Origin: Escherichia phage MirsaeidiM_Esher7
Sequence record: PQ593108.1
Reading direction: 5' to 3' (one strand)
Length of the DNA: 40,430 nucleotides
Shown: piece after piece, positions 1 to 40,430 of the stretch
How positions within the stretch are numbered: position 1 is the stretch's first letter
Layout: every line of letters starts with the position of its first letter
Notes under the pieces: generated by a model
What the model was told of the DNA's origin: nothing
Database searches by the model: none
The model's input: the letters and a program-made list of their open reading frames with translations, nothing else
Translations under genes and position numbers: made by a program

Positions 1-55
1 GGTCTTCAATGGGCGTATTCCCACTCCGTCTTATAGTCCTCTTCAGAGAACGAAC
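1..55. repeat. terminal direct repeat copy, identical to 40376-40430
   Basis: First 55 bp are identical to the last 55 bp of the window; T7-family genomes have direct terminal repeats. The true repeat may be longer than what is represented here. Confidence 0.8.
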
Positions 56-109
56 CGTAAGACTCTTCGTCCATACTACCTCCTTTCGTTGATTGTTACC
101 ATTACGGCG

Positions 110-268
110 TTAATGACACTCAGACACCAGAGAACATATGAGAGTCTCGACCCACCCGACCCACTGACTTCCAGCAGTAACGCCAGCAGCAAGTAGAACA
201 GCAGCAAGAAACCTGTATGTAGCTCGATTGGTCGCCAGAGCTTTAAGTACAGCTTTGGTCTTTGCCAT
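110..268 (-). CDS. gene 19.5-like small protein (52 aa)
   Basis: ATG at 268 preceded by GGAGG; product MAKTKAVLKALATNRATYRFLAAVLLAAG... resembles my recollection of T7 gp19.5 (TYRFL motif, hydrophobic); sits downstream of the phiOR-like promoter as in T7. Confidence 0.5.
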   Translation of the reverse strand: MAKTKAVLKALATNRATYRFLAAVLLAAGVTAGSQWVGWVETLICSLVSECH

Positions 269-416
269 ATGCTACATACCTCCTGTATCTATGGTCTGTG
301 ACTATCTGTATTGGAGGTGATAATAATCATAATCACTCCTGACTATATGGAGACCTAGAGTCCTTACCTATATGCTAACTTTTAGTCGGCATACTATAAG
401 GTCCCCCTAGGTCCCC

Positions 417-439
417 CATCCCTATAGTGATAGTTAAGT
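417..439 (-). promoter_or_regulatory. phage RNAP promoter (phiOR-like, right-end promoter)
   Basis: Plus-strand motif ccctatagtgatagttaagtt, one of 11 copies of the conserved 23-bp promoter; position after the terminase/HNH genes matches T7 phiOR. Confidence 0.7.
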
Positions 440-452
440 TAACCTATTGAAT

Positions 453-995
453 TTACTTGTGGTTTCTATGAGACCTATCTCGCTTAGGGGACCGTAGGTT
501 TACTGCGTACTTCTTGTGCTTCTCTGTTCGTAAGGCGTCCAGCCAAGCCTCTAGTTCCTCTATGGAGTCCGAGGTCTTCGTGAAGCATTTACCTTTAACC
601 CGGAGCTGAGCACGATACTTGCCCGTTGGCTTGAAGAAGCTGATTCCTTTGGGCAGACCGTTAGTCTCCCCGCCTTCTGAGTTCCAGCGGTTCTCCAGCT
701 CAGTCACAAGCCTATAGTTCTCAGGCCTATCGTCAAGTCTATCACCATTAATATGGTCTACCAACATTCCATTAGGTATTCGACCTACAGCTAGACTATA
801 TATGATTCTTGAGCGTCTATATCTGCTTCCCAGCACCTTCACTATAGCATACCCGGATGGATGCACAGAGAAGCCCATTGGTTCACCCGGAATCTTCTTC
901 GAGCTACCGAAAGGCTTCTTGCACACCAAGTTTCCGTCAACATATGCGTAGTGGTTAAAGAGGGCCACCCTGTCGATGGCCTTCTGTTTACTCAT
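453..995 (-). CDS. HNH endonuclease with C-terminal AP2-like DNA-binding domain (putative homing endonuclease)
   Basis: 180 aa; HNH motif region VDHINGDRLDDRPENYRLVT; C-terminal GISFFKPTGKYRAQLRVKGK...SIEELEAWLD resembles an AP2 domain; ATG with AGGAGGAG RBS; T7 has no such gene here. Confidence 0.8.
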   Translation of the reverse strand: MSKQKAIDRVALFNHYAYVDGNLVCKKPFGSSKKIPGEPMGFSVHPSGYAIVKVLGSRYRRSRIIYSLAVGRIPNGMLVDHINGDRLDDRPENYRLVTELENRWNSEGGETNGLPKGISFFKPTGKYRAQLRVKGKCFTKTSDSIEELEAWLDALRTEKHKKYAVNLRSPKRDRSHRNHK

Positions 996-1008
996 AGTTC
1001 TCCTCCTA

Positions 1009-2772
1009 TTAATGGAACGTAACGTATGACCCTAGCCCCAGCTCGTCGTCCGTATCGTGAGTCACCCGGACCCCATTGTCCCAGAACTCAGTGTGGATGG
1101 ACTCGAAGCCTTTCCGTGGGTTATCCATCTGTTCTTCCAGCCACTCCTCAGTGACTTCACGTTCGCCTTTGTTGGCATCCTTAGCCATAGACTCAACGAA
1201 GAACTGTACACCGATAGCCAGCGCATCAAGTCGGTCATCGTGTGCCAAGGCTCCACGTTCACGAGAGATACGTGTCATCTGGTAGAAGAGAGAGTAGATA
1301 GGGTTACGAACACCATCCTTATCAGAGGCCGACTGGTAATCTTGGACGATAGCAGCAGCGTTGACGATAAGTCGGTGAGACCCCATGATAGGCTCCAGAA
1401 CGTCACAGATGCGGAGTTCCTTCTGACCCTTACTCTTCACTTCAGTTACAGCAGCAGGATGAATACGGGCAGCTACAGGCTTGAATAGCTCAAGGTACAT
1501 ACCATCACCGAAGTTACCCTCAATGACGTATTCGTTGACCTTCCACTTACGACCAATCTTAGCCAGAGCTTCCAGAGTAGAGTCTTCATAACCACCACGC
1601 ATACCACCAACTTCCATAGCGAAGATGTAGCCGTTGAGCTGATACAGTACCGCATAGCCAGTTTCATCCTTACCACGACCACTAGGGTCAATGACCAGAA
1701 TCTTCTGGGTGTACGAACTGAAGGCAGAACCTACAGTCTGATACGTGTGGTATGAGTCACCCATGAGTCCAACGTTAGGAACGTCCTCACGCTTGTTCTG
1801 AGGGTTAGGAAGCCATTGGTAGACCATTGGGCTGGACGCTGGGTCCAAGTCGGCTACGATAAGGTCACGGAGCTTCAGAGGGTACTTCTCAGCATCACTC
1901 AGGTTAGGGTTAAGCATGAACTGTAGAGCGAAGCCAGCTTTACCATAGGATAGCTCACGTTCCTTCAGGTCCGTATCATCGAATCGTACCTCATCGGTCG
2001 GACGCCAGTAGAAGGACTCAGGGTCCTCTTCAAGCTCTGCCTGAAGCATAGGAGCCAGACGGTCACCGTAAGACTGCCAATCCTTCCTGTCGCGTGGATA
2101 ACGAGCAGGCCAGATAGTAGTGGTATATCCACGACCTTCAAGCTCACGATACAGGGTCATCTCGTTCTGAGGAGTGCCCAGATAGATGATTGTACCTCCC
2201 GGCTTCAGGATAGCGTCAAACTCTTTCACAAGCTCTGACAGACGGTCTCGTGCAGCCTGAGTCGCTGAGTTGTTCGGAACCTCCACGTCATCGGCAATCA
2301 GGATGTCAGCACGACTACCAGTCAACTGACCAGTGATACCAACGGACTTAACCGAAGGTGAGTGGTCTGGCTTGGCTGGCCCAACGTCGAAGCTGATAAC
2401 CGCATCTCGCTGACCCTGCTTAGGTTTGAGTTCCCGAAGCTGAGGCATGAGGTCGATGATTCGCTTGATGAAGATGGAGTTAGCATCGGCTCGTTCCTTT
2501 GAGGCCGACACAATCATGAACTTCAAGTCTGGGTTGTTCCATAGCTTCCAGACAACGAAGGCACACGTAATGAAGGACTTCCCGATACCACGGAACGCTT
2601 GTAGGATGAAGCGCCTGTTGTCCCCAGCCGATAGTTTCTTCGCCATGTCAATCTGACAGCGAGTCGGTACTGGTAGTGACAGAGCTTTCCACAGGACGAA
2701 CAGGAAGAACACGAAGTCTGCCTTCATACGGGCAGTCATGAGCGCCGGACGCGCCACTAAATCTTTACTCAA
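1009..2772 (-). CDS. terminase large subunit (T7 gp19-like)
   Basis: 587 aa, collinear with T7 gp19 ([14 protein letters not shown], Walker A-like [23 protein letters not shown]). The codon at the T7-homologous start is TTG (2772-2770), preceded by AAGGAGG and overlapping the Rz stop; first in-frame ATG is at codon 12. Confidence 0.93.
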
Positions 2773-3218
2773 TGCGTCACCTCCTTATCTTGCTGCAAGG
2801 CTCTCACAGTGTCCTGAAGGGCCTTAATCCACTTGTCCCCTTTCAGTCCGATGGCGATAAGACGTTTAGCATCTCGTTCGTCAAGTTCGGCGAAATCATC
2901 AATGACGCATCGACCGTCACTTTGCGTGGTTCCACTCGTTGGTTTGACTCGGATGCGCAACCGCTTATTGTCAGACTGAAGGTCAGCAATAATCCTATCA
3001 GTGCTGCCTTCCAGCGAGGACATTTCGTCCTGAAACCGTTTGGACACTTTGTTGACTTCAGCTTGGACAGCAAGCCTTGTATCTTCCGATGCCTTAAGAT
3101 TCGAGGTGTATTCTTCATTGACCTTAGCCTCCCACTTATTGTTAGCGGTGTGGTATCCACCAGCAAACATCACTGCTGCAAGTAACCACGGAGCCGCTCT
3201 CTTTAAAAATTCGAGCAT
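2769..3218 (-). CDS. Rz-like i-spanin (T7 gp18.5-like)
   Basis: 149 aa, N-terminal TM segment ([21 protein letters not shown]), close match to recalled T7 gp18.5; position after small terminase. Confidence 0.9.
2843..3118 (-). CDS. Rz1-like o-spanin lipoprotein embedded in Rz (+1 frame)
   Basis: ORF wholly inside Rz in another frame with lipobox LTISGC after a hydrophobic stretch ([12 protein letters not shown]). Start uncertain: the ORF extends to 3166; I chose the internal ATG at 3118. Confidence 0.55.
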   Translation of the reverse strand: MKNTPRILRHRKIQGLLSKLKSTKCPNGFRTKCPRWKAALIGLLLTFSLTISGCASESNQRVEPRKVTVDASLMISPNLTNEMLNVLSPSD

Positions 3219-3272
3219 AGTTGCCCTCCCGGTTTATCAGATTTCACGTAGAGTCTCCTCCACTAGTTAGTG

Positions 3273-3319
3273 TTAACCATAAAGGCCACTACATATAGTA
3301 ATGACCTTGAGTCTAACAC
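3273..3319 (-). promoter_or_regulatory. conserved imperfect hairpin, candidate RNase III processing site (R18.5 position)
   Basis: Element cataaaggccac...atgaccttgagtct immediately after the gene 18 stop; the minus-strand RNA folds into a stem of about 11 bp with G-U pairs; two more copies at 26811 and 34074. Confidence 0.4.
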
Positions 3320-3583
3320 TTATTGAACACCATACCCGGTGTCATTATCTTCCGTAGCCGAGAGCACCTTATCGTACTCTGCGTTCAGGGCCTCCATATC
3401 AGCCAGAGTCTTCTCGTCGACAGACACCTTGCTTAGCACGAAGTTGTGACGAGCCAGTAGCTTCTCAATGGCGTTGTAAAGCTGAGGTGAACGCTTAGTG
3501 TCATCCCGCAGGTCTTGCAGCATGAGTCGAGCACGTTCAGTATCTAGCATCAAGAGGAACTTCTCTAAGTCCATCTGCGTCAT
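3320..3583 (-). CDS. terminase small subunit (T7 gp18-like)
   Basis: 87 aa; ...FLLMLDTERARLMLQDLRDDTKRSPQLYNAIEKLLARH matches recalled T7 gp18; ATGA overlap with holin stop. Confidence 0.9.
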   Translation of the reverse strand: MTQMDLEKFLLMLDTERARLMLQDLRDDTKRSPQLYNAIEKLLARHNFVLSKVSVDEKTLADMEALNAEYDKVLSATEDNDTGYGVQ

Positions 3584-3777
3584 GTTTTACCACCTCCTCC
3601 TTTAATCGTTTTGTAGACTAGCACACCAATCTGGACAACGGTGTACGCGATAGCTGCAACGTAGAACCATTCGTTAAGTGTGAGCCCGAAGAAGAACCGA
3701 CTGGCACCATCAGCCGCAGCGGTCCCGACTATAGGAGAGGCTTTAAGGACCTCATTCTTGAAGTCTAACTCAATCAT
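3580..3777 (-). CDS. holin (T7 gp17.5-like)
   Basis: 65 aa with one hydrophobic TM segment and charged C-terminus; GGAGG RBS; located between tailspike and small terminase. Confidence 0.8.
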   Translation of the reverse strand: MIELDFKNEVLKASPIVGTAAADGASRFFFGLTLNEWFYVAAIAYTVVQIGVLVYKTIKGGGGKT

Positions 3778-3886
3778 AAAACCTCCAGTTTAAAGCGGGT
3801 CGTCCGTGACCCAAAGTTGTTACCCTACGTTGGTTAGCGTGTAGTTAGCCTCTACCCCACCAACTTAATGGCAAAGGGTTTGTTTA

Positions 3887-6800
3887 TTACTTCTGTTCAA
3901 GAGCAGAAAGTCTGGCTTCGATTCTTTCCAGTTTTCTTCTCTGATAAGCGGCTTCAGCAAAGAAAATTCCGTCAGGCCGAACACCCCACTCCTCACCCTC
4001 TTCGTGAATAACCACCTCGGTGTACACAGGTTCTTCAGTAGTAGTGACATTACCCTCCTCGTCAGTGTGTTCAATGATTTCATTGTGCGAAAATACCGTA
4101 TCGGTCATCCGTGGATACTTGTCATAGCACAGAACAGCATAACGACAATTCGTACTGTTTTCATCCATCAGACCATGTGCAATGAATACATCACGAATTT
4201 GCTGAGCAATAACCCCGAAGTGAATACGAGCATCATTGCCTTTCAGTTGAACAGCATCTAACCACTGGTACATGATGTAGTGAACGTCACCCCAAGCATC
4301 TAGGAAAGCATCATCAAAAACTACCGGCTCTGTTTTCCTCTCCCCGTTAGAAGTAACAATAGGGTTACTTCCAAGGTATGCAGTGGAGAAACGGTTGCGA
4401 GGCCCACCAAGCGCAGTGACGTTATCGTTATAAGGCTTAACATCAGCAGTCTGGAACAGATGCTCAGCTCCGTTGTAAACTATCCGCCTTGAGTCGGTGT
4501 TATTTGCACCATAAAGCGTAATCTGTGCGCCAGAAGAAGAACTGGTACTGTCGCCTCCGCAAAATATGGTGCGCTGCCCTGCAGGGTTATCAGTCGGTAT
4601 AGATTTCCCGATAAACCCATATTCACCTTCCATTAAAACTTCAGAGCGAATGTTACTACTGGTGCTGGCTCTAATGGTCACATGACCTAAACCCAAATCC
4701 CCTGTAAATTCCATTGGCGCAGGAACAGTGCGAATCCCATTCGTATCAAAAAACACGGGAACAGCTCTGTTAGGTACAGCACCATACCTGAAATCACGGG
4801 AAACATGATTGCTTGGGCCAATCTTCATTTTGTAGCAATACAAATCTGAGGGATGACCATCCGATTTGAATGGGTCCTTCGCTGAGTTATCTCCATATGT
4901 CCATGGGTTAAAATGGTCCTCTCCACCAAACATGTAGTAGATGTAATTATCCTTCACAACTACCGAACCAACACCTACACCTGAGTTAACTATTCCGCCC
5001 TGATAAATCTGGTCAGTGATGTTAACCCATTCAATATCATCTGCATTCCAATTGTTTACATTCAAGCGTGCATAGAAGGTGCGAGGATAAGATGCCTTGT
5101 AACGATCATCTGGTGCACCTGCTTCCCATTCATTTTCTGCACGTTCTGAACCAAACATAATAAGGTCATCCCCTACTTTAGCAAAAGGTAATGTAGTATG
5201 ATGAACATTATGTGGAAATCTCAGTGACTCCCAAGTCTGACCTATGTCTCTACTACGATGCAAAGAGCTACCTAGTCTATCCCCACGAGTACCACGAGTG
5301 ATAAGATACAATACACCATCATAGTACTTGATGCACGGTTCTGACGCATCTGGTTCATACTCAGCTGGTATCTGACGACGAACATAGTTAGCTGGATTGT
5401 CGAAAGCATTAGGGAAGTAGAAGAGTCCAACTTCGCGTGGAGCTACATCGCCTTGATGATAACCCATAACAAAGCCATTGTTATCAATAGTAGCAAAGCT
5501 ATGCACCTCTGTGACACGAGGGATTAGACCAAGGTCTGTCTTACGCCATGGAGACTTATGGAAAGAAGTACCCATGTGCCAATTCTTTCCAGCGTTATTC
5601 AAATCTGAAGTCTGCTGGTTGGATGTAAGAACCGTGAAGTTGTCCTTATCTATTATGGTTGCAACAGTCATATCACCGGATACACCTGTTACCGCAGAAT
5701 TAGAGAAGTTAACAAAATCACCCACGAATAGTCCGTGGTCTGGTACATGTATTGTTGCATATGGCTGATTTGCATCTTTAGTGATACCACCAGTAAGATG
5801 CAGGCTACGAGACATGGGGCGATCCCACAATGCACAATTGGTTAATTCGTTCTTGGCTAAAGTACGTGTTTCAATCATGGCAAACAGACGGTTGCGACAT
5901 ACGCCCATACTCATACAGTGATAGTTCACTGTAGGGTAATCTGGATGCAGATCAGTTAACCACTCTGGAGTAGACCATGTTTGACCATCATCACCAGACT
6001 TAACCCATGATACATGCAGACGACTAACACCATGACGATCGCTACCCATGTAAGGTGCATATATTACATTATCATATACGAACGCTTTATCCTGAGGCCA
6101 CGCATTGTAATAAGGGGTGTCCGTTATTTTGAACAACTCCCCCTGAACAAATTCCTCAGAGGCATAATAAAGAGGTTGTCCGGGAATGCGCTCATAAACG
6201 AAACGAGTGTTGATGAAGCGACTAATGTCAGGCAGGGATGTGACCTTATATGTCTTCCCATTGCCATTAATCTTTTGTCCAACCGGTATGTCGTTTAATG
6301 CGCTCGTTAACGCTGCTGTATCATCAGTGACACCATCCCCTTTAGCACCCCAACCACGAACATCATTTTCATCAAGCCAGCGTGCTCTATGTAATTCAGG
6401 GTAGAGTATTGCCCCTTCCGGGTTTGAAATCTGACTTCTTAAAGCAGCATCACCAACACTAACCCACGCACCTAATCCAATCCCACCAGAAGTTTCAGGA
6501 GTTGAACCAGCAGGAACGTTCTTTGGAAGCGTACCATCCCAGCGGTAATAATCACCATCCTCTTCCCATAGCAGGACCTCGCTCCATGTTGTAACGTTGT
6601 AGCCTTTCTCGAAGGAGCGACGGGTCATATAGCCAATTAGACCAGCTTCCCTGATACTCTCAGCGATTCGGCGTGCTTCGTCCTCGCTATCCTTAGCGTT
6701 GCCAGCAGAGCTACCAGCAGCATCGGCATATTCCTTCGCTAAGTCAACCGTTTGGTCTCGACCTTCTTCTGCAATATGGATAGCCTGAAGCTCTGAATTG

Positions 6801-7081
6801 GTCAGGTCACTAGCTGTCAACACTGAGCCATTCCTGAAGTCTACCACTAAGTCAGTTCCAGTCTGACGGTGAATACGAACGATGTCGAAACCTGATTGGT
6901 CAACCAACATCTCAATCATCGTTGGATTAAGGAATCGGTAATCTCGACCAACTTCCAGTACACGGTTCAGGGTAGGGTTAGAGCTATTCACCAGCGTAAC
7001 AACAACAAACGTTCTAGCTAGGTAATCGAACTCAATCCTGTACTGAGTGTTCCCTGAAGGGAATTGTGTAATCGTGGACAT
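3887..7081 (-). CDS. tailspike: endo-N-acetylneuraminidase (K1 capsule endosialidase, endoNF-like) with T7 gp17-like N-terminal adaptor and C-terminal intramolecular chaperone domain
   Basis: 1064 aa. N-terminus (IEFDYLARTFVVVTL) resembles the T7 gp17 tail-attachment domain; two Asp-boxes SGDDGQTW (aa 362-369) and SRDIGQTW (aa 610-617); E581, R596, R647 and S911 fall exactly where I recall the endoNF catalytic residues and the maturation cleavage site. Confidence 0.93.
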   Translation of the reverse strand: MSTITQFPSGNTQYRIEFDYLARTFVVVTLVNSSNPTLNRVLEVGRDYRFLNPTMIEMLVDQSGFDIVRIHRQTGTDLVVDFRNGSVLTASDLTNSELQAIHIAEEGRDQTVDLAKEYADAAGSSAGNAKDSEDEARRIAESIREAGLIGYMTRRSFEKGYNVTTWSEVLLWEEDGDYYRWDGTLPKNVPAGSTPETSGGIGLGAWVSVGDAALRSQISNPEGAILYPELHRARWLDENDVRGWGAKGDGVTDDTAALTSALNDIPVGQKINGNGKTYKVTSLPDISRFINTRFVYERIPGQPLYYASEEFVQGELFKITDTPYYNAWPQDKAFVYDNVIYAPYMGSDRHGVSRLHVSWVKSGDDGQTWSTPEWLTDLHPDYPTVNYHCMSMGVCRNRLFAMIETRTLAKNELTNCALWDRPMSRSLHLTGGITKDANQPYATIHVPDHGLFVGDFVNFSNSAVTGVSGDMTVATIIDKDNFTVLTSNQQTSDLNNAGKNWHMGTSFHKSPWRKTDLGLIPRVTEVHSFATIDNNGFVMGYHQGDVAPREVGLFYFPNAFDNPANYVRRQIPAEYEPDASEPCIKYYDGVLYLITRGTRGDRLGSSLHRSRDIGQTWESLRFPHNVHHTTLPFAKVGDDLIMFGSERAENEWEAGAPDDRYKASYPRTFYARLNVNNWNADDIEWVNITDQIYQGGIVNSGVGVGSVVVKDNYIYYMFGGEDHFNPWTYGDNSAKDPFKSDGHPSDLYCYKMKIGPSNHVSRDFRYGAVPNRAVPVFFDTNGIRTVPAPMEFTGDLGLGHVTIRASTSSNIRSEVLMEGEYGFIGKSIPTDNPAGQRTIFCGGDSTSSSSGAQITLYGANNTDSRRIVYNGAEHLFQTADVKPYNDNVTALGGPRNRFSTAYLGSNPIVTSNGERKTEPVVFDDAFLDAWGDVHYIMYQWLDAVQLKGNDARIHFGVIAQQIRDVFIAHGLMDENSTNCRYAVLCYDKYPRMTDTVFSHNEIIEHTDEEGNVTTTEEPVYTEVVIHEEGEEWGVRPDGIFFAEAAYQRRKLERIEARLSALEQK

Positions 7082-7128
7082 TATGCCTCCTGTTATGAAT
7101 TAAAAGGAGACCTATGGTAGCGCCTCCA

Positions 7129-7151
7129 GTTTCCTATAGTGATAGTTTAGT
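7129..7151 (-). promoter_or_regulatory. phage RNAP promoter (phi17-like)
   Basis: Plus-strand motif cctatagtgatagtttagtcc overlapping the end of gene 16, upstream of the tailspike gene. Confidence 0.75.
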
Positions 7152-10100
7152 CCTTGATGTGGATGCCCTGCTCCTCAAACGTTCCAAGCAACAGCTTCTG
7201 GGTAATGGGGTCGTTCGGAACCAGTTCACGGAACGTATTATACATCCCGGTCATGTAGTCACGCTCGTTGACACGAGTATCAGCCTTGAGGTAGCCAGCC
7301 AAGTTGTAAGCAGAAACGCCAACGTTAGCAGCATATCCGAAAGCTGGAACCTGCTCCAAGAAGTTACCAACAACATTCATCACAGGGTCACTTGTAGCCG
7401 CACCAAACGTGATGGCACGTTCAGGCTTCTCTGTAGGCGAACGAGGTAGGATAGACGAACGGAGCATCTTAGTGTCCTCATACCCAGCTATGCCACCTAG
7501 AATGTTAGCTACCCCAAGTGGTCCACCAAGGTGTGAACTACGGGACAGAGCCGCATATCCAATCATCGTCGGGTCCAGAGCTTGCTTGAGGTATTCACGG
7601 TCTCTGCCATCCTGCATAGCGTAAGCCTTTACGTGAGCCTGAGCCATGTAGTAGATACCAGATAGACCCATAGAGATCACAGTGGACAGGGCAGCGTCAA
7701 TCGCTCGGTTGTTCTTCGTGGCGTTATAGAAGGTACGCATGGTTCGCCCATTGATGGACTTGATGACGAAGTTCTTAAACTGAAGGACAGTCTTAGCGAT
7801 AGGACCATAAGCCTTTGCGTCCATGTTGGACAGCTTATGAGGACGTAGTAACGTTTCGTCAGCGATGGTGTCACCCATACGCCACAGGTCCATAGCCCTT
7901 GGGTCCTGACTGAACGCCTTCTTATCCTTGATGGTATACTTCCAGTCTGGACCACGAGTCACTGACTCACGGATGAGGGACTTAATGCCCTTCCACTGCT
8001 CGTCAGAGATACCAGCGGTCTTCAGCCATCGGTCATCGAACTTACGCTTACTACCAGTCAGGCTATGCTCCACGATGTCAGACAGGAAGCCTTGACGTCC
8101 AGCATCTAACAGGTAGTTGGTCGTACCGTTGAGGACTTTAGTGAACGGAGAGCGTACTGCAAGTTCGCCAGTGTAATACTTGGCAGTCCCCAGAGCTGTA
8201 GCTGTACCACGACCGAGGTCACTGTAAGATCGCAGACGGTCAATGACATCCTGTTTAGACGGACGGATTGAGTCATCCAGTTCCTTACCGAAGATAACAT
8301 TGTGCAGGTCCTTAATCTCTGAGGCCCCAACCTTCTTGTTACGGAAGGCTAGGTCACGGAAAATTGGGACTCCATGCAGCATTGCACGAACGTTGCCACG
8401 AGCCAGCATACCACCAATCTCCGTTAAGTTCTGAACACCCATGTAGGCATTCTTAGCGAAGAACGATAGGTCTGTCATTGTGCGCATCACGGTAGCGAAG
8501 GCTGCATCATCAGCACCATCACGTCGAGCACGACCAGTTAGAATCTTCAAGGTGTCACGTAAGGTAGATACTTCACCTTTCAACTTACCGTCATCCCCAG
8601 CCTTGTTCATCATGGTCTCAACCAAGTCCTTCATGTCCTTCGTGGTTTTGCCTGTACCAGCCATGATAGCAATATCGCCATTAATTCGACGGTTGTAGGC
8701 CGGGACAATCTTGTCCATGTCCCACTCACGCAGGTTGTTGACACTGAAGGTCTGACCATTAGGTAGGACGATTGACATATCGCTATCGAACAGGTTACGA
8801 GCCTCAAGGAAGCTGTTGTTCTCCAGACCCACCAGACCATTGATGTTCTCTTCCATTACGGATGAACGCTCGAACTGCTCGGTGTGAGAGATACCATAAG
8901 CCTTATCGTTGGCGTACTTATCGACCGCAGCCGCAAGTCCTTCTGGAGTCAACGTAGGATCAGCCTCTAAGAGTGCCTCGTCCACACGTTTCTTGACCTC
9001 AGGTCGAGACGCATAGCTGGTCAACCATGACTTCTTGATGGCCTCCTGTAGTGCCTCTGGACTCCCAAGCTCCTTGATGTACAGCTCCTTCATCTGGTTG
9101 CTATACACATGCGGGACGTAGGTTCCCTTGAAGCGGCTGCCCGGAAAGATAGACTGAGCGTCTGGACGACCAAACATCGCCGGGTTCTCCATCATCTCAC
9201 GCTTGGCGTCAAACTGGCTCTTCAGCAGGTCATAGACTTTCAGTTCTCCCGGAGTCAGTTCAGCCTTCAGGTTCCCACTTCCGTCTTCAATAGCCATAGA
9301 CACACGCTGGTAGATGTCCTGACGGAATGCGCCAGAGTCTCGCCAGAATGCTGTCTGGAAGTATGGGTCCTTGAGCGCCTCAGTAACCGCGTCGTCGATG
9401 TCGTTGTAGAACCGATGGTCCACAGCACGAAGTCTCTCGAATACGTCTGACGCAGTGGTCCCGATTTTACCTGAGGCCCCTGACTGCATACCAGTCGGTG
9501 AACGCACTAAGTCAGCAGCTACTCCACGAATCTCAGGGTTCTCAGACCGAAGCAGCTTCAGGCCAATCTCGGTAAGTCCACCAAGGTTCACACCAGCAGC
9601 GGCACGTTCTGGCTCAATCACTTCGTCAAAGACCTTACGTGTCTTAGGGTTCAGAGGGTTCTCACCAATCAGGATTGAACCATCTTCCAGTCGTACACTA
9701 CCCGGCTCATTCGGAACGTCAGCGAACTTAACTCCTTGATGACTAAAGGTCTGCTCACCTTCCTGAATAGGGAGACGAGACAGGTCCTGACCATCAATGT
9801 TACGAGCGGTCTCACGAGCTTCCAGACGTGTAGCTGGGCCAGCGAACTCATTAGTGTTGCGACCTAAGGCTCTGCCTAACCCATCAGCGATAGCAGTCAT
9901 ACCACCACCGAAGAGAGCACCACCAAGGATAGCTTCAGCCACATGAGTATCGCCACCAGCCACTGAGGTACGGGCCATCTCGGACACACCAGCAAGTGCT
10001 CCAGATTGAGCAGCCACGGTGAACATCTTGTTGACCAGCTTCGCACCTTTGCCAACCTGTCCAGCGATAGGAACGTAGGTCAGCGGGTCTACACCAGCAC

Positions 10101-11043
10101 CAATCACACCAGCTGCTAACTGAGCACCAGTCCCAGCCTTGGCCTTCTCTTGGTCCAACTTCTGGTTCTCAAGCGCCAAGTTAATAAGCTCGGTCAGGTT
10201 CTGAGGAGAGCCACCAGTAATGACACCGTAATACTGAGGGAGAACTCCAGCGTTACGAATCTGGTCCAGCTCCTCACGAGACCACTTATGGTTGTTCCAG
10301 CGGGTAGGGTTGAACACATCGCCAATGACATCAAGTGAGTCCTCGGTCTGACCAGCGCGGATAGCCACGCCGACCATAGAGTTCTTCACTTCAGCTTCTG
10401 TAGCCGAGCCGAAACCGAACCACGTAGAGCGGCCCTCTCGTTCCTGCATGGTCTCGCCAGTAGACTTATAGAACATCTCACCGAACGATTCGTTGGGAGC
10501 TTCAGGTGCTTGACCCTCAATGTTTAGACCAGCAGCGGTCGGAAGGTTCTCACCCAGAGCTACTTTAGGTTTAGCCTTGAGTCCTTCCGTGAGTGCGTCA
10601 AATACGTTAGCGCTTACTGGTGGAGTCTTTGGGGTTATGCCTCCCGCACCACTTAAGGCACGAGAGACGCCAGTCTTGTAGACCTCAGGGTCATACCGGG
10701 AACCAGTCTCGTGGTAGCCGATAGCCTCAGACAGAGAGGCTAGGACATCAGGGTTCGTCAAGTCGATACTTTGGGTCGCTGGAATGCCAGTAGCAGCCAC
10801 AACCGAGTCTATGTAAGACTGAGTGTCGTTCTCGCTGGGGGGCGCCCATCGGTTGATAATCTTCTCGATTGAGTCATAGCCTTGGCGACCGTAGCTTTGA
10901 AGGTTTTTCGCTAAGGCTCGGACCCCAGATTCAGGACTGTCGAAGATGACGAATTCACCATCGTCGCCTATAGCACCTTCCCACTGGTCTTTGGACTTAC
11001 GGAGGTTACCGGGGTTTGCGTTCCTTACACCACGTGTTGCCAT
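7147..11043 (-). CDS. internal virion protein D (T7 gp16-like) with N-terminal lytic transglycosylase domain
   Basis: 1298 aa; size and position match T7 gp16; N-terminal region is consistent with the gp16 transglycosylase domain. Confidence 0.9.
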   Translation of the reverse strand: MATRGVRNANPGNLRKSKDQWEGAIGDDGEFVIFDSPESGVRALAKNLQSYGRQGYDSIEKIINRWAPPSENDTQSYIDSVVAATGIPATQSIDLTNPDVLASLSEAIGYHETGSRYDPEVYKTGVSRALSGAGGITPKTPPVSANVFDALTEGLKAKPKVALGENLPTAAGLNIEGQAPEAPNESFGEMFYKSTGETMQEREGRSTWFGFGSATEAEVKNSMVGVAIRAGQTEDSLDVIGDVFNPTRWNNHKWSREELDQIRNAGVLPQYYGVITGGSPQNLTELINLALENQKLDQEKAKAGTGAQLAAGVIGAGVDPLTYVPIAGQVGKGAKLVNKMFTVAAQSGALAGVSEMARTSVAGGDTHVAEAILGGALFGGGMTAIADGLGRALGRNTNEFAGPATRLEARETARNIDGQDLSRLPIQEGEQTFSHQGVKFADVPNEPGSVRLEDGSILIGENPLNPKTRKVFDEVIEPERAAAGVNLGGLTEIGLKLLRSENPEIRGVAADLVRSPTGMQSGASGKIGTTASDVFERLRAVDHRFYNDIDDAVTEALKDPYFQTAFWRDSGAFRQDIYQRVSMAIEDGSGNLKAELTPGELKVYDLLKSQFDAKREMMENPAMFGRPDAQSIFPGSRFKGTYVPHVYSNQMKELYIKELGSPEALQEAIKKSWLTSYASRPEVKKRVDEALLEADPTLTPEGLAAAVDKYANDKAYGISHTEQFERSSVMEENINGLVGLENNSFLEARNLFDSDMSIVLPNGQTFSVNNLREWDMDKIVPAYNRRINGDIAIMAGTGKTTKDMKDLVETMMNKAGDDGKLKGEVSTLRDTLKILTGRARRDGADDAAFATVMRTMTDLSFFAKNAYMGVQNLTEIGGMLARGNVRAMLHGVPIFRDLAFRNKKVGASEIKDLHNVIFGKELDDSIRPSKQDVIDRLRSYSDLGRGTATALGTAKYYTGELAVRSPFTKVLNGTTNYLLDAGRQGFLSDIVEHSLTGSKRKFDDRWLKTAGISDEQWKGIKSLIRESVTRGPDWKYTIKDKKAFSQDPRAMDLWRMGDTIADETLLRPHKLSNMDAKAYGPIAKTVLQFKNFVIKSINGRTMRTFYNATKNNRAIDAALSTVISMGLSGIYYMAQAHVKAYAMQDGRDREYLKQALDPTMIGYAALSRSSHLGGPLGVANILGGIAGYEDTKMLRSSILPRSPTEKPERAITFGAATSDPVMNVVGNFLEQVPAFGYAANVGVSAYNLAGYLKADTRVNERDYMTGMYNTFRELVPNDPITQKLLLGTFEEQGIHIKD

Positions 11044-11048
11044 TATTA

Positions 11049-13331
11049 TTACTCCTTACTGATTAAGGTGTTTGCGATACCCTCCAGTGAGACGTCATTG
11101 TACATCCCACCGCGCTTCTCGATGTTGGCCTCTCGGTCAGCTCGACGTTTGTCACCAGCAGCTTTAGTCCCGACGATACGCGCTCGCTTGTTAGCGTCAC
11201 GTTCTGCCTGAGCATATGCGGCATCTTGTGCCTTCTGCTGTTGTTCGCGGTAGAGTTTACCTACAAGTTCTTTATCGTAGCGAATACGAATAGTCCCTGT
11301 AGCGTCTTGGAGGAAGATAGAGCCGTTCTGTTCAACAACGGACAACTGAGAGTTAACTACCCAAGGGTTGGCCTTAATGAGCTGCTTACGAGCGGTGTCT
11401 ATAATGTCTCGACCAACCTGCCACGACTCTGGGTTATCCCCGACCATAAGCTGGTGCTTGGACGCCATGCCGATGGACTTACCGTCAGAACCTTCAGACT
11501 GGAACGTTACGGTGTTCTCATTCAGCCAGCGTTGAGTCTGCTGAGTTGCAGCGTCAGCGTTACCTGTACGATAGTACCATGAGTCCCAGACCTTACGAGC
11601 ACTTGAGTCTAGAGACGTAGGAAGACGCGAAAGGTCCTTATTCCGAGAGTCGTTCTTCAACTCCTGCCACGCCCTGTCTGACTCCATGCGCATCTCACGG
11701 CTTTGACTTGCAGCTTGCTTATCAGCTTCAATCATCGTCTGAGGGTCCAGACCCATCTTATCCATCTGGTCGAACGTAGAGAACAACTGAGCTTGATCAG
11801 GATACAGAGCAGCGAAACTTGAAGGGTCCTGAGTGTAGGCACGACGAAGAGATTCGAAGCGTTGCATCTTGTCTGGGTCGTACTGCCCACGGATGACCGC
11901 AGCTTGCCACTCACCAGCAGCGTCCTGAGTAAGCGTTTGGAAGGCATTACGGAACGGACCGTTGTTAGTGTCAGCTCTTAATAATGCAACCTTCTGTGCG
12001 TCCTTAGCAGCCTCAGGGATGTCCATCTGGTCAATCTGCTGTAGCTTAGCAGACGCATAGTTGTTCATGTCTGAACGCTTGAACTCTCCTGTGGATACAG
12101 AGACCGGAAGGTCCTCATAGTTGGTGGACACGTTGTCTCCAGCCAGACGTCGCTGATACACTTGGTCAATGACCAGTTGCTTGTTCTGGGTCTGGATTAA
12201 CTTCGTGTTCTCCTTCGCCTGTTCAGCAGACTTACGCTTTACCGCTTCCAGTAAGCTGGCTTCGGCATTAATAAGCATCTGACGCTGAGGCGTGAGTTCT
12301 TCACCCGGTTGAAGCAGGTTGTTCTGCTCCTTGAGTTTTTGAATCTGGGCCAGACCGATGGTTGGGTCATCCTGAAGAATCGCAGACTGAACGCCTAACG
12401 ACAAGTCTTCCTGATACTTAGCCACCAGCTTGTACTCAGTTCCTTGTGCCTCAACAATAGCAGCGTTGAAGACATCAGGTCCTACAATCTCTTCGACTGT
12501 AGCATCCACGCCGTTAAGGGTGATTCGCTCGCCTCGTACTTGCTGTAGGAAGTTTGAGCCGCCTGACTTCTGGATTGCGTCACGGACCGTCTGGGTAACG
12601 ACCTCCCGCGCTCGCTGGTCCGAGGGGATAGCAGCAGTAGTCAGTCCATCACGAAGGTAAGCCATGAATGTCTTGCCAGACTCAGGTGAACGCATCAGGT
12701 CGCCATCGTTCAGGAATGAGTTCATCTCAATACGAGTGTTCAACATTGCTGTCTCTTCAGACTGCTTGCTGAAATACTTATTGAAAGACCCATAGATAGC
12801 GATGTTGCGGTCTGTGATGTTATCGTTGAACCCACGCTGGAAGAACTCGTCTGTAGGGTTAATACCCGCCTCTTCAGCATAGGACTTAGCGGCGTCCTGA
12901 AGTCGCTGGTGGCGATACTCTTCCATGTCCTGACGTGTACGGAACTCACCGTTCTGAATCTTAACGTTAATCTCGTCGTCTACAGCAAAGGCAGCATTAC
13001 GACCAGTCTTGACTCGAAGTGCTTCCATAGCGTAAGGGTCGTCCTGATACAGCAGTGTGCCGTTCTGGATAGCCTCACGTCTTTGTTGAGGTGTCAGCTT
13101 ACGGATAATCTCGTTAGACCGCTCGTCGGCCCGTGTCTTCTCCTCGTCCTTGAACTGCTTGTACAATCCAGTCCCAGACTCAACGAAGTTGGTTAACGCC
13201 CGAGCCAGACCTGAGTCACCAGTTGGAGCCTGAACGCTGGCTGCTTGATAGTTGACGGCGATAGTTTTACCCGGCGCTCTGCCACGACCCATAGTCCGAT
13301 TAGCCAGAGCTGATTCAATATTACTAGCCAT
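11049..13331 (-). CDS. internal virion protein C (T7 gp15-like)
   Basis: 760 aa; size and position (T7 gp15 is about 747 aa). Confidence 0.85.
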   Translation of the reverse strand: MASNIESALANRTMGRGRAPGKTIAVNYQAASVQAPTGDSGLARALTNFVESGTGLYKQFKDEEKTRADERSNEIIRKLTPQQRREAIQNGTLLYQDDPYAMEALRVKTGRNAAFAVDDEINVKIQNGEFRTRQDMEEYRHQRLQDAAKSYAEEAGINPTDEFFQRGFNDNITDRNIAIYGSFNKYFSKQSEETAMLNTRIEMNSFLNDGDLMRSPESGKTFMAYLRDGLTTAAIPSDQRAREVVTQTVRDAIQKSGGSNFLQQVRGERITLNGVDATVEEIVGPDVFNAAIVEAQGTEYKLVAKYQEDLSLGVQSAILQDDPTIGLAQIQKLKEQNNLLQPGEELTPQRQMLINAEASLLEAVKRKSAEQAKENTKLIQTQNKQLVIDQVYQRRLAGDNVSTNYEDLPVSVSTGEFKRSDMNNYASAKLQQIDQMDIPEAAKDAQKVALLRADTNNGPFRNAFQTLTQDAAGEWQAAVIRGQYDPDKMQRFESLRRAYTQDPSSFAALYPDQAQLFSTFDQMDKMGLDPQTMIEADKQAASQSREMRMESDRAWQELKNDSRNKDLSRLPTSLDSSARKVWDSWYYRTGNADAATQQTQRWLNENTVTFQSEGSDGKSIGMASKHQLMVGDNPESWQVGRDIIDTARKQLIKANPWVVNSQLSVVEQNGSIFLQDATGTIRIRYDKELVGKLYREQQQKAQDAAYAQAERDANKRARIVGTKAAGDKRRADREANIEKRGGMYNDVSLEGIANTLISKE

Positions 13332-13342
13332 TAGTCCTCCTC

Positions 13343-13909
13343 TTAGCTATGACCTGTAGGTGTGCCTTTAGCAGCACTAATCGGTGCAGCACCATCACCA
13401 GAGCTGGACGCTCCAGAGATTGACTTACCAGCAGCGTACCCCTGCATCCCGGCGCTTGCAACATTAAGTGCATGAGCCAGTGGGCTGGTCTTGATGATTT
13501 TACCTTGACCGTGGATAGCAGACTTGGTGTTCTCAATGTTGGCGATACGGTTCCCGAAGATAGCCGCATAGTCACGGTTGTAGCTTTCGGTAATCCCTGC
13601 TCGCTCCTTGACTGTATCTCCTGCGACCTGACGTTCAATCCTGTCCATAGAGTTACCTTCCAGACCGGACTCAGCCACCGCAGCTCGGACCATACCCTGA
13701 TTGCGGATACCGTTGAGCGTGGTCTCTGTCAGTTCAGCCATCTGCTGCTCCTTCAGGTCTCGCTCCTGCATCTTCAGGTTGGCATCAGAGTAATTCATTT
13801 GTTTAATCATCTCCTGAGCCTGACGGTTCTGAGCGTCAATTGCTGCACCTTCGGCCTTGGCTTGTTGAGACGCGGACATAGTGGCCCCTGCTACAGCCAT
13901 AACGCCCAT
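13343..13909 (-). CDS. internal virion protein B (T7 gp14-like)
   Basis: 188 aa; size and position between gp13 and gp15. Confidence 0.8.
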   Translation of the reverse strand: MGVMAVAGATMSASQQAKAEGAAIDAQNRQAQEMIKQMNYSDANLKMQERDLKEQQMAELTETTLNGIRNQGMVRAAVAESGLEGNSMDRIERQVAGDTVKERAGITESYNRDYAAIFGNRIANIENTKSAIHGQGKIIKTSPLAHALNVASAGMQGYAAGKSISGASSSGDGAAPISAAKGTPTGHS

Positions 13910-14007
13910 GCCGATAGAAATTGGTTCGCAAATTTTCTAATCCCCCTTCCGGCTATCAGCCAGATACTTAGCAGCCTTCTCAATCTTGCAGACTGTGCAG
14001 ACCTTCG

Positions 14008-14466
14008 TCATACGTCCTCCTTGGAGATTGTGAATAATTGAAAACGCTCACCAGTGACAGGACTCTCGGTCCAATCATCATGGAATTTAGCGCCAAGCAA
14101 CTTCAAGAATTTAATGTGAGACTTATTGTCTGACCACACGTAGTTCCAGATGGTCCCGTATTGGTCTAACATTAAGTCCATGTACTCAGAGATACGCTTT
14201 ATGAACTCCCGCTTCTCTTTAGGTCTCAGCTTATAGACAAGACCTGAAGTCAAGAACCATACGTTATCCCCTTGGTTTCCACCATAGGCAAACACTTCGC
14301 CTACACCGTTCGTTAAAACCACAGATGACGGAGATAAATGCTTAAGCAGTCTTTCAGAGAGACCCACGGTTGACCCGTAGTTTGCTTTGCATTCATTAAC
14401 ATCATCTGCCGAAAGATGCCGCATAAAGTAGTGGACATCTGGTTCCGTAGCCTTGCGAATATACAT
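14008..14466 (-). CDS. gp13-position protein (internal virion protein A slot)
   Basis: 152 aa ORF with ATG start between the phi13-like promoter and gp14; assignment is by position only. Confidence 0.55.
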   Translation of the reverse strand: MYIRKATEPDVHYFMRHLSADDVNECKANYGSTVGLSERLLKHLSPSSVVLTNGVGEVFAYGGNQGDNVWFLTSGLVYKLRPKEKREFIKRISEYMDLMLDQYGTIWNYVWSDNKSHIKFLKLLGAKFHDDWTESPVTGERFQLFTISKEDV

Positions 14467-14495
14467 AAAGTCTCCTTATAACCTTAAGGGCCTAT

Positions 14496-14518
14496 AGTCC
14501 CTATAGTGATAGTTAAGG
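14496..14518 (-). promoter_or_regulatory. phage RNAP promoter (phi13-like)
   Basis: Plus-strand motif tccctatagtgatagttaaggta between gp12 and gp13. Confidence 0.75.
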
Positions 14519-14542
14519 TAAATCTATAGGCCCTTCAATAAG

Positions 14543-16900
14543 TTAGACGGAACGAGCTTTCTTAGCGTATGACGCCTCCCAGCCACATCCAACGATTGAC
14601 ACTGGGGTAGGATAGTCGGACTCTAAGGTTAGACTCGTGGTTAATGCGTTACCATTCATAGCGAAGCGATACTGCCCGTCACCAATGTTAGTAGTCCCTA
14701 TGGTTTGCTGACCAAGGGTGTACCCATTAAAGGTGTTAACGAACTCTCGCTCACCGTTTCTGACAATGAGTCTCAGAGCGCCAGTGTCCTTGTAGTTGAC
14801 CCAAGCCCGACGAAGCTGTAGACGACCAGTGTCTTCAGACTGAGTGCCACTATTATCTTCAATCTTAATCAGGAACCGTGAGAACTTGTAGGACATCAGA
14901 TAGGGCCGTCCGATGAACACTGTACGTCCTGACCAATCGCCGTTGAGGGTAATCACAGTAGAGATACTGGTCAAGTCCCCAATGTCCACATAAGCACCCT
15001 GACTGTCAATCAGATAGTACCGACCGGGAGACGGAGCGTTACCACCATAAGCAGCACCAATGTCAACCGTAGTCTTATATGTGTCAGCATTAAACGAGCC
15101 AATTGGGATGACCATAGACACCTTGGAGTCAACGTGGAGTCTATACGGCTCTGACGGAAAGTCAGTTGCCTCCTTGATGAACTTAAGGTGCTCAATGTCT
15201 ACCCCTCCTTGGTGCTGACGAACGATGAACATGGTAGAGCCAATAGAAGCAGACGCAAGAATCTTATCATCTTTAGGGAACTCCCAGTGTGACCAAGAGG
15301 CTTGAAGCTGTACGCCGTCCTTAAACAAGAACTTGTAGATGTAGATACGGTTGTATGCACCTGTAGAGTTGACGCAGATGTAGTTCTCAGTCCCTGTACC
15401 TTGAATATCAAACACCCCGTTAGGGATGTAGGACAGTACGTGACCAGTTGTATCATCTGCATCCTTCACATCAGACACATCAGCTACAGCGAAGTATCGC
15501 TTAATGCTGGTGAAGGACCCACGAGGAGCTGAGAAGAAGACTGAGCGTCCTACAGCGAACGGTCTGGCATTGTCACCTAGGGCAAACTCTGAGCCTACAT
15601 CAAGCTGGATAGACTTCGAGGTAAGGACCCCAGAGCTTGTCATCACGAACTGAACCTCATCCGACCAAAGTAGCAGCTGCTCGCTAAACGGAACGGCATA
15701 CTTAAGGATTGAGATTCGAGGGTGACTTACAGCTACATCAATAGGGTCATCATCACTCAGTGTCGCCACACTCTTAGGGAAGAACGAAAAGTAGCTGGCT
15801 GAACGGCTCATGATTACGTTCTCACCCGACAAGAACCCAAGTCTGTTCCTGTAGAAGAACACATCATTAATCGCAGCATCCACGAAGCTAGGCATAGGGT
15901 TTGTGTCATCATTACCAGCACCACGCTTGGACCAATCCAGAGTCTTGAACTCAAAGGAGCCATCAGATTGTCGTACCAGAGCGTGTGGCATTGTGGTGTT
16001 ATCGAACCCAGTGACAACTCCCGGCTCCACTGTCTCCTTCCACGTCTTAGTGTTGGAGTCATACATCACGTAGTATTCATCGGCGCTACTGTTTGTTTCA
16101 CCCTGAATCTTAATGATATACCCATTAGGAGCAGCAAGAGGTAGTTTAGAGATTGTCTGCACAGTGTCTAGGACTGGGCTTATTAGCTGGTTAGCGTAGC
16201 CATCCTCCGTCTCCACTGAGTTAATATCGGTCCCTGAAGGAGCTGTGATTAGCAGGAATCCAGACCCAAGGTCAAACGTGAAGGTAGGATAGGAAGCAAC
16301 AAGAAGGTCTCTCAGAGCTGCACCAATGGCTTGAGCGTCAACCTTAGGTGGGTCCTTCTCGGCATCATTACCTGCTGGTAGCTTATGCGAGACCTTAACG
16401 CCACCGTTGATGCCCACCTTAAGGGTTCGACCATACTGCCCACCACGCAGGTTAATTAAAGCTCGTGCTTTGAGGTTATAACCAGAGTGTGACTTCTCGC
16501 TTCCACCTTTGACGACAACCTTACGGTTAACGACGAACGTATAGTCTGCCACGGTAACGACACGGATGTCATCTCGTGGGTTGGAGGACTTAACGTAGTC
16601 TACCGCACCTGACACTGAGTATTGATTACCACTCAAGTCAACTACCTGAATGTTGGACCCATTGAACACGATGTAATACTGCTCCTGCTCATCACGGTTA
16701 ATCAGGTGGAACTTAGGGTTGCTCCCAACGTCGATGTTAAGACGTCGCTTGAAGACTGTAGGTGGACGCTTCTGGAGGCCATCACTCTCTGATGACCAGC
16801 AGTTAACCTGTGCCTCGCCTTGGTCTGAGAACCTCAGGATGTCAGGCTGTTGGCTAATGCCACCCTTAAGATTTTTTATGCTTTGCGTAATAAGCGGCAT
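14543..16900 (-). CDS. tail tubular protein B (T7 gp12-like)
   Basis: 785 aa; size and position; TAATG overlap with gp11 stop. Confidence 0.9.
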   Translation of the reverse strand: MPLITQSIKNLKGGISQQPDILRFSDQGEAQVNCWSSESDGLQKRPPTVFKRRLNIDVGSNPKFHLINRDEQEQYYIVFNGSNIQVVDLSGNQYSVSGAVDYVKSSNPRDDIRVVTVADYTFVVNRKVVVKGGSEKSHSGYNLKARALINLRGGQYGRTLKVGINGGVKVSHKLPAGNDAEKDPPKVDAQAIGAALRDLLVASYPTFTFDLGSGFLLITAPSGTDINSVETEDGYANQLISPVLDTVQTISKLPLAAPNGYIIKIQGETNSSADEYYVMYDSNTKTWKETVEPGVVTGFDNTTMPHALVRQSDGSFEFKTLDWSKRGAGNDDTNPMPSFVDAAINDVFFYRNRLGFLSGENVIMSRSASYFSFFPKSVATLSDDDPIDVAVSHPRISILKYAVPFSEQLLLWSDEVQFVMTSSGVLTSKSIQLDVGSEFALGDNARPFAVGRSVFFSAPRGSFTSIKRYFAVADVSDVKDADDTTGHVLSYIPNGVFDIQGTGTENYICVNSTGAYNRIYIYKFLFKDGVQLQASWSHWEFPKDDKILASASIGSTMFIVRQHQGGVDIEHLKFIKEATDFPSEPYRLHVDSKVSMVIPIGSFNADTYKTTVDIGAAYGGNAPSPGRYYLIDSQGAYVDIGDLTSISTVITLNGDWSGRTVFIGRPYLMSYKFSRFLIKIEDNSGTQSEDTGRLQLRRAWVNYKDTGALRLIVRNGEREFVNTFNGYTLGQQTIGTTNIGDGQYRFAMNGNALTTSLTLESDYPTPVSIVGCGWEASYAKKARSV

Positions 16901-17466
16901 TAGTCCCTCCCGATGGCAGACATCATGTTGTAGCGACCAGTATCCATCTCGTATTCCATGACCTGCTGATAGAGTTCTGCTTCCTGCTCACGAAGGTATA
17001 GCTCTGACTCTGGGCTACCGAAGAACTTAGCGTTGAACTCACGGCTAGCTTTAGTGACGATGTAGTCCCTGAAGACCACAGGCATCTCGGAGAATGGCTT
17101 CATCTCCACAAGCTCTACCGTGATAGAGTCGGTGAAAGTGGTGGACTGAGTGGATAAGTCGTACAGGTATCCACCCATGTTGCTGTAGTAGCTGGTGGCC
17201 CCAGCGGTCATTACACGAAGGTATGACGGTAGGAATCGAATCCTGTTGTCTTGGACATCAGGTGTCAGGACAGCAGCTTCATTAATGTTAAAGTTCCAGC
17301 CTTTAGCTTGGACCTGACGATTGACACGATGCAGGATACGTTGGGCGTTCGAGACGTCAGCGTTCCCATCGTCAAGCTGTAGGACTGCTGGTTCACCGAT
17401 AGCTGCTAACATATCGTTGATGGCGTCTAAGTCATCGTTAGCATTCAGTGGAATGTACTGAGCCAT
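16900..17466 (-). CDS. tail tubular protein A (T7 gp11-like)
   Basis: 188 aa; position after capsid and terminator; TAAGGAG RBS. Confidence 0.9.
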   Translation of the reverse strand: MAQYIPLNANDDLDAINDMLAAIGEPAVLQLDDGNADVSNAQRILHRVNRQVQAKGWNFNINEAAVLTPDVQDNRIRFLPSYLRVMTAGATSYYSNMGGYLYDLSTQSTTFTDSITVELVEMKPFSEMPVVFRDYIVTKASREFNAKFFGSPESELYLREQEAELYQQVMEYEMDTGRYNMMSAIGRD

Positions 17467-17580
17467 AGGTTTACTCCTTAATGGTCATAGGGGCTAGACG
17501 GTGAGCTGGGCAGCAGGTACGCCCAGAATAAGACGAATAGTGCTAACCATGTGTAAATAAGGAACATAGTCCCTCCTCCG

Positions 17581-17618
17581 AAAAAAAACCCCTCAAGCAC
17601 CCGAAGGCACCCAAGGGG
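17581..17618 (-). terminator. T-phi-like intrinsic terminator after the capsid gene
   Basis: Minus-strand RNA CCCCUUGGGUGCC-UUCG-GGUGCUUGAGGGG followed by U8; resembles the T7 T-phi stem-loop in sequence and position. Confidence 0.8.
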
Positions 17619-17624
17619 TTTCAA

Positions 17625-18799
17625 TTAGTTGTTGGACTCAGCCAGTTTAGCGGCCCTGTTCGCAGCACGAGTACGCGCAGCTTTCTGTTGAGGAGTTAGA
17701 GTCTCCTCTTCAGGTGCAGCCGCTACTGTAGCGACGTTAGGTTGGCTAAAGGTGCTTACGCCGCTGGGCTGAAAACCAGTGCGCCAGCCGCTTCAGGACG
17801 CAGACCACCGTGACCCATAGCGTATTTACCAACAATCAGGTCACCCTGAGCATCTACGTCACGGTCACGTTCCAGCGCCAAGTCACGCAGCTTCACAGTA
17901 CCCACAGCAGAACGGTGAGAGAACAGACCCACAACGTTGTCCAGAGCAACTTTAACATCACCAGCAGCAGTAGCTGGGAAGGCGTGCTTCTGACCAGTCG
18001 CAATAGTGATACCATCGGCACCACGAGTTTCACCAGCACCACCCTGAGTCAAGTGTGGAACTTCAACAACCACGAAGCCCATTACGTTACGGATGTTACC
18101 AGTCTCTGGGTCAATCAGCGCAGCATAGTTAGCAGCGTTCGGCATCAGAGCCGCGAGGATTGCAGAGTAGTTGTCAGGCGTTGTATAGAAATAACGGTCA
18201 CCAGCAGGAACGTAGTTGGAGGTCAGCTTCGCACGAGCAATGGTCAGTTGACCAATTATTGCTTCACCCAGTTTAGCCGGGGTGTTTAGGTCAGCTTTCT
18301 TACCAACTCCAAGTACGGACGCAGTGCCCAGACCAGCGATGTTCTCGTTGGATGCAGCCGGGAGGTTACACAGGATAGCCATTTCAGCCAGCACCGCACC
18401 ATCAGCAGCGATAGCCAGAGCTTCACCCAACTGGTTGGAGTACTCGCCAGCCACGTCGTAGTGGTTCATTGCGTCTTCAATGTCGAAAATCATCACATCG
18501 GCAGTCAGCAGACCATCAATGGTAATCACTTTCTCGGTATGCTTGATACCTTTACGCTTATCGGACAGTCGCTCACCAGGAGCCAGATACACACCAGAGG
18601 TGCGCCCCATGACCGGGAACTGAGCAGACTTACCGTTCTGAATGGTACGGACAATATGCTTGTCAGCAGTTACAGAGCGGCGAGTGAATGCGGTCAGGAC
18701 TTCACCAGCAAATACCTTCAGGAACAACGCCAGAGCGTCGGTACTGGATTTACCTTTACCTTGGTCTATACCAATTTTCTGACCCGGAACGTTTGCCAT
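17625..18799 (-). CDS. minor capsid protein 10B produced by -1 programmed ribosomal frameshift
   Basis: Slippery heptamer G GTT TTC (plus 17771-17777) seven codons before the 10A stop; the -1 frame stays open for 48 codons (QPSGVSTFSQPNVATVAAAPEEETLTPQQKAARTRAANRAAKLAESNN) and stops at 17625-17627, just before the terminator. Same heptamer as I recall for the T7 gene 10 frameshift. Confidence 0.6.
17756..18799 (-). CDS. major capsid protein 10A
   Basis: 347 aa (T7 10A is about 345 aa); downstream of the phi10-like promoter. Confidence 0.95.
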   Translation of the reverse strand: MANVPGQKIGIDQGKGKSSTDALALFLKVFAGEVLTAFTRRSVTADKHIVRTIQNGKSAQFPVMGRTSGVYLAPGERLSDKRKGIKHTEKVITIDGLLTADVMIFDIEDAMNHYDVAGEYSNQLGEALAIAADGAVLAEMAILCNLPAASNENIAGLGTASVLGVGKKADLNTPAKLGEAIIGQLTIARAKLTSNYVPAGDRYFYTTPDNYSAILAALMPNAANYAALIDPETGNIRNVMGFVVVEVPHLTQGGAGETRGADGITIATGQKHAFPATAAGDVKVALDNVVGLFSHRSAVGTVKLRDLALERDRDVDAQGDLIVGKYAMGHGGLRPEAAGALVFSPAA

Positions 18800-18901
18800 A
18801 TGATAATTCTCCTATTCAATTGAAAGATAAAGTTTATTACTTACTGTATGCCCAATCCGTATGGACTGAAGTAATAGGGAAACCTTGAGTCTGTCTCTTG
18901 G

Positions 18902-18924
18902 TCTCCCTATAGTGATAGTTTAGT
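18902..18924 (-). promoter_or_regulatory. phage RNAP promoter (phi10-like)
   Basis: Plus-strand motif ccctatagtgatagtttagtcc immediately upstream of the capsid gene. Confidence 0.8.
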
Positions 18925-18925
18925 C

Positions 18926-19810
18926 CTACAGGCTTGAGGCAGCTACCTTAGCGCGAACTTCCATCGTGTACTTAGCGTCACGCAGGTATCGCGGGTCACT
19001 CATAGCCTTAACCATGTCAGCCTTGGAGCTGAATGCTTCGGTCTGAGGAGCCTTAGGTGCGACCACAGGTTTAGCCTGAGTGGTGATGGTACGCTGAGGT
19101 TTAACACCCACAGCTTTACCCAGAGTCTTGCCAGCCAGATTCAGCAGAGCTTTGGTAGTCGCAATGTCCTTACGAACGATAGCAGCTTCCAGTGCTTCAC
19201 GAGTTGACGGGTCGTTGGACTCAAGGTGTGACAGGATGCGATTAAACTGTTCAGCACCACCAGCGTAGCGAACCACACCAGCAGCATACTGTTCAGCCAG
19301 AGCTTCCTGACCACGGACAAACGAATCTACGAAACGCTTGGTGTAACCTGCTTCCTGCAACTTAGCGTAGGATGCGTCAGACAGCTTACCGTCCTTGGCG
19401 TATTCGGCCTTGATAGCGGTAATTTCATCAGCAGTGACCTTGCCAGCTTCTACAGCAGAAGACACCATGTCGTCGAATGCAGCTTCGTTTTCATCCAGAG
19501 CGGTGACACTTTCAGTCAGCTCTTTAGGTGCATCACCAAGTTCGACGAACTCAGGCTGCTCACCATCGGTCTCAGACTCTTCGTCATCGGACTCGTTGTC
19601 TTCAGCACCCTCAGTCTCTTCGACGTTCTCGTCTTCTGCGGCGGCCTCTTCGTTTTCGGCTTCCAGTTGCTTGAAGGTAATAGCGTCGTCGCCATCACGA
19701 ACAGCTACGTCCTGTTCAAGCATAGACTTCTGGTGTTCGTTCAGGTCCTCAACGGAACCAGTGATTGCATTAGAGCTAACGCCGAACTCGGCATAAACTG
19801 ATTGAGACAT
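18926..19810 (-). CDS. scaffolding protein (T7 gp9-like)
   Basis: Acidic protein; the start was moved from the upstream GTG (19846) to the ATG at 19810, which has an AAGGAG RBS and aligns with the recalled T7 gp9 N-terminus (SVYAEFGV vs DVYASFGV). Confidence 0.85.
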   Translation of the reverse strand: MSQSVYAEFGVSSNAITGSVEDLNEHQKSMLEQDVAVRDGDDAITFKQLEAENEEAAAEDENVEETEGAEDNESDDEESETDGEQPEFVELGDAPKELTESVTALDENEAAFDDMVSSAVEAGKVTADEITAIKAEYAKDGKLSDASYAKLQEAGYTKRFVDSFVRGQEALAEQYAAGVVRYAGGAEQFNRILSHLESNDPSTREALEAAIVRKDIATTKALLNLAGKTLGKAVGVKPQRTITTQAKPVVAPKAPQTEAFSSKADMVKAMSDPRYLRDAKYTMEVRAKVAASSL

Positions 19811-19889
19811 TAAGTCATTCTCCTTTAAGTCGTTAATAGGAAACACCTGCCTCGTCTAGTTTACTCCCCTAGAGTTGGACTTACGGTGT

Positions 19890-19912
19890 TGTTCCTATAG
19901 TGATAGTTTAGG
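19890..19912 (-). promoter_or_regulatory. phage RNAP promoter (phi9-like)
   Basis: Plus-strand motif cctatagtgatagtttaggc overlapping the portal gene end. Confidence 0.75.
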
Positions 19913-21476
19913 CTTGAGCCATGTCCTCACCAGCTCCCTGACCTACAGCAGCACCCATGTTAGCACCAGCAGCACTAGCACCTTGGACAACTGCCTGTTG
20001 AGACGACTGCTCAGCCATGCGCTGAATCTTCTCGTCTTGCGTCAGGAGTAGGCCAGCGGTGTCGATACCCAGAGCGTTCAGGAGTCGTAGCTTAAGGGTC
20101 GGCAAGTTGATGTCCGGGTCCTGAGATAGCGGCTGAAGACCAGTCATCATGTTAACCGCCTGAGTTAGCTTCTCCAAGTCCTGACCACGACCTAACGCTT
20201 CCAGACCAGTGGAGACAGTAGGCTCTACCGCTTCTTTCGGAAGGTCAGGAATCATGCCAGCAGACTGAAGTTGGTTCATCAGTACACGGACTATAGGTAA
20301 CTGAAGCTCTTGGGATTGTACTGAGTACACGCCACCTAAGGTCGCCTCCAGTTCGCCAGCAACATAACGAATCTCTTCAGCAGTGACTCGCTCGGCATTA
20401 CGCTGAACAGCACTATTAAGAAGGAAGGCCCAGCCTAAACGTTGCTCGATAGCGTCAGCCACCGATTTAGCAATCGTAAAGTCCTGACCTTTCGTCAGTT
20501 GCAGGAAGTTGATGTCCTCAACGCGACCAGCCACGAACTCACCTGTAGCCGCCTTATTCAGACGACGAGGTTGCGTGATACCGTTCGGGTTAACGAGGCC
20601 CACCACCTTGGAGGCTACCTTAGCCATTTTGGTGATAGCTTCTGTAATCGTCTCCAGCGAGTTCAGGTCTCCCAGATACTCCTCGCAGTAAGAACGACCA
20701 TAGTCTTCACCATCCAGTCGAACCATTCGTACCGGGATGTATGGACATGCAGTCAGTGGGTAGGAACCATCGGTCCCTGATACCTCAATGCCTTCCACTT
20801 CTTCATAGCGCAAATACTCGTCGTCCTGACGGTAGATGTGCGTATATACTTCCAGCTCTGTGTCAGGCTCATAGTCGTCTGCGTTGAGTTGTGACTTCAC
20901 GTCTTCCGGTAGAGCACTAAACGCTACCTTGTCGAGAGTCACAATCTGTAAGATGTTACCGAAAGCATCACGTTGAACAACGTATGACACTAAGCGGTAC
21001 ATTCGCATAGGACTGTAGGTTCCCTGTTCAGGCTCTGGAATGTAGAGCAGACAGTTACCTGAGACGATAAGCTGCTTCAGAGCTTCGAACAATGGCACCC
21101 GGAAACTGTTAGTCTCCATGTAGGCCATCAACACACGCTCGACCATAGCAAGCCCTTCGTCAACACGAGCAGCCGCCTCTGAGTCCTGACTCAAGGTCTT
21201 GGCCTCATATTCGGAGACTGTCAGTCGCATCCACGGTGACTGAGGGAATAACGCCAACATCAGCTTTGCAGCCAAGTTGTTCAAGCAGCGAGCACCTACA
21301 GCTTGCCACGGCGTCACGTATTCCGTAGACGAGTTGTCGGACTCCTTAGGAAACAGTGACGGGATAGTGACAGCAGCACAGTTCTGAGCGCGCGTCTCAT
21401 ATGGCTGTCTACCGTTCTTCAGTCGGTCATAGACCGCTTTGGCTCCTTCAGCAGCGAACCCTTCACGTTCAGCCAT
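19908..21476 (-). CDS. portal (head-tail connector) protein (T7 gp8-like)
   Basis: 522 aa; size and position upstream of scaffold and capsid. Confidence 0.93.
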   Translation of the reverse strand: MAEREGFAAEGAKAVYDRLKNGRQPYETRAQNCAAVTIPSLFPKESDNSSTEYVTPWQAVGARCLNNLAAKLMLALFPQSPWMRLTVSEYEAKTLSQDSEAAARVDEGLAMVERVLMAYMETNSFRVPLFEALKQLIVSGNCLLYIPEPEQGTYSPMRMYRLVSYVVQRDAFGNILQIVTLDKVAFSALPEDVKSQLNADDYEPDTELEVYTHIYRQDDEYLRYEEVEGIEVSGTDGSYPLTACPYIPVRMVRLDGEDYGRSYCEEYLGDLNSLETITEAITKMAKVASKVVGLVNPNGITQPRRLNKAATGEFVAGRVEDINFLQLTKGQDFTIAKSVADAIEQRLGWAFLLNSAVQRNAERVTAEEIRYVAGELEATLGGVYSVQSQELQLPIVRVLMNQLQSAGMIPDLPKEAVEPTVSTGLEALGRGQDLEKLTQAVNMMTGLQPLSQDPDINLPTLKLRLLNALGIDTAGLLLTQDEKIQRMAEQSSQQAVVQGASAAGANMGAAVGQGAGEDMAQA

Positions 21477-21487
21477 TCGTCACCTCC

Positions 21488-21736
21488 TTAAATAGAAATA
21501 CCGCCACCAGAGGTGCGAGAGACCTGAAGGCTACGCTTACCTGAACGCTTCACTTTCTTCTCGTCAGATGCGGTTGCTTCGGTATCCACATCTTCCACTT
21601 TATCGTTCGGTACTTCCACTGGTGCTGCTGGGGTCTGGGCCTCAACAACCTTAGGTGCATCGTCAGAGCCAAGACCTACTGTCCCTAACGTACTTTTCAC
21701 CACTTTCTTGAAAGCCTTACTGATTGATTTACCCAC
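21488..21736 (-). CDS. gp7.3-like tail/ejection protein
   Basis: 82 aa, lysine-rich; MGKSISKAFKKVV... and C-terminal ...RSLQVSRTSGGGISI match recalled T7 gp7.3; start codon is GTG with an AAGGAG RBS. Confidence 0.75.
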   Translation of the reverse strand: MGKSISKAFKKVVKSTLGTVGLGSDDAPKVVEAQTPAAPVEVPNDKVEDVDTEATASDEKKVKRSGKRSLQVSRTSGGGISI

Positions 21737-22151
21737 GGTTAATCTCCTTGTTCGTGCTAACGCACTTGGTTGTTACGATGTCTACCGACCCAGAAACATG
21801 CTTGACACGAGAATACCAGCCAAGACCCCAACGCTTGCACTCTTCGTCTATGATGTGTCTGACAGTCTCAAGAACCTTGCGGGAGGACTGCGAGTCACGA
21901 CGAATAGCGACGATTGAAAGGTCAAGACCGGGAGTCGGTCTGTGCCAAGATGCGGTAGCCAGCATGTAGAGATACGCTACTGGTTGACCTGATACATCGT
22001 AGATTGTGTATTCTTCACCGTCGAACTCGTCAGCCATACGGTAAGTATGAGCCTTGAAGTCCTCGAATGACTTGAAGTTAGACTGCCCGTCTTCCCAGAG
22101 GCGACAAGCGCACATGTGGCGACCTTCGCGTGAGTTGAGATATGGTAGCAT
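21729..22151 (-). CDS. gp7-position hypothetical protein
   Basis: 140 aa ORF with ATG start between gp6.7 and gp7.3; assignment is by position only. Confidence 0.5.
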   Translation of the reverse strand: MLPYLNSREGRHMCACRLWEDGQSNFKSFEDFKAHTYRMADEFDGEEYTIYDVSGQPVAYLYMLATASWHRPTPGLDLSIVAIRRDSQSSRKVLETVRHIIDEECKRWGLGWYSRVKHVSGSVDIVTTKCVSTNKEINRG

Positions 22152-22155
22152 TGTC

Positions 22156-22380
22156 CTACCCCATGTTGACGCCAGAGTTACGCATAGCGCGACTTACTGA
22201 CGATTTATCTTTAGGTGCAGACTCCTTCTTGACCTTCAGGTCTTTGATACCTTTGGTCTCGTTGGTGCCCACATCCGATTCAGCCCCGATGTCAACTGAC
22301 GCAACTTCCTCACTCAGAGGTGCTGGTTCAGGCGCTTGGACCGAAGGCTTCGGAGTGCTAATCTTTGGACTGAAACACAT
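22156..22380 (-). CDS. gp6.7-like small virion protein
   Basis: 74 aa beginning MCFSPKI..., as I recall for T7 gp6.7. Confidence 0.7.
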   Translation of the reverse strand: MCFSPKISTPKPSVQAPEPAPLSEEVASVDIGAESDVGTNETKGIKDLKVKKESAPKDKSSVSRAMRNSGVNMG

Positions 22381-22394
22381 AGTCCCTCCTACAG

Positions 22395-22667
22395 TTAATC
22401 AAACTGAACGGTATCTTTCAGCTCACGACGCATAGCAATCGCAGAGTCGAGAGTGTCAGAGCAATACTGGAGACCCTTGATGAATCCGGCAATGAACGCA
22501 TCGCTGTAGCCCTGCTGCTTGAGGAGACTAATAACTCCCATCTTCTCAGCGTAGCTTGCGTTGAACAATACGTGCAGGAACTGGATAGCAGACTGGGAGA
22601 TGTTCGGGACATCAAGTCTTTCTTCCTGTAACTGCTTAACAACGTTTTCAATAGCATTAATAGCCAT
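22395..22667 (-). CDS. gp6.5-position hypothetical protein
   Basis: 90 aa ORF with ATG start directly downstream of the phi6.5-like promoter. Confidence 0.6.
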   Translation of the reverse strand: MAINAIENVVKQLQEERLDVPNISQSAIQFLHVLFNASYAEKMGVISLLKQQGYSDAFIAGFIKGLQYCSDTLDSAIAMRRELKDTVQFD

Positions 22668-22728
22668 CTTGAATCTCCTCTTTAAGTTAAGACTAAAGTC
22701 TATCTTATAGTCATATCTTAGGTCCTAA

Positions 22729-22751
22729 AGTCCCTATAGTGATAGTTTAGT
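22729..22751 (-). promoter_or_regulatory. phage RNAP promoter (phi6.5-like)
   Basis: Plus-strand motif ccctatagtgatagtttagtg between the exonuclease gene and gp6.5. Confidence 0.75.
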
Positions 22752-22877
22752 GTTTCACCTATTGATGACTGTTGGATTGATAGGATATGACTATCGGTTA
22801 GACTCAGTGTTTAGGTCGGTTGTTCGACCCGAACCACTTGTACATGCAGTAAAGGGCCAGAAGTCCGACCCAGTAAA

Positions 22878-23744
22878 TTACATGGATGGTGTCCATATGA
22901 TGACCTCCTTGGACTTAGGGTCATAGTCAGATGCTCGACAAATACGAGCGACCTGAGCTTGGACCAGAAGCTCCTCCTCTGTCATCCCAGCTTTAGCAGC
23001 CAGAGTCACCATGCAGTCCCACAACGTCATGTCTTCACGCTTCGGATACTTCTTCCACTCAGTCTTAATCTGGCCTTTGTTCTTGCCAGTCTTAAGCTCG
23101 CGGCTCTCCTGCACGAAGTAGTACGGCTCGTCAAGGAATGCACGAGTGGTATCCTCACCCATCCCAGGAATGCCACCGTAGCCATCTGTAGTGTCACCTT
23201 TGATGGTCTGCTCCATGTGCCAGTAGTCTGCCTCAGCAGTCGTATGACTCAGGATTTCACCAGTGGTTAACCAGAAGAACTCACAGTTCGGGATGGTCTT
23301 GAAGTCCTTATCGCAGGACACCAGAACAGCATGGTCACAGCCTACAATCTGAGGTCGTGTCCCGATGATACCCATACAGTCATCGCCTTCAAGCGTAGGA
23401 CGCAGGAAGCTGTTGAACCGTTGGTCGGCCATCACTTCGGCTACGAACTTCTTGTATCCTACAGGCTTGCGCGAACCTTTACGGTTGGCCTTATAGGTAG
23501 GTAATATTGACTTGCGCCAGTTCACGTCATCGGTGAAGCACATCACAATCTTAGCGTCTTTCCACGCCTTGCGCTTCTTAACGATTTCAGCGATGGTGTT
23601 CTCAAGGATACGACGAGCCTTGGCGTGGTCGCAGATAAGGGTCCAGATGTCATCACCCCAGTCAGTCTCGTCCTCGGCAGCAGCCATGGAAGAATAGACC
23701 AGATAGTCGCCATCCAGTACCAGAGCAATCTTCTTGTCAGACAT
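22878..23744 (-). CDS. 5'-3' exonuclease (T7 gp6-like)
   Basis: 288 aa; strong similarity to recalled T7 gp6 (VLDGDYLV, CDHAKAR, YKANRK, CDKDFKTIPNC, IKGDTTDGY, WDCM, AKAGMTEE). Confidence 0.92.
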   Translation of the reverse strand: MSDKKIALVLDGDYLVYSSMAAAEDETDWGDDIWTLICDHAKARRILENTIAEIVKKRKAWKDAKIVMCFTDDVNWRKSILPTYKANRKGSRKPVGYKKFVAEVMADQRFNSFLRPTLEGDDCMGIIGTRPQIVGCDHAVLVSCDKDFKTIPNCEFFWLTTGEILSHTTAEADYWHMEQTIKGDTTDGYGGIPGMGEDTTRAFLDEPYYFVQESRELKTGKNKGQIKTEWKKYPKREDMTLWDCMVTLAAKAGMTEEELLVQAQVARICRASDYDPKSKEVIIWTPSM

Positions 23745-23962
23745 TACGCCTCCTCAACGATACACACTGAAGAGAATGCACGTACCGTCTCGACTTCCTC
23801 GGTAACTCCTTCCCAGCGTGTAAATGTCTTGTGCTTGATGGCTACCGTCTTAGGCATTACCCGGACGACTTCGCCTATACACATTGCGTATGACTTTCCA
23901 GCCAGACAGAAAGCAACCTTCTGTCCTACCTTAAGTTCGCGTCCTGATACGTCTTGATTCAT
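23744..23962 (-). CDS. hypothetical protein in the gp5.9 slot, not resembling T7 gp5.9
   Basis: 72 aa; ATG with GGAGG RBS; start overlaps the gp5.7 stop (ATGA) and stop overlaps the gp6 start (TAATG); sequence is unlike the acidic T7 gp5.9 that I recall. Confidence 0.6.
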   Translation of the reverse strand: MNQDVSGRELKVGQKVAFCLAGKSYAMCIGEVVRVMPKTVAIKHKTFTRWEGVTEEVETVRAFSSVCIVEEA

Positions 23963-24168
23963 AGACAGCCTCCGTGTTGATTTAGGAACTTGGTGCCTTC
24001 AGCGGTAATCTCCCACGCACCGTTGTTACGCCCATCCATAGACAGGCAGCTTAGATGTCCACGACTCGCAGCCTCAGCCACAAGTGCAGCGTTGTTGCGC
24101 ACATAGTTGGACTGGAAGGTCTTCGGGCAGGACTTAAGGGCCGCTAGGACCAGTAAGTATTCACTCAT
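23959..24168 (-). CDS. gp5.7-like protein
   Basis: 69 aa; near-identical in pattern to recalled T7 gp5.7 (LKSCPKTFQSNYVRNNA.LVAEAASRGH...GAWEITA.GT.FL). Confidence 0.85.
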   Translation of the reverse strand: MSEYLLVLAALKSCPKTFQSNYVRNNAALVAEAASRGHLSCLSMDGRNNGAWEITAEGTKFLNQHGGCL

Positions 24169-24458
24169 CGTTCGAACTCCACCCGGAAGTTACCAAAGCT
24201 CGGCTGGTTCCGATAGCAATTGCTCAGTTCTTCTTTCAGCCTCCCGACGATACCTTTCTTGAAGATCAGTTCGACTACAGCTTCCAGACCTTCAGTTACA
24301 CCAACCTCTACCATCTTACGCTCGAACCCTGAGACTTTCTCACCGTTCAGAACCTTACGGCTCAGCCCACAGAGAGACTTCTCGAACTGCTTCACGTCTT
24401 CAGTAGACAGCACAGCACCCAGCGAGAACGATACTCGCATACGTTTGGTCATAGCCAT
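24165..24458 (-). CDS. gp5.5-like protein
   Basis: 97 aa; begins MAMTK... like T7 gp5.5; position after the DNAP-distal small ORF. Confidence 0.7.
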   Translation of the reverse strand: MAMTKRMRVSFSLGAVLSTEDVKQFEKSLCGLSRKVLNGEKVSGFERKMVEVGVTEGLEAVVELIFKKGIVGRLKEELSNCYRNQPSFGNFRVEFER

Positions 24459-24619
24459 TAGTCTTTCTCCTCTTCGGCATCAGGTGTAAGAAGCTCACGG
24501 ATGTCAGAAGCACAAGACCCTGACAAGTTCGGGCAATAGCGAGAGGTCTCGTGACCACTCCACCAAGCACTTCTCATAAGGTCTATGACCTCCTGTCTTG
24601 TAAAGGTCTGCTTCTTCAT
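24458..24619 (-). CDS. small hypothetical protein (53 aa) in the gp5.3 slot
   Basis: ATG at 24619 overlaps the DNAP stop (TGATG), GGAAGGAG RBS upstream, stop overlaps the gp5.5 start (TAATG). Product MKKQTFTRQEVIDLMRSAWWSGHETSRYCPNLSGSCASDIRELLTPDAEEEKD. Below the 60-aa cut-off of the supplied ORF track. Confidence 0.45.
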   Translation of the reverse strand: MKKQTFTRQEVIDLMRSAWWSGHETSRYCPNLSGSCASDIRELLTPDAEEEKD

Positions 24620-26790
24620 CAATGACACTCCTTCCACGTTGGTCCAATCTTACCTTCGGTATCAAGGACACATTTAAAGTTATAGAACTCACCAACCTTA
24701 CGCATAGCAAGTTGAGCAATTTCTACTACGCGTTCTGCTAAGTCCTTGTTTTTACAGGCAATTTGTAGCTCATCGTGCACCCATGCCATGTACGCAAAGT
24801 CTCCATCCCAGCCGTGGACATATCCTTCGGCTTCGAGCATACGCTCGGTCTCGACAATCCAGTGCTTACAGACCACAGCACCATCACCTTGAAGTAATGC
24901 GTTAAGTGCTGAGTGTGGAGACCGGATGTGGATGCGTCGACCATCCAAGCCTTTAAGCCAGCGGCGTTTCCACTTCACGATATTCTCACCGTCTACCCAT
25001 TTGGACTCAGAGATTAACGTATTACTCACAGCTTCCCTGAGGTCCTTGATGGCTGGTGTACCCTCAATGAATTTCTTCATCAGGGCCGCACCTTCCTTCT
25101 TACCACCGCCAACTATCAGTCCAATCTTCGCGGCCCCTGCACCATACAGGAACGCATAGATGAACGTCTTGGCGTTATTACGGAAAGCATCGTGGTCGTG
25201 GTTCGACTTATCGCGTTGGACGTTAGGTGCTAACCCAGCGTTGACAGCGTTGGCCCAGTGGATGTCACCTTCTACCACAGTCTTGGCGTATTCACCACCA
25301 TCAAACGGAGCCGCTCGGTTCCCCAGACAACGAAGCTCAAGACCTGAAGCATCCACACCCACTTGAATCCAAGGGTCTGGCTTACCATCCGTCTTGTTCC
25401 AAGCTGCACCGAAAGCACCACGGCAAATCTCACCATACGGAGCACCGTTAGCAGGTACCTGAGCCATGTTTGGTGAACTGTGAGTCGCACGTCCAGTTAC
25501 TGCTCCGCATGGGTTGATTGAACCGTGCATACGTCCGTCTGGACCTACAAGTTTCAACCATGCGTTCTTACCTTCAGCAGCCTGACCTATGCGCTTCTGG
25601 ACTACCAGATACTCACGGACCAGCTCTACGCAAGCCTGAGCCTCTGCGTCCGGTAACTTAACGTGTTCTAACGTCTCGTCATCGACTACAGGTTTCCCGG
25701 TGTCAGTGAAGTCCACAGGCTCCCAGCCACGCTCCATCAGAACTTTCGCTAAGTGGTCCCCGCTTCCCGGATTAAACTCAACGTAAGTGATAGGTGTGAA
25801 CGGCGCTCCCTCCATCGTGTCTCGTGAGTCTAACTCGCAAGGCTCCAGACCTAAGCGTTGAGCTTTGTTCTTCGGCTTCTTGAATACTGACCCGACCTTA
25901 GGATACACGACGCGCGGATACTTCGGAAGGTCCTTGCCTGTCCGTGGGTGCTTTAAAAACTCCTTGCCACCCTTCGGTGCATACCAGCTACCGAAAGTCG
26001 AACGCAGCTTGTCCAGCAGCTCTGCACGTTTGACGGTTAGTTCACGATATAAGCCTTCGACCATCTCGGTGTTCATCGGATAGCCGTTACGCTCCATCTT
26101 CGCACAGGTCCACGCAGCATCATGTTCCAGACGCAACGCATAAATCTGGTCGAAAGCGAACTGTTCAGACTGGAAGTAATACTTGTCAGTCAGGAACTTC
26201 TTGAACAACGCCAGTGTGACCACAACGTCTTGAACGTTATAGTCCAGCATCTCCTGAGACGGGAACAACCATTCGTCTCCAGCCTTATATTCGATACCTT
26301 CAGCCTTGCACTTGGCAACGTAATCGTGTTTGTACTCACCTTTCATCTCACCGAGACGATAGCCCCAAGCCTCAAGAGACTGGCGTCCCATCATCTTAGG
26401 TGGCAGACGACCAGCTTTCACCGCGCCCATGTCTGAGAACTTAATGTTTGGATACATCAAGCGTCCCAGAACTAAGGTATCAATCATCTTATGTTTCGGG
26501 AAGTTAAAGCGTTTCCCAAAGTACAAACGCTTCAGCTTGTCTATAGCCGGGACGTCATAGTTGATACCGTTATGGAATACCAGCATACCATCAGGTGATG
26601 CGGCAATCTCTTCCACTTTATGAACATACTCTTTGAAGCCGCCGACGATACCGACCATCGGAGCTACCCCATACTTAAGGGTCTCATTCGACTCGGCGTT
26701 AATCAGGACCCCACAGTGAAACTGGGAGACTGTATCAAGGAGACCGTTGGTCTCGATGTCAGAACCCCAGATACTCTTAAGGTCAAACAT
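24619..26790 (-). CDS. DNA polymerase (T7 gp5-like, family A with 3'-5' exonuclease)
   Basis: 723 aa; extensive similarity to recalled T7 gp5 (DIETNGLL, QDVVVT, NGAVTGRATH, GIDASGLELRCL, AKTFIYAFLYGAG, DFAYMAWVHDE, terminal ...GPTWKECH); GGAGG RBS. Confidence 0.97.
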   Translation of the reverse strand: MFDLKSIWGSDIETNGLLDTVSQFHCGVLINAESNETLKYGVAPMVGIVGGFKEYVHKVEEIAASPDGMLVFHNGINYDVPAIDKLKRLYFGKRFNFPKHKMIDTLVLGRLMYPNIKFSDMGAVKAGRLPPKMMGRQSLEAWGYRLGEMKGEYKHDYVAKCKAEGIEYKAGDEWLFPSQEMLDYNVQDVVVTLALFKKFLTDKYYFQSEQFAFDQIYALRLEHDAAWTCAKMERNGYPMNTEMVEGLYRELTVKRAELLDKLRSTFGSWYAPKGGKEFLKHPRTGKDLPKYPRVVYPKVGSVFKKPKNKAQRLGLEPCELDSRDTMEGAPFTPITYVEFNPGSGDHLAKVLMERGWEPVDFTDTGKPVVDDETLEHVKLPDAEAQACVELVREYLVVQKRIGQAAEGKNAWLKLVGPDGRMHGSINPCGAVTGRATHSSPNMAQVPANGAPYGEICRGAFGAAWNKTDGKPDPWIQVGVDASGLELRCLGNRAAPFDGGEYAKTVVEGDIHWANAVNAGLAPNVQRDKSNHDHDAFRNNAKTFIYAFLYGAGAAKIGLIVGGGKKEGAALMKKFIEGTPAIKDLREAVSNTLISESKWVDGENIVKWKRRWLKGLDGRRIHIRSPHSALNALLQGDGAVVCKHWIVETERMLEAEGYVHGWDGDFAYMAWVHDELQIACKNKDLAERVVEIAQLAMRKVGEFYNFKCVLDTEGKIGPTWKECH

Positions 26791-26810
26791 GGTTAATCCT
26801 CCGCTTTAGT

Positions 26811-26855
26811 CTAATCATAAAGGCCACTCGCTATGAATGACCTTGAGTCTAGACC
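26811..26855 (-). promoter_or_regulatory. conserved imperfect hairpin, candidate RNase III site (R4.7 position, upstream of DNAP)
   Basis: Second copy of the cataaaggccac...atgaccttgagtct element, with compensatory changes preserving the stem. Confidence 0.4.
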
Positions 26856-27019
26856 TAGAAGTCTGTACGCAAGAAGTGATACATAAACTTCCGGTTAGCT
26901 TTCTTCCATGCCTTAGAGTTGAACCGCTGGTCTCCCAGAATGTTCGACAGGCAGGTTGCTTCATCGCTCCACCATTTGTACATGAACCGATGGTAGCGAG
27001 CTTTAAGTTTCTTTAACAC
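26855..27019 (-). CDS. small hypothetical protein (54 aa, GTG start) between primase-helicase and DNAP
   Basis: GTG at 27019 preceded by GGAGG at 7-nt spacing; basic product (V)LKKLKARYHRFMYKWWSDEATCLSNILGDQRFNSKAWKKANRKFMYHFLRTDF. Position corresponds to the T7 4.x genes. Low confidence. Confidence 0.35.
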   Translation of the reverse strand: MLKKLKARYHRFMYKWWSDEATCLSNILGDQRFNSKAWKKANRKFMYHFLRTDF

Positions 27020-27061
27020 TAACGGTCCTCCGTAAAATTCTTATAGTCAGCGATGTCCCGA

Positions 27062-28768
<1,707 letters not shown>

Positions 28769-28815
28769 TCACTCCTTAATCACAAATGCTAACAAAGGGA
28801 CAGGACTAATGGTCC

Positions 28816-28838
28816 CATCCCTAAGGTGATAGTTTAGG
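28816..28838 (-). promoter_or_regulatory. phage RNAP promoter variant upstream of primase-helicase
   Basis: Plus-strand motif ccctaaggtgatagtttaggc (TAAGG instead of TATAG in the core); the predicted transcript starts GGGAUGGGAC-CAUUA-GUCCUGUCCC, a 10-bp 5'-terminal hairpin. Confidence 0.6.
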
Positions 28839-29049
28839 CTTTGAAGAACTGAGCCAATTGGTCAGCTTTGGTATCAGCCTGACGAGCCTTCATGCCAGCT
28901 TCCAGTGACGCGATGGTCAGCTTGTCAGCCAGAGCAGCAGCATCAGCCGCACCGTCCGCAGTCTTCTTTTCTACCTTTCGTTCCAGTACCGCAGCACGAC
29001 GATAACCACGCACCACCATACGACCAAGAAATTCGATAAGTTTAATCAT
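28834..29049 (-). CDS. hypothetical protein (3.8 slot)
   Basis: 71 aa, Ala/Lys-rich; ATG with AAGGGAGAA RBS. Confidence 0.55.
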   Translation of the reverse strand: MIKLIEFLGRMVVRGYRRAAVLERKVEKKTADGAADAAALADKLTIASLEAGMKARQADTKADQLAQFFKA

Positions 29050-29073
29050 TGGGTTGTTCTCCCTTAGAGTTTA

Positions 29074-29532
29074 TTAACCACGGTCGGAAGTGACCAGTTC
29101 ATTGGTAGACAGCCAGCGTTGCAAGTCAAAACTTGGACACGCCTTAGGTGCTATGTCATGGTGTGCTTTGATTTCTGCCTGAGGATACAGGACCTTCAGT
29201 TCATCAAGCTTGTTGCGCAGGGAGTTCATCTGGGCTGGAGTGAAGTTAGCTTCAAACTGACCCTTAGCGTCAATTCCACCTACAAGGCAGACGCCTACGG
29301 ACTTGGAGTTCCAGCCCTTAACGTGTGACCCTACGACGTTTACCGGTCGTCCCTCTTCCACAGTACCATCGCGCTTGATGATAAAGTGGTAGCCTACGTC
29401 CAGCCAGCCTTGCTGCTTGTGCCACATACGGATGGTCTCTACCCCGATGTCCATCTCTGGCTTGGTAGCCGAACAGTGAACGAAGATAGCGTCAGTCCTG
29501 GACCGTGGGTTGAACTGTACCTTACTTACCAT
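29074..29532 (-). CDS. N-acetylmuramoyl-L-alanine amidase / T7 lysozyme (gp3.5-like)
   Basis: 152 aa; near-collinear with recalled T7 lysozyme (TDAIFVHCSATKP, WLDVGYHFIIKRDGTVE, GVCLVGGID, APKACPSFDL, NELVTSDRG). Confidence 0.95.
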   Translation of the reverse strand: MVSKVQFNPRSRTDAIFVHCSATKPEMDIGVETIRMWHKQQGWLDVGYHFIIKRDGTVEEGRPVNVVGSHVKGWNSKSVGVCLVGGIDAKGQFEANFTPAQMNSLRNKLDELKVLYPQAEIKAHHDIAPKACPSFDLQRWLSTNELVTSDRG

Positions 29533-29977
29533 TGTACACCACCAATTCTACGACCACTAGATTCAGGTGCTGGGTGAAGCGTTGTGCGTCAGTGGTGTGC
29601 ATCTGTAGACGCTTATGGTTGAAGACGTGTGAGTTGCTAATCTTCACGTAAACTTCTTCAGGCTTTCCATGGACGATGAACGTCTGGCCTACACCAATCT
29701 TGTCGATGGTCAGGACTTCACGCTTCACAGTCACAGGTGGTACGCTCGAAGCTGGCAGGGCCTGAGGCTGTTCAACAACTTCTACACTGTAGTTCTCGTG
29801 ACCATTCCAGCTGGTAGTCTCACCAATGTAATCCTCAGGATGCCACCCCTTCTCAACAATTACGCTATGGTCTTCTCGCTTTTCGAAAACAGCATCAGTG
29901 AATTGAGGGTTATTCATCAGGGTGTTCTTTGAGAATCTGTAACGTGTTCCAACTTCAAGGTCTTTACAGGTAATCAT
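29522..29977 (-). CDS. hypothetical protein inserted between endonuclease I and lysozyme genes
   Basis: 151 aa; ATG at 29977 overlaps the gene 3 stop (TGATG) with an AAGGAG RBS; T7 has no gene in this position as far as I recall; no motif recognised. Confidence 0.6.
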   Translation of the reverse strand: MITCKDLEVGTRYRFSKNTLMNNPQFTDAVFEKREDHSVIVEKGWHPEDYIGETTSWNGHENYSVEVVEQPQALPASSVPPVTVKREVLTIDKIGVGQTFIVHGKPEEVYVKISNSHVFNHKRLQMHTTDAQRFTQHLNLVVVELVVYNGK

Positions 29978-30429
29978 CACTTAACTCCTTTCTTCTTGGG
30001 GATGAGGATACCTGAGGGCAGACGTACAGTCTCCTCTCGCAGCCACTCAACCGGGATAAACTTGTCGGCATACTTAAAGCCGTTCTTTTCGCACCATGCG
30101 CCATACGTGGTCGGAGATCCTTTGTATAGCTTGGAGCGGGAACTTGAGAACACGAACCGGATGTCTAACTCTGGGTGCTGTTCTCGTACCAGAAGGTGCT
30201 TCTTACGGTCATCACTATCGAAGATACCTTTGGTCTCCACGATAATACCGTTAGGAAGGATAAAATCTGGTGTGTACTTGTGGTCGGAAGCCGGAATCAC
30301 ATAGTTGATATAATGGCTTTCGTACTCCGCTTTGACGCCGTTCTGTTCCAGCCACTGCTGGTTCTTGGCTTCAAGTCCAGAGCGGTAGGCACCCACAGAG
30401 TGCCCCCGTTTTGGTGTCCATGCAGCCAC
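29977..30429 (-). CDS. endonuclease I, Holliday junction resolvase (T7 gp3-like)
   Basis: 150 aa; matches recalled T7 gp3 (FRSGLE, YVIPAS.H.YTPDF.LPNGI.VETKG, DDRKKHLL.REQHPELDIR.VFSSSR.KLYKGSPT). The apparent start codon is GTG at 30429. Confidence 0.9.
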   Translation of the reverse strand: MAAWTPKRGHSVGAYRSGLEAKNQQWLEQNGVKAEYESHYINYVIPASDHKYTPDFILPNGIIVETKGIFDSDDRKKHLLVREQHPELDIRFVFSSSRSKLYKGSPTTYGAWCEKNGFKYADKFIPVEWLREETVRLPSGILIPKKKGVK

Positions 30430-30431
30430 GA

Positions 30432-31130
30432 TTAGAAGTCGTAGTCGCCACCGGACGCAGAGTCATCACCACCATCGGAACCATCTTCACCGAAGTCGTC
30501 AGACCCGAAGTCACCGTCAGTAGACGCTTTGTAGCCAGTACCGAGGTCTTCATCATCACCCCAGCCACCATCGCCACCCGCACCATCACCTTTCCACTCC
30601 TTCAGTTCTACCAGAAGGCAGGACTCAAGCTGGAGCTTAACGCTTGCACCAGTCGCAGCGTTCCACTTGAACGGCAGGACTTTAAACTTGACCTTCAGCT
30701 TAGACCCAGCGCCAATATTCGGGACGTCACGGATGAGTTTAGCATCGGTGTCGTAGAACCGTAATACGATAGGCTCGGACTTGCCGTCTTTAAGGTAAGA
30801 CGCAAAGCATTTAAACTTAAGGGTAACAGTACCGTCACCATTCTCAATCCACGGCATGTCGCCTTCACGCGGCTCGATAGGCTTCTTGCCACGCTGAACC
30901 TGAGGTGGGTTCTTCTCGTGGTCTGCGAGTGCTTTCGCATACGCATCGTCGTGAATCTTCTGTAAGACATCAATCATCTTACGGACCTTCGGGTTGCTCA
31001 GGTCGAATGTCAGGTTAACCTTATGCTCACCACGCTCGTTAAACTTGGTGTCTGCTTTGTTCAGCCATGCGTAAGGCTCAACGATACCAGCTACCGGAGT
31101 GGTGAAAGTCTTCAGTTGCTCTTTAGCCAT
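30432..31130 (-). CDS. single-stranded DNA-binding protein (T7 gp2.5-like)
   Basis: 232 aa (same length as T7 gp2.5) with acidic C-terminal tail ending DYDF. Confidence 0.93.
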   Translation of the reverse strand: MAKEQLKTFTTPVAGIVEPYAWLNKADTKFNERGEHKVNLTFDLSNPKVRKMIDVLQKIHDDAYAKALADHEKNPPQVQRGKKPIEPREGDMPWIENGDGTVTLKFKCFASYLKDGKSEPIVLRFYDTDAKLIRDVPNIGAGSKLKVKFKVLPFKWNAATGASVKLQLESCLLVELKEWKGDGAGGDGGWGDDEDLGTGYKASTDGDFGSDDFGEDGSDGGDDSASGGDYDF

Positions 31131-31170
31131 TGGTGTAAATCTCCTAATTTAAAAGTTACGAACTGGACGT

Positions 31171-31193
31171 CTGTCCTACAGTGATAGTTTAGG
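31171..31193 (-). promoter_or_regulatory. phage RNAP promoter variant (phi2.5-like)
   Basis: Plus-strand motif cctacagtgatagtttaggtc upstream of the SSB gene, overlapping the end of gene 2. Confidence 0.6.
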
Positions 31194-31347
31194 TCTCAGG
31201 ACGAATCCGTCCGACCACAAAACCAGCGTCCTCATACTCTTGGGACTTCAGGGTAGCCTCTTCAAGAGACTTTGCGTACAACGGAACCTCGAAGGACTGA
31301 ACGCGTCCCTCAAGCTCCACGATGTACTTCTTTTCTACGTCAGTCAT
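31189..31347 (-). CDS. host RNA polymerase inhibitor (T7 gp2-like), 52 aa
   Basis: ATG with GGAG RBS; product [52 protein letters not shown] resembles recalled T7 Gp2 (SFEVPIYAETLDEA...GFEVTRVRP). Below the ORF-track size cut-off. Confidence 0.7.
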
Positions 31348-31434
31348 AGACCACGCTCCTTCCATTGGTTGTATAACGTAATGTAGTCTGTGTTGAGAGT
31401 CTTCTCATACATCTCCCGGCACCACTCACTTGGT

Positions 31435-31662
31435 TTAAGCATATCGGTTCACCATTACACAGTCGTCAGAATGGTCATACTCCTCTACCCTAATAATCAT
31501 ACTAGGAGTCTTCATATAAGCAAACGGTAGGAGGTCATAGTCACAATACTCACTGTGTCCTAATGAGAACGCTAACATACCCTTACGTAGCGCCTTGTAT
31601 GCTCGGTAAAAACTGAGCGCTCTACGCTTCACCCCTACAGCTTTAAGTTCTTCACGCGTCAT
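31435..31662 (-). CDS. hypothetical protein (1.8 slot)
   Basis: 75 aa, ATG with AAAGG RBS, overlaps the gp1.7 stop by 11 nt. Confidence 0.5.
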   Translation of the reverse strand: MTREELKAVGVKRRALSFYRAYKALRKGMLAFSLGHSEYCDYDLLPFAYMKTPSMIIRVEEYDHSDDCVMVNRYA

Positions 31663-32191
31663 AACACTTACCTTTATGTAGGTCGAACAGCTCCTGATAG
31701 AAGGCTGCTTTGTTCAGGTCCTTCTCCATAGTCGCCAGCTCTGACTTCTTACCAGCCCGGAGTCGATACTTCAGGACGTTACCCATGCAGAAACCACGGA
31801 ACTCGCTGACAGTCAGGGACCGAGCGATAATCTCAATGGACTCCACACCGTCAAAGACCTGATAGTGGGACGGCTTGCGTACGTCGTCGATAGCCTTAGC
31901 GTAAGGCTGGTCGTCTGTAGTAGTTACCTCTGGTTTCTCCAGTTTAGGCTTACGTATGTCCATCGCTCGGATTTCACCTAAGGTTATCTTTTTATTGATA
32001 TTTACAGGGCAGAGGTAGCAAGGGACATTATGGCAGAAAATACCGCAGCCATTCAAATCATCTGGGCGACCTTCGTTATTATCTACCAACTTAATGATAA
32101 TCTCTTGTTCAAGTGCGTTCATACTGTTAGCTCCTTTATTACAGGTGTGTGGATAACGGTCATCCTTCTCTAAGCAAGCTATACACCCCAT
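31652..32191 (-). CDS. gp1.7-like nucleotide kinase
   Basis: 179 aa; strong match to recalled T7 gp1.7 (GCIACLEKDDRYPHTCNKGAN, IIKL.DNNEGRPDDLNGCGI, GNVLKYRLRAGKKSELA). Confidence 0.85.
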   Translation of the reverse strand: MGCIACLEKDDRYPHTCNKGANSMNALEQEIIIKLVDNNEGRPDDLNGCGIFCHNVPCYLCPVNINKKITLGEIRAMDIRKPKLEKPEVTTTDDQPYAKAIDDVRKPSHYQVFDGVESIEIIARSLTVSEFRGFCMGNVLKYRLRAGKKSELATMEKDLNKAAFYQELFDLHKGKCYDA

Positions 32192-32445
32192 CAGAACACC
32201 TCCTTCACTACCTCAACGAACAGACGAACGCGAGGCCACCTAGTGTAGACCACAGGTACGTTGGACTCACGCTTCTGGAGAGCCTCTTCAGCTTTGCTCG
32301 GAGTAATCAGAGCGTAGACTGTAGGTGATAACTTAACAGCCTTCCCGAAGTAGCCCAGCTTCTCGTTGCGCTTAATGCAAGCGAACGGGTTGTGAGACAG
32401 GTGGAAGGTATTGGAATAACGGTTGAACATTAAGTTCTTAGACAT
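32191..32445 (-). CDS. gp1.6-position hypothetical protein
   Basis: 84 aa; ATG with TAAGGAG RBS; immediately downstream of a phage promoter. Confidence 0.55.
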   Translation of the reverse strand: MSKNLMFNRYSNTFHLSHNPFACIKRNEKLGYFGKAVKLSPTVYALITPSKAEEALQKRESNVPVVYTRWPRVRLFVEVVKEVF

Positions 32446-32470
32446 AGAGTCTCCTTAGGTTGTTGATGGT

Positions 32471-32493
32471 TGTCCTATAGTGATAGCTTAGTG
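32471..32493 (-). promoter_or_regulatory. phage RNAP promoter (phi1.5/1.6-like)
   Basis: Plus-strand motif cctatagtgatagcttagtg. Confidence 0.7.
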
Positions 32494-32511
32494 TCCAGCT
32501 GGTGGCCCAGA

Positions 32512-32545
32512 CGCAAAGAACCCAGCAGTCATAAGACCACTGGGT
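32512..32545 (-). terminator. TE-like intrinsic terminator after the ligase gene
   Basis: Minus-strand RNA CCCAGUGGUC-UUAU-GACUGCUGGG (10-bp stem) followed by UUCUUUG; position directly after ligase matches the T7 early terminator. Confidence 0.6.
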
Positions 32546-32555
32546 TGACGTTTAG

Positions 32556-33596
32556 TTAGCTCTTAATGGTAGGGTTATCTTCCGTCCCGCGCCACTGGTC
32601 AAACGAGGGGTGTCGCAATGAGCCATCTGGTGTCTCCTCCATGTAGGTAATCTGGCAAGCCCACCCCTTGTAGTAGTCAGGGTCTGACTTAACGTTCTCC
32701 GTGAACTCGGACATAAGGGCGCGACTAATGTTAGTTGCGGAGACCTCCATCCCGTTCTCGAGCATAACGTCGAAGCCGATGACCAGACCTTCGTTGGCTA
32801 GACCTTCAGTTCCCCATACCGGACGAACAACATGGCCGTCTGCCTCTTCGCTTGGTTTCATCTTGAACATACCTGACTTCTTGCCACGCTTCCAGCGTCC
32901 CAGTGGGTCTTTAACCACCAGACCCTCATGGCCCTCTTCTCTCTTCTTCTCATACAAGTCAGTAAGCTCGTCTAAGCTAAACACTGTATGACTCTCAGAT
33001 AGCACCCAGTCGATTTCCGGGAAGTATTTCTGGAGGAGAGGGACGATAGCTTCGGCCTTCAGGCGTGTGACGCTATGGATAGGACCTTCAGCTTTCGGGT
33101 CGAGGATGACGTTAAGGTCCACGATACCGTAGACGACTACCTTGATGTGCTTCTTGTCAAGACAGAACGGTAGATTCTCTTTCTTCCAGTTCTTACCCCA
33201 GTGCTCACCAGTTGAAAACTCAAAGTTCTTTTGCTTTACCCACTTCGTTCGGATAAGACCTGAAGATGTGTTGAAGTCTACACCTTTTACCATCACCTCA
33301 CCATCAATCATCAGGCCTGTCCCTTCGTAGCCGGATTGCTTCAGGAACCATCGCCAGTCGCTTGCCTTGGTCGCCCCAATGTCCTCACCGGATGTGTTCA
33401 TCCAGCTAAGGGAAGGAAGTGGTTTAGACTCACGGCTCAACCATTGGGTCTCGCCTGATGGGAAGACTGGAAGGTTCAACCGGACACCATCGTACTTCAC
33501 TTCAGCTTCCAGAGACCCGGCTGCTTCCAGTGCCTTCTTAATGCCATACTCAGAGTAATCTACAGCGCGGTGCGGGTTGGTTTTAATAGTTGTCAT
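32556..33596 (-). CDS. ATP-dependent DNA ligase (T7 gp1.3-like)
   Basis: Adenylation motif KYDGVR; start placed at the ATG at 33596 (MTTIKTNP..., GGAG RBS, TAATG overlap with the gene 1.2 stop) rather than the upstream ATG at 33611. Confidence 0.9.
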   Translation of the reverse strand: MTTIKTNPHRAVDYSEYGIKKALEAAGSLEAEVKYDGVRLNLPVFPSGETQWLSRESKPLPSLSWMNTSGEDIGATKASDWRWFLKQSGYEGTGLMIDGEVMVKGVDFNTSSGLIRTKWVKQKNFEFSTGEHWGKNWKKENLPFCLDKKHIKVVVYGIVDLNVILDPKAEGPIHSVTRLKAEAIVPLLQKYFPEIDWVLSESHTVFSLDELTDLYEKKREEGHEGLVVKDPLGRWKRGKKSGMFKMKPSEEADGHVVRPVWGTEGLANEGLVIGFDVMLENGMEVSATNISRALMSEFTENVKSDPDYYKGWACQITYMEETPDGSLRHPSFDQWRGTEDNPTIKS

Positions 33597-33859
33597 TATG
33601 CTTTGCTCCATGTGTCGAGATGGTCAGCGAGACCGTTGAGGTAGTCTGTTGCAGTATTATACAGCACGTCTTCATCGTAGTGTGCGAAGGTCTCAAGCGC
33701 GAAGATGTTACCAGCTCGGTCCTAAACCCTGAGTTTCATGCACTCTTGGCGTGACGTATAGTCTTGAAACTCTTGAGATATGACAGCGAAGTCTAACTGG
33801 TAGAGCCTGTTACACGCTGCCCTGAAAGCGTTGAGGTTGCCACTATAGAGTTGGCCCAT
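33596..33859 (-). pseudogene. gene 1.2 homolog (dGTPase inhibitor) interrupted by an in-frame amber codon
   Basis: The reading frame MGQLYSGNLNAFRAACNRLYQLDFAVISQEFQDYTSRQECMKLRV-TAG-DRAGNIFALETFAHYDEDVLYNTATDYLNGLADHLDTWSKA aligns with recalled T7 gp1.2 across its length, but codon 46 is TAG (plus 33722-33724). Confidence 0.6.
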
Positions 33860-33863
33860 TTGG

Positions 33864-34043
33864 TTATGCTCCTACGAAGTATTTCTCTTGGTTGATCATA
33901 GAGTCTTTACCTTCAGCATTACGGAAAGCGCCTTTGACACCACCGCCACGTTTAGTCTTGTTCAGCTTGCGGCCCTTAGGAATGTAACCTTCAGTCTGCT
34001 GACGTTCACGGATGCGCTCGAAGTTGATAGTGTTCTGATACAT
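33864..34043 (-). CDS. gp1.1-like small basic protein (59 aa)
   Basis: ATG with GGAG RBS; contains KGRKLNKTKR, shared with recalled T7 gp1.1. Below the ORF-track size cut-off. Confidence 0.7.
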   Translation of the reverse strand: MYQNTINFERIRERQQTEGYIPKGRKLNKTKRGGGVKGAFRNAEGKDSMINQEKYFVGA

Positions 34044-34073
34044 TGTTGTAGCTCCAGTTGTTTAGGTTATAGG

Positions 34074-34121
34074 GTTAATCATGAAGGCCACGACTTTGAG
34101 TCATGACCTTTAGTCTAATCC
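34074..34121 (-). promoter_or_regulatory. conserved imperfect hairpin, candidate RNase III site (R1.1 position)
   Basis: Third copy of the hairpin element, between the phi1.1-like promoter and gene 1.1. Confidence 0.4.
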
Positions 34122-34138
34122 TATAGTGATAGTTTAGG
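34116..34138 (-). promoter_or_regulatory. phage RNAP promoter (phi1.1-like)
   Basis: Plus-strand motif tcctatagtgatagtttaggtt. Confidence 0.75.
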
Positions 34139-34212
34139 TTAACCTCTTCTGCGTTGGATTAAAGTGAATACTGCGAGTGCTCCTAGCCACAAGGCCAGTA
34201 ACTGTAGGTCTG

Positions 34213-34428
34213 TCATTTGGCCTGCTCCAGCTTGGACACTGCGTCCTTCAGGTACTTCTCGTGGCTGGACTCGACCAGATCTACAAGAGTCTTGAACGGG
34301 ATGTTAAGCTGCTTGGACATCTCGGTCGGGATGACCGTGGTCTTCACCAGACCCTTGCCGTTGTGTTCTGTTACGGTCACTATTTGAGTCCCACCATTAA
34401 CGCCAGTATGCTTGTGTGCATATTTCAT
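34213..34428 (-). CDS. hypothetical protein directly downstream of the RNAP gene
   Basis: 71 aa; ATG with AGGAGAGAGAG RBS. Confidence 0.55.
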   Translation of the reverse strand: MKYAHKHTGVNGGTQIVTVTEHNGKGLVKTTVIPTEMSKQLNIPFKTLVDLVESSHEKYLKDAVSKLEQAK

Positions 34429-34442
34429 AGCTCTCTCTCCTG

Positions 34443-37124
34443 TTAAGCGAATGCAAAGTCTGAAGACAGAATGTCTTCGATATTCAGTTTACCTTTCTTC
34501 GGAAGCTCAGGCAACTTGTCGCGCTGGCTCTCATGAAGCTGGTATTCAAACTGCTCGTAGAAGTCATGCAGCACATCGTTGTCGCGGTAGGTCTCGACCA
34601 TCGTCTCACGGACACCACGGAACAGATATTCAGCGTCAGCCGGGATGGTCCCGAAGCTATCATGAATCACTGCGAATGACATCACGCCATACTTGCGATG
34701 CGTGTGGACTACAGTCTTGCGTAGGTGACTACCATCTTGTGAGTGGACGAAGTTCGGGCTAATGCCTGACTCCTGCTTGTGCTTGTCCAGCTCTTTCTTC
34801 GTGCCTTTGTTGACGGTAGGCTGAAGGTTGAATGACCCTAAGAACATCAGGTTCAAACGTGTGGTATCCTTCTTGCGGTATTCCTGCCAGACCGGGAAAC
34901 CATCAGGTGTTACCCAGTGTACCGGAAGGCAAGGCTTCAGGATTTCACCAGTCTTCTTGTCCTTCACTTCAGCAGCCAGCAGCTTGGCAGCACCCTGAAG
35001 CCACTTCATCGCGTCAACCGCAGCAACTACGGTCACGCTCACAGCTTCCCAAATCATATTAGCCATGAAGCGAGCCGCTTGGCTTGGCTCGGTGAACATA
35101 GCGCCAGACCCTGAGTCAATCGCTGGCATCACGATGTCCTCATAAACTTGGTCTGCGAAGCCGTACTCTTTCGACCCGTATGCCAGAGTCATGACTGAAC
35201 GCTTAGTGACCTTGCGTGACATACCGTATGTCAGCCACTGACGGGCCAGCTCTCGTGTCCCCAGCTTGATACGTTCGGTAATCTCACCAGTTTTCTTATC
35301 CTCGTGAGTGACCATCTCGTTGTCAGTACCGGTAATCAGCAGGACTTTAAGCTCTTCCTCAATGCGGTCAGACACGATGCGGTAGATGTCTTGGACCTCA
35401 CCGGAAGGCGTCAGGTTTACTGCATGTCCACCGATGTGATCACGAAGCATCGCGCTAAAGTGCTGAATCCCTGAGCATGACCCATCGAACGCTATCGGCA
35501 GTGAGCAGGAGTAAGACAATCCGTGGTGCATTACACCAGCATACTCGAAGCAGAACGCAAGGAAGCAGAACGGAGAGTCTAACTTACCCCACCACTCAAT
35601 GCTGTCCATCGGTGCCTTAGCAGTAGCCATGATGTTGTCGTGGTTATCTTCCACCCACTTGATGCGCTCCTCGAAGGTTACTTTATCAATACCCGCACAG
35701 TTTGCACCGTGGACCTTCAGCCATCTGAAACCGTCAGCACCAATAGGCTTACCGACTGCCAGAGTCAGGAGACCCTTCTGCATGTCGTTACCCTGAGGGT
35801 TGAACATCGGCACAGCGTAGACTCGACCGCGCCAGTCCATGTTGTATGGAAACCAGATGGCCTTGAACTGAGAGAACTTATTCGCTTGGTTGATGATAAA
35901 GCTCAGTGATAATCTGCGTGACTGTCGGGCCTTCTCGCGGCGATAGATACCAGCAGCAGCTTTCTTCCACGCCTTGAGTTCCTCTTCAGTCTCACCAGCA
36001 TAGTCCTCAGGCTTCAGCGGTTCCATCTGAGGGATGTCATCAATAGGCGTGTTGTTCAGCTTCTCGACCATGTTCACCACGTTCAATACCTTCTTGTTCA
36101 CTTTCCAAGGTGTATTTTGAATGATGTTCACAGCGTCATAGACTTCAGGCATGTACACGTCTTCATAACGTGCTACCGCAGACTTAGACCCTAAGCGAAT
36201 CAATGGTAACGGTCTGCGACCTTTGGCCCAGTACCCACCGCCTACTACACCAGTCCACGGTTTAGGTGGAACGACGCAAGGCTGATAGACTGGCGCAATA
36301 CCAGCAAGGCTGAATCCACGTTGTGCCATCTTCTTTACCCAGAAGTCTGACAGGTGGACCATCTCAACGTCAGCCGCCGCATTGCCAGCACCATAACGCT
36401 TAAGCTCTACCAGTTGTGTGGACTGGATGACAATCTCGAGCATCTTGATGCCAACGTGTACCGCTTCGGTAGGACTCCAAGTCCCCCACGCATCTTCCAG
36501 TTGGCCTTGCTCCAGCATGGATGCCTCTACAGCTTGCATGTAGGCTTTCTTGTAGGATGCCCCAGCTCGCTTGTTCAAGTTCTCAGCTATCGCCTTCTTG
36601 AAGTGCTCCTTCTCCTTGTCACGGATGCGACCGAAGCGGATTTCGTCCTCAAGTGTGCGACCTAACGCTGAGGCCATAGGTGTAATCGGTATCCCTTCAG
36701 GCTTGACCAGCTTGGAGAGTATGACCTTCAGTATGATAACCGCAGCGGACTCACAGGAGATGCGAAGAGAGCGGTCCTTGACGGCCTTCTCTTCAGTGCT
36801 CAACGTGGTGAACGCTACGCTAGGACGAGAGGTTGACAGCTTCCCGTCTGGACCTTCGTGCCACTCCTTGACGGCTTGCGCAATCTTAGGAACCAGAGTC
36901 TGCATCAAAGGCTTGGCGACCTGATTGTCTGCCAGTTCCCCTCGCTCAGTCTGTCGCTCAAGGTTCTTGATGAAACGTCGCTCGCCTTCAGTGTATGCCT
37001 CATGCTCAAGCTGAAGCTGCTTGACTGCAAGGTCTTGCCCGTAGTGGTCGGCAAGCAGGTTAAACGGCTCAATTGCGTTCGACACATCAGTGAAGTCGTG
37101 TTTGTCAATAGAGATGACGCTCAT
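34443..37124 (-). CDS. DNA-directed RNA polymerase, single-subunit (T7 gp1-like)
   Basis: 893 aa; near-collinear with recalled T7 RNAP (FNLLADHYG, PVYQPCVVPPKPWTG, IWFPYNMDWRGRVYA, DGSCSGIQHFSAML, VHSQDGSHLR, terminal DILSSDFAFA). Confidence 0.98.
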   Translation of the reverse strand: MSVISIDKHDFTDVSNAIEPFNLLADHYGQDLAVKQLQLEHEAYTEGERRFIKNLERQTERGELADNQVAKPLMQTLVPKIAQAVKEWHEGPDGKLSTSRPSVAFTTLSTEEKAVKDRSLRISCESAAVIILKVILSKLVKPEGIPITPMASALGRTLEDEIRFGRIRDKEKEHFKKAIAENLNKRAGASYKKAYMQAVEASMLEQGQLEDAWGTWSPTEAVHVGIKMLEIVIQSTQLVELKRYGAGNAAADVEMVHLSDFWVKKMAQRGFSLAGIAPVYQPCVVPPKPWTGVVGGGYWAKGRRPLPLIRLGSKSAVARYEDVYMPEVYDAVNIIQNTPWKVNKKVLNVVNMVEKLNNTPIDDIPQMEPLKPEDYAGETEEELKAWKKAAAGIYRREKARQSRRLSLSFIINQANKFSQFKAIWFPYNMDWRGRVYAVPMFNPQGNDMQKGLLTLAVGKPIGADGFRWLKVHGANCAGIDKVTFEERIKWVEDNHDNIMATAKAPMDSIEWWGKLDSPFCFLAFCFEYAGVMHHGLSYSCSLPIAFDGSCSGIQHFSAMLRDHIGGHAVNLTPSGEVQDIYRIVSDRIEEELKVLLITGTDNEMVTHEDKKTGEITERIKLGTRELARQWLTYGMSRKVTKRSVMTLAYGSKEYGFADQVYEDIVMPAIDSGSGAMFTEPSQAARFMANMIWEAVSVTVVAAVDAMKWLQGAAKLLAAEVKDKKTGEILKPCLPVHWVTPDGFPVWQEYRKKDTTRLNLMFLGSFNLQPTVNKGTKKELDKHKQESGISPNFVHSQDGSHLRKTVVHTHRKYGVMSFAVIHDSFGTIPADAEYLFRGVRETMVETYRDNDVLHDFYEQFEYQLHESQRDKLPELPKKGKLNIEDILSSDFAFA

Positions 37125-37193
37125 ACTTAAAGTCCTTGTTATTAGTCTTTCACTTAAAGTCTCTTTGGTCTTTCACTTGGAGTCTTAGACCTT

Positions 37194-37216
37194 GAGTCCT
37201 ATAGTGATAGTTAAGT
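37194..37216 (-). promoter_or_regulatory. phage RNAP promoter-like motif immediately upstream of the RNAP gene
   Basis: Plus-strand motif cctatagtgatagttaagtc with a divergent initiating region (GGACUC rather than GGGAGA); +1 is about 75 nt upstream of the RNAP ATG. Confidence 0.5.
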
Positions 37217-37221
37217 CATAA

Positions 37222-37482
37222 TTACTTGCATATCAGTGGGTTAGCGTGAAGATGACTGAAGTCACCGTGAGTCGTGTGCTTGATGGTTGACCGTTGGTCT
37301 ATCGCCTTCCAGCCTGAGACTAAAAGTTTACCATCGTCAGTGCTCGGTCGTCCACCATACGCCAGACACATCAGTTCGGACTTATGGCCCTCAGCCTCCA
37401 TGCGGCGGTGTAAGAACACGTCACGCTGTATTTGCTCTACACTGCTACGGATAGATGGTCTGTTAATGTATACGGTTTTCAT
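37222..37482 (-). CDS. hypothetical early protein
   Basis: 86 aa; ATGA overlap with the upstream nuclease gene stop. Confidence 0.5.
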   Translation of the reverse strand: MKTVYINRPSIRSSVEQIQRDVFLHRRMEAEGHKSELMCLAYGGRPSTDDGKLLVSGWKAIDQRSTIKHTTHGDFSHLHANPLICK

Positions 37483-37931
37483 TGTTGGTGTTCCCTTAAG
37501 TATTTGATTGCGTTGGATAATACCGCCTGTGAATCGTTAAACTTACCGAGGGCAAGATTACACTCCGTGCAGAGTAGACCTCGTACCTTGCCTGTTACAT
37601 GGCAGTGGTCTACCGCAAGACGCCGCTGGAGTGCGTCAGGATTTCCACATATTGCGCACACTCCTCCTTGCTCCTGAAGCATTTCTGCGTACTGAGCGGA
37701 TGTGATGCCATACCGTTTTTTTAGAGTTGAGTTAAGACACGCGTCCTTGTACGCATCTGACTTACGGTAGCGGCTTCTTAGCTCTTGCGCCATTTTCCCA
37801 GATTTATATTGAGCGATTTTCTCGTTTCGACACTTCTTGCAGTGGCCTTGGTAGCCATCTTTGTTCTTGGAGTCCTTATAGAACTCGCTCTTGGGTTTTA
37901 ATTCTCCACACTTACTACAAGTCTTACACAT
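37479..37931 (-). CDS. endonuclease VII-family (HNH-type) nuclease with N-terminal zinc-ribbon
   Basis: 150 aa; motif GGVCAICGNPDA...LAVDHCHVTGKVRGLLCTECNLALG is the Endonuclease_7 signature; N-terminal CKTCSKCG...HCKKC zinc ribbon. Confidence 0.8.
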   Translation of the reverse strand: MCKTCSKCGELKPKSEFYKDSKNKDGYQGHCKKCRNEKIAQYKSGKMAQELRSRYRKSDAYKDACLNSTLKKRYGITSAQYAEMLQEQGGVCAICGNPDALQRRLAVDHCHVTGKVRGLLCTECNLALGKFNDSQAVLSNAIKYLREHQQ

Positions 37932-38128
37932 TACAGTTTGCTCCCAAGTGTTGCTATATCCCAGACGTTCGCTAAATTGCGCACGAATCGTCCGTTAGGC
38001 TGACGTACAGTCCAGCGGCCCAGACGTACATAGTTGAATTTGTAGACTTTACGCGCCTTGTTAATGTCTCTCATCAGCACGTAGGCGATAAGTACATAGC
38101 TTATGGCTATCAATAGTGCAAGACTCAT
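37931..38128 (-). CDS. hypothetical early protein with N-terminal hydrophobic segment
   Basis: 65 aa; MSLALLIAISYVLIAYVLM then basic tail; TAATG overlap with downstream gene. Confidence 0.45.
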   Translation of the reverse strand: MSLALLIAISYVLIAYVLMRDINKARKVYKFNYVRLGRWTVRQPNGRFVRNLANVWDIATLGSKL

Positions 38129-38131
38129 AGT

Positions 38132-38299
38132 TTATCCCGCCAGTCCAATCCACATCAAGATACCGCGCACGACACCTACCGGAGAGAATATAATGTCCAC
38201 TGCCAGCCAGCCCAATCGTAATGCGTTACCATCAGTGAGCACCGCAGTAAGCCAAGATAGAATAATGGTTACGTAAAGTGCGATGATTGTAAATTTCAT
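38132..38299 (-). CDS. small hydrophobic early protein (55 aa)
   Basis: Start placed at the internal ATG (AGGAG RBS) rather than the upstream GTG at 38341; two predicted hydrophobic segments. Confidence 0.45.
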   Translation of the reverse strand: MKFTIIALYVTIILSWLTAVLTDGNALRLGWLAVDIIFSPVGVVRGILMWIGLAG

Positions 38300-38365
38300 A
38301 GTAATTCTCCTATCAATGTAAGTGGTAATCTTTGAGGCCACCTATCAGTCGTGACCTCTCGTCTA

Positions 38366-38515
38366 TCACTCAGTGTGTAAGCTGTCGTGCATACGTTTGC
38401 GGCGCTTATAGACCACCTTCAGGAGACGCATAGACTCCTCGTGGTTTAATCGCCCGGTCTTGACCATAAGCCGGGCGATGGTGACGTGGTGCTGGCAGAG
38501 ACCATAAGTTACCAT
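38366..38515 (-). CDS. small hypothetical protein (49 aa) translationally coupled to the Ocr-like gene
   Basis: ATG overlaps the Ocr-like stop (TGATG), GGAGG within the upstream coding end; basic product MVTYGLCQHHVTIARLMVKTGRLNHEESMRLLKVVYKRRKRMHDSLHTE. Below the ORF-track size cut-off; low confidence. Confidence 0.35.
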   Translation of the reverse strand: MVTYGLCQHHVTIARLMVKTGRLNHEESMRLLKVVYKRRKRMHDSLHTE

Positions 38516-39039
38516 CACTCGCAGTCCTCCTCAGCAGCCTCAGGATCGAACACTACGTTATCGTTGATGTCTTCGACCTGCATGTGAAAACCTTCCTCAT
38601 AGAGTTCTTTTGCACATGCAATAGCCTCGTAAAGTGATACAGCTGCCTCAATTATCTCGCCTGTTCTAGTGTCAACTACCCAATATTCAGCCTTTTCGTC
38701 TTCCTCTTCAGCCTTTTCGTCGCTCTCTTCAGCCTCAAACCAGACTACATCCGAGCTATTAGACACATCGTTATACAGTGCCTCATAGATGCGAGCTTGT
38801 AGTATACGCGTTACGTCCTTGGTCTCAGGCATCAGCCCAGAGTCTTCGAACTCGTGGTCTATACCATCAGCAGCCATCACCGTAAAAATCTCGTGGTAAT
38901 AGTGCGGAACCTGACCGTCTACGACCTCATGCAGCGCATCGCTGTAGTCATCGCCTTCAGCTATTTCGTCGTACTGAATACGCTCATTGAACAGCTTAAC
39001 GGTTTCAGCCAGCAGCTCATAGTATGCGTTACGTTCCAT
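38515..39039 (-). CDS. ocr: Ocr-like anti-restriction DNA-mimic protein (gp0.3) with C-terminal extension
   Basis: N-terminal 118 aa closely match recalled T7 Ocr (VPHYY..IF.VMA..GID.EFEDSGLMP.TKDV.RILQARIYE); an additional 56 acidic residues follow (174 aa total vs about 117 in T7). Confidence 0.85.
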   Translation of the reverse strand: MERNAYYELLAETVKLFNERIQYDEIAEGDDYSDALHEVVDGQVPHYYHEIFTVMAADGIDHEFEDSGLMPETKDVTRILQARIYEALYNDVSNSSDVVWFEAEESDEKAEEEDEKAEYWVVDTRTGEIIEAAVSLYEAIACAKELYEEGFHMQVEDINDNVVFDPEAAEEDCE

Positions 39040-39066
39040 AGTTATATCCTCTCAAAGTTAATATGT

Positions 39067-39120
39067 GTTAGTGACTATCAGTCAGGCCGCTATGAGTCTA
39101 ACGACCTGTAGTTAATCACT
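39067..39120 (-). promoter_or_regulatory. imperfect long hairpin E1, candidate RNase III site upstream of the Ocr-like gene
   Basis: Arms gttagtgactatcagtcagg and cctgtagttaatcact are imperfectly complementary; a second copy lies at 39384-39443. Confidence 0.4.
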
Positions 39121-39121
39121 C

Positions 39122-39376
39122 TCAGTTAGCGAAATAAGGAGCTAAGACGCCCGCTGTAGAACTCACGGTTATCTGTGAGTCTATCAGGTAGGTCTCGTTG
39201 TTTATACGCACAGTATCTACGCTGTAGTTGCTGAACGGCTTGCTTGAGACCTTACGCACTACCACACGGTGACGCGCTCCTGTCATCTCTTTAAGCTGAA
39301 TCCACGCATAACCTTTAGTGTTCACGAATACTTCATTGCGATTAGTGATTGTGCTTAAGTGTTTCATAGTGTCCAT
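39122..39376 (-). CDS. hypothetical first early protein, upstream of the Ocr-like gene
   Basis: 84 aa; ATG with AAAGGA RBS; bracketed by hairpins E1 and E2; T7 has no gene before 0.3. Confidence 0.55.
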   Translation of the reverse strand: MDTMKHLSTITNRNEVFVNTKGYAWIQLKEMTGARHRVVVRKVSSKPFSNYSVDTVRINNETYLIDSQITVSSTAGVLAPYFAN

Positions 39377-39383
39377 CCTTTAA

Positions 39384-39443
39384 GTTAGTGACTATCAGTC
39401 AGGGCCTTCAGATGTAGACTCAAAGGCCCTGTAGTTAGTCGCT
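39384..39443 (-). promoter_or_regulatory. imperfect long hairpin E2, candidate RNase III site (R0.3-like)
   Basis: Shares the 20-mer gttagtgactatcagtcagg with E1; inner stem CAGGGCC/GGCCCTG is perfectly complementary; immediately 5' of the first early gene RBS. Confidence 0.4.
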
Positions 39444-39554
39444 ATCGGCGCACATTAAGAGTTTATCCAGATTGTTAAAGAGCATTCCCTTCAGTCAGAG
39501 GACTTCAGGTAGACCATTTCAGTGTTGGTCATCACCGCGTTGTTTCGATGTGGT

Positions 39555-39590
39555 ACATATTACTTTAAGTCGTTACTGCCTGTCAACTAC
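39555..39590 (-). promoter_or_regulatory. sigma70-type early promoter candidate (T7 A3-like)
   Basis: Minus strand TTGACA, 18-nt spacer, TAATAT, followed by GTACCACAT as I recall downstream of T7 A3. Confidence 0.4.
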
Positions 39591-39695
39591 TTTCTGTCGG
39601 TTGCCTGTTGTTCGTATGTCTTACAGGCTGACTACTTAACCGGACCGGACCGGCGTCTTCACTATCCGGTTGTTGCCGTGTCGTGTTGACGGAAG

Positions 39696-39730
39696 CTATT
39701 AAGCCATAGCCTAGACCTATAGTCAATAGG
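39696..39730 (-). promoter_or_regulatory. sigma70-type early promoter candidate (T7 A1-like)
   Basis: Minus strand TTGACT, 17-nt spacer ATAGGTCTAGGCTATGG, CTTAAT; layout resembles T7 A1. Confidence 0.35.
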
Positions 39731-39837
39731 TAATTTGAAATAATATTGATTAAGCTATCGTCGGCCCCATGGTGTAAGAGGATATAGTCTTTGACTAACA
39801 TGTCTTTGACCTTAAGTCTATAGCTCTGTGTCTAGTA

Positions 39838-39941
39838 ACTGTAGGTCTATGACTGTAGGTGTTGGTGTCTTATGGTTATGAGACTGTAGGTTAGTGAGAC
39901 TGTAGGTGTAGGACTGTAGGTTAGTGAGACTGTAGGTGTAG
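39838..39941. repeat. array of ACTGTAGGT 9-mers including a perfect 30-bp tandem duplication
   Basis: Six copies of actgtaggt between 39838 and 39937; the 30-mer gactgtaggttagtgagactgtaggtgtag occurs twice in tandem (39882-39911, 39912-39941); two further copies near 40228-40251. Confidence 0.6.
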
Positions 39942-40375
39942 GACGTAATGTTATACTATAACACTATACAGATAGAGACTCAAAGAAGACCTATAGCCCC
40001 TACCTATCGTCCTTCCCTAAGCCATAGCCTAGACCTATCGTTGACCTGAAGTCTTGACCATCGGTCCAACCTTATGATAGACTGGCTGTGACTGCAAGGA
40101 GCAGTAACGGGTAGGGCCTTTGGTATGGACTTAAAGAGGGCCTATGGGGAGACTTGAGGTTCTTGAACTGTGAGATGTGGTCTCAAACTTTTGGTCCAAA
40201 ACTCATCGAAGACTGTGGTGACAGCTACTGTAGGTCAAGGACCGTAGGTCAGGCGACACTAGGATAGACCAATAAGTAGGATGACCCTAAGTGAGCTTCT
40301 CTTAAGGTGTTACCTAAAGTCCTTGACTACAGTAGCTAAGGTCAGTAGAGTAGCGTCAGCTATGAACTGACCTTA

Positions 40376-40430
40376 GGTCTTCAATGGGCGTATTCCCACT
40401 CCGTCTTATAGTCCTCTTCAGAGAACGAAC
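40376..40430. repeat. terminal direct repeat copy, identical to 1-55
   Basis: Exact 55-bp match to window start. Confidence 0.8.

Follow-up and report, generated by a model that had tools for sequence, protein, structure and literature searches.

A free-standing HNH endonuclease gene with a predicted AP2-like domain, carried in a promoter-bearing cassette beside the terminase gene of a K1F-like phage

The HNH-AP2 homing endonucleases are a recognised family (PMC10448857, citing Magnani et al. 2004) that takes in the 'IPA-HNH' genes of ICP1 and other phages. Its members pair an N-terminal HNH nuclease with a C-terminal AP2-type domain, are free-standing and sporadic, and lie beside essential genes, those for terminases included; in all these respects the gene described here resembles them. 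The 'IPA-HNH' proteins of ICP1 have diverged too far to be recognised by the Pfam HNH_3 model, whereas our protein matches HNH_3 strongly and misses the AP2 model. I-HmuI of Bacillus phage SPO1 (PDB 1U3E) is intron-encoded, in contrast to our free-standing gene. Only the first ~100 residues of the two proteins align, at an identity of ~20%, and the C-terminal DNA-binding part of I-HmuI is not AP2-like, while the C-terminal module of our protein is predicted to adopt an AP2/ERF fold. The HK97 gp74 type is likewise an HNH nuclease encoded beside terminase genes. Nucleases of this type are conserved in their phage groups, are encoded upstream of the small terminase gene near cos and have Terminase_1 partners (PMC10448857, PMC8861465); our gene, in contrast, is sporadic, lies downstream of a T7-type large terminase gene and encodes homing-type DNA-binding modules. 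Orthologues in PE3-1, JSS1, Ro45lw, phiYIO1-1 and CHRF_30001 are 86-99% identical, occupy the same position and are annotated as 'HNH endonuclease' or 'HNH homing endonuclease'. The Ro45lw paper lists the HNH gene without comment (PMC9866566), and neither that paper nor the one on Hafnia phage Ca (PMC8861465) describes the cassette structure, allele replacement and distribution reported below.

The window, by which we mean the whole stretch of 40,430 nucleotides analysed (Escherichia phage MirsaeidiM_Esher7, PQ593108.1), is collinear with Escherichia phage Pipis and with K1F at an identity of ~95%, and on this basis we assign it to Kayfunavirus as the complete genome of a K1F-like, T7-type podophage. 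Its first 55 bases (1..55) are identical to its last (40376..40430), an overlap attributable to circular assembly, and the contig is therefore taken as complete. Its ends were placed in the interval from gene 19.5 to the terminal repeat, and relative to the customary T7 map the sequence is reverse-complemented; every gene in the region considered here is on the minus strand. The upstream flank of the HNH gene is the large terminase subunit gene (gene 19; 1009..2772, minus strand; Pfam Terminase-T7_RNaseH-like at 6.9e-38, plus Terminase_6N), whose stop codon is read from the sequence at 1009..1011. The downstream flank is a 52-aa homologue of gene 19.5/19.4 (110..268, minus strand; PHROG_2193, 4e-24), named gp19.4 in the K1F annotation and 19.5 in that of CR44b. 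A T7-like phage promoter core is found 12 times in the window, where chance would give 0.08, and one of these copies (core 421..437) stands between the HNH gene and the gene 19.5 homologue. The HNH gene is thus located between the terminase gene and the right-end promoter, as an earlier, sequence-only reading of this DNA had placed it. That reading had also stated that T7 has only gene 19.5 here, which the T7 layout bears out: the gene 19 stop is followed by 99 bp of non-coding DNA, phiOR and then gene 19.5, with no HNH ORF.

The HNH ORF (453..995, minus strand; 180 aa, from the ORF list) runs from an ATG at 995..993 to a TAA at 455..453, starting 13 nt past the terminase stop and ending 13 nt before the -17 edge of the promoter. 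Its ribosome-binding site, AGGAGGAGA (999..1007, minus strand), was read directly from the sequence and fits between the two genes, 1 nt past the stop of the terminase and 3 nt short of the ATG. A promoter-core scan of the window found no phage promoter between 437 and 5912, and the ORF is therefore probably expressed late, by read-through of the gene 19 transcript. Scanning 1..1300 for sigma-70 promoters and intrinsic terminators gave nothing above shuffled sequences. The HNH gene has no detectable paralogue within the window, and the exact protein sequence is absent from a collection of 15 billion proteins.

The assignment of the product as an HNH nuclease, made earlier from the letters alone, was upheld by profile searches: Pfam HNH_3 matches residues 61-102 at E=1.4e-14 (53.9 bits against a cut-off of 24.8), and the PHROG_99 'HNH endonuclease' profile matches at 4e-39, while NCBIfam returned no family match for the protein. 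A word-indexed protein search recovered 4 proteins only, and an exhaustive HMMER search was needed to place the protein among its relatives. That search returned 26,419 representatives at E<=1e-3, 711 at E<=1e-10 and only 2 at E<=1e-30: the superfamily is huge, and the lineage of our protein narrow. A beta-rich N-terminal region (residues ~9-60; 816..971, minus strand) is the equivalent of the N-terminal DNA-binding sheet of I-HmuI, and is followed by the HNH (His-Me finger) catalytic core at residues 61-105 (681..815, minus strand), which includes D80, H81, N93, N102 and N105. These five residues align with D74, H75, N87, N96 and N99 of I-HmuI, the catalytic Asp-His pair and the Asn residues of the motif. 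In a family alignment of 57 relatives with the same architecture, H81, N93 and N105 show no variation, and D80 and N102 are at least 90% conserved. A family profile matches I-HmuI (1U3E) over the N-terminal and HNH parts at 5.4e-12, and the protein also shows fold similarity to a solved member of the HNH_3, I-HmuI-like class. Direct searches of solved structures with the single protein gave only matches to pneumolysin, which were spurious, and the family profile was needed.

The C-terminal part, described in the sequence-only reading as an AP2-like DNA-binding domain, presents a mixed picture, in which the fold and the family profile agree with that description and the Pfam AP2 model on its own does not. 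PF00847 finds no match in our protein even at E<=1. Among the 57 relatives, all of which match HNH_3, the AP2 model matches 17 at E<=0.01, and of eight relatives rescanned singly only P0123 (36.8 bits) exceeds the AP2 cut-off of 33.3 bits. The C-terminal 65 residues of our protein taken alone match the AP2-positive relatives P0123 (20.4 bits), P0149, P0093 and P0078, in a search whose E-values refer to a database of 56 sequences and are indicative only. Over its C-terminal part the family profile matches the AP2 domain of TEM1 at E=0.002, and homology to AP2 domains can be followed through such intermediate sequences. An AlphaFold model of the protein (pLDDT 90.3), the input alignment for which included AP2-positive relatives, folds residues 118-159 into three strands and a helix, the arrangement that defines the AP2/ERF fold (a three-stranded antiparallel sheet on one helix, ~60 residues). 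We therefore describe residues ~112-160 (516..662, minus strand) as an AP2/ERF-like, putative DNA-binding domain, which is followed by a basic and poorly ordered tail. Profile and model together support a protein in three parts: a DNA-binding sheet like that of I-HmuI, the HNH core, and an AP2-like domain that has diverged.

The nuclease gene could in principle have lost its activity since an earlier invasion and now be a passive passenger. Its activity is a predicted one, and where the family consensus after the HNH core is NLR our protein has NYR, as seen in the alignment of 57 relatives. Against this, the ORF is intact at 180 aa in all eight genomes compared (the window and seven others) and is under strong purifying selection, with a dN/dS of 0.04-0.14 over saturated synonymous divergence; preservation of this kind far exceeds what chance would give. 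Every catalytic position is kept, all 14 tblastn matches to the protein are full-length, and the structure model is a confident one (pLDDT 90). We consider it very unlikely that the gene is a relic.

Comparison with relatives that lack the gene, a check proposed in the sequence-only reading, defined the edges of the element, and these match in two backbones. Homology to Pipis and K1F by blastn-short stops at window position 318 and restarts at 1010-1013, delimiting a mobile cassette of 694 bp (319..1012, minus strand) that contains the HNH ORF, its own promoter and a leader of ~100 nt. The cassette replaces a conserved segment of ~250 bp, and the 21-bp promoter core is all that it has in common with the empty allele. 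The gene had been called inserted; it is indeed an extra gene at a fixed slot, but what distinguishes the two states is a replacement, in which promoter and leader come along with the nuclease gene. The empty allele is at least 95.7% conserved among seven gene-minus phages, and the intergenic region falls into two discrete sizes, ~296 bp when empty and ~731-741 bp when occupied. Because the cassette replaces ~250 bp and the sequence at 300-460 occurs only in HNH-bearing records, we regard the locus as having two discrete alleles. In the second backbone, Salmonella phage CHRF_30001 has 700 bp where Shigella phage SFPH2 has 258 bp, with the same edges: in K1F-like and SFPH2-like backbones alike, the right edge is the terminase stop codon and the left edge lies ~45-50 nt before gene 19.5.

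The left junction is different in pO91, whose intergenic region of 838 bp holds a hybrid allele (616..851 of the pO91 locus) composed of the cassette, a (CA)9 microsatellite and the distal 93 bp of the empty allele. A left junction that varies in this way is what one would expect of recombinational acquisition, and not of precise transposition. An apparent 21-bp 'inversion' at the left junction was set aside, as it is probably a short palindromic stem common to both alleles. We also considered the last terminase codon, CAT versus CAC, as a marker of the cassette; this was ruled out, as gene-minus K1F also has CAT. Candidate RNA hairpins, sought both at the junctions of the cassette and within the empty allele, had folding energies that could not be told from those of shuffled sequences (z ~-1). 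In the empty allele of Pipis, the ~95 bp from the terminase stop to the resident promoter (990..1084) contain a 10-bp inverted repeat, AACTATAGG...CCTATAGTT, similar to pieces of a promoter; set against shuffles, its folding energy does not reach significance (z=-1.1).

The cassette was found in 14 phage records and the empty allele in 184 (counted as records with at least 80% of the empty allele), so that ~7% of related phages are occupied and the gene is not universal at this position. Presence and absence are found even inside one species, Kayfunavirus SFPH2, of which CHRF_30001 has the cassette and SFPH2 does not. The history of the cassette also departs from that of its backbone. The terminase gene of the window is closest to that of gene-minus Pipis (98.0% identical, with zero differences over 2013-2612), whereas the HNH protein finds its closest counterparts, at 99% identity, in phiYIO1-1 and Midid, two phages with terminase genes only 94.5% and 93.7% identical to that of the window. 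Since the closest terminase and the closest HNH protein belong to different phages, the two histories are decoupled. For the same genome pairs, dS is 0.7-1.5 in the HNH gene versus 0.14-0.55 in the adjacent 900 nt of the terminase 3′ half. Positions in the terminase gene that would tell plus genomes from minus ones were sought as candidates for target-site immunity, and there are none. CHRF_30001 and Ro45lw share a divergent stretch over the last ~300 bp of the terminase gene, which was considered as a co-conversion tract; because the same haplotype is common in gene-minus phages (SFPH2, Enterobacter and Dev2 phages), we attribute it to backbone variation, and no cassette-linked co-conversion tract was found.

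The slot after the terminase gene is also occupied by a gene of a second nuclease lineage. In Citrobacter phage CR44b, '3.8B' (842..1258 of the CR44b locus) is a different HNH_3 gene of 138 aa, 28% identical to ours and, like ours, a small gene flanking a Kayfunavirus terminase gene in the same slot. Its start is 11 nt past the stop codon of the terminase gene (the window equivalent is 996..1008), but it differs from the window gene in being without the N-terminal ~35 residues and in having kept the resident promoter and leader. 3.8B is also present in the Salmonella phages KE05, KE14 and KE18. At least two independent colonisations of the slot have thus taken place.

Endonuclease genes of the Hafnia phage Ca/CR44b type differ from the window gene in lying on the other, upstream side of the terminase gene. 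In Hafnia phage Ca, the slot between the spanin and terminase genes has been described as a 397-bp presence/absence polymorphism (PMC8861465). phiYIO1-1 and Zappy have an extra HNH_3 ORF here, with the Rz-like spanin gene on one side and the terminase gene on the other, and pO91 has an ORF in this slot that is a further, putative HNH_3 gene. The ORFs of this slot run over 2875..3258 in locus L003, 3275..3712 in L007 and 3140..3526 in L008 (pO91); in the window the slot is empty, with the junction at 2769..2772. Over the first ~250 bp of the terminase gene, genomes with a spanin-side gene have 13-54 differences per 100 bp from the window. Elsewhere in the genus, Pipis carries two HNH genes where the window has clean gaps, of 433 bp and 403 bp, at ~11043/11049 and ~21476/21492; one lies between the genes for internal virion proteins C and D, and the other just upstream of the portal gene. 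They add to the presence/absence polymorphisms of nuclease genes known from Kayfunavirus. Conversely, a 150-aa ORF in the early region of the window (37479..37931, minus strand; Pfam Endonuclease_7, 2.1e-27) sits in a 445-bp segment missing from the otherwise collinear Pipis and is probably another free-standing mobile nuclease gene, of the endonuclease VII type. Nuclease genes have been reported to bracket essential phage genes and to cluster beside terminase genes (PMC10448857), and the terminase-flanking hotspot observed here matches that published picture.

These distributions bear directly on a second function raised in the sequence-only reading, which noted that HNH proteins beside terminase genes have been proposed to assist packaging in some phages. 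Here the HNH protein would be a terminase accessory that cuts or processes concatemers. Enzymes of the I-HmuI type are nickases, and the processing of T7-type concatemers is thought to involve nicking, which would suit such a role. The gene also lies directly beside the large terminase gene and near the right genome end, and some HNH proteins have been linked to terminase function, the proposal for the HK97 gp74 type being the model (PMC10448857, PMC8861465). However, the 184 records with the empty allele include K1F, Pipis, Vec13, LM33_P1 and SH3, with terminase genes that share 96-98% identity with that of the window; because relatives with so similar a terminase have the empty allele, packaging has no need for the HNH protein. 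T7 has nothing at the position of the HNH gene. The terminase is moreover of the T7 type (PF22530, Terminase_6N), and not the Terminase_1 of the HK97-like HNH helpers; HNH_3 with two DNA-binding modules is the typical domain set of a homing enzyme; and in CR44b a different HNH lineage is found in the same slot. On this distribution the packaging role is close to refuted, and we attach hardly any probability to it.

The promoter of the cassette is of the phiOR type (417..439, minus strand, covering -17 to +6 with +1 at 422) and is an exact match to the 12-copy core. It precedes the gene 19.5 homologue, which it drives, and is invariant in seven gene-bearing genomes. The leader of the gene 19.5 transcript (319..416, minus strand) is specific to the cassette, as a search of the phage collection found the sequence at 300-460 only in the 14 records with the HNH gene. 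In the seven gene-bearing genomes the ~55 nt that follow +1 hardly vary, although synonymous sites of the ORF are saturated. A tandem GGGGGACC-TA-GGGGGACC lies at 400..417 (+6 to +23 on the transcribed strand), overlapping the last initially transcribed base of the promoter; the GGGGGACC 8-mer has no other occurrence in the window.

T7-type phages need the phiOR region in cis for concatemer processing and packaging. One possible extension, which we regard as improbable, is that the unit of mobility is a nuclease-plus-promoter module directed at the resident phiOR region of rival phages. The grounds for considering it are the cassette-borne phiOR-type promoter, a leader more conserved than the synonymous sites of the ORF, and the tandem repeat. 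If it were true, homing would also swap or knock out the packaging and replication signal of a competitor, and a selfish nuclease would be tied to the packaging region in a manner unlike the HK97 model.

Our preferred reading, to which we assign a probability of roughly 0.78, is that this is a free-standing gene for a homing endonuclease, active now or until recently, that its cassette replaces the resident allele and that its target lies in the segment removed. By class, the best reading is an HNH_3 (I-HmuI-like) enzyme with an AP2-like domain, apparently travelling in the 694-bp cassette together with a replacement phiOR-type promoter and leader. We favour homing because of the domain architecture, the catalytic residues, purifying selection, sporadic distribution, shared boundaries, decoupled history and reuse of the slot. 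The suggestion in the sequence-only reading that the gene is of a typical homing-endonuclease type is likewise supported by its sporadic occurrence, decoupled history and combination of HNH_3 with an AP2-like domain, homing itself being what we infer from them.

In the mechanism that we envisage, late read-through out of the terminase gene would supply the HNH transcript, and the ribosome-binding site of the ORF would serve for its translation. In cells co-infected by a Kayfunavirus that has no cassette, the HNH site would be placed by the AP2-like domain, together with the N-terminal sheet, on sequence found only in the empty allele. The enzyme would then nick or cut that allele, and recombinational repair from the cassette-bearing genome would copy the cassette in. 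A cassette-bearing genome would itself be immune, its target segment having been deleted or replaced; such self-immunity is plausible because the whole ~250-bp segment differs between the alleles. If pO91 is self-immune as well, the 93 bp that it retains would be without the target, which would most likely lie in the remaining ~157 bp, from the terminase stop to ~38 nt downstream of the conserved core of the resident promoter, a zone corresponding to 928..1084 of the Pipis locus. The ~95-bp segment of Pipis described above, which is deleted in cassette-bearing genomes, is a candidate location.

That all copies are intact despite deep synonymous divergence is also what retention for a phage-beneficial function would be expected to produce. 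Such a nuclease might be kept for cutting the DNA of competitors (exclusion that involves no efficient self-copying), or for binding close to phiOR and thereby modulating expression or right-end processing. The very strong purifying selection, the absence of a degenerate ORF among the eight, the long persistence implied by the dS values, and the near invariance of promoter and early leader beside saturated synonymous sites would all be accommodated, and for lactococcal phages there is a report of marker exclusion by HNH proteins that resemble I-HmuI (PMC12724721). However, with only ~7% of related genomes carrying the gene, any benefit is not a general one, and nothing supports binding at phiOR. 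Exclusion and homing are moreover one mechanism, hard to separate by sequence data. We consider retention for phage benefit unlikely as the primary explanation, and prefer homing.

The HNH-plus-AP2 family and the annotated Kayfunavirus orthologues were already known, and in this sense the finding is real but ordinary and leaves current understanding unchanged. What is new is the anatomy of the cassette, the two-allele structure, its frequency and the sharing of the slot. In practical terms, the enzyme could supply a new site-specific nickase or cutter, and a pair made up of K1F and an HNH-plus phage offers an easy system in which to measure homing in a T7-type phage. For phage genomics and the curation of therapy phages, an HNH gene beside a T7-type terminase gene should be taken for a mobile element, not for a component of the packaging apparatus. 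The locus provides a clean natural example of selfish nuclease genes colonising the borders of an essential phage gene.

Follow-up and report, generated by a model that had tools for sequence, protein, structure and literature searches.

RNase III-type hairpins of a K1F-like Kayfunavirus genome as counterparts of the T7/T3 sites R18.5, R4.7 and R1.1

The polycistronic transcripts of phage T7 are processed at RNase III sites (PMC6938266), which in the case of R0.5, R1.1, R4.7 and R18.5 share the same fold, with an upper stem, an internal loop and a lower stem. Internal loops determine a single cut, with the consequent protection of the 3' end by the hairpin; the sequence of the tetraloop does not set the cleavage site or the reactivity, and a position of the so-called "distal box" is optimal as UA or UG (PMC1540722). 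The T7 sites compared here are R1.1, R4.7 and R18.5, together with R0.3, R0.5, R1 and R1.3; the T7 records NC_001604 and V01146 do not list RNase III features, and the stem_loop annotation of T3 was used instead. No relevant paper came out of a literature search that combined RNase III with Kayfunavirus or K1F.

The window, namely the whole stretch of 40,430 nucleotides that was analysed (Escherichia phage MirsaeidiM_Esher7, PQ593108.1), is the genome of a Kayfunavirus, a K1F-like phage of the T7 group, in which the minus strand carries the genes. A family of RNase III-type hairpins with six members, all on the minus strand and all between ORFs, was recognized in it by a covariance model; three of them are real and are the K1F-like counterparts of the well-known R18.5, R4.7 and R1.1 of T7/T3, and the other three are located in the early region. 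A first-pass annotation had described the former as three hairpin elements with common flanking sequence, and this description holds, the pattern AAGGCCAC-N(4-16)-TGACCTT having exactly three occurrences in the window (0.00 expected from shuffles), at 3282-3308, 26820-26844 and 34084-34110, which are the upper stems of the R18.5-, R4.7- and R1.1-type sites, respectively. The flanks cataaaggccac ... atgaccttgagtct are exact in the R18.5- and R4.7-type copies, and the R1.1-type copy deviates from them at two bases (catGaaggccac and cctttagtct).

The covariance model was built from seven T7 RNase III sites only and assigns to the R18.5-, R4.7- and R1.1-type elements 53.3 bits (E 2e-15), 52.8 bits (E 3e-15) and 42.0 bits (E 2e-11) on the transcribed strand and 9-13 bits on the opposite one; the next best score in the window beyond the six sites is 15 bits. 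When applied to T3, the same T7-only model recovered eight of the ten stem_loops annotated as "RNase III recognition site", with 0 extra at E<0.1. Counterparts of T7 R3.8, R6.5 and R13 were not detected in the window by the covariance model alone. An Rfam scan of the whole window did not return any family at or above the gathering threshold and, as Rfam appears to be without a model for T7-type RNase III sites, there is no curated score threshold for the hairpins. By blastn, matches of a 61-nt element are present in 402 phage records, and the matching sequence is annotated as "putative RNase III site R0.45" in phiYeO3-12 and is R0.5 in T7. In distant relatives whose gp18 is 52-55% identical, the region following gene 18 lacks the motif, and the range of the sequence family is therefore limited to T7/T3/K1F-like phages of enterobacteria, with a few others found by blastn.

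The R18.5-type site (3267..3319, minus strand) is located between the homologues of gene 18 (3320-3583) and gene 18.5 (2769-3218) and is identical to positions 36449-36501 of K1F, which lie between K1F genes 18 and 18.5. Its fold has an energy of -22 to -23 kcal/mol, and the sequence UAUGG, specific to R18.5, is common to this site and to R18.5 of both T7 and T3. The R4.7-type site (26805..26855, minus strand) is placed 15 nt upstream of the start of the DNA polymerase gene (gene 5, 26790) and stands directly before gene 5 because the window phage, unlike T7, is devoid of gene 4.7. In particular, this site is the same as T7 R1.1, the substrate known in most detail, over the whole upper stem and both strands of the internal loop; ACUCAAGGUCAUUC and GAGUGGCCUUUAUGAUU are those of T7 R1.1, and the apical loop alone differs in that region.

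The R1.1-type site (34069..34121, minus strand; fold z-score -5.9) is downstream of gene 1 (34443-37124) and of a 71-aa ORF, and upstream of the gene 1.1 homologue (33864-34043), an ORF that matches T7 gp1.1. It is overlapped by a match to the consensus of the K1F-type phage RNA polymerase promoter, AAACTATCACTATAGG (34120..34135, minus strand), whose initiating GG opens the lower stem as its first two bases, the site beginning at +1. Promoter-consensus matches with <=2 mismatches are 11 in the window, all on the minus strand (0.23 expected), and a 12th, with 3 mismatches and on the same strand, falls inside a gene. The locations of the three hairpins had been equated with those of R18.5, R4.7 and R1.1 in T7, and the synteny with T3, T7 and K1F agrees with this, including the promoter overlap at R1.1. 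At one putative distal-box position of the R1.1-type site G-C replaces U-A, and the site carries CUAAAGG where all relatives have CUCAAGG; due to these two features, its reactivity could be lower. The G-C pair parallels the C-G pair of the natural T7 R4.7, the boxes having been defined on an engineered minimal substrate (PMC1540722), and the R18.5- and R4.7-type sites have the upper-stem pairs of T7 R1.1 up to the loop-adjacent U-G/U-A, with the same origin of the boxes to be considered.

In the minimum free energy fold of the minus (transcribed) strand, each of the three elements is composed of a 7-bp lower stem and of an upper stem of 11 bp (R18.5-type), 10 bp (R4.7-type) or 11-12 bp (R1.1-type) containing two U-G pairs, set off from each other by an asymmetric internal loop with 4 nt on the 5' side and 5 nt on the 3' side; these lengths correspond to the stem of about 10-11 bp with G-U pairs that had been anticipated. 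The structures are stable on the transcribed strand, with folding energies of -22.0, -19.1 and -17.7 kcal/mol for the R18.5-, R4.7- and R1.1-type elements, as compared with -10.6, -10.0 and -15.7 kcal/mol on the plus strand, on which the 3-4 G-U pairs of each element become A-C mismatches. The differences between copies are compensatory, as the first reading of the loop-proximal pairs had indicated (UUAC/GUAG, UUC/GAG and GAC/GUC). In the covariation analysis 94.6% of the cells are paired and double-sided changes affect 13 of the 17 pairs (83 hits, 56 distinct), counts that lean towards structure since the alignment was fitted to the structure of the model and mixes paralogues and orthologues; as controls, none of 500 shuffles reaches the observed level, and slid registers are 23-51% paired. 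Orthologous compensatory changes are found among Kayfunavirus genomes, from A-U to G-C in L084 and L078 and from C-G to U-A in L025, and in L016 the stem extends to 14 bp. Direct observations on these hairpins are their sequence and structure homology with established sites, the covariation, the synteny and the restriction to one strand.

The first of the early signals (39385..39442, minus strand; 31.3 bits, E 1e-7), probably the element named E1 in the first-pass annotation, precedes the first early ORF (39122-39376), folds with -25.6 kcal/mol (z -4.3) and is identical in K1F (710-767). The second (39068..39119, minus strand; 41.3 bits, E 4e-11), probably E2, is upstream of a 174-aa gene 0.3-like ORF (38515-39039), folds with -23.8 kcal/mol (z -4.5) and has its K1F counterpart at 1033-1084, before gene 0.3. 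The third (38319..38369, minus strand; 28.1 bits, E 2e-6) is upstream of a small early ORF and folds with -18.3 kcal/mol (z -2.9), its K1F counterpart being at 1769-1820. E1 and E2 had been considered as elements apart from the three hairpins, but both match the T7-only covariance model and belong to the same family. The recurrence of the heptamer GAGTCTA in their loops is weakly sustained by its raised count in the window (16 versus 7.7 +/- 2.5 expected, 1 of 100 shuffles being as high); on the other side, its orientation in one loop is opposite to that in the other, and the E2 copy is not conserved in relatives. In fact, GAGUCUA of the first early loop is exactly complementary to UAGACUC of the second. 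A kissing loop between these two hairpins was rejected, because relatives have changes in the second loop (UAGACUG, UAGAAUC, UAACUAAU and UAACUCAU) that are not matched by any in the first.

The hairpins are very probably processing signals for the host RNase III in polycistronic mRNAs, orthologous to R18.5, R4.7 and R1.1 of T7/T3 and belonging to the six-member family. In the minus-strand transcript each element would form two coaxial helices, a lower one of 7 bp and an upper stem of 10-12 bp, parted by the asymmetric internal loop (5' ACUC, 3' UAUGA), and would offer the roughly two-turn helix bound by E. coli RNase III. The internal loop would allow only a single cut, on the 3' side, at CCUUUAU^G; the predicted cuts are CCUUUAU^GG in the R18.5-type site, between 3279 and 3278 of the minus strand, CCUUUAU^GA in the R4.7-type site, between 26817 and 26816, and CCUUCAU^GA in the R1.1-type site, between 34081 and 34080. 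The T7 cleavage coordinates behind these predictions, attributed to Dunn and Studier (1983), agree with the sequences. The upstream mRNA would then end in a stable hairpin, a barrier to 3'-to-5' exonucleases, and the downstream mRNA would have a new 5'-monophosphate end approximately 25-60 nt before the next start codon. We infer in this way the cleavage of the hairpins, its exact positions and its effects on mRNA stability and translation.

The hairpins could instead be passive mRNA stabilisers, or sites bound by RNase III without cleavage, working as exonuclease barriers or translational regulators. Each hairpin is stable alone, the R1.1-type site probably deviates in the distal box, and cleavage-resistant yet binding-competent variants exist, as the bulge-helix-bulge and the GC pair at position 4 of the proximal box (PMC1540722). 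However, the R4.7-type site has the upper stem and the internal loop of the efficiently cleaved T7 R1.1, the loop-adjacent U-G/U-A pairs are kept in the R18.5- and R4.7-type sites, and a simple 3' barrier does not need a conserved lower stem or a conserved internal-loop sequence, which make this reading improbable. Still less probable is an action as DNA palindromes, in which a cruciform or a single-strand hairpin would serve the origin, phage recombination or the recognition by a host system, even if the sequence derived from the primary origin of T7 includes R1.1, the R1.1-type site has a phage promoter directly next to it, as is also the case in the T7 origin region, and DdmABC (Lamassu) of Vibrio cholerae is triggered by T7-type RNase III palindromes in either orientation (PMC11707656). 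The structure, however, is strand-specific, with G-U turned into A-C mismatches on the other strand, where the fold energy of the R18.5- and R4.7-type sites is approximately halved and the model score decreases from 53 to 12 bits, and covariation keeps RNA-type pairs including G-U. The cruciform as primary role was rejected due to this strand asymmetry of score and folding, and a DNA role of the hairpins would be secondary at most. Finally, transcription terminators or pause sites for the host or phage RNA polymerase are hardly credible, although the hairpins are G+C-rich, intergenic, on the transcribed strand and followed by UUUAU: a consensus scan for intrinsic (rho-independent) terminators, based on a G+C-rich stem with a direct T-run, did not class any of the three as terminator-like because no T-run follows the stem, and this candidate was rejected; moreover, the stem itself takes up the first two U residues in its pairs, the essential genes 5, 18.5 and 19 are downstream with no promoter between, and in T7 and T3 the annotation treats the homologous elements as RNase III sites, TE and Tphi being separate features.

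With RNase III processing as the preferred reading, the degree of conservation deserves a comment. The core ACUCAAGGUC...GUGGCCUUUAUGAU varies hardly at all, either among paralogous sites or between genera that otherwise have no alignable intergenic DNA in common, and the loose double-strand specificity of RNase III seems to demand less than this. It is possible, but unlikely, that the excess reflects a second constraint, represented by a role of the palindrome at the DNA level or by concerted evolution through gene conversion among copies. At the DNA level, the palindromes could act in an origin near phi1.1 or as recombination "linkers" when modules are exchanged, or could carry the cost of being sensed by Lamassu/DdmABC-type defences, as for T7-type sites in Vibrio (PMC11707656).

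These hairpins are already known as a kind, that of the mRNA-processing sites of T7/T3, and the finding is correct but ordinary; they raise no new question in biology, and their single broader connection is with the Lamassu defence, which T7-type RNase III palindromes can trigger. The main value is in annotation, since K1F-like records, including the E. coli K1 therapeutic candidates among the hits, do not list RNase III sites, and the genes for a "hypothetical protein" placed over a hairpin in the records of several relatives are spurious. The six sites with their predicted cuts would define the mature mRNAs at both the 5' and the 3' end, with possible uses in the engineering of K1F-like phages and in the reuse of the elements as insulators or stabilisers.

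In comparison with known systems, the sites of T7 and of the window have in common the two-helix, internal-loop architecture and the core ACUCAAGGUC...GUGGCCUU(U/C)AUGAU, and occupy, on the transcribed strand, equal intergenic places relative to genes 1/1.1, 4/5 and 18/18.5; in contrast, the apical loops, the loop-proximal pairs and the lower-stem sequences of the window sites differ from those of T7. The succession of promoter, hairpin and gene 1.1 at the R1.1-type site is that of T7 phi1.1A/R1.1. Unlike T7, the K1F-type phages are annotated without a gene 0.7 kinase; the T7 kinase stimulates RNase III (PMC4858673). The arrangement of T3 (NC_003298) is that of the window, with R4.7 likewise directly before gene 5, R1.1 over the +1 of phi1.1 with an equal promoter-site overlap (phi1.1 5984-6006, R1.1 6003-6053), and R18.5 between genes 18 and 18.5; the annotated sites are ten in T3, as against six canonical sites in the window phage, and T3 and phiYeO3-12 belong to other genera (Teetrevirus and Berlinvirus) with a promoter specificity other than that of the window phage. 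The record of K1F (NC_007456) contains CDS only and leaves the six sites unannotated, as do those of the close relatives listed. K1F and other Kayfunavirus have the same six sites; in particular, the R18.5-type and the first early site of the window are base-for-base identical to those of K1F, and the remaining sites are 1-2 bases apart.

The three hairpins at 3267-3319 (site 1), 26805-26855 (site 2), and 34069-34121 (site 3), read in the first-pass annotation as RNase III sites of the R18.5, R4.7, and R1.1 types, are supported as unannotated but entirely expected orthologues of the classic RNase III sites of the T7 group. At the sequence level this reading is favored by homology, in the form of matches to a covariance model made from T7 sites only, and by architecture, strand specificity, synteny, and covariation, while the mechanism is inferred from knowledge of T7. 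A 2-kb segment of the window matches the Kayfunavirus genomes Vec13, PhiNW-B1, and LM33_P1 with up to 98.4% identity and in reverse orientation, K1F being the Kayfunavirus type species. The minus strand carries all the large ORFs and all 11 copies (0.23 expected) of the K1F-type phage promoter AACTATCACTATAGG with up to two mismatches; therefore, the transcribed sense is minus and the elements have to be considered in their minus-strand RNA form. Short direct repeats (cctacacctacagtctcactaa and cctacagtc variants), which we take to be typical of T7-like left-end repeat arrays, are located at 39830-39960 on the minus strand, near the left end of the genome and upstream of the early region.

The shared core of the three elements, AAGGCCAC-N(4-16)-TGACCTT, is found at exactly three places (3282-3308, 26820-26844, and 34084-34110) and in none of 100 shuffles; the full flanks originally quoted are right for copies 1 and 2, but copy 3 differs from them at two bases. 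In the minus-strand RNA the upper stems (AAGGUCAUUAC/GUAGUGGCCUU in site 1, AAGGUCAUUC/GAGUGGCCUU in site 2, and AAGGUCAUGAC(U)/(A)GUCGUGGCCUU in site 3) fold to 10-12 bp, their positions 5 and 8 being U-G pairs, in agreement with the G-U-containing stem that had been claimed, and their comparison bears out that the loop-proximal differences between copies are compensatory. Each element also has a previously unmentioned lower stem of 7 bp, past an asymmetric internal loop formed by ACUC or ACUA on the 5' side and UAUGA or UAUGG on the 3' side. The hairpin structure is strand-specific: the folding energies of sites 1, 2, and 3 are -22.0, -19.1, and -17.7 kcal/mol on the minus strand and -10.6, -10.0, and -15.7 kcal/mol on the plus strand, and the 3-4 G-U pairs of each element become A-C mismatches on the opposite strand.

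The covariance model was obtained by aligning seven canonical T7 sites (R0.3, R0.5, R1, R1.1, R1.3, R4.7, and R18.5) taken from NC_001604, at the coordinates of Dunn and Studier 1983. AAGGTC...GGCCTT is present in four of the seven. By these coordinates the T7 cut falls 3 nt past the upper stem in six of the sites, at CCUUUAU^G or a closely similar sequence, the exception being R1.3, which has no internal loop. When every position of the window was scored, six matches were found, all on the minus strand: sites 1 (53.3 bits), 2 (52.8 bits), and 3 (42.0 bits), and the second (39068-39119; 41.3 bits), first (39385-39442; 31.3 bits), and third (38319-38369; 28.1 bits) early sites. The next best match has 15 bits and the plus-strand images of the hairpins have 9-13 bits. 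The three hairpins are therefore half of a six-member family of RNase III-type signals, of which the hairpins formerly named E1 and E2 are early-region members. In an independent check on the T3 record (NC_003298), the model recovered eight of the ten stem_loops annotated as 'RNase III recognition site' with no other match at E<0.1, and in K1F (NC_007456), whose record annotates only CDS, it found the same six sites.

The first two early sites are alike in having a distinctive 3' flank, CCUGACUGAUAGUCACUAA, together with CUACAGG in place of CUCAAGG on the 5' side, and are closer to T7/T3 R1 (ACAGGUC...GGCCUGAAUAGG) than to R1.1; one to three early-type copies are found per relative. The heptamer GAGTCTA has 16 copies in the window (expected 7.7 +/- 2.5), and in RNA sites 1 and 2 simply have UAGACUC as their conserved 5' flank, a sequence that occurs also in T7 R0.5. 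The heptamer had been placed in the loops of both E1 and E2; this is exact for the first early loop (GAGUCUA, 39415-39421), while the second has its exact complement (UAGACUC, 39094-39100). A kissing interaction between these loops, about 320 nt apart, is not supported because in relatives the second varies and the first has no matching change, so that the complementarity is regarded as incidental. In T7 the phage kinase stimulates RNase III; no ORF large enough for a T7 gene 0.7-type kinase is present in 37200-39450, the largest early ORF being of 174 aa, and gene 0.7 is not annotated in K1F (NC_007456, 1-2566); such stimulation is probably inapplicable to this phage.

At 18877-18907 (minus strand), the transcript made from the promoter preceding the capsid gene opens with a hairpin, GGGAGACC...GGUUUCCC, that has AGACUCAAGG in its loop and 3' arm; this hairpin is similar to the T7 phi10 leader and R3.8-type stem-loop but receives no score from the covariance model. 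The promoter at 37198-37213 (minus strand), just upstream of gene 1, starts a leader (GGACUCAAGGUCU..., region 37150-37213) in which the RNase III core is represented by its 5' half, with no matching GGCCUU 3' half; it folds weakly (z -1.2), gives no match to the model, and may be a degenerate R1-type site.

Site 1 lies between the homologue of gene 18 (87 aa, 3320-3583), starting one base past its stop codon, and the homologue of gene 18.5 (2769-3218); K1F has an identical sequence between its genes 18 and 18.5, and site 1 shares UAUGG with T7/T3 R18.5, whereas the other sites have UAUGA. Site 2 precedes the start of gene 5 (26790) by 15 nt and is placed like T3 R4.7 (12970-13018; gene 5 at 13043). 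Site 3 comes after gene 1 and a 71-aa ORF, starts at +1 of the phage promoter 34120-34135, and is followed by a 59-aa ORF homologous to T7 gp1.1, the same arrangement as T3 phi1.1/R1.1 and T7 phi1.1A/R1.1. Several K1F-like records put a 'hypothetical protein' across the hairpin upstream of gene 5 (e.g., NC_048023.1, 13367-13427); at this place the window has only short ORFs (49-59 aa), which overlap the structured RNA, and these genes are probably over-calls.

IMG/VR loci surrounding gene 18, the gene 1 end, or the gene 5 start were searched with the model and gave, together with T7, T3, K1F, and the window, 83 matches, 56 of them distinct. In their alignment 94.6% of cells are paired, with both-side changes in 13 of 17 pairs, none of 500 shuffles reaches the covariation values, and slid registers are 23-51% paired, although these numbers lean towards structure because the alignment was fitted to the model and paralogues were mixed with orthologues. 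Compensatory change is also seen in unaligned single-sequence folds within orthologous sets, from A-U to G-C at the gene 5 site of relatives' loci L084 and L078 and from C-G to U-A at the gene 18.5 site of L025; L016 has an upper stem lengthened to 14 bp. The motif is absent from the more distant relatives examined (gp18 52-55% identical). A 61-nt element is matched in 402 phage records with Escherichia, Salmonella, Vibrio, Klebsiella, Yersinia, and other hosts, including T7 R0.5 and a phiYeO3-12 feature annotated as 'putative RNase III site R0.45'. This Kayfunavirus-type element is carried by MT350292.1 (Enterococcus phage EFA-1; 96.7% identity) and OR786095.1 (Staphylococcus phage MBBL139; 91.7%), genomes of about 40 kb whose Gram-positive-host labels suggest wrong host assignment or contamination.

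On the basis of T7 (PMC1540722, PMC6938266, and Dunn and Studier 1983), a coaxial helix of about 20 bp would be bound by the host RNase III and cut a single time, within the internal loop on its 3' strand, with predicted cuts at 3279|3278, 26817|26816, and 34081|34080 in sites 1, 2, and 3; the upstream message would be left with a protective 3' hairpin and the downstream message would gain a new 5' end, site 3 forming the putative extreme 5' end of transcripts begun at its promoter. Binding of RNase III without cleavage is possible, mainly at site 3, which deviates at the distal-box position and has CUAAAGG (34108-34111), with a private A in the internal-loop strand, versus CUCAAGG in all relatives examined and in the T7/T3 consensus. 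The palindromes may have a secondary role at the DNA level, as DdmABC of Vibrio is triggered by RNase III palindromes of the T7 type in either orientation (PMC11707656); a primary function of this kind is unlikely because the hairpins are strand-asymmetric. Terminators were rejected, the T-run and any terminator-like call being absent and essential genes lying downstream with no intervening promoter. To the RNase III-site interpretation the present analysis adds three more sites in the early region, the lower stems of the elements, the predicted positions of the cuts, and the overlap with the promoter.

Among known substrates T7 R1.1 is the best studied. Neither the cleavage site nor the reactivity is determined by the tetraloop sequence, significant reactivity needs at least about 11 bp between cut and loop, and internal loops limit cleavage to one phosphodiester, so that a 3' hairpin is left as protection from 3'-to-5' exonucleases (PMC1540722). 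Site 2 (GACUCAAGGUCAUUC-AUAGC-GAGUGGCCUUUAUGAUUAG) and T7 R1.1 (AACUCAAGGUCAUUC-GCAA-GAGUGGCCUUUAUGAUUGA) are identical in the upper stem and in both internal-loop strands, and differ in the apical loop and lower stem alone.

Follow-up and report, generated by a model that had tools for sequence, protein, structure and literature searches.

A predicted K1F-type endosialidase tailspike with a self-cleaving C-terminal chaperone in a Kayfunavirus relative of phage K1F

In Escherichia phage MirsaeidiM_Esher7 (PQ593108.1), gene 17 occupies positions 3887..7081 on the minus strand of the 40,430-nt stretch of DNA that was analysed (the window) and encodes an intact predicted endosialidase tailspike precursor, which runs from ATG to TAA over 1064 aa plus stop. 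The genome is collinear with that of phage K1F, with gene 16 upstream of gene 17 and holin gene 17.5 and gene 18 downstream. A putative phage-RNA-polymerase promoter of gene 17, ACTAAACTATCACTATAGGAAAC (7129..7151, minus), overlaps the stop codon of gene 16 (7147-7149). Its core, ATCACTATAGGA, is matched 15 times with at most two mismatches, against 3.0 matches expected, and 10 copies of the core, all on the minus strand, have a common cTAAACT upstream context. A promoter is also annotated at the position equivalent to 7129..7151 in the old K1F record M63657. The element probably functions as a promoter, and by analogy with T7 the transcription of gene 17 would start at G7134. The ribosome-binding site, read from the sequence as GGAGG (7086..7090, minus), lies 4 nt upstream of the ATG, and equivalent features are present in M63657 and in phage Pipis. 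No intrinsic terminator was found in the 109-nt spacer between gene 17 and the holin gene, while the terminator-like matches (4, against 2.6 expected) lie inside coding sequence and are consistent with chance.

The N-terminal part of the protein contains a T7 gp17-like anchor for spike-to-tail attachment (aa 10-115; 6737..7054, minus; Pfam PF03906, E 1.3e-15). The T7 gp17 structures 7boz, 8dsp and 8e4g match this anchor with E-values of 1e-15 to 1e-18 (7boz over aa 6-116 with E 1.1e-15, and with E 4.8e-17 when the N-terminus was searched alone), and both the Pfam and the 7boz match indicate that the T7-like adaptor proposed in an earlier note on this DNA is real. The anchor is separated from the enzymatic part by a small TSP1/gp66-type N-terminal domain (aa 156-211; 6449..6616, minus; PF18668, E 3.7e-19), which also matches the structures of CBA120 TSP1, TSP3 and TSP4, and the catalytic part begins with an N-terminal extension (aa 246-312; 6146..6346, minus; PF12218, E 2.4e-37). 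The predicted junction of the adaptor and enzyme modules is at about aa 230-245, just upstream of this extension; the tailspike of PDB 9vvr has a single mismatch over aa 1-230 and is divergent beyond. The reading of aa 147-224 as a 'branching' domain at which a second tailspike would attach, by comparison with KP32, G7C and CBA120, was dropped, as the holin gene directly follows gene 17 and no second tailspike gene is found after it. In the literature, K1F is depicted as a mono-RBP, anchor-only system.

The catalytic beta-propeller (aa 313-754; 4820..6145, minus) matches PF12217 with E 7.8e-222 over profile positions 1-366 of 367. Its active-site codons on the minus strand specify H350 (6032-6034), R549 (5435-5437), E581 (5339-5341), R596 (5294-5296) and R647 (5141-5143), all of which are present and invariant among 11 aligned homologues; their roles are those given in the K1F deep mutational scan, in which the catalytic residues were intolerant to substitution (PMC12632334). 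Strict Asp-boxes (S-x-D-x-G-x-T-W) occur exactly twice in the protein, both in the propeller, as SGDDGQTW at aa 362-369 (5975-5998, minus) and SRDIGQTW at aa 610-617 (5231-5254, minus), which bears out the two motifs given in the earlier note; when the protein was shuffled 20,000 times with its composition kept, no shuffle produced two or more such boxes. More broadly, 24 functionally named residues are all identical in the gene 17 product, and 23 of them are invariant in 11 aligned endosialidases with identity down to 77 % (Q330, D331, H350, H527, S528, R549, E581, K585, R596, R647, N699, R812, Y821, R837, S848, Q853, R866, T910, S911, N912, K916, G956 and D994). Only K410 is not invariant: it differs in two phages and was dispensable in the K1F scan (PMC12632334).

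The stalk, or tail-spike domain (aa 757-910; 4352..4813, minus; PF12219, E 4.8e-77), is the region in which substitutions relative to K1F gp17 are densest (12 of 156 aa). It retains R837, S848 and Q853, reportedly residues of the stalk binding site (Schwarzer 2009). The stalk residue R897 (4391-4393, minus) is conserved in five aligned proteins, including K1E gp47, and is flanked by two differences from K1F, S895R, which is shared with phages Pipis and phiYIO1-1, and T899S, which is shared with phage Esher6.

The C-terminal intramolecular chaperone, a predicted self-cleaving domain (aa 911-1064; 3890..4351, minus), matches PDB 3gw6 with E 1e-180 and scores 36.2 bits against Pfam Peptidase_S74 (PF13884), for which the cut-off is 22. 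It differs from the K1F domain by a single amino acid, and S911, K916, N912, G956 and the stalk residue R897 are all conserved; the codons of the self-cleavage dyad lie at 4349-4351 (S911, nucleophile) and 4334-4336 (K916, general base) on the minus strand. The roles of these residues in the processing of S74 chaperones have been described (PMC3828593, PMC8326128, PMC3742443): the S911-K916 dyad cuts N-terminal of S911 (PMC3828593), R897 is needed for autocleavage (PMC8326128), and the serine departs with the released chaperone (PMC4690869). The K1F annotation likewise gives gp17* as a mature peptide of aa 2-910 and gp17-CTD as a separate one. The annotation and the literature thus place the scissile bond at T910|S911, and the released domain would comprise aa 911-1064 (nt 3890-4351). 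The earlier note was right that a C-terminal domain of this kind exists, but had let it begin one residue too late (aa 912-1064, nt 3890-4348); similarly, E581, R596, R647 and S911 are all found where it had put them, although S911 is the nucleophile of self-cleavage and not a sialidase residue.

Chaperone domains of this type are found on unrelated cargo. In T5 pb1, GA-1 gp12 and the eukaryotic MYRF/MrfA proteins (ICA, CIMCD), a Ser-Lys dyad also cuts just N-terminal of the serine after trimerisation. These are distant homologues, T5 pb1 having 18 % identity with the chaperone domain of K1F and MYRF 16 % with that of the endosialidase; the GA-1 neck appendage structure 3gud matches the domain with E 6e-13. 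The long tentacle loop of endoNF (T977-H1026), on the other hand, is absent from most such chaperone domains (PMC3742443).

Aligned over its whole length with gene 17 of phage K1F (endoNF), the gene is of equal length (1064 aa) and shows no gaps, with 32 amino acid and 87 nucleotide differences (97.0 % and 97.3 % identity); the alignment that had been proposed as a check of the endosialidase assignment therefore finds the catalytic residues kept. Crystal structures of endoNF (1v0e, 3gvl, 3gvj and 3gvk) match aa 245-910 with E=0 in a PDB sequence search, and the chaperone-containing construct 3gw6 matches aa 790-1064 with E 1e-180, so that aa 246-1064 are already covered by structures at ≥96 % identity. 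The families End_N_terminal, End_beta_propel, End_beta_barrel, End_tail_spike, Peptidase_S74 and Phage_T7_tail all score above their curated Pfam cut-offs. Both the domain order and the catalytic, binding and autocleavage residues are those of K1F gp17 (CAJ29390.1; PDB 1V0E, 3GVL, 3GW6). Across the whole gene, pN/pS relative to K1F is 0.19, which indicates purifying selection. Gene 17 is thus very probably (about 0.95, as judged from sequence comparison) the K1F-type endosialidase tailspike of a K1F-like T7-type podophage of the genus Kayfunavirus. Such an endosialidase (endo-N-acetylneuraminidase of the K1F endoNF type) is assigned to family GH58. Polysialic-acid cleavage, autocleavage and K1 host specificity are attributed to the gene 17 product by its close homology to K1F endoNF. 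For K1F, this enzyme has already been characterised in detail, including the structure, the catalytic residues and the self-cleaving chaperone, and in this respect gene 17 is ordinary.

By this homology, gene 17 would be transcribed from its own phage-polymerase promoter, and the 1064-aa precursor would trimerise with the help of the C-terminal chaperone (aa 911-1064), which is expected to template the triple-beta-helix stalk. After correct folding of the stalk, the active site would be completed by R897 from a neighbouring chain, and the S911/K916 dyad would then cut T910|S911 and release the chaperone. The mature spike (aa 2-910), seated on the tail by its T7 gp17-like anchor, would bind alpha-2,8-polysialic acid at three sites (one each in beta-barrel, stalk and propeller) and cut it, which could allow the phage to tunnel through the E. 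coli K1 capsule to the cell surface.

The closest deposited gene encodes the 'tail fiber protein' of MirsaeidiM_Esher6 (PQ585404.1, XLM28304.1; 99.3 % nt and 99.2 % aa identity), a generic name and the only one in that record; the two proteins have eight amino acid differences, four of which are the barrel substitutions of the gene 17 product discussed below. The 22.5-kb partial genome of Esher6, at 98.0 % identity to the window, is also the closest relative overall. Endosialidases carried by other types of phage, K1E gp47 (Vectrevirus), IME207 (Shuimuvirus) and YX22 (Ackermannviridae), share with the gene 17 product the propeller, barrel and stalk, the chaperone and also the key residues but carry other N-terminal attachment modules, and for IME207 and YX22 the similarity starts only at about nt 524-562 of gene 17. 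K1E gp47 is 93-96 % identical to K1F in the propeller and 98.8 % in the barrel, whereas its stalk (63 %) and CTD (32 %) are divergent and it is without a T7 gp17-type anchor.

The comparison with the full K1F genome, which had been suggested as a further check, aligned 94.9 % of the window in collinear blocks at 94.25 % identity, the product of about 89.5 % being a rough blastn estimate and not a VIRIDIC value. Phages of one species usually share ≥95 % whole-genome nucleotide similarity, and at 89.5 % the phage falls below this threshold for the species Kayfunavirus K1F. It lies within the genus Kayfunavirus (K1F-like Studiervirinae), for which the criterion was a collinear T7-like genome whose nucleotide similarity to K1F is about 70 % or more, and its best whole-genome matches are all Kayfunavirus phages. 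Of the two options left by the earlier note, K1F or a close relative, the latter holds: on nucleotide similarity, the phage is a Kayfunavirus relative of K1F and not K1F itself.

With respect to the host, phages that carry the gene at ≥95.5 % nucleotide identity have been isolated on K1 strains, for example UTI89, O18ac:K1:H7 and K1 LU_100. Two database entries that contain a nearly identical gene are labelled with hosts that are not K1 strains (E. coli MG1655, Acinetobacter baumannii); these labels may be unreliable, but they mean that the host is not readable from the gene with certainty. The host is accordingly given as a prediction, K1-capsulated E. coli, and gene 17 supports the annotation of the window as a K1F-like phage that is presumably specific for the K1 capsule. 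K1 strains of E. coli are a cause of meningitis in newborns and of urinary-tract and avian disease, and endosialidases serve as polysialic-acid reagents and phage-therapy components.

The gene 17 product might in principle bind polysialic acid yet be catalytically inactive or unprocessed, as a lectin-like or decayed copy. The only ground for considering this is that activity or processing is known to be lost through single substitutions, for example R596A/R647A or S911A. No evidence in favour of such a copy was found when the open reading frame, the named residues and pN/pS were compared: the frame is intact, the catalytic and autocleavage residues are all conserved, and pN/pS is as low as given above. 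Moreover, the T7-like genome is otherwise complete and has no other tailspike gene, which suggests that the phage depends on this one, and an inactive copy therefore seems highly improbable.

A different question is raised by the beta-barrel, the polysialic-acid-binding domain inserted in the propeller (aa 424-506; 5564..5812, minus; PF12195, E 2.4e-46). The barrel is nearly invariant among K1F-type endosialidases, whereas the gene 17 product differs from K1F by A436D, R440P, V476I and P487S, which could modify polysialic-acid binding. A436D, V476I and P487S are private to this protein, at positions conserved in every homologue examined; A436, V476 and P487 are kept in K1F, K1E, IME207 and even in the divergent YX22, whose barrel is 70 % identical to that of K1F. 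One possible explanation is that these three substitutions, with R440P, shift the fine specificity of the spike, for example in the handling of O-acetylated K1 capsule or in the discrimination of K1 strains. Within the 249-nt barrel, the gene differs from that of K1F at four nucleotides, each time non-synonymously and never synonymously, against 30 non-synonymous and 53 synonymous differences elsewhere (Fisher p=0.02, post hoc), and four of the eight amino acid differences from the nearest homologue fall within the 83-aa barrel (binomial p=0.002, post hoc). A database search found no phage record matching the barrel segment at >97 %, and in the K1F mutational scan the site in the beta-barrel is named as a hotspot of host discrimination (PMC12632334). 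However, these are small counts with tests picked post hoc, the substitutions may be sequencing or passage artefacts, and in the same scan the barrel was largely permissive on the reference host, so that the changes may be neutral; the text of PMC12632334 makes no mention of positions 436, 440, 476 or 487. An adaptive retuning of capsule binding that alters the set of infectable K1 strains, for example with respect to capsules that are O-acetylated or modified in another way, is thus a rather unlikely reading of these substitutions. If it were true, they would be the equivalent in nature of the discrimination hotspot of the deep mutational scan. At most, the gene 17 allele adds natural variants of the barrel and stalk binding sites that may be compared with the published scan of K1F.

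Record M63657 annotates a CDS shorter than the 1064-aa open reading frame, and its 'terminator' feature (positions 2970-3070) falls within that frame, at 4221..4121 of the window. On the plus strand, open reading frames antisense to gene 17 are present at 4004..4261, 5478..5768 and 6014..6298, opposite a strongly conserved coding region, and are treated here as chance frames.

Gene 17 of MirsaeidiM_Esher7 (3887..7081, minus strand) is a single uninterrupted ORF of 1064 codons, running from ATG to TAA, and its product is an endosialidase tailspike of the K1F type, which is already known in detail. Along its full length, the gene is 97.3 % identical at the nucleotide level to gene 17 of the reference phage K1F, and the two proteins align without gaps, with 32 amino-acid and 87 nucleotide differences. 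The overall pN/pS in this comparison is 0.19, as purifying selection on a functional gene would be expected to give. The gene is closer still (99.3 % nucleotide identity) to one annotated as a 'tail fiber protein' in MirsaeidiM_Esher6. The exact protein sequence has no identical entry in a collection of 15 billion proteins. The stalk differences from K1F (including I838T, E844D, G845S, T849S and T850S) represent a natural allele shared by Esher6, Pipis and phiYIO1-1.

The earlier note had proposed a K1F endosialidase on a T7 gp17-like N-terminal adaptor, and both elements were recovered. Residues 245–910 match the K1F endosialidase crystal structures 1v0e, 3gvl, 3gvj and 3gvk (E=0), while residues 790–1064 match the chaperone-containing construct 3gw6 (E 1e-180). 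The Pfam architecture of an endosialidase is complete, with all families exceeding the curated cut-off: Phage_T7_tail (aa 10–115), Tail_spike_N (PF18668, the TSP1/gp66 N-terminal domain; aa 156–211, 6449..6616, minus strand, E 3.7e-19), End_N_terminal (aa 246–312), End_beta_propel (aa 313–754) with an inserted End_beta_barrel (aa 424–506, 5564..5812, minus strand), End_tail_spike (aa 757–910) and Peptidase_S74 (aa 916–971). The protein contains exactly two strict Asp-boxes, as had been noticed, SGDDGQTW (aa 362–369) and SRDIGQTW (aa 610–617); among 20 000 shuffles of gp17, two such motifs never occurred and one occurred in 25.

The residue roles assigned in the earlier note were compared with the published literature. 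In a deep mutational scan of the K1F tailspike published in 2025, H350, R549, E581, R596 and R647 were identified as key catalytic and sialic-acid-binding residues that are highly intolerant to substitution, and Q330, D331, H527, S528, K585, N699, R866 and D994 were also highlighted (PMC12632334). The endosialidase chaperone is cut directly N-terminal of S911, with K916 acting as the general base (PMC3828593), N912 and G956 are likewise essential (PMC3742443), and the serine leaves with the released chaperone (PMC4690869). All of these residues are present in gp17, including E581, R596, R647 and S911 at exactly the positions originally proposed, and they are invariant in 11 aligned endosialidases, down to the 77 %-identical YX22 protein. 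R897, which is required for the cleavage (PMC8326128), is conserved in a separate alignment of five proteins, among them K1E gp47, a protein sharing just 63 % identity with K1F in the stalk and 32 % in the C-terminal domain. S911, which had been listed with the sialidase residues, is the self-cleavage nucleophile and has no part in the sialidase site. The predicted self-cleaving C-terminal domain is present, but its start had been placed one residue too late: since the K1F annotation splits the protein into mature gp17* (aa 2–910) and the C-terminal domain (aa 911–1064), in agreement with the literature, the released domain comprises aa 911–1064 (nt 3890–4351) and not aa 912–1064 (nt 3890–4348). 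With this boundary and the identity of the phage (see below) corrected, the original interpretation is supported.

By homology, the gp17 precursor would trimerise, with the C-terminal domain templating the stalk; correct folding would place R897, and S911 and K916 would cleave the T910|S911 bond, upon which the C-terminal domain would depart. The mature spike, held by its T7 gp17-like N-terminus, would bind and depolymerise the alpha-2,8-polysialic acid K1 capsule, giving the phage access to the outer membrane. The recorded hosts of phages carrying a gene at least 95.5 % identical include UTI89, O18ac:K1:H7, DSM 30083 and 'K1 LU_100', which supports K1 E. coli as the probable host. MG1655 and Acinetobacter baumannii are listed in two records with a nearly identical gene, so the recorded hosts do not all agree.

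Over its N-terminal approximately 230 residues, gp17 has a single mismatch to another tailspike of known structure (PDB 9vvr, 843 aa), which diverges past residue ~231. The endosialidase part, from nucleotide ~524–562 of the gene onward, is found on unrelated chassis in Shuimuvirus IME207 (93.7 %) and in the Ackermannviridae phage YX22 (81.6 %). Together, these matches reflect the well-known exchange of anchor and enzyme modules, described for T7, K1F and K1-5 (PMC6872550). In this single-tailspike phage, the domain that follows the T7-type anchor and precedes the enzyme (aa 156–211) also matches the CBA120 TSP1, TSP3 and TSP4 structures; in reviews, K1F gp17 is drawn as 'anchor only'.

The sole unusual detail of gene 17 is a possible non-synonymous excess in the beta-barrel, which is a lead rather than a finding. 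All four nucleotide differences from K1F in this 249-nt segment are non-synonymous (A436D, R440P, V476I and P487S), compared with 30 non-synonymous and 53 synonymous differences elsewhere in the gene (Fisher p=0.02, a post hoc contrast of small counts). R440P is shared with phiHAO1-1 and YX22; A436, V476 and P487 are kept in all other endosialidases examined, including those of K1E and YX22, none of which carries A436D, V476I or P487S. No phage record searched with the barrel segment matched it at more than 97 %. In the K1F mutational scan, the barrel site was a host-discrimination hotspot, yet broadly permissive on the reference host (PMC12632334). The matches to the barrel segment in the phage database also included endosialidase beta-barrel-like sequence in four Mannheimia phage records. 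Such matches would be in keeping with the polysialic-acid capsule of Mannheimia haemolytica A2.

As in K1F, gene 17 lies between gene 16 (internal virion protein D, 7147..11043) upstream and holin 17.5 (3580..3777) and gene 18 (3320..3583) downstream. A GGAGG ribosome-binding site is located 4 nt ahead of the ATG, and a predicted 23-nt phage-polymerase promoter, ACTAAACTATCACTATAGGAAAC (7151..7129, minus strand), overlaps the gene 16 stop codon, where the older K1F endosialidase record M63657.1 also annotates a promoter. The promoter core has 15 matches in total against 3.0 expected. Ten of the copies share the same upstream context (consensus cTAAACTATCACTATAGGR), and all ten are on the minus (coding) strand and precede gene blocks (cores at 420–431, 7132–7143, 14499–14510, 18905–18916, 19893–19904, 22732–22743, 31174–31185, 32473–32484, 34119–34130 and 37197–37208). 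No convincing terminator was found 3' of gene 17. M63657.1 has a shorter CDS (110–2872, 920 aa), and its 'terminator' (2970–3070) corresponds to 4121–4221 of the window, within the continuous 1064-aa ORF of the window and of later K1F records.

The phage had been taken for K1F or a close relative; the latter holds, and at the sequence level MirsaeidiM_Esher7 is a K1F-like Kayfunavirus rather than K1F. In reverse complement, the window shows collinearity with the K1F genome (AM084414), with 94.9 % of it aligned at a mean identity of 94.3 % (product ~89.5 %), and its best full-genome matches are other Kayfunavirus phages (94–95 %). Esher6 provides the nearest sequence, a partial genome of 22.5 kb with 98.0 % identity along its whole length. 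The window is circularly permuted relative to K1F, the terminal-repeat region of which is internal (~256–456 of the reverse complement), and its first and last 55 nt (1–55 and 40376–40430) are identical, as circularised assembler contigs typically show, giving a unique length of 40 375 nt.

Two minus-strand ORFs look like homing endonucleases, judging from their profile matches: a 180-aa HNH endonuclease downstream of gene 19 (453..995; phrog_99, E 4e-39) and a 150-aa endonuclease VII-type protein in the early region (37479..37931; phrog_2633, E 1e-42). Both sit in stretches without alignment to K1F. Approximately 600 nt of K1F (14932–15530), at DNA polymerase gene 5, have no counterpart in the window. 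The K1F annotation gives this gene as a joined CDS enclosing the ORF gp5.3, whereas the polymerase ORF of the window (24619..26790, minus strand; 723 aa) is uninterrupted, suggesting that K1F carries an intervening mobile element that is missing here.

Follow-up and report, generated by a model that had tools for sequence, protein, structure and literature searches.

Does the major capsid gene of this phage end in a programmed -1 ribosomal frameshift site, from which a second and longer capsid protein would be made? The window analysed here is a stretch of 40,430 nucleotides from Escherichia phage MirsaeidiM_Esher7 (PQ593108.1), and the region concerned extends from 17625 to 18799. A first-pass annotation of this DNA had claimed that the arrangement mirrors the frameshift of T7 gene 10, which makes the minor capsid protein 10B. 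This claim is supported by an identical heptamer, by homology of the tail encoded in the -1 frame, by the coding-type evolution of that frame, by the presence of a homologue of the Tphi terminator and by the literature on phage K1F. Comparison of the sequences makes it very probable that this K1F-like phage (Kayfunavirus) uses a programmed -1 ribosomal frameshift of the T7 gene 10 type to produce 10B. The frameshift as such is already known: it is a textbook feature and has been described for the same phage species group (K1F).

The capsid gene and its slippery heptamer

Gene 10A is located on the minus strand, as is every gene in that part of the window. Its product matches the Gp10A-like family PF21703 in Pfam (E 6e-105) and phrog_267, major head protein, in PHROG (E 1e-101), and shares ~72% identity with 10A of T7. 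The gene carrying the frameshift site is, on these matches, a homologue of T7 gp10A. Matches to the capsid region are found in 308 phage records, the best being Escherichia phages of the genus Kayfunavirus with 94-98% identity; gene 10A itself shares 95-98% identity with capsid genes of this genus. Over the first 25 kb of the window, phage K1F is ~95.5% identical, with 95% of the length covered. The gene and its overlapping -1 frame comprise the following features.

18799..17756, minus strand: gene 10A, major capsid protein, 347 aa, with its TAA at 17758..17756 (from the ORF list)
17777..17771, minus strand: slippery heptamer G_GTT_TTC, comprising the 0-frame codons V342 and F343 (from the sequence)
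17625..17771, minus strand: 10B-specific -1 extension, 48 sense codons at 17771..17628 and a TAA at 17627..17625 (from translation)
complement(join(17625..17771,17771..18799)), minus strand: full 10B, predicted, 391 aa, with base 17771 read twice

The 10A protein terminates with ...GHGGLRPEAAGALVFSPAA*, and the 0 frame at the end of the gene reads ctG GTT TTC AGC CCA GCG GCG TAA, beginning with L341, V342 and F343. The heptamer had been placed seven codons before the 10A stop, and this position agrees with the sequence, where it corresponds to codons 342/343 of 347, with the stop as codon 348. All four statements of the earlier observation hold; the strand had been left unsaid and is in fact the minus strand. 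The -1 frame is open from 11 codons ahead of the 10A stop, and the heptamer falls inside this 11-codon overlap.

G_GTT_TTC is the sole in-frame XXYYYYZ motif of the entire capsid gene. The GGTTTTC string occurs three times in the 40.4-kb window, both strands taken together. The copy at 38592 (minus strand) was rejected as a -1 heptamer because its codons, in the frame used by the ORF that ends at 38517, are GGT_TTT_C, and the remaining copy is found at 37474 (plus strand).

The shift site of T7 gene 10, G_GUU_UUC, is identical to the heptamer of the window. The strict X_XXY_YYZ pattern of the canonical -1 PRF cassette is not present in this heptamer, as G_GT is not a homotriplet. In T7, gene 10 is a case of -1 frameshifting in which X_XX of the heptamer is G_GU, a known intermediate form (PMC5009743). 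In the capsid gene of the window, GTT accounts for 11 of the 28 Val codons and TTC for 9 of the 10 Phe codons, each being the commonest codon for its residue. Conservation of the heptamer may therefore partly reflect codon preference, which tempers the argument drawn below from the association between heptamer and extension.

According to the proposed mechanism, most ribosomes on the capsid mRNA would end at TAA 17758..17756 and release the 347-aa 10A. In a minority, translation would pause while GUU is paired with tRNA-Val in the P site and UUC with tRNA-Phe in the A site. The two tRNAs would then slip one base in the 5' direction, to GGU and UUU, where tRNA-Phe would re-pair perfectly and tRNA-Val at 2/3 positions. 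Decoding would restart at CAG (17771..17769) and add 48 residues, giving a 10B of 391 aa, which would be a minor subunit co-assembled with 10A in the capsid, its C-terminus exposed. We infer that tandem slippage takes place at exactly G_GTT_TTC in the window phage. As for its efficiency there, only the ~10% frameshifting of T7 (PMC1635266) could serve as a guide.

The -1 frame and its coding character

After F343, the -1 frame reads QPSGVSTFSQPNVATVAAAPEEETLTPQQKAARTRAANRAAKLAESNN; read from the heptamer onwards, it gives GFQPSGVSTF...KLAESNN*. Two further details of the first-pass annotation concern this stretch, namely the count of exactly 48 further -1 codons, which is borne out, and the junction peptide ALVF|QPSGVSTF, which is as predicted from the sequence. 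The complete 10B is predicted to be a protein of ~41 kDa with the junction ...GALVFQPSGVSTF.... The -1 frame of the extension was also searched for a start of its own, and no ORF of at least 20 aa beginning with ATG, GTG or TTG was found. Since the stretch lacks its own start codon, the tail can be reached from gene 10A only; for the missing start codon, the tail was rejected as an independent gene.

A single-sequence AlphaFold model of the tail, taken as weak evidence, has coil at residues 1-26 and a helix at residues 27-47, with a mean pLDDT of 77. The prediction for the tail is a flexible linker rich in Ala, Pro and Glu, then a single basic helix, which carries the conserved core LTPxQxAARTRAANxAxK.

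The length of the open frame is not evidence by itself. The probability of finding 48 open -1 codons by chance is ~0.08-0.1, with ~0.08 calculated from the stop-triplet frequency of 0.050. Furthermore, at least 43 open -1 codons past the stop are present in 12 of the 34 long ORFs of the window, mostly since the next gene overlaps. With such a chance probability and so many control ORFs likewise open, the decisive support for translation of the -1 frame is the comparison with related sequences.

Comparison with T7 revealed that the core of the tail is homologous, whereas its N-terminal part is not alignable with the window. The two tails share 23 identities over 36 positions in BLASTP (E 2e-11, in a single comparison), and the window tail also matches phrog_12582, 'head protein', in PHROG (E 3.7e-10). 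A tblastn comparison of the 48-aa tail with the phage collection gave no match, which is attributed to low-complexity filtering, since identical sequences do occur among the records matched by the capsid region. The T7 tail comprises 56 aa and its 10B 398 aa, compared with 48 aa and 391 aa in the window; the heptamer start and the 10B stop are separated by 177 nt in T7 and by 153 nt in the window. The T7 extension is not Ig-like, unlike that of T3 (PMC5009743). T3-type Ig-like extensions occupy the same position and follow the same logic, whereas the window tail is short, non-Ig and of the T7 type.

The pattern of substitutions was assessed in the -1 frame with T7 and two related loci, L008 and L032, since the DNA of the tail hardly varies among close relatives. 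In the comparison with T7, pS for the tail is 0.90, which is near saturation, and pN is 0.26 (pN/pS 0.29). Within the 18-codon core, 12 of the 19 nucleotide differences from T7 affect the third base of a -1 codon, and the two phages share 14 of 18 residues. The same third-position pattern of the core is observed with L008 and L032. In addition, length differences of the tail between relatives correspond to whole codons, i.e. in-frame indels. As judged from these comparisons, the -1 frame evolves as coding sequence.

The closest known system is K1F, a phage of the same genus (Kayfunavirus) that shares both the heptamer and the terminator of the window. From the heptamer to the 10B stop, its cassette matches that of the window at 150 of 153 nt, i.e. 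with three point differences, and the same 48-codon tail differs by one amino acid (A to D). For K1F gene10, a -1 frameshift in the 3' region has been described, which adds 44 triplets and gives the minor capsid protein (PMC6277420). A fusion of GFP to the C-terminus of g10b (g10b::gfp) yielded stable fluorescent phage (PMC6277420), and the K1F frameshift site has been reused for display (PMC13370021). The studies of K1F also led to the suggestion that the phage may need 10B.

The terminator and variation among related loci

Past the extension, one further feature is present.

17622..17581, minus strand: T7 Tphi-like terminator, with a hairpin at 17622..17585, a 17-bp stem, a UUCG loop and an 8-T tract to 17581

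The -1 frame had been said to end immediately before a T-phi-like hairpin; the hairpin begins 3 nt past TAA 17627..17625, which bears this out. It is G+C-rich (-34.3 kcal/mol, z -3.7), a terminator scan agrees, and the CCCC of its 5' arm is located at 17618..17615 (minus strand). The window terminator aligns with T7 Tphi, with AACCCCTTGGG...CTTGAGGGGTTTTTT in common, as well as with the K1F terminator and is, by this alignment, a homologue of Tphi. As in the window, the 10B stop of T7 is found just ahead of the homologous Tphi hairpin with its CCCC.

In T7, the CCCC of a transcription terminator lying over 200 nt 3' from the slip site plays a part in frameshifting (PMC5009743). By analogy with T7 only, the terminator hairpin may act as a frameshift stimulator here. 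The Tphi-like hairpin, including its CCCC, is conserved; irrespective of extension length, it is positioned 6 nt past the 10B stop in almost every Kayfunavirus locus. One locus, L008, carries ACCC...GGGT in place of CCCC...GGGG in the terminator stem and keeps both the heptamer and the T7-type tail. As this compensatory pair preserves the stem and not the CCCC, the case, although single, hints at selection for the hairpin and not for the letters CCCC.

Local RNA structure 3' of the heptamer was not significant when compared with shuffled sequences, either over 91 nt (z -1.7) or over 216 nt (z -2.0). A possible stem begins 2 nt past the heptamer (z -1.7), and 13 of 200 shuffles fold just as well, the search covering structures free of pseudoknots. 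Rfam returned no frameshift element, only sub-threshold chance matches on the terminator hairpin. Loci with different types of extension also have different sequences directly 3' of the heptamer.

Relatives show a mosaic pattern in the DNA directly past the terminator. In the window, a small ORF at 17478..17567 (minus strand), located ahead of gene 11 and past the terminator, encodes a hydrophobic product of 29 aa, MFLIYTWLALFVLFWAYLLPSSPSSPYDH, and is preceded by a strong RBS, GGAGGAGGG. L001 and L013 share this ORF, L007, L011 and L008 have a diverged form of it (57% identity), and K1F lacks it and differs from the window in this respect. The annotation of phage Pipis lists it as a hypothetical protein with a single transmembrane segment.

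The relation between heptamer and extension was examined in 78 related loci from viral metagenomes, together with reference phages. In 30 of the 31 loci with an in-frame G_GTT_TTC, the -1 frame extends for at least 40 codons, compared with 10 of the 32 loci that have neither slip motif. The Fisher value for this association, 3e-8, comes from loci that are related and not phylogenetically independent, so it is no true probability. Among the 10 extended loci without a slip motif, six appear chance-like, three of them running into gene 11 and three being protein-unlike read-throughs of 50-56 codons. Variant sites are found in the remaining four, namely C_GTT_TTC (L024, L025) and G_GTT_TTT (L038, L052). 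In the loci without an extension, Val342 is encoded by the synonymous GTC or GTA.

The extensions themselves vary. In L009-L021, L072 and L073, whose 10A is 94-96% identical to that of the window, a -1 extension of 91-94 codons replaces the 48-codon T7-type tail, bounded by the same heptamer and the same terminator. This longer extension matches phrog_7473, has no match in Pfam and occurs in 455 phage records, including those of Klebsiella phages. On comparison of these loci, the DNA from slip site to terminator behaves like an interchangeable cassette for surface decoration, with fixed junctions. In L038 and L052, G_GTT_TTT is followed by a -1 extension of 475 codons, composed of a Big_2 domain and ~390 residues without a Pfam match; for a capsid decoration gained through frameshifting, this is unusually large.

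More distant loci differ at the slip site as well. Ten of them, with 72-77% identity in 10A (L064, L045, L051, L049, L057, L033, L044, L046, L048 and L059), lack GGTTTTC and carry xxA_AAG_Gxx two codons ahead of the stop, plus a -1 extension. The extension of L064, the only one of the ten scanned against Pfam, contains Big_2 (PF02368, E 7e-13). The distant relatives bearing Big_2 have the A_AAG motif without GGTTTTC, whereas the window has GGTTTTC. The comparison suggests that xxA_AAG_Gxx is a different slip site, involving a single tRNA-Lys and serving the same purpose.

A further observation concerns L007, a close relative with a record of 39,300 nt and 96% identity in 10A. Just past its 10A stop, at about locus position 2544, a 1-nt deletion changes TAAGC to TAGC, so that the tail no longer follows in the -1 frame and 10B would be cut to 15 extra codons. 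L007 would be either a natural 10B-null phage, in which 10B is dispensable, or a case of sequencing error in the record.

A broader proposal assigns a specific function to the basic helix LTPxQxAARTRAANxAxK of the short tail, such as binding to a component of the host envelope or capsule or stabilisation of the capsid, and regards it as interchangeable with Ig-like adhesion domains. In the same proposal, the terminator hairpin would stimulate the shift independently of distance, being 153 nt from the heptamer in one case and 291 nt in the other. We regard this proposal as speculative and rather unlikely as a whole.

Alternative explanations and meaning

The same protein tail could be reached by other routes, which have to be weighed against slippage at the heptamer. 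One is a -1 shift that is real and occurs elsewhere in the 11-codon overlap, for instance by a single tRNA-Pro slipping on C_CCA (P345, 17767..17764). The -1 frame is already open there, and AGC_CCA permits re-pairing from CCA to CCC; the resulting ...ALVFSPSGVS... would be equal in length to ...ALVFQPSGVS... and differ from it by one residue. However, C_CCA is not conserved, since relatives with the same heptamer and extension read TTC ACA GCA, TTC AGT CAA or TTC AAA GTG at this place, whereas G_GTT_TTC is the element common to those relatives and T7. A slip on C_CCA is accordingly judged very unlikely. Even less probable is transcriptional slippage, in which the phage RNA polymerase would add one U to some mRNAs on the T run and so give rise to 10B. 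The shift site does contain the homopolymer TTTT, and an mRNA longer by one nucleotide would reach the downstream frame, but the run is only 4 T and productive transcriptional slippage needs ~8-9 or more identical bases. In addition, the T7 gene 10 event is treated as ribosomal frameshifting (PMC5009743).

The remaining explanation involves no recoding at all: the open -1 frame and the heptamer would coincide by accident, and the 150 nt from the 10A stop to the terminator would be an untranslated 3' region. Such a coincidence would fit the unremarkable length of the open frame, seen both in its chance probability and in the control ORFs, and the preference of the gene for GTT and TTC. It is contradicted by protein-level homology to the T7 10B tail despite saturated synonymous divergence, by the phrog_12582 match, by the in-frame indels and by the association of heptamer and extension, as well as by the stable fluorescent K1F g10b::gfp phage (PMC6277420). 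Because of the homology and the selection data, coincidence is excluded for practical purposes, and it is the least credible of the three alternatives. A programmed -1 ribosomal frameshift of the T7 gene 10 type is the reading that we retain.

The 10A/10B pair is annotated inconsistently across Kayfunavirus. Phage Penshu1 (MK903281) has a joined CDS at the homologous place, for a 391-aa 'minor capsid protein ... produced by -1 frameshift', and a joined 10B CDS is present in T7 (NC_001604). In many other relatives, 10A alone is annotated, sometimes mislabelled as minor capsid protein. This is observed for Pipis (PV714130) and P7124 (PQ133619), in which the name 'minor capsid protein' is applied to the 347-aa 10A ORF and a joined CDS for 10B is missing.

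The 10A/10B frameshift of this phage raises no new biological question, and its meaning is mainly practical. For annotation, the window should carry a joined 10B CDS, complement(join(17625..17771,17771..18799)). For engineering, the C-terminus of 10B is a proven low-copy display site in K1F.

Follow-up and report, generated by a model that had tools for sequence, protein, structure and literature searches.

Between genes 5.7 and 6, bacteriophage T7 encodes gp5.9, an acidic alpha-helical coiled-coil dimer that acts as a DNA mimic; inhibitors of RecBCD with unrelated folds are known, gp5.9, Gam, and Abc2 among them (PMC9836394). In Escherichia phage MirsaeidiM_Esher7 (PQ593108.1; the whole 40,430-nucleotide stretch that was analyzed is called the window below), the same position is taken by an open reading frame of 72 codons, ORF72. 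A preliminary description of this DNA had set ORF72 apart from the short acidic gp5.9 and had proposed that it might be a functional replacement, that is, a different anti-nuclease or anti-defense protein in the same expression context. The locus raises the question of what ORF72 is and whether its position makes it a substitute for gp5.9.

ORF72 in the gene 5 to gene 6 region

The coding strand of the window is the minus strand throughout, and ORF72 is found among the minus-strand ORFs at positions 23744..23962 (72 codons and a stop codon, the latter included in the coordinates). Its location between genes 5.7 and 6 and the conservation of both flanks, as first described, were confirmed. Gene 5.7 (23959..24168, minus strand), the left flank, encodes a protein with 77% identity to T7 gp5.7 (E = 3e-42; phrog_1334), and gene 6 (22878..23744, minus strand), the right flank, encodes a 5′-3′ exonuclease with 51% identity to T7 gp6 (E = 4e-107; Pfam 5_3_exonuc_N; phrog_107). 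The other genes of this part of the minus strand are, in order of transcription, gene 5 for the DNA polymerase (26790-24619), a 59-aa ORF (24637-24458), and gene 5.5 (24458-24165), while genes 6.5, 6.7, and 7 come after gene 6. The 8-kb region around ORF72 is about 95% identical to those of K1-specific Kayfunavirus coliphages, PhiNW-B1, Vec13, and K1F among them.

Reading of the sequence placed a ribosome-binding site for ORF72, GGAGG, within the last codons of gene 5.7 (23969..23973, minus strand), and the stop codon of gene 5.7 and the ATG of ORF72 overlap in an ATGA at 23959-23962. The other end of the gene is similarly arranged, with the GGAGG of gene 6 (23749..23753, minus strand) lying within the codons for the C-terminal "EEA" of ORF72 and the ORF72 TAA joined to the gp6 ATG in a TAATG at 23742-23746. 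ORF72 would be translationally coupled to genes 5.7 and 6. We scanned the window for phage promoters with the EcoDS1 phi6.5 promoter as a query, allowing up to 3 mismatches, and obtained 10 matches where chance predicts 0; every one of them is on the minus strand. The nearest K1F/EcoDS1-like match upstream of ORF72 is at 28818..28838 (minus strand), and a sequence identical to the annotated phi6.5 promoter of EcoDS1 is present downstream of gene 6, at the end of the transcription unit of ORF72 (22731..22751, minus strand). This query identified no further promoter between 28838 and 22751. Genes 5, 5.5, 5.7, ORF72, and 6 thus appear to be co-transcribed, which would place ORF72 in the same unit as the class II DNA-metabolism genes 5 to 6. 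Comparisons with four orthologues yielded dN/dS values of 0.09-0.49, and this, together with the many homologues described below, shows that ORF72 is a real gene under purifying selection rather than a chance ORF.

Relationship of ORF72 to gp5.9 and to the DUF7205 family

ORF72 and T7 gp5.9 are alike in their position between genes 5.7 and 6, in their class II transcription unit, in their small size, and in being non-essential. Their sequences are unrelated. With the T7 gp5.9 reference sequence (from NC_001604), BLASTP returned no alignment to ORF72 even at E ≤ 100. ORF72 did not match the Pfam family of gp5.9, PF25708 (Phage_T7_Gp5_9), at E ≤ 1; the gathering score of this family is 24.5 bits, genuine members from the 5.7/6 slot score 55.8 to 62.8 bits, and T7 gp5.9 itself scores 27.8. 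Profile-profile comparisons with hhalign, for which we used the family to which ORF72 belongs, DUF7205 (see below), gave a probability of 0.1% with T7 gp5.9 and likewise 0.1% with a gp5.9-family protein of a Kayfunavirus. The two proteins also differ in composition and predicted structure, since ORF72 is nearly neutral (pI 7.7, charge +0.6) and predicted to be all-beta, in contrast with the acidic helical coiled-coil of T7 gp5.9 (pI 4.1, charge −8.5); other members of the gp5.9 family have charges of −14 to −16. Of the defining features of the gp5.9 family that could be tested, ORF72 therefore shows only the position, and homology is ruled out by BLASTP, Pfam, and hhalign. It is neither a gp5.9 homologue nor a DNA mimic, and the initial impression of a protein unlike the short acidic gp5.9 was correct. 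No gp5.9-family gene was detected elsewhere in the window, either by tblastn (best E, 0.18) or by a profile search over its six-frame ORFs, and a search for paralogues of ORF72, both in T7 and in the rest of the window, found none.

ORF72 matches phrog_2251 with an E value of 3.4e-22 over residues 2-71. Its assignment to Pfam PF23835 was made through the precomputed annotation of proteins that share 74-96% identity with it, and PF23835 is named DUF7205 in the gene table of a Pseudomonas phage. These matches place ORF72 in DUF7205 (PF23835, phrog_2251), a family that is catalogued but of unknown function. A tblastn search with ORF72 identified a homologue in 153 GenBank phage records. Twenty-seven of them are Kayfunavirus-type phages, including EcoDS1 (80-99% identity), and 126 are Pseudomonas phages (about 40% identity), those examined being Pakpunavirus myoviruses (PAK_P1, PaP1, JG004, and others). 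The family is thus found in T7-like podoviruses and in Pakpunavirus myoviruses of Pseudomonas. Searched with a profile, 1.84 billion cluster representatives yielded 94 clusters at E ≤ 1e-3, nearly all of 60-90 aa. In a word-index search, every match carried PF23835 except two truncated copies of 37 and 52 aa, from Enterobacter phages 01 and 02_vB_Eclo_IJM, and the source names given were all "hypothetical protein."

Residue conservation over 81 representatives is highest for Asp4 (100%), Val16 (98%), and Gly13 (96%), followed by Lys38 (89%) and Arg61 (87%). An alignment of 85 sequences, consisting of ORF72, these 81 representatives, and 3 slot cassettes, defined a pattern of eight residues (D4, G7, G13, V16, G30, K38, V40, and R61), each present in 82-100% of the sequences; ORF72 has all eight. 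The family is mildly basic, with a median pI of 8.8 over the 81 representatives, of which 44% have a pI above 9 and 1% are acidic. ORF72 shares its size and predicted fold with DUF7205 proteins such as those of EcoDS1 (ACF15807), Klebsiella phage K11 (ACF15859), and Pseudomonas phage PAK_P1 (YP_004327181). It represents a "VAFCLAG" subtype that is common to Pakpunavirus. The remaining DUF7205 subtypes of the slot, among them one of Klebsiella and Salmonella phages, are only 19-31% identical to ORF72; they also match phrog_2251 and align with ORF72.

ORF72 had no match in PADLOC or in NCBIfam, and we found no publication on DUF7205, PF23835, or phrog_2251 in the literature searched. The EcoDS1 ORF, 93% identical to ORF72, is annotated only as "unknown product." Taken by itself, ORF72 is thus a further example of an already recorded protein type of unknown function, annotated in EcoDS1 and K11 as an ORF without a name and in many deposited genomes as a hypothetical protein.

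The gene 5.7/gene 6 junction as a cassette slot

We surveyed the slot in 80 viral contigs encoding gp5.7 and in T7, EcoDS1, and K1F, i.e., 83 loci. In the 26 Kayfunavirus-type loci, gp5.7 is 84-99% and gp6 85-98% identical to the proteins of the window, and the content of the slot varies. It is empty in 9 of them, including K1F, so that the 5.7 stop overlaps the gp6 start. Four loci have a gene of the ORF72 type, and five have a DUF7205 gene of another type, encoding proteins of 91-94 aa that are 31% identical to ORF72 (hhalign E, 2e-5; phrog_2251). A 149-aa protein (phrog_4382) is encoded in five further loci, a 110-aa protein (phrog_18166) in two, and a 66-aa acidic gp5.9-family protein (55.8 bits against PF25708) in one, contig L017. 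The filled slots of these Kayfunavirus relatives hence hold 5 cassette types from at least four unrelated families. The comparison with K1F-like genomes, which had been suggested from the outset, accordingly showed that the flanks are kept while the slot is variously filled or, in K1F and 8 other close relatives, empty.

The 57 loci of other genera contain these families again and, in addition, a family of 58-60 aa (phrog_12303) and a zinc-ribbon protein of 42-44 aa; some slots hold two or three cassettes in a row. Over T7-like phages as a whole, the slot is occupied by at least six families unrelated to one another. DUF7205 is the commonest occupant overall (23 of the 83 loci), and its Klebsiella/Salmonella subtype is present in a further 104 GenBank records, mainly of Klebsiella and Salmonella phages; in those that were checked, K11 included, the gene lies between genes 5.7 and 6. 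The 5.7/6 junction is therefore a precisely bounded hotspot of accessory genes that are swapped in and out. As close relatives including K1F lack it, ORF72 is, on this comparison of genomes, dispensable, and it is horizontally exchanged. A separate feature of some cassettes is a shared C-terminal tail ("LLAATVPAMS..."), which might have been an N-terminal extension that gp6 had lost to the cassette; this idea was rejected, as the N terminus of K11 gp6 is not similar to it.

The slot resembles the phage accessory regions described by Silas et al. and in EVADES in that its flanks are conserved and its content varies among near-identical genomes, that cassettes are stacked in tandem, and that one occupant, the gp5.9 family, is a known anti-defense protein. 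Hotspots that hold known anti-defense genes are enriched for others (bioRxiv 10.1101/2023.04.06.535777; 10.1101/2025.06.06.658234). The texts and text supplements of these two studies do not mention the 5.7/6 hotspot or DUF7205; one of the two left out Pfam-annotated proteins by design.

DUF7205 and gp5.9-family genes can occur together in one phage. In the cultured Klebsiella phage vB_KpnP_BIS33, gene 5.7 is followed by a DUF7205 gene (68 aa), a 58-aa ORF, a gene for a gp5.9-family protein (55 aa), and gene 6, and viral contig L068 has the same arrangement, again with both genes. Co-occurrence was observed once in the 83 loci, compared with about 2 instances expected by chance; there is thus no sign of mutual exclusion between the two families. 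DUF7205 genes were also detected at other positions: between a gene 2 homologue and the SSB gene that follows it (L087 and L100), after the ligase gene (L101), between genes 5 and 5.7 (L085), and adjacent to a helicase-like gene (L099). In Pakpunavirus, the DUF7205 gene is located one gene upstream of those for dCMP deaminase and ligase. DUF7205 genes are therefore not tied to the 5.7/6 slot but are mobile between slots and phage groups.

Predicted fold and possible functions of ORF72

The AlphaFold2 model of ORF72 is a five-stranded, all-beta barrel (pLDDT, 87), and the protein is predicted to be a single-domain barrel of the SH3/Tudor/KOW-like type. A Foldseek search of the PDB with this model gave nothing below an E value of 1e-3 and no solved homologue; the best matches were ribosomal barrels, and the nearest folds include the KOW domains of NusG and Spt5 and the barrels of ribosomal eL21 and eL27. 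Among viral models, all Foldseek matches were uncharacterized proteins of phages, most of them T7-like or Pakpunavirus. The sequence of ORF72 is 8-21% identical to those of Tudor/KOW/SH3-like barrels (Spt5 and NusG KOW, SMN Tudor, and the ProQ C-terminal domain), and it did not match KOW (PF00467), the Tudor families, or Phage_ProQ_C_like (PF24203) at E ≤ 1. The modeled likeness to KOW, Tudor, and ProQ C-terminal-like domains would thus be one of fold only. By eye, "VGQ.LKV.AG.NAM" resembled the C-terminal domain of ProQ. Homology to that domain of Escherichia coli ProQ was rejected, as hhalign gave a nonsignificant E value of 0.5 with the ProQ sequence used for this comparison. An SH3-like fold, as predicted here, is too generic for a function to be transferred from it and is equally compatible with nucleic-acid binding.

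We propose that ORF72 belongs to a set of cassettes that replace one another between genes 5.7 and 6 and that it would act by binding a host macromolecule stoichiometrically, for example, a defense component or another host factor, whose importance would vary between host strains. Binding would involve the surface of the beta-barrel that carries the invariant Asp4, Lys38, and Arg61. The T7 proteins gp1.2, gp2, gp4.5, gp5.5, gp5.7, and gp5.9 all act through binding host proteins. It is from this habit of small class II T7 proteins, and from the concept of accessory-region hotspots, that we infer host-factor binding for ORF72. We hold the reading of an accessory cassette that binds a strain-variable host macromolecule tentatively, at a little under even chances; ORF72 probably binds either a host factor or nucleic acid. 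Since the gp5.9 family is among the occupants of the slot, it is plausible that ORF72 is another, different host-directed or anti-defense protein in the expression context of gp5.9. To that extent the early suggestion is partly supported. Its narrower form, a substitute RecBCD inhibitor, is not supported, given that the slot is often empty, that the two families co-occur, and that ORF72 is a near-neutral predicted beta-barrel. As cassettes are swapped in and out of the slot and it is often vacant, position alone does not make ORF72 a substitute for gp5.9.

The mildly basic charge of the family and its DNA-metabolism neighbors could instead mean a role in phage nucleic-acid transactions that is not directed against the host. 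ORF72 would then be an accessory factor that attaches to RNA or single-stranded DNA through its Tudor/KOW/ProQ C-terminal-like barrel and modulates the replication, recombination, or gene expression of the phage. This is the main alternative, which we regard as rather unlikely although several features point to it. They are the basic pI of many members, the NusG/Spt5 KOW and ribosomal barrels among the nearest folds, and the constant location of the gene among those of DNA metabolism (exonuclease, SSB, ligase, polymerase, and dCMP deaminase). Furthermore, weak matches to PF24203, the Phage ProQ C-terminal-like domain, were obtained for 8 of 18 family members, all of them short of the 27-bit cutoff (best E, 1.6e-4). 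However, ORF72 itself is nearly neutral, matches neither PF24203 nor KOW, and showed no significant similarity to the ProQ sequence. The DUF7205 gene is also dispensable and has no fixed neighbor, which argues against its product being a required partner of a core enzyme.

Less probable still is that ORF72 stands in for gp5.9 as a non-homologous RecBCD inhibitor that works otherwise than by mimicking DNA, e.g., by binding one of the subunits of the enzyme, as P22 Abc2 binds RecC. We consider this improbable. The slot and the transcription unit are those of T7 gene 5.9, the window is devoid of a gp5.9-family gene by both searches, and RecBCD inhibitors are known to have unrelated folds, all of which would fit such a function. 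Nevertheless, the vacancy of the slot in K1F and 8 other close relatives indicates that there is no function at this position that needs replacing, and a true PF25708 protein occupies the slot of another Kayfunavirus relative (L017). DUF7205 further coexists with a gp5.9-family gene in BIS33 and L068, with no exclusion over the 83 loci, and it is found in other slots and in Pseudomonas myoviruses. ORF72 also lacks the acidity expected of a gp5.9-like protein and is predicted to be all-beta. Finally, that ORF72 is a functionless filler or a decaying remnant carried by recombination at the junction, as the truncated Enterobacter phage copies and the often empty slot might suggest, is very improbable because of the selection signal, and it also fits poorly with invariant residues kept over 81 diverged representatives, a confident and compact AlphaFold2 model, a good ribosome-binding site, and coupled start and stop codons.

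A bolder version of the host-directed reading is that DUF7205 represents a new class of counter-defense or host-takeover proteins, in which an SH3-like barrel neutralizes a strain-variable system conserved from Enterobacteriaceae to Pseudomonas. We think this unlikely. If it were true, DUF7205 might counter RecBCD through a mechanism that does not involve DNA mimicry, or else a defense directed at phage DNA during replication or recombination, and the 5.7/6 junction of T7-like phages would be a counter-defense island with at least five further families.

Variation among the non-essential genes of the T7 group would not surprise a specialist. The known occupant of this slot, gp5.9, targets a central hub of host immunity, and the others, namely, DUF7205, the families of 58-60 aa, 129-150 aa, and 96-123 aa, and the 42-44-aa zinc-ribbon protein, are uncharacterized. 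Near-isogenic natural phages exist in which the slot is empty, holds DUF7205, or holds a gp5.9-family gene, and the functions of the cassettes are thus directly testable by swapping or deleting them on hosts with diverse defenses. With its clear boundaries, the hotspot at the 5.7/6 junction is therefore a simple system in which to learn by experiment what several uncharacterized protein families do.

Boundaries and shared tail of the slot cassettes

The slot between genes 5.7 and 6, whose alternative occupants we call cassettes, has stereotyped boundaries at both ends, in the related loci as in the window (23959-23962 and 23742-23746). At the left boundary, the stop codon of gene 5.7 and the start codon that follows it overlap within CTATGAG(T/C). 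At the right boundary, most cassettes use as their stop the TGA of G-ATG-AGT-GA, a sequence that gene 6 forms with its opening codons, and many of them consequently end in '..DE'. The short sequence ATGAGT is common to both boundaries. This shared sequence might favor recombination-driven exchange of the cassettes, or its presence at the two ends might be a mere reflection of translational coupling.

Three unrelated cassette families, namely, the long forms of DUF7205, the 149-aa family and the 110-aa family, have in common a similar C-terminal tail of approximately 18 residues (e.g., KLLAATVPAMSKAKAVSDE, PLLGATLAMAKGGLRDE and LMPATVAVATGGLDDGF). The tail is encoded at the 3′ end of the cassettes, directly upstream of gene 6, in related loci L004, L005, L013, L014, L016, L018, L026, L033 and L082, and it is also found in protein P0020. 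Its 'GGL' part corresponds to GGAGG, which serves gene 6 as its ribosome-binding site. In a 136-aa protein, the same tail is internal, with the DUF7205 domain on one side and a zinc ribbon on the other. The shared tail of about 18 residues is absent from ORF72, the 72-aa DUF7205 protein of the window.

Signs of remodeling among the occupants

Truncated copies of ORF72 were found in Enterobacter phages 02_vB_Eclo_IJM (P0016, 52 aa) and 01_vB_Eclo_IJM (P0142, 37 aa), and a relative at positions 2707-3042 of locus L008 is lengthened at its C terminus by 39 aa, among them part of the tail described above. The truncated copies and this extension point to decay and remodeling of this cassette that are still under way.

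Proteins of the gp5.9 family (PF25708) are modular in their make-up. T7 gp5.9 shows little direct similarity to the acidic proteins of the 'VDNWEWY' type (compared in L017, a Kayfunavirus relative, and L040), and the T7 type alone is represented in only 187 GenBank records. The 61-aa ORF at positions 2701-2886 of locus L081 (59 aa if counted from its second Met) has a T7-like N-terminal half and a C-terminal half of the VDNW type.

A second variable slot and neighboring genes

The junction of genes 5 and 5.5 is a second variable slot, at the position of T7 gene 5.3. In the window it harbors, on the minus strand, a 59-aa ORF of unknown function (24458-24637; phrog_20928) that overlaps the end of gene 5. 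In EcoDS1 and K1F, gene 5.5 immediately follows gene 5, without this ORF.

Two DUF7205-carrying T7-like gene sets also encode a Gad2-like protein of the anti-Gabija family PF26128, adjoining the primase-helicase gene in both (L100, 8350-8904, a weak match; L101, 1981-2541). The L100 gene set lies within a 232-kb Pseudomonas fluorescens contig, so that it is probably a T7-like element that was either integrated or co-assembled. The Gad2-like neighbors are a further indication that these class II gaps house counter-defense genes.

Follow-up and report, generated by a model that had tools for sequence, protein, structure and literature searches.

The gene 1.2 homolog of Escherichia phage MirsaeidiM_Esher7 was found to be interrupted by an in-frame amber codon, and the locus, judged from its sequence, is a disrupted allele of a PF10922 family gene rather than a functional member of that family. 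The explanation that we favour, with a probability of about 0.6, is that a dispensable accessory gene recently acquired a spontaneous null mutation, which is neutral and tolerated by the phage. The window that was analysed, meaning the whole stretch of 40,430 nucleotides, is a K1F-like (Kayfunavirus), T7-like genome in reverse orientation, with its genes on the minus strand. The relevant genes follow one another in the order RNA polymerase, a 71-aa ORF, the gp1.1 homolog, gene 1.2 and ligase (Table 1), and gene 1.2 has the same position, after the RNA polymerase gene and between the gp1.1 homolog and the ligase, in Pipis, Esher2 and K1F. The exact gp1.1 protein of the window was also present on contigs marked with Pfam PF08200 (Phage_T7_1_1).

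Table 1. Features of the gene 1.2 region and neighbouring genes in the window.
Feature	Coordinates	Strand	Basis or remark
RNA polymerase, 893 aa	37124..34443	minus	
Phage RNA polymerase promoter-like core CTATCACTATAGG	34120..34132	minus	Upstream of genes 1.1-1.2-1.3
Gene 1.1 homolog, 59 aa (K1F annotation: gp1.15)	33864..34043	minus	ORF list
Gene 1.2 homolog (dGTPase inhibitor family, PF10922), 87 sense-codon positions plus TAA, amber at codon 46	33596..33859	minus	
Codons still translated (45): N-terminal tail, helix 1, strand 1 and most of strand 2 (predicted)	33725..33859	minus	ORF and AlphaFold2 model
Two neighbouring bases changed, coding strand GG to TT (plus strand CC to AA), GTG GAG to GTT TAG	33724..33725	minus	
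Amber TAG at codon 46, in place of a near-invariant Glu	33722..33724	minus	GAG in 11 aligned relatives
Codons after the amber (41), in frame, untranslated: strand 3 and helix 2	33599..33721	minus	DNA 100% identical to Pipis
ATP-dependent DNA ligase, gene 1.3, 346 aa	32556..33596	minus	99.7% identical to Pipis ligase, no stop

Translation of positions 33865..33590 on the minus strand read MGQLYSGNLNAFRAACNRLYQLDFAVISQEFQDYTSRQECMKLRV, a stop, DRAGNIFALETFAHYDEDVLYNTATDYLNGLADHLDTWSKA and then two consecutive stops, with the ATG of gene 1.2 at 33859..33857, the TAG of codon 46 at 33724..33722 and the TAA at 33598..33596, all on that strand. The earlier note had identified the gene as a homolog of the gp1.2 dGTPase inhibitor, had placed the TAG at codon 46 and had held that homology to T7 gp1.2 extends to both sides of it with no frameshift. 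The translation reproduced the codon number and the coordinates exactly, and the profile searches upheld the remainder. A read-through query of 87 residues, with an X put at the stop, scored 102.6 bits against the Pfam family PF10922 (T7-like_gp12; cutoff 22 bits), residues 1-84 lying on profile positions 1-84. When the two parts were searched separately, the N-terminal 45 aa matched profile positions 1-45 (53.4 bits, E 3e-14) and the C-terminal 41 aa matched positions 47-84 (38.2 bits, E 2e-9). As each half matches the family in register, the stop corresponds to profile position 46 in a single frame, with no indel. A phmmer search of PDB sequences aligned the protein to T7 gp1.2 (2MDP, 7U65) over residues 1-84, with the amber opposite Glu46 in the T7 segment RLRIEDRSGN, and among the PHROGs the read-through protein belonged to phrog_2949 ('dGTPase inhibitor; target for F exclusion', E 1.7e-35). 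Because the frame is homologous throughout and the codon is GAG in 11 aligned relatives, these comparisons confirmed that the in-frame stop is not that of a chance frame.

The established counterpart is T7 gp1.2, an inhibitor of the E. coli dGTPase (Dgt) (PF10922, PHROG 2949; PDB 2MDP, 7U65-7U67), with which there is 54% identity and a full-length, in-register profile match. As in T7, the gene has gene 1.1 on one side and the ligase gene 1.3 on the other, and its N-terminus keeps the motif LYSGNL, the part of T7 gp1.2 that enters the Dgt active site. Unlike that of T7, however, the frame is cut at codon 46, and only with suppression could strand 3 and helix 2 be produced. Thus, whereas members of the family have an uninterrupted ORF of about 83-88 codons encoding a complete alpha-beta-beta-beta-alpha fold, the ORF of the window is broken by the TAG.

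An alignment with other K1F-like genomes, which the earlier note had proposed as a check, showed that the TAG is common to none of them. Codon 46 is GAG in Pipis, MirsaeidiM_Esher2 and both K1F records, as it is in seven more relatives, taken from IMG/VR and from Logan assemblies located via an identical gp1.1; the preceding Val45 codon in relatives is GTG, GTA or GTC, never GTT. For nucleotide searches a 33-nt query centred on the site was used, which megablast finds only if the match spans the two central bases. The exact 33-mer with GTTTAG was present in 0 of 50,697 phage records, compared to 19 records for the control with GTGGAG, and the 33-mer representing a GTT GAG intermediate (GTTGAG) was likewise found in 0 phage records. 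A degenerate pattern for TAG at codon 46 gave 0 matches in IMG/VR, a weak test in that only 2 contigs were matched by the corresponding GAR control, and a TRR pattern at this codon gave 0 matches in a metagenome collection. At the protein level, an exact look-up found no identical protein on record for the 45-aa truncated product, and there was no truncated family member among 70 cluster representatives obtained by a search of 5.8 billion proteins, all of which were 83-88 aa in length; position 46 was Glu in 69 of these and Lys in the other. By tblastn, gene 1.2 was detected in 432 phage records, in each as one piece that spanned 80% or more of the query. Two records in which gene 1.2 is unannotated were inspected as candidate further disruptions and rejected: phage pO91 (OR204650) has an intact ORF at 401-664 and K1F record DQ111067, in which the gene carries no CDS annotation, has an intact ORF at 1744-2007, both cases being annotation gaps.

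On every contig with the exact gp1.1 homolog, gene 1.2 was intact or an inhibitor of another family was present. On the Logan contigs SRR33209174_18 (L010:2442-2693) and SRR33223178_4 (L011:555-806) the gene 1.2 slot was occupied by a different 83-aa protein, which was assigned to phrog_6515 ('dGTPase inhibitor') and had neither a Pfam match nor any similarity to gp1.2 by BLASTP. Two unrelated-looking families of predicted dGTPase inhibitor are thus seen to alternate at the gene 1.2 position.

The nearest match in the phage collection over the gene 1.2 region was Pipis (PV714130.1, host UTI89), at 96.7%. Within gene 1.2 itself 262 of 264 nucleotides were identical, the sole differences being the adjacent positions 33725 and 33724, where the window has GTT TAG whereas Pipis has GTG GAG and an intact 87-aa protein. 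The flanking gene 1.1 and ligase proteins were 98-99.7% identical to those of Pipis, and the block of about 1.4 kb from 33947 to 32551 contained four differences in all. In a six-genome comparison, both bases were private to the window with respect to the five relatives. The 41 codons past the stop match Pipis at every nucleotide and so show no decay, which makes a recent origin of the stop likely. A single tandem double-base substitution is the simplest account of GTT TAG, although the change may also have come in two steps, the later one a G to T in a GTT GAG ancestor that was not sampled. A second private adjacent pair was seen in the amidase (gene 3.5 homolog), where codon 77 (approximately 29303-29304, minus strand) has changed from CG to AA, giving Lys; this shows that such changes occur elsewhere in the window's lineage.

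Several other properties of the genome were recorded. No record in the phage collection was identical genome-wide, every deposited record differing by at least about 3-5%, and exact-protein look-ups gave no identical record for the ligase (346 aa or 351 aa), the RNA polymerase or the gp1.7 homolog. The latter (179 aa, 31652-32191, minus strand) matched Pipis gp1.7 only over Pipis residues 69-144; its N-terminal part differs from that of Pipis, so this is a mosaic replacement, with the ORF intact. The Pipis HNH homing-endonuclease genes (CDS 14882-15097, 18288-18698 and 29055-29504) had no counterpart at the equivalent window positions, one of the three giving only a weak 32% match at window 866-690, and small hypothetical Pipis genes, among them 10451-10630, 15590-16039 and 40482-40613, had no match in the window. 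The first 55 bases of the window (1-55) were repeated exactly at 40376-40430. This repeat would be the overlap left by a short-read de Bruijn assembler (k=55-like) in a circularly permuted contig and not a true terminal repeat; counted once, it would leave a non-redundant length of 40,375 bp.

The position of the amber codon shows that, in a host without a suppressor, translation would end after residue 45. AlphaFold2 run on the family alignment (mean pLDDT 79) gave helices at residues 6-21 and 63-86 and strands at 24-33, 38-47 and 52-60, in agreement with the NMR fold of gp1.2, in which a three-stranded sheet is covered by two helices (PMC9478638). The model places the amber at the end of strand 2, such that strand 3 and helix 2, making up 47% of the chain, are removed. 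Since both of these elements of the alpha-beta-beta-beta-alpha fold would be lost, the native fold is not expected to form, and the 45-residue product would most likely be an unfolded, non-functional fragment, with complete loss of function. In the case of T7 gp1.2, the N-terminus enters the Dgt active site and helix 1 lies at the subunit interface, contacts with Dgt being reported for Y5, S6, G7, A10, F12, K13, Y28 and V65 (PMC9478638). The 45 retained residues span seven of these eight positions, V65 being outside, and the gp1.2 of the window keeps Y5, S6, G7 and F12, positions at least 90% conserved in the family. Residual binding of Dgt by the fragment is nevertheless considered unlikely.

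The consequences for expression downstream would probably be slight. The 13-mer CTATCACTATAGG gave 13 matches at up to two mismatches in the window, compared to 0.97 expected by chance, and 12 of these were on the minus strand: nine exact (433, 7145, 14512, 18918, 19906, 22745, 32486, 34132 and 37210), one with a single mismatch (31187) and two with two mismatches (5924 and 28832). It is predicted to be the core that the phage RNA polymerase promoters of this genome have in common. The same scan, at up to two mismatches, found no promoter-like match inside gene 1.2, and the idea that the TT change had made a promoter or other signal was rejected, the altered site being by eye unlike the promoter core. 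The ligase ATG shares one base with the gene 1.2 TAA (TAATG), and a GGAG is found 9 nt upstream of this start. Dependence of ligase translation on that of gene 1.2 via RNA structure was also considered and rejected, as the region from the amber codon to the ligase start showed no unusual RNA structure relative to shuffled controls (z = +0.85). With its own Shine-Dalgarno sequence and no unusual RNA structure, the ligase should experience little polarity, and any loss of translational coupling is expected to be modest only.

How the stop arose, and whether it matters to the phage, was considered with these results in mind. According to the explanation that we favour, an adjacent GG to TT change would have turned Val45-Glu46 (GTG GAG) into Val45-amber (GTT TAG), and the loss of gene 1.2 would be neutral or nearly so on ordinary hosts, the phage staying viable. 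The optA1 hosts over-produce dGTPase, and gene 1.2 mutants are said, from the work of Saito and Richardson in 1981 and of Huber, Beauchamp and Richardson in 1988, to grow normally except on these hosts. Since gp1.2 would be needed only where dGTPase is overproduced, its loss should be (nearly) neutral elsewhere. A Klebsiella phage also lost its dGTPase-inhibitor gene by deletion when evolved experimentally (bioRxiv 10.1101/2024.10.29.620800). One point against a neutral null is that the dGTPase inhibitor is intact in every sampled relative, some having phrog_6515 in the slot. The retention of an inhibitor by every sampled relative suggests that its function is normally selected, so that a null is not obviously neutral in nature; normal maintenance of the function also again fits a recent event. 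Inactivation as a tolerated loss had been one of the possibilities offered by the earlier note, and it is the one preferred here, given that the rest of the genome is intact and natural-looking, that the allele was seen in no other genome examined and that there is no decay downstream of the stop. The two other possibilities of the note, an amber-suppressing host and a sequencing error, are still realistic but rank lower.

The first alternative is that the real phage has GTG GAG and that the two T's come from base-calling or assembly. Two adjacent changes in an otherwise identical gene are indeed a pattern that local miscalls can make, and the TT allele was found nowhere else, be it in the aligned relatives, by the 33-mer or in the pattern scans. 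However, when the 52 Pipis CDS translations were compared to the window by tblastn, all of those with a homolog were stop-free except gene 1.2. Private substitutions were collected from 13 genes that aligned gap-free in six genomes (11,484 nt), and the window had 106, of which 69% were synonymous, somewhat below the 78-86% of the relatives, and 60% were transitions; its private G to T and C to A counts were similar to those of the relatives, and the spectrum as a whole resembled that of the five relatives. Private substitutions that are mostly synonymous and of normal spectrum point to natural divergence and not to a noisy consensus. Adjacent private double changes, moreover, are present in the five relatives too, at 1-12 per genome, and consensus substitution errors are rare in short-read assemblies, of which this appears to be one from its 55-base overlap. 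The quality evidence lowers the odds that the two T's are an artefact, without proving them real, and we regard such an error as unlikely.

A second possibility, to which we would give slightly less credence, is that the null allele was fixed by positive selection because loss of gp1.2 escapes abortive-infection sensors such as PifA of the F plasmid or ApeA. gp1.2 determines the sensitivity of T7 to PifA (BASEL paper, 10.1101/2021.03.08.434280), and its co-expression with ApeA reduces cell growth, gp1.2 behaving as a trigger of ApeA (PMC11482910). The allele of the window is 54% identical to the T7 type compared to 35% to the T3 type, and the mutation is recent and the sole disruptive change found in the genome. 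On the other hand, disruption of gene 1.2 was not recurrent among the 432 phage records or the 70 protein clusters, and one nonsense change in a dispensable gene is explicable without selection. Since gp1.2 is a liability in some hosts, namely those with PifA or ApeA, a null may be neutral or advantageous depending on the host.

It is improbable that the amber is suppressed, that is, that the phage was propagated on a host with a suppressor tRNA, such as a hybrid of K-12 and K1 with supE/glnV44, in which a full-length protein with E46Q or a similar change is made. The K-12/K1 hybrid EV36 often serves as the host for growing K1-specific phages, and glnV44 is carried by many K-12 lineages, although the supE genotype of EV36 is not stated in the literature found on this strain. 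As gene 1.2 is non-essential, suppression is not required for viability, and the nearest relative, Pipis, was isolated on the clinical strain UTI89. ARAGORN found no tRNA or tmRNA gene in the window. In addition, Glu46 is near-invariant (69/70), and Gln at this position may therefore not restore function.

The idea that the truncated product has retained an activity was given still less weight. The 45-residue fragment would in that case be a separation-of-function, minimal dGTPase inhibitor selected as a defence-escape variant. Through its tail and helix 1, with seven of the eight reported Dgt contacts, it might go on binding dGTPase, or inhibit it in part, after loss of the region of gp1.2 to which abortive-infection systems of the PifA or ApeA type respond. 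We consider this very improbable.

Deliberate engineering of an amber mutant seems more remote again. A two-base change giving a stop could stem from oligonucleotide design, but GAG to TAG takes one change and the extra silent G to T has no visible purpose; by eye no common restriction site is created and no other engineered features were noticed, and the genome is at least about 3-5% from every deposited record, as in a wild isolate. Programmed read-through or reassignment of TAG, for which the presence of the in-frame TAG speaks and nothing further, is effectively refuted: recoding is excluded by the lack of a tRNA gene together with the use of TAG to end other genes (4 of the 40 checked in the window), only one in-frame TAG occurs across all aligned genes, and Glu is found here in all relatives aligned (in the family, 69/70 representatives).

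The neutral null allele that we favour would have precedents. Classical T7 gene 1.2 amber and deletion mutants were reportedly described by Saito and Richardson in 1981, and like them the allele of the window is a loss-of-function allele of this dispensable gene that leaves the phage viable on ordinary hosts; unlike those mutants and the evolved phages, it is present in an apparent wild-type K1F-like isolate with no known history of selection or mutagenesis. As loss-of-function alleles of gene 1.2 are already known from the classical work, the general biological importance of the finding is small. For annotation, the appropriate label is disrupted gene or pseudogene, and neither a full-length inhibitor nor a pair of small ORFs. 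Used in therapy or diagnostics, this K1-specific phage may plate poorly on hosts that have high dGTPase activity or a dGTPase-based defence. Finally, pairing with Pipis provides a near-isogenic contrast for the contribution of gp1.2 in K1 strains, including its part in PifA- or ApeA-type sensing.

Follow-up and report, generated by a model that had tools for sequence, protein, structure and literature searches.

The stretch of DNA analyzed here (hereafter the window; 40,430 nucleotides, Escherichia phage MirsaeidiM_Esher7, PQ593108.1) is a complete T7-family genome of the K1F-like group (Kayfunavirus), presented as its reverse complement, with all long ORFs on the minus strand. The surroundings of the locus are 96–99% identical to coliphage K1F and its relatives in this genus. 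The locus itself is the junction between an upstream early gene, a homologue of K1F gp0.38, and gene 1, which encodes the RNA polymerase (RNAP) of the phage (Table 1). On the coding strand, this 97-nt gap reads TAA (the gp0.38 stop)-ttatGACTTAACTATCACTATA/GGACTCAAGGTCTA-AGACTCCAAGTGAAAGAC-CAAAG-AGACTTTAAGTGAAAGAC-TAATAACAAGGACTTTAAGT-ATG, where the slash precedes the predicted first transcribed base of a phage promoter, φ1. The gp0.38 stop codon falls 5 nt ahead of promoter position -17. Two similar 18-nt units, repeat 1 and repeat 2, follow the promoter, and a third, partial copy of GACTTTAAGT lies within the gene 1 start region (37122–37137), which is invariant across all K1F-like loci.

Table 1. 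Features of the gp0.38–gene 1 junction and of a related module, in window coordinates
Feature	Position	Strand	Remarks
Gene 1, T7-type single-subunit RNA polymerase, 893 aa	34443..37124	-	ORF list; 64% identical to T7 RNAP
Upstream early gene, K1F gp0.38 homologue	37222..37482	-	phrog_7066, function unknown
Phage promoter φ1 (-17 to +6), GACTTAACTATCACTATA/GGACTC	37194..37216	-	predicted start G at 37199
Interrupted hairpin in read-through RNA (predicted)	37150..37207	-	MFE -16.4 kcal/mol, z -2.72
Repeat 1 (AGACTCCAAGTGAAAGAC)	37168..37185	-	apical region and 3' arm of upper stem
Repeat 2 (AGACTTTAAGTGAAAGAC)	37145..37162	-	3' arm of lower stem, then start of conserved unpaired leader
Gene 1 translation start region, AAGGACTTTAAGTATG	37122..37137	-	Shine-Dalgarno AAGGA, then ATG
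Paralogous module, φ1.1 promoter (+1 at 34121) and R1.1-type hairpin	34068..34138	-	z -5.43

A PHROGs search of the neighboring early proteins revealed no recognizable DNA-binding regulator or kinase, and several of these proteins are of unknown function. Two genes upstream of the promoter lies an endonuclease VII/HNH-like gene (150 aa, 37479–37931, minus strand; phrog_2633, E = 1e-42), which is absent from K1F and most relatives, whose alignment ends at ~37483, and present in the Salmonella phages CHRF_10022 and CHRF_20120. It is possibly a mobile homing-endonuclease insertion. The Ocr-like anti-restriction gene (38515–39039) contains a coding repeat spaced 21 nt (38688–38736, minus strand; CAGCCTTTTCGTC...CTCTTCAGCCT on the plus strand), and arrays of short ACTGTAGGT-type repeats are found near the left end of the genome (39838–40249), with an exact 30-nt tandem pair at 39882–39941. 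The two ends of the window (1–55 and 40376–40430) are 100% identical over exactly 55 nt, which looks like the k-mer overlap left by an assembler in a circularized contig rather than a genuine terminal repeat, reported to be roughly 180 bp in K1F-like phages. Besides being reverse-complemented, the window is probably also permuted.

The promoter stands out clearly from the background. The 14-nt core ACTATCACTATAGG, which φ1 matches exactly, has 15 matches in the genome with at most three mismatches, against 3.3 expected, a count that was reached in none of 100 shuffles; on the coding strand, the core recurs 12–13 times. When scored with a leave-one-out matrix, φ1 reaches 32.7 bits and ranks sixth among 11 strong copies. 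Genome-wide, only the 13 listed promoter sites exceed 10 bits, and since no other such site lies to the left of φ1, it is the first (leftmost) phage promoter on the genome. It is intergenic, on the minus strand and co-oriented with all genes, and its predicted +1 would produce a leader of 75 nt up to the polymerase ATG at 37124. These results bear out the proposal of an earlier note on this DNA, made from the sequence, that a near-consensus phage promoter is found about 75 nt before the RNAP start codon. Moreover, activity on a T7 promoter with the K1F consensus at -12 to -7 has been reported for a T7 polymerase chimera that has the K1F specificity loop (PMC3458549).

The GGA-type start of φ1, which we take to be of the T7 class II type, recurs at the neighboring promoters at 34121, 32475 and 31176. 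A GGGAGA start, of which several copies had been implied, occurs at a single promoter in the genome (+1 at 18907). The leader of that promoter (18850–18925, minus strand) begins with a strong stem-loop (GGGAGACC...GGUUUCCC, z = -5.8), which resembles the T7 φ10 leader hairpin. Elsewhere, two promoter-like sites on the minus strand, 29 nt apart at 22705 and 22734, pair a strong copy (32.8 bits) with a weak one (14.4 bits, ...GATATGACTATAAGA), which recalls the tandem φ1.1A/B promoters of T7, at a different locus.

A σ70 scan found no host-type promoter at the φ1 site. On the coding strand, σ70-like consensus matches are present toward the left end at 39983–39955 and 39586–39557, although the region has no more such matches than expected from shuffling. 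No terminator-like site was found on the coding strand between 33500 and 40430, including the stretch that leads from these left-end sites to gene 1. Consequently, host read-through and phage initiation should both reach gene 1, and self-transcription of the polymerase gene would follow from initiation at φ1, because no terminator intervenes.

Conservation strengthens the case for φ1. The 250 nt before gene 1 and the 1.5 kb after it have a promoter-type element in common in all 16 K1F-like loci from IMG/VR, and in none of about 25 T7/T3-like or 38 K11-like loci. The intergenic region (104 nt) was found in 218 deposited phage genomes, with at least 99% identity in 128 of them. Most telling is the behavior of the specificity bases (promoter positions -12 to -8), which in φ1 of phages SFP21B, Eclo03 (03_vB_Eclo_IJM) and L024 read ACCCT in place of ACTAT, while the leader is unchanged. 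In SFP21B, the promoters carry AAACCCTCACTATAGG both upstream (position 3513) and downstream (7025) of gene 1, where phages of the window type have AAACTATCACTATAGG. Since φ1 has thus switched along with the promoter specificity of its sub-lineage, it is very likely functional. Taken together, these comparisons indicate that φ1 is very probably a real promoter used by the phage polymerase. They also favor the earlier suggestion that this polymerase could transcribe its own gene, φ1 being kept in all K1F-like genomes examined, tracking the specificity switch and being followed by no terminator-like site; initiation at φ1 and the positive feedback itself are predictions. Natural variants of the core exist in Salmonella phage KE14 (-4 T to C) and in Escherichia coli phage ASO2B (-3 A to T), which might serve as natural tests of whether the phage needs φ1.

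A promoter in front of gene 1 and a self-transcribed polymerase gene are not new, as they have been annotated in relatives and published for other phages. In Citrobacter phage CR44b (HG818823, 1814–1836), a "predicted promoter" is annotated at the φ1 site, the same sequence being present in K1F, and in PE3-1 (KJ748011, 2874–2896) the same 23 bp are labeled "host RNAP promoter," a label that is unsupported since the σ70 scan is empty at this site. The promoter and leader of CR44b, K1F and PE3-1 are identical to those of the window save for two variable bases in repeat 1, and they are placed in the same way relative to gp0.38/0.42 and gene 1, with no difference in substance. However, the CR44b and PE3-1 records annotate the 23-bp promoter only, whereas the hairpin, the repeats and the homology of the start region described below are annotated in no record. 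A literature search found no transcript mapping or cleavage results for any K1F-like phage. Public records should also be read with care for other features: the T7-type polymerase is often called "N4-like RNA polymerase," the 03_vB_Eclo_IJM record splits it into five CDSs, and three phages that are 79–95% identical to the K1F-like group over this region (Acinetobacter phage vB_Aba_01KA, Enterococcus phage EFA-1 and Staphylococcus phage MBBL139) carry host labels that look doubtful.

Polymerase genes preceded by a cognate promoter are found in several other settings. The contrast that had been drawn with canonical T7 is overstated, since the T7 φOL promoter at nt 405 precedes the whole early region, including gene 1. 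The engineered T7 autogene, in which the T7 RNAP gene is placed under a T7 promoter, was reportedly made by Dubendorff and Studier in 1991 as a laboratory construct needing tight repression. Both it and the window have a polymerase gene under its cognate promoter, which would make expression self-amplifying, but the arrangement in the window is natural and is found in a lytic phage, in which runaway expression would be tolerable, whereas the autogene is artificial. Among natural systems, Pseudomonas phage LUZ100 has a phage promoter, also named φ1, before its own polymerase gene, with a start site that was mapped experimentally (PMC10134795), and Vibrio phage φA318 has the phage promoter phi-A8 upstream of its polymerase gene (PMC4099482). 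In both, as would be the case here, an upstream host promoter primes the loop, and positive feedback or autoregulation has been proposed (PMC10134795, PMC4099482). In contrast to the window phage, which has no recognized repressor, the LUZ100 promoter is tied to a lysogeny module with MarR and an integrase. As for φA318, its promoter precedes a kinase gene as well as the polymerase gene. The promoter in the window is set apart from both by being embedded in a predicted hairpin.

Downstream of φ1, the two 18-nt direct repeats are found where they had been reported, gtctttcacttaaagtct at 37145–37162 and gtctttcacttggagtct at 37168–37185 on the plus strand, 23 nt apart and identical at 16 of 18 positions. 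Such a recurrence (an 18-mer repeated within 40 nt with at most two mismatches) is expected 0.025 times per shuffled genome. The copies are nevertheless constrained very unequally, with 15 variant states in repeat 1 vs two in repeat 2 among the 18 distinct leaders of types A and C. No part of the leader varies more than repeat 1, which holds CC, AC, CA or TC in place of TT, varying freely. In the SFP21B lineage, the two repeats are identical at just 13 of 18 positions, and leaders of type B (L018-22, EcL30g and SalP_792) have three degenerate copies in a different arrangement. A genome-wide search for the repeat unit found no family of sites, the sole other match being at 39819 with three mismatches (AGACTTAAGGTCAAAGAC), and on the coding strand GACTTTAAG occurs only twice, both times in the gene 1 leader. 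Two further candidates were considered and dropped. An upstream reading frame starting in repeat 1 (GUG-AAA-GAC...) is lost in the SFP21B lineage. An antisense promoter opposite the repeats is promoter-like only from -10 to +1 in type B, is interrupted by a 1-nt insertion in type A, and does not match from -17 to -12.

The repeats make better sense as parts of a larger element. In RNA that reads through φ1 from upstream, promoter and leader are predicted to fold together into an interrupted hairpin of 19 pairs (21 with two outer pairs), made of five short helices separated by 2x2, 1x1 and 2x3 loops. The lower stem is formed by UCACU/AGUGA, AGG/CUU and CUC/GAG, with repeat 2 as the partner of promoter bases -8 to +9, of which UCACU is -8 to -4. 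Beyond an AA/AAA internal loop, the upper stem pairs GGUCU with the AGACC that ends repeat 1, while the variable 5' half of repeat 1 falls in the apical region of ~15 nt. The hairpin is predicted in all lineages, read-through RNA having z-scores of -2.72 (type A), -2.04 (type C) and -2.63 (type B), and with a computed free energy of -16.4 kcal/mol it is only moderately stable. RNA that starts at +1 has a z-score of about 0 in types A and C, and it folds alternative hairpins in type B. The two repeats are not equivalent sites; they are parts of a predicted promoter-containing hairpin and of the translation leader. Of the proposal that they might be a "regulatory binding or structured element," the structured element has stood, while regulatory binding has not, given the 15 vs two variant states. 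The element had, moreover, been placed in the leader of the promoter-initiated transcript, but in types A and C the predicted structure is absent from that transcript and is formed with the promoter bases in read-through RNA.

Natural variation agrees with this fold. Variant states per nt amount to 0.14 in the lower stem and 0.20 in the upper stem, against 0.64 in the internal loops and 0.93 in the apical region. In total, five variant states are found in 32 stem positions vs 21 in 26 unpaired ones (Fisher p = 8e-7), a comparison in which variant states are not independent events and in which the 5' arm is also constrained as promoter. Because that arm is the promoter, its conservation is silent on structure. 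Of the five stem variants, four disrupt a pair and one changes G-C to G-U. In type B, three changes (T to A at promoter position -2, loss of one A, and A to T in the 3' arm) give a lower stem of 11 perfect pairs, and the change at -2 is not shared by the next promoter of the same phage. Counting of base pairs in type A found none that was changed on both sides, which is uninformative in both directions, since the sequence is too conserved for covariation to be detectable. RNAalifold recovered the GGUC/GACC stem alone from a mixed alignment of types A and B, because the 3' arms misalign. An Rfam search in E-value mode (36900–37500) returned no family, only a chance snoRNA match (E = 0.41).

The layout of the hairpin is the one expected of a T7-type RNase III site, which should be irregular, about two helical turns long and interrupted by an internal loop. 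RNase III substrates span about two helical turns, and internal loops lead to a single cut and to a protective 3' hairpin (PMC1540722). T7 R1.1 and its homologue in the window fold with the same layout. The comparison with T7 R1, the RNase III site between genes 0.7 and 1, is also instructive, since this hairpin likewise sits immediately before gene 1 and is irregular, with AGGUC in its 5' arm. However, R1 has no significant overall similarity to the window leader, and the sole promoter of T7 at that place is the minor E. coli promoter C, not a phage one. From these models, the most likely role of the hairpin is that of an RNase III processing site, or of a stabilizer for the 3' end of the upstream mRNA; cleavage at the hairpin is a prediction.

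Where the parts of the leader came from can be traced by alignment. Just downstream of gene 1, the φ1.1 promoter of the window is followed by a hairpin, AAGGTCAT...GTGGCCTTCATGATTAACC, whose homology to the T7 RNase III site R1.1, AAGGTCAT...GTGGCCTTTATGATTGACC, is plain and whose lower stem includes promoter bases -4 to +2. Gene 1.1 comes directly after this hairpin, with no second promoter and no A+T-rich stretch, unlike in T7. In the leader of gene 1, the 5' half (GACTCAAGGTCTAAGACTCCAAGT), to which repeat 1 belongs, aligns with this R1.1-type hairpin (GACTAAAGGTC-ATGACTCAAAGT, p about 0.001). With T7 R1.1 itself it has ACTCAAGGTC in common (p = 0.04), while the 3' arm of the hairpin is not homologous. 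The 3' half, from AGAGACTTTAAGTGAAAGA to GGACTTTAAGTATG, aligns instead with the stretch from T7 φ1.1B to the gene 1.1 leader, with a score of 49 vs a shuffle maximum of 35. Within it, repeat 2 aligns with AGAGATTTAAATTAAAGA from the leader of T7 gene 1.1. T7 has the 14-mer GGACTTTAAGTATG in identical form in the start region of gene 1.1; this 14-mer is found at gene 1 in all 16 K1F-like loci and at gene 1.1 in seven T7-proper loci. By contrast, the leader has no detectable similarity to the region upstream of T7's own gene 1 (p = 0.7). To judge by these alignments, the leader is a composite, its 5' half being a paralogue of an R1.1-type hairpin and its 3' half a leader and start region of the T7 gene 1.1 type.

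A close counterpart of the whole arrangement is the T7 module of φ1.1A, R1.1, φ1.1B and gene 1.1 leader (the primary origin region, nt 5848–6009), in which, as here, ACTCAAGGTC follows the promoter and AGGUC opens the upper stem, and which is homologous to the window leader from AGAGA...AAAGA to GGACTTTAAGTATG. The T7 module is, however, located downstream of gene 1, serves gene 1.1 and has two promoters, whereas that of the window is upstream, serves gene 1 and has one; its hairpin 3' arm is remodeled relative to R1.1, so that it pairs with the promoter itself. The AGGUC 5' arm is common to T7 R1, T7 R1.1 and both hairpins of the window, and hairpins that begin inside the promoter also follow other promoters in the window and T7 φ1.1A. 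In T7, AGGUCAU...GUGGCCU occurs in both R1 (3095–3168) and R1.1 (5844–5912), an indication that the RNase III sites on either side of gene 1 are paralogous.

The leader is under strong constraint. Its diversity (π = 0.026) is close to that of polymerase second codon positions (0.028) and five to eight times lower than that of RNAP third codon positions (0.21 overall, 0.13–0.15 in adjacent bins), and none of 20,000 random draws reached so low a value. Conservation is highest in the unpaired stretch that runs from repeat 2 up to the ATG, with 0.11 variant states per nt. Since this stretch is more conserved than the stems, pairing is not the only constraint. In composition, the leader is 62.7% A+T and 64% purine, ranking in the top 1.3% of 75-nt windows for A+T.

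The reading that we favor, with a probability of roughly 0.58, is that gene 1 has two sources of transcripts and that host-made RNA undergoes RNase III-type processing via the promoter-containing hairpin. The first polymerase would be translated from read-through RNA that host RNAP makes across φ1, beginning at the candidate σ70 promoters of the left end. In this RNA, the φ1 region would fold into the R1-like 19-bp interrupted hairpin at the position of T7 R1, and a cut by RNase III would free the gene 1 mRNA while leaving a protective 3' hairpin on the upstream message. Once made, the polymerase would start at G 37199 and transcribe its own gene and everything downstream, amounting to positive feedback. 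RNA started at φ1 would, in types A and C, carry an A-rich 75-nt leader that is unstructured because the 5' arm is missing, followed by a start region of the T7 gene 1.1 type, and should translate well. By analogy with T7, the phage's homologue of T7 lysozyme (an amidase/lysozyme encoded at 29077–29532) could damp the loop.

Part of the same evidence can be read differently. The repeated GACUUUAAGU/ACUUUAAG and the purine-rich AAAGAC/AGAGAC tracts may form a ribosome standby site or enhancer for gene 1, the hairpin being secondary, which we regard as unlikely, although it could coexist with our main explanation. These elements seem to resemble the T7 gene 10 "epsilon" enhancer UUAACUUUA, reportedly described by Olins and Rangwala in 1989. 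Such translation control would fit a purine- and A+T-rich leader that is unstructured from +1, as well as the fact that conservation peaks in an unpaired stretch homologous to the T7 gene 1.1 leader and start, with an identical 14-mer. However, with only two occurrences on the coding strand, GACTTTAAG is no general start-site motif in this genome, repeat 1 varies freely and lacks the TT, and phages of the SFP21B lineage lack the short reading frame beginning in repeat 1. Less probable again is that φ1 and its A+T-rich leader are the counterpart of the T7 primary origin, moved upstream of gene 1, with the GAC/GTC-rich repeats used for priming. T7 origins are T7 promoters, the primary ones being φ1.1A/B (PMC8373140), and the 3' half of the leader aligns with the T7 stretch from φ1.1B to gene 1.1, while the window's own φ1.1 region has a single promoter and no A+T-rich stretch. 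The A+T rank of the leader also points this way, as do six GTC on its antisense strand vs 1.55 expected and one TGGTC primase-type site (37166–37170). On the other hand, the alignment score owes much to the translation start region, 62.7% A+T is modest, and TGGTC, a 5-mer whose match is weak evidence, is missing from type B leaders. An extended form of this idea, to which we give the same small chance, has a relocated T7-type primary-origin module doubling as replication origin and as 5'-end switch for polymerase mRNAs; with the promoter as 5' arm of the processing hairpin, host-made and phage-made mRNAs would then differ at the 5' end.

Two simpler explanations fare worse. That the direct repeats are operators, bound by a phage or host protein controlling φ1 or gene 1 much like the MarR sites proposed around the polymerase promoter of LUZ100, is suggested by the presence, shortly after a promoter, of two 18-nt copies spaced 23 nt, in a leader that is strongly constrained throughout and near several early genes whose products are of unknown function. 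Yet operators would sit poorly with the unequal constraint on the copies, the degenerate repeat 1 of the SFP21B lineage and the different number and arrangement of copies in type B. Moreover, elsewhere in the genome the unit has one three-mismatch match, and the PHROGs search recognized no DNA-binding regulator nearby, which makes this explanation very improbable. Slightly less credible still is that the promoter-like sequence and the repeats remain from a duplicated φ1.1 module and no longer have a function. The clear paralogy with the φ1.1/R1.1 region and the leader of T7 gene 1.1 would agree with this, as would the changes that KE14 and ASO2B carry in the core. However, a relic would not have kept pace with the specificity switch, as φ1 did, nor does the low diversity of the leader relative to synonymous-type sites, or its retention in 218 genomes, suit one.

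What is added here to the promoter annotated in relatives is that the "repeats" belong to a promoter-containing hairpin and a leader built from relocated T7-group parts. If our main reading is correct, host RNAP would first provide gene 1 with a processed read-through RNA, and the phage enzyme would then provide one with an unprocessed, unstructured leader, which differs from the textbook scheme for T7. This would be relevant to users of the K1F polymerase and promoter as orthogonal expression tools, and to the engineering of K1F for therapy. More generally, the locus suggests that T7-group cassettes composed of a promoter, an RNase III hairpin and a translation start region have been reshuffled between gene junctions.

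Follow-up and report, generated by a model that had tools for sequence, protein, structure and literature searches.

The early region of Escherichia phage MirsaeidiM_Esher7 holds a gene for a nuclease of the endonuclease VII (Endo VII) family, which raises the question of what such an enzyme does at this locus. A sequence-only reading left two roles open, action on host DNA and homing. Our analysis of the window, by which we mean the whole 40,430-nucleotide stretch of DNA (PQ593108.1), a complete Kayfunavirus (K1F-like) genome, favors homing and disfavors action on host DNA. Specifically, we consider it likely that the open reading frame at 37479-37931 is a homing endonuclease gene (HEG) of the free-standing type and belongs to the DHHRN family of Endo VII-motif enzymes, founded by the cyanophage enzyme F-CphI. 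Homing is preferred over attack on host DNA because the gene is precisely inserted, is absent from ~99% of relatives, differs from its flanks in its pattern of identity, and is homologous to F-CphI over its full length. The relevant genes, and the parts of the nuclease, are as follows.

29977..30429, minus strand: gene 3, T7-type endonuclease I, a Holliday-junction resolvase (PF05367, E 1.2e-80)
34443..37124, minus strand: gene 1, T7-type single-subunit RNA polymerase, 893 aa (open reading frame; annotated so in K1F and relatives)
37222..37482, minus strand: gp0.38 homologue, 86 aa, downstream flank of the nuclease (K1F annotation)
37479..37931, minus strand: nuclease gene, 150 aa, ATG start (exact coordinates confirmed); probable free-standing homing-endonuclease gene, Endo VII-motif/DHHRN family (Pfam, PHROG, F-CphI, fold, dN/dS)
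37557..37658, minus strand: catalytic Endo VII/beta-beta-alpha-Me motif, nuclease residues 92-125 (alignment to T4 Endo VII and Hpy99I)
37764..37931, minus strand: first beta4-alpha2 zinc repeat, nuclease residues 1-56, ligands C5, C8, C31 and C34 (conserved cysteines, Hpy99I alignment)
37931..38128, minus strand: gp0.37 homologue, 65 aa, hydrophobic N-terminus, upstream flank of the nuclease (K1F annotation; PHROG 2385, unknown function)
38132..38299, minus strand: gp0.36 homologue, 55 aa, unknown function (K1F annotation; PHROG 7319)
38366..38515, minus strand: gp0.35 homologue, 49 aa, with weak similarity to T7 gp0.4 (BLASTP, synteny)
38515..39039, minus strand: ocr (gp0.3), anti-restriction DNA mimic, 174 aa (PF08684, E 8.7e-32; PHROG 2568)

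Domain searches bear out the family assignment made from the letters, that of an Endo VII-type beta-beta-alpha-Me nuclease. Residues 70-146 match PF02945 Endonuclease_7 in a Pfam scan (E 2.1e-27; 95.3 bits against a cutoff of 23.6), and the protein matches PHROG 2633 ‘endonuclease VII’ (E 1.2e-42). The DHHRN motif (CX2-4C, DH(x)H, R, CX2C-N) is complete. Within residues 92-125, C92, C95, C121 and C124 are structural zinc ligands, and D108, H109, H111, R117 and N125 align with D40, H41, H43, R54 and N62 of T4 Endo VII, whose motif (C23/C26, D40, H41, H43, R54, C58/C61, N62) served as our reference, and also with Hpy99I; the roles of these motif residues are taken from PMC6083498. Among 71 homologues, C121 is conserved in at least 90% and the other eight motif residues are invariant. 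The N-terminal zinc ribbon that had been read from the letters is likewise upheld, as the 71-sequence alignment shows C5, C8, C31 and C34 to be either invariant or conserved at above 90%, and these cysteines line up with the first of the Hpy99I CXXC...CXXC zinc sites. Residues 1-56 are predicted to form strands at 2-4, 11-13, 17-19 and 27-31 and helices at 32-44 and 46-56. In the crystal structure of Hpy99I, the first repeat reads the major groove (PMC2699513); by analogy, the N-terminal zinc repeat of the phage nuclease may be a module that reads DNA sequence. The AlphaFold model has a pLDDT of 95, and its only significant PDB fold matches in Foldseek are Hpy99I and T4 Endo VII. Judged from dN/dS values of around 0.08 (0.07-0.10) among three distinct full-length copies, the gene is under purifying selection and functional constraint.

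Several other assignments were rejected. A Pfam scan to E 0.1 gives PF02945 for the nuclease, not the canonical HNH family PF01844, and PMC6083498 sets the DHHRN family apart from HNH enzymes on the basis of the HNH profile and the central Asn. DHHRN and HNH nucleases belong to the same beta-beta-alpha-Me superfamily. In the Pfam scan, a match to PP2C phosphatase (E 0.0012, under the cutoff) and one to NrfB were judged to be chance, and where the N-terminus matches PHROG families of ‘Lar-like restriction alleviation’ and sigma factors, the shared zinc ribbon alone accounts for it. No second Endo VII gene was found in the window, including one of the gene 13.5 type.

Relative to K1F, the nuclease gene is an insertion with sharply defined edges:

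37483..37931, minus strand: 449-nt insertion relative to K1F (K1F alignment, blastn breakpoints, sequence read)
37941..37945, minus strand: GGGAG, Shine-Dalgarno-like, 9 nt upstream of the nuclease ATG and inside the 3' end of gp0.37 (sequence read)
37492..37497, minus strand: AAGGGA, Shine-Dalgarno-like, within the nuclease coding sequence near its 3' end and 9 nt upstream of the gp0.38 ATG (sequence read)

Genes 0.37 and 0.38 abut in K1F, and the insertion sits precisely at their stop/start overlap, with blastn breakpoints at window positions 37483/37929 against both K1F and PhiNW-B1; because AATG is present at both junctions, its boundaries are ambiguous by 4 nt. The nuclease ATG overlaps the TAA stop of gp0.37, and its TGA stop overlaps the ATG of gp0.38. 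The GGGAG element likewise precedes gp0.38 in genomes without the insertion. The AAGGGA element, whose position is taken by AAGGAG or AGGAG in other nuclease lineages, would maintain expression of gp0.38. In every lineage, in fact, the gp0.38 Shine-Dalgarno sequence lies within the 3' end of the nuclease gene, and the stop/start overlaps are retained at both ends. On the upstream side of the junction the window agrees letter for letter with HEG-less genomes over 44-47 nt, and on the downstream side over 136 nt; close to the junction the insertion alone separates the alleles, with no distinguishing polymorphism seen. This arrangement suggests that the insertion itself splits the nuclease target, an argument that pools different genomes because none of the sampled HEG-less genomes by itself agrees with the window both upstream and downstream of the junction. 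Apparent ‘spacers’ of 66 nt and 135 nt between gp0.37 and gp0.38 of HEG-less genomes, considered as nuclease remnants, are actually longer gp0.38 N-termini that begin at the same TAATG. No group I intron or other Rfam family was detected in the region at E values up to 1, or across the window at gathering thresholds.

The distribution of the gene is patchy. Among 186 related GenBank records, the window lineage is absent from 184 and present in two, both Salmonella phages (CHRF); with three metagenome contigs, these two phages make up its known occurrences. A search of viral contigs for exact copies of the empty-site junction proved too strict, with 2 loci returned, and the slot census was guided by proteins instead. 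Other nuclease lineages occupy the gp0.37/gp0.38 slot in 4 of 23 IMG/VR Kayfunavirus loci, and at least six further divergent homologues (40-64% identical) lie in the same slot of other Kayfunavirus genomes.

The history of the gene is also discordant with that of its flanks. Compared with the CHRF phages, the window is 95.8% identical in the nuclease gene and 95.4% in gp0.37, and identity drops to 74.7% in gp0.38 and 67% in the next intergenic region; compared with K1F, gp0.38 is 99.6% identical at the nucleotide level. The identity breakpoint falls within a few nucleotides of the nuclease 3' end. On a metagenome contig, the same nuclease lineage lies beside a third gp0.38 allele. Of the two flanking genes, gp0.37 is conserved (94-97% nucleotide identity across all genomes compared) and gp0.38 is hypervariable, with alleles that share 41-99% amino-acid identity and differ in N-terminal length. 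By these comparisons, the nuclease gene has moved between differing flank alleles, and the signature of mobility is present, namely an exact presence/absence polymorphism at a fixed site. In CHRF_10022, a 1-nt deletion in an A7 run truncates the annotated coding sequence, which implies that the gene is dispensable and able to decay. In a neighbor-joining tree without support values, the same-slot genes are interspersed with gp13.5 types, a pattern that fits either independent invasions or old divergence.

In the mechanism we propose, the cleavage, target site, expression timing and self-protection of the nuclease are features that we only infer. From T7 biology, host RNA polymerase would transcribe the gene soon after infection, as drawn from its position in the early operon upstream of gene 1, which marks the downstream end of that operon. 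A scan for sigma-70-like promoters found no enrichment (6 sites versus 6.6 expected in shuffled sequence), and it is thus from gene order that we infer early expression. Translation of the nuclease would begin at the ribosome-binding site that gp0.38 uses when the insert is absent. The protein has two zinc-stabilized beta4-alpha2 repeats, the N-terminal one probably reading DNA sequence as in Hpy99I. During mixed infection, it could then cut a HEG-less co-infecting Kayfunavirus genome at or near the gp0.37/gp0.38 junction, and recombinational repair from the HEG-bearing genome would copy the nuclease gene into the cut genome. The nuclease’s own genome would probably be protected, its target being split by the 449-nt insertion. 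There is no downstream co-conversion tract, as the sequence is K1F-like straight after the nuclease stop codon; this feature is as readily explained by a routine recombination crossover where the genes meet as by a cut at the junction.

A broader reading, which we hold tentatively and doubt more than we credit, is that the gp0.37/gp0.38 overlap is a dedicated homing slot for at least seven DHHRN lineages, each protected by the splitting of its target, and that nuclease traffic drives the hypervariability of gp0.38. Against homing more generally, the presence of at least seven divergent lineages in an identical slot could reflect an ancient resident gene that has diverged and been lost repeatedly, rather than repeated active homing. 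A literature search for experimental data on members of the DHHRN family in T7-like phages found none.

The early genes around the nuclease bear on the proposal that it acts on the host. The sequence-only reading placed the nuclease in the early region, as its position upstream of gene 1 confirms, and remarked on the lack of a gp0.7 protein kinase. The kinase is indeed missing: in tblastn searches of all six window frames, T7 gp0.7 (359 aa) and the 244-aa kinase of Kayfunavirus IMM-002 gave best E values of 1.1 and 0.81, respectively, compared with 3.9e-33 for T7 gp0.7 against IMM-002 as a positive control, and the largest open reading frame from the left end to the RNA polymerase gene is the 174-aa ocr. 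This absence is not special, however, because the annotated early region of K1F has no kinase either. Kinase presence varies within Kayfunavirus, and we found no sign that the nuclease replaces the kinase; IMM-002, whose kinase is short, carries both. Two sets of annotations were discarded as kinase evidence. ‘Protein kinase’ labels on Vec13 and IME177 lie under an early-region match, and the RefSeq copy of Vec13 shows no kinase but an ‘ocr-like anti-restriction’ feature. As for the ‘nucleotide kinase’ of 179 aa at 31652-32191, it is of the gp1.7 type and is not a protein kinase.

The four small neighbors that had been put forward as host-takeover candidates are present at the positions given and correspond to K1F genes 0.38, 0.37, 0.36 and 0.35. 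They are conserved early genes of K1F, not partners of the nuclease; all match PHROGs without known function, and gp0.37 and gp0.38 have no Pfam domain. Only gp0.35 can be linked to a T7 early gene. It matches T7 gp0.4, an FtsZ inhibitor, weakly in BLASTP (34% over 41 aa, pairwise E 3e-5) and lies directly after ocr, in the same position as T7 gene 0.4; moreover, a gp0.35 homologue on L009 carries a precomputed match to PF26807 Phage_T7_GP04. The link is drawn from these three observations, as the Pfam set we used gives T7 gp0.4 itself no match.

Four other explanations must be weighed against homing. Early degradation or nicking of host DNA by the nuclease, perhaps offsetting the absent kinase, would suit the early position of the gene and the lack of a kinase in the window, and the Endo VII and HNH genes of a Kayfunavirus have been speculated to act on host DNA (PMC8861465). 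Nevertheless, we regard this role as quite improbable, given that the gene is missing from K1F, an established phage that has no early kinase annotated either, and from 184 of 186 relatives, that the kinase and the nuclease are not complementary in their occurrence, and that the characterized members of the clade, F-CphI and Hpy99I, are sequence specific. T7 breaks down host DNA by means of gp3 and gp6, and the window already has both gp3 (E 1e-80) and the gp6 exonuclease (E 8e-79). The name of the Pfam family, ‘Recombination endonuclease VII’, and an active site common to T4 Endo VII might instead point to a Holliday-junction resolvase or debranching enzyme that acts, like T4 gp49, in recombination or packaging. 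The alignment, however, is limited to nuclease residues 84-132 and gp49 residues 15-69, with nothing past residue 69, and the nuclease carries its motif at the C-terminus, like members of the endonuclease clade. The phage, which owns gp3, has no need for the Endo VII protein to act as a resolvase, and a separate resolvase in the genome is the criterion used in PMC6083498 to recognize a non-resolvase; nor is a gene absent from 184 of 186 related GenBank records a core gene. We give this explanation almost no weight.

An inactive or decaying remnant without present function is very improbable as well. The frameshifted CHRF_10022 copy and the dispensability of the gene in the genus would fit decay, but the window copy is full length, retains every catalytic and zinc-binding residue, yields a high-confidence structural model, and belongs to a set of three distinct copies with the low dN/dS values given above. 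Inter-phage exclusion is closer to homing: a nuclease that cuts related co-infecting phages, or their early region, would suppress them, and any spread of its gene would be a by-product and not the selected function. An early position upstream of gene 1, a slot common to many divergent lineages, and a restriction enzyme (Hpy99I) as the closest solved relative would all be consistent with exclusion, as would the variability of the adjoining gp0.38, which is expected under nuclease-driven diversifying pressure. The biochemistry is the same as in homing, and the two differ in their selective account, so that they are inseparable by sequence alone. Still, 98-99% of relatives do without the gene and the benefit to the phage is hypothetical; we judge exclusion unlikely.

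If the gene is a HEG, the finding is an ordinary one of little weight by itself, as Endo VII-motif homing endonucleases have stood as a defined group since 2018 and annotators of T7-like phages routinely report ‘endonuclease VII’ accessory genes. There are several modest implications. When Autographiviridae genomes are annotated, Endo VII accessory genes of this kind should not be labeled resolvases or nucleases that attack the host. In phage engineering and therapy, where E. coli K1 is a target of K1F-like phages, a mobile nuclease can promote recombination when two phages infect the same cell. The locus might also serve as an experimental model, as its slot is cleanly either empty or occupied, is home to several nuclease lineages and shows an abrupt recombination breakpoint. 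Finally, the homing slot, if real, would be a compact natural system for studying competition among HEG alleles and nuclease-driven mosaicism in a T7-like phage that is genetically tractable.

Among known systems, the closest parallel is F-CphI (ORF177/S-PM2p180 of cyanophage S-PM2), the enzyme on which the DHHRN homing-endonuclease family was founded (Fang et al. 2018, PMC6083498). Nuclease residues 3-149 align end to end with F-CphI residues 10-142 (40% identity, E 3e-33, BLASTP), and both proteins combine an N-terminal CxxC...CxxC ribbon with a C-terminal Endo VII motif, the arrangement of the ‘endonuclease clade’ (PMC6083498). The residues C84, D101, H102, R110 and N118, which mutagenesis showed to be essential in F-CphI, correspond to C92 or C95, D108, H109, R117 and N125. 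Both are free-standing phage genes. F-CphI, however, lies beside psbA in a T4-like cyanomyovirus, whereas the nuclease gene lies between two small early genes of a T7-like coliphage; moreover, F-CphI targets the psbA intron-insertion site and its genome is protected by a group I intron, whereas the window has no intron. Closer to home, the gene 13.5 ‘endonuclease VII’ proteins of phiYeO3-12, EcoDS1, Hafnia phage Ca and many Klebsiella phages belong to the same family, as do the same-slot homologues in IMM-002, Baskent_phicoli_1 and CHRF_20041. These proteins (129-150 aa, 44-64% identical to the nuclease) are likewise accessory and squeezed between conserved genes with stop/start overlaps, and such genes have been called ‘extra genes’ relative to close relatives (PMC8861465). 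Gene 13.5 differs in location: it is found among the late structural genes, flanked by genes 13 and 14 for internal virion proteins, and not in the early region.

The best solved-structure match is the Helicobacter pylori enzyme Hpy99I, a type II restriction endonuclease (PDB 3fc3; PMC2699513), which matches by sequence (E 2e-6) and, over 160 columns and the whole length of the nuclease, by fold (E 8.5e-6). The likeness extends to a pair of beta4-alpha2 repeats, both of which hold a Cys4 zinc site and the second of which bears a D-H...N active site, as defined in PMC2699513. The nuclease begins with the first repeat, whereas Hpy99I carries, ahead of its repeats at the N-terminus, an additional beta-barrel of ~65 residues that is needed for activity; Hpy99I also recognizes a 5-bp palindrome and is paired with a methyltransferase, whereas the nuclease has no methyltransferase neighbor. 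T4 endonuclease VII (gp49; PDB 1e7d, 1en7) resembles the nuclease in its catalytic beta-beta-alpha-Me core and in one structural zinc site, with ~87 columns aligned in Foldseek at a TM of ~0.36. By contrast with the nuclease, gp49 is a structure-specific core gene product with an N-terminal motif followed by ~90 residues that have no counterpart, and its E65 is replaced by L128 in the nuclease, as in Hpy99I.

In genomic habit, the nuclease gene resembles the Seg and Mob HEGs of T-even phages, which are small nuclease open reading frames between conserved genes, are patchily distributed, and propagate in mixed infections, where their enzymes cut HEG-less genomes and repair copies the genes in. 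Seg and Mob enzymes belong to the GIY-YIG and HNH catalytic families, however, and they usually cut within a neighboring gene and protect their own genomes by target polymorphism, none of which was seen near the window junction. In the dedicated-slot proposal, many lineages (40-64% identical) would have entered at exactly the same nucleotide, and self-protection would resemble that of introns and inteins, unlike the target polymorphism of classical free-standing HEGs.

Judged from its sequence and those of its relatives, the nuclease gene of this phage is real and intact, and probably an active free-standing homing endonuclease gene (HEG) of the DHHRN/Endo VII-motif family, DHHRN being the name given by Fang et al. 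2018 (PMC6083498). It lies in a complete T7-like genome, read on the minus strand, whose early region is 90–94% identical to those of coliphage K1F and other Kayfunavirus genomes. The ORF occupies exactly the coordinates assigned to it by the sequence-only reading, and matches Pfam Endonuclease_7 (E = 2.1e-27) and PHROG 2633 ‘endonuclease VII’ (E = 1.2e-42). The four small neighbours named there as candidate host-takeover proteins are also present, as homologues of K1F 0.38, 0.37, 0.36 and 0.35, all in PHROGs of unknown function.

Features of the window discussed in the text
453–995, minus strand: HNH endonuclease, 180 aa (PHROG 99, E = 4e-39)
1009–2772: terminase large subunit
3887–7081: endosialidase tailspike, 1064 aa
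29522–29980, minus strand: ORF of 152 aa between endonuclease I (gp3) and amidase (gp3.5)
29977–30429: endonuclease I (gp3), E = 1.2e-80
34443–37124: single-subunit RNA polymerase, 893 aa
37222–37482, minus strand: gp0.38
37479–37931, minus strand: Endo VII-family nuclease, 150 aa
38366–38515, minus strand: gp0.35, 49 aa
38515–39039, minus strand: ocr homologue, 174 aa

Several other features of the genome deserve comment. Bases 1–55 recur exactly at 40376–40430 as a direct repeat at both window ends; the terminal repeat reported for K1F is far longer, at ~180 bp (PMC4925675), and 55 nt is typical of k-mer overlap, so this looks like an assembler overlap rather than a K1F-type repeat. The true genome is probably ~40,375 bp, with a window start that is probably arbitrary. 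The ocr homologue (T7 gene 0.3 has 354 nt, 117 codons) carries the Pfam ocr domain over residues 4–94, followed by an acidic C-terminal extension. Directly after ocr, in the same position as T7 gp0.4, gp0.35 is weakly similar to that protein (34% over 41 aa, pairwise E = 3e-5); the gp0.35 homologue on metagenome contig L009 has a precomputed match to PF26807 (Phage_T7_GP04), a model outside the Pfam set searched here. The 152-aa ORF beside endonuclease I has no Pfam match, and PHROGs 16385 and 15211 (unknown function) match its C-terminal half only; its GTG start may be overcalled, because relatives annotate a ~74-aa gp3.2 there.

In K1F the gene 0.37 stop codon overlaps the gene 0.38 start (…CTGTAATGAAAACC…), and relative to K1F the window has 449 extra nt exactly at this overlap, approximately the nuclease ORF alone, with AATG at both junctions. 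The nuclease ATG overlaps the gp0.37 TAA stop, and the gp0.38 ATG is in turn overlapped by the nuclease TGA. The GGGAG element serving gp0.38 where the slot is empty is taken over by the nuclease gene in the window, and a new Shine–Dalgarno-like AAGGGA for gp0.38 lies inside the nuclease 3′ coding end. No group I intron or other Rfam family was found, and the nuclease gene is therefore free-standing.

At the DNA level, the gene occurs in only 2 of the 186 GenBank phage records matching the surrounding 1.1 kb, the Salmonella Typhi phages CHRF_20120 and CHRF_10022 (species Kayfunavirus SH4); a close or related copy was also found on each of three metagenome contigs. Endo VII-family homologues are found by tblastn in 1730 phage records and include gene 13.5 of phiYeO3-12 and EcoDS1, flanked by genes 13 and 14 for internal virion proteins. 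Among the 34 related loci examined, every nuclease gene of the early region has the gp0.37 stop codon (T[AG]ATG) as its exact starting point. These same-slot nucleases comprise at least seven lineages, with 40–64% identity among all of them: the window type, L008 (64% identical to the window gene), and IMM-002, L027, L016, Baskent_phicoli_1 and L034 (44–50%). They are not separated from the gp13.5 types in an unsupported neighbour-joining tree. The slot, occupied in 4 of 23 IMG/VR Kayfunavirus loci, is a hotspot; its many divergent lineages need not mean that it was invaded again and again, since a long-resident gene that was lost repeatedly could leave the same pattern. Upstream gp0.37 is conserved, and downstream gp0.38 is highly variable in sequence and N-terminal length. 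Among homologues in loci L001–L035, gp0.38 shows 41–99% amino-acid identity and at least three N-terminal length classes, with gp0.37 and RNA polymerase on either side mostly well conserved; nuclease traffic may drive this variability. Elsewhere in the genome, the HNH gene immediately downstream of that for the terminase large subunit appears to be a second sporadic free-standing homing endonuclease gene, since DNA-level matches to it occur in only 11 phage records.

Compared with the CHRF phages, the window is 95.8% identical in the nuclease gene and 95.4% in upstream gp0.37, but only 74.7% in downstream gp0.38 and 67% in the next intergenic region; its gp0.38 is instead 99.6% identical to that of HEG-less K1F. 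All informative sites up to 37475 are K1F-like and the first ones past the gene (37948 and 37949) are CHRF-like, so the nuclease sits on a sharp mosaic boundary, beside different gp0.38 alleles. Contig L009 has a third gp0.38 allele beside the same nuclease lineage. Among three distinct full-length copies dN/dS is 0.07–0.10, and the gene is not decaying. In the CHRF_10022 copy, one nucleotide is missing from an A7 run (equivalent to window 37716), and the CDS is annotated as a truncated 321 nt; either the frameshift is real and the copy is decaying, or the homopolymer was misread in sequencing.

The protein itself has every sequence feature of the DHHRN family, with cleavage predicted. In a 71-sequence alignment, D108, H109, H111, R117 and N125 are present in the nuclease and invariant among homologues, and the N-terminal zinc ribbon proposed by the sequence-only reading is borne out by invariant C31 and C34 and >90% conserved C5 and C8. 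By sequence, the solved structure closest to the nuclease is that of the restriction enzyme Hpy99I (E = 2e-6), followed by T4 endonuclease VII (E = 6e-4). A Foldseek search of the PDB with an AlphaFold model (71 homologues; mean pLDDT 95) also gives significant matches to these two alone, with Hpy99I matching over the whole length. The Hpy99I crystal structure contains two β4-α2 repeats, each with one Cys4 zinc, the first of which reads the major groove (PMC2699513). The nuclease has both: residues 1–56, predicted to form four strands and two helices, hold C5, C8, C31 and C34, and the second repeat holds C92, C95, C121 and C124 together with D108, H109 and N125.

Ordinary homing appears to be the best account of these features. 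By analogy with T7 gene order, the operon ahead of gene 1 would be transcribed by the host and the nuclease made early in infection; a promoter scan gave 6 sigma-70-like sites, against 6.6 expected from shuffled sequence. If an HEG-less genome entered the same cell, the enzyme would cleave it near the junction, and repair would copy the nuclease gene into the cut genome. The window is identical to HEG-less L013, L014 and L023 for 44–47 nt upstream and to HEG-less K1F for 136 nt downstream, and in these comparisons no flank polymorphism near the junction separates protected from susceptible alleles. The target would either span the junction and be split by insertion or lie further away. A plain recombination crossover would account equally well for a downstream co-conversion tract of zero length, and inter-phage exclusion, which would use the same biochemistry, is inseparable from homing here.

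Other roles fare less well. Holliday-junction resolution is contradicted by architecture: in T4 gp49, only residues 15–69 align, with nuclease residues 84–132, placing the motif N-terminally in gp49 but C-terminally in the nuclease. Among Endo VII-motif proteins, an N-terminal motif marks the resolvase clade of gp49-like proteins, and a C-terminal motif the endonuclease clade of F-CphI, intron-encoded genes of T7-like phages and Hpy99I (PMC6083498). Moreover, the nuclease gene is dispensable and gp3 is present; podoviruses with T7 endonuclease I have been argued not to need Endo VII-motif proteins as resolvases (PMC6083498). Attack on host DNA, suggested by the sequence-only reading and raised as speculation in the case of a related phage (PMC8861465), is disfavoured because nearly all relatives do without the gene and the characterised clade members are sequence-specific. 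The inactive remnant that the same reading had considered is contradicted by intact catalytic residues and low dN/dS.

In the whole window, tblastn with T7 gp0.7 and the 244-aa IMM-002 kinase found no protein kinase (best E ~1), whereas the T7 gp0.7 query finds the IMM-002 kinase gene with E = 3.9e-33 as a positive control. With the ORF, zinc ribbon, neighbours and kinase absence all checked, the original observation holds up on every point. The annotated K1F early region (0.1, 0.2, 0.3, 0.35, 0.36, 0.37, 0.38, 1) also contains no kinase. The IMM-002 kinase (L005, 1725–2459) matches T7 gp0.7 residues 20–218, with nothing aligned to the C-terminal ~140 residues and no match in local Pfam. Because IMM-002 encodes an Endo VII nuclease as well as a kinase, neither gene substitutes for the other. 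The kinase is a variable early gene within Kayfunavirus, and its absence from the window is unremarkable.

What merits following is the multi-lineage slot and possible self-protection by target splitting, and nothing else. Although the nuclease resembles Hpy99I in both repeats, it is without the N-terminal β-barrel of that enzyme, and its gene is without a methyltransferase neighbour. F-CphI of cyanophage S-PM2, which Fang et al. 2018 (PMC6083498) showed to be a homing endonuclease with the Endo VII motif that cuts site-specifically and depends on Mg2+, aligns with the nuclease over the whole length of the latter (40% identity, E = 3e-33). The DHHRN family is thus already known, and the window gene is a further member, in a phage that, like K1F, is without the gp0.7 kinase.
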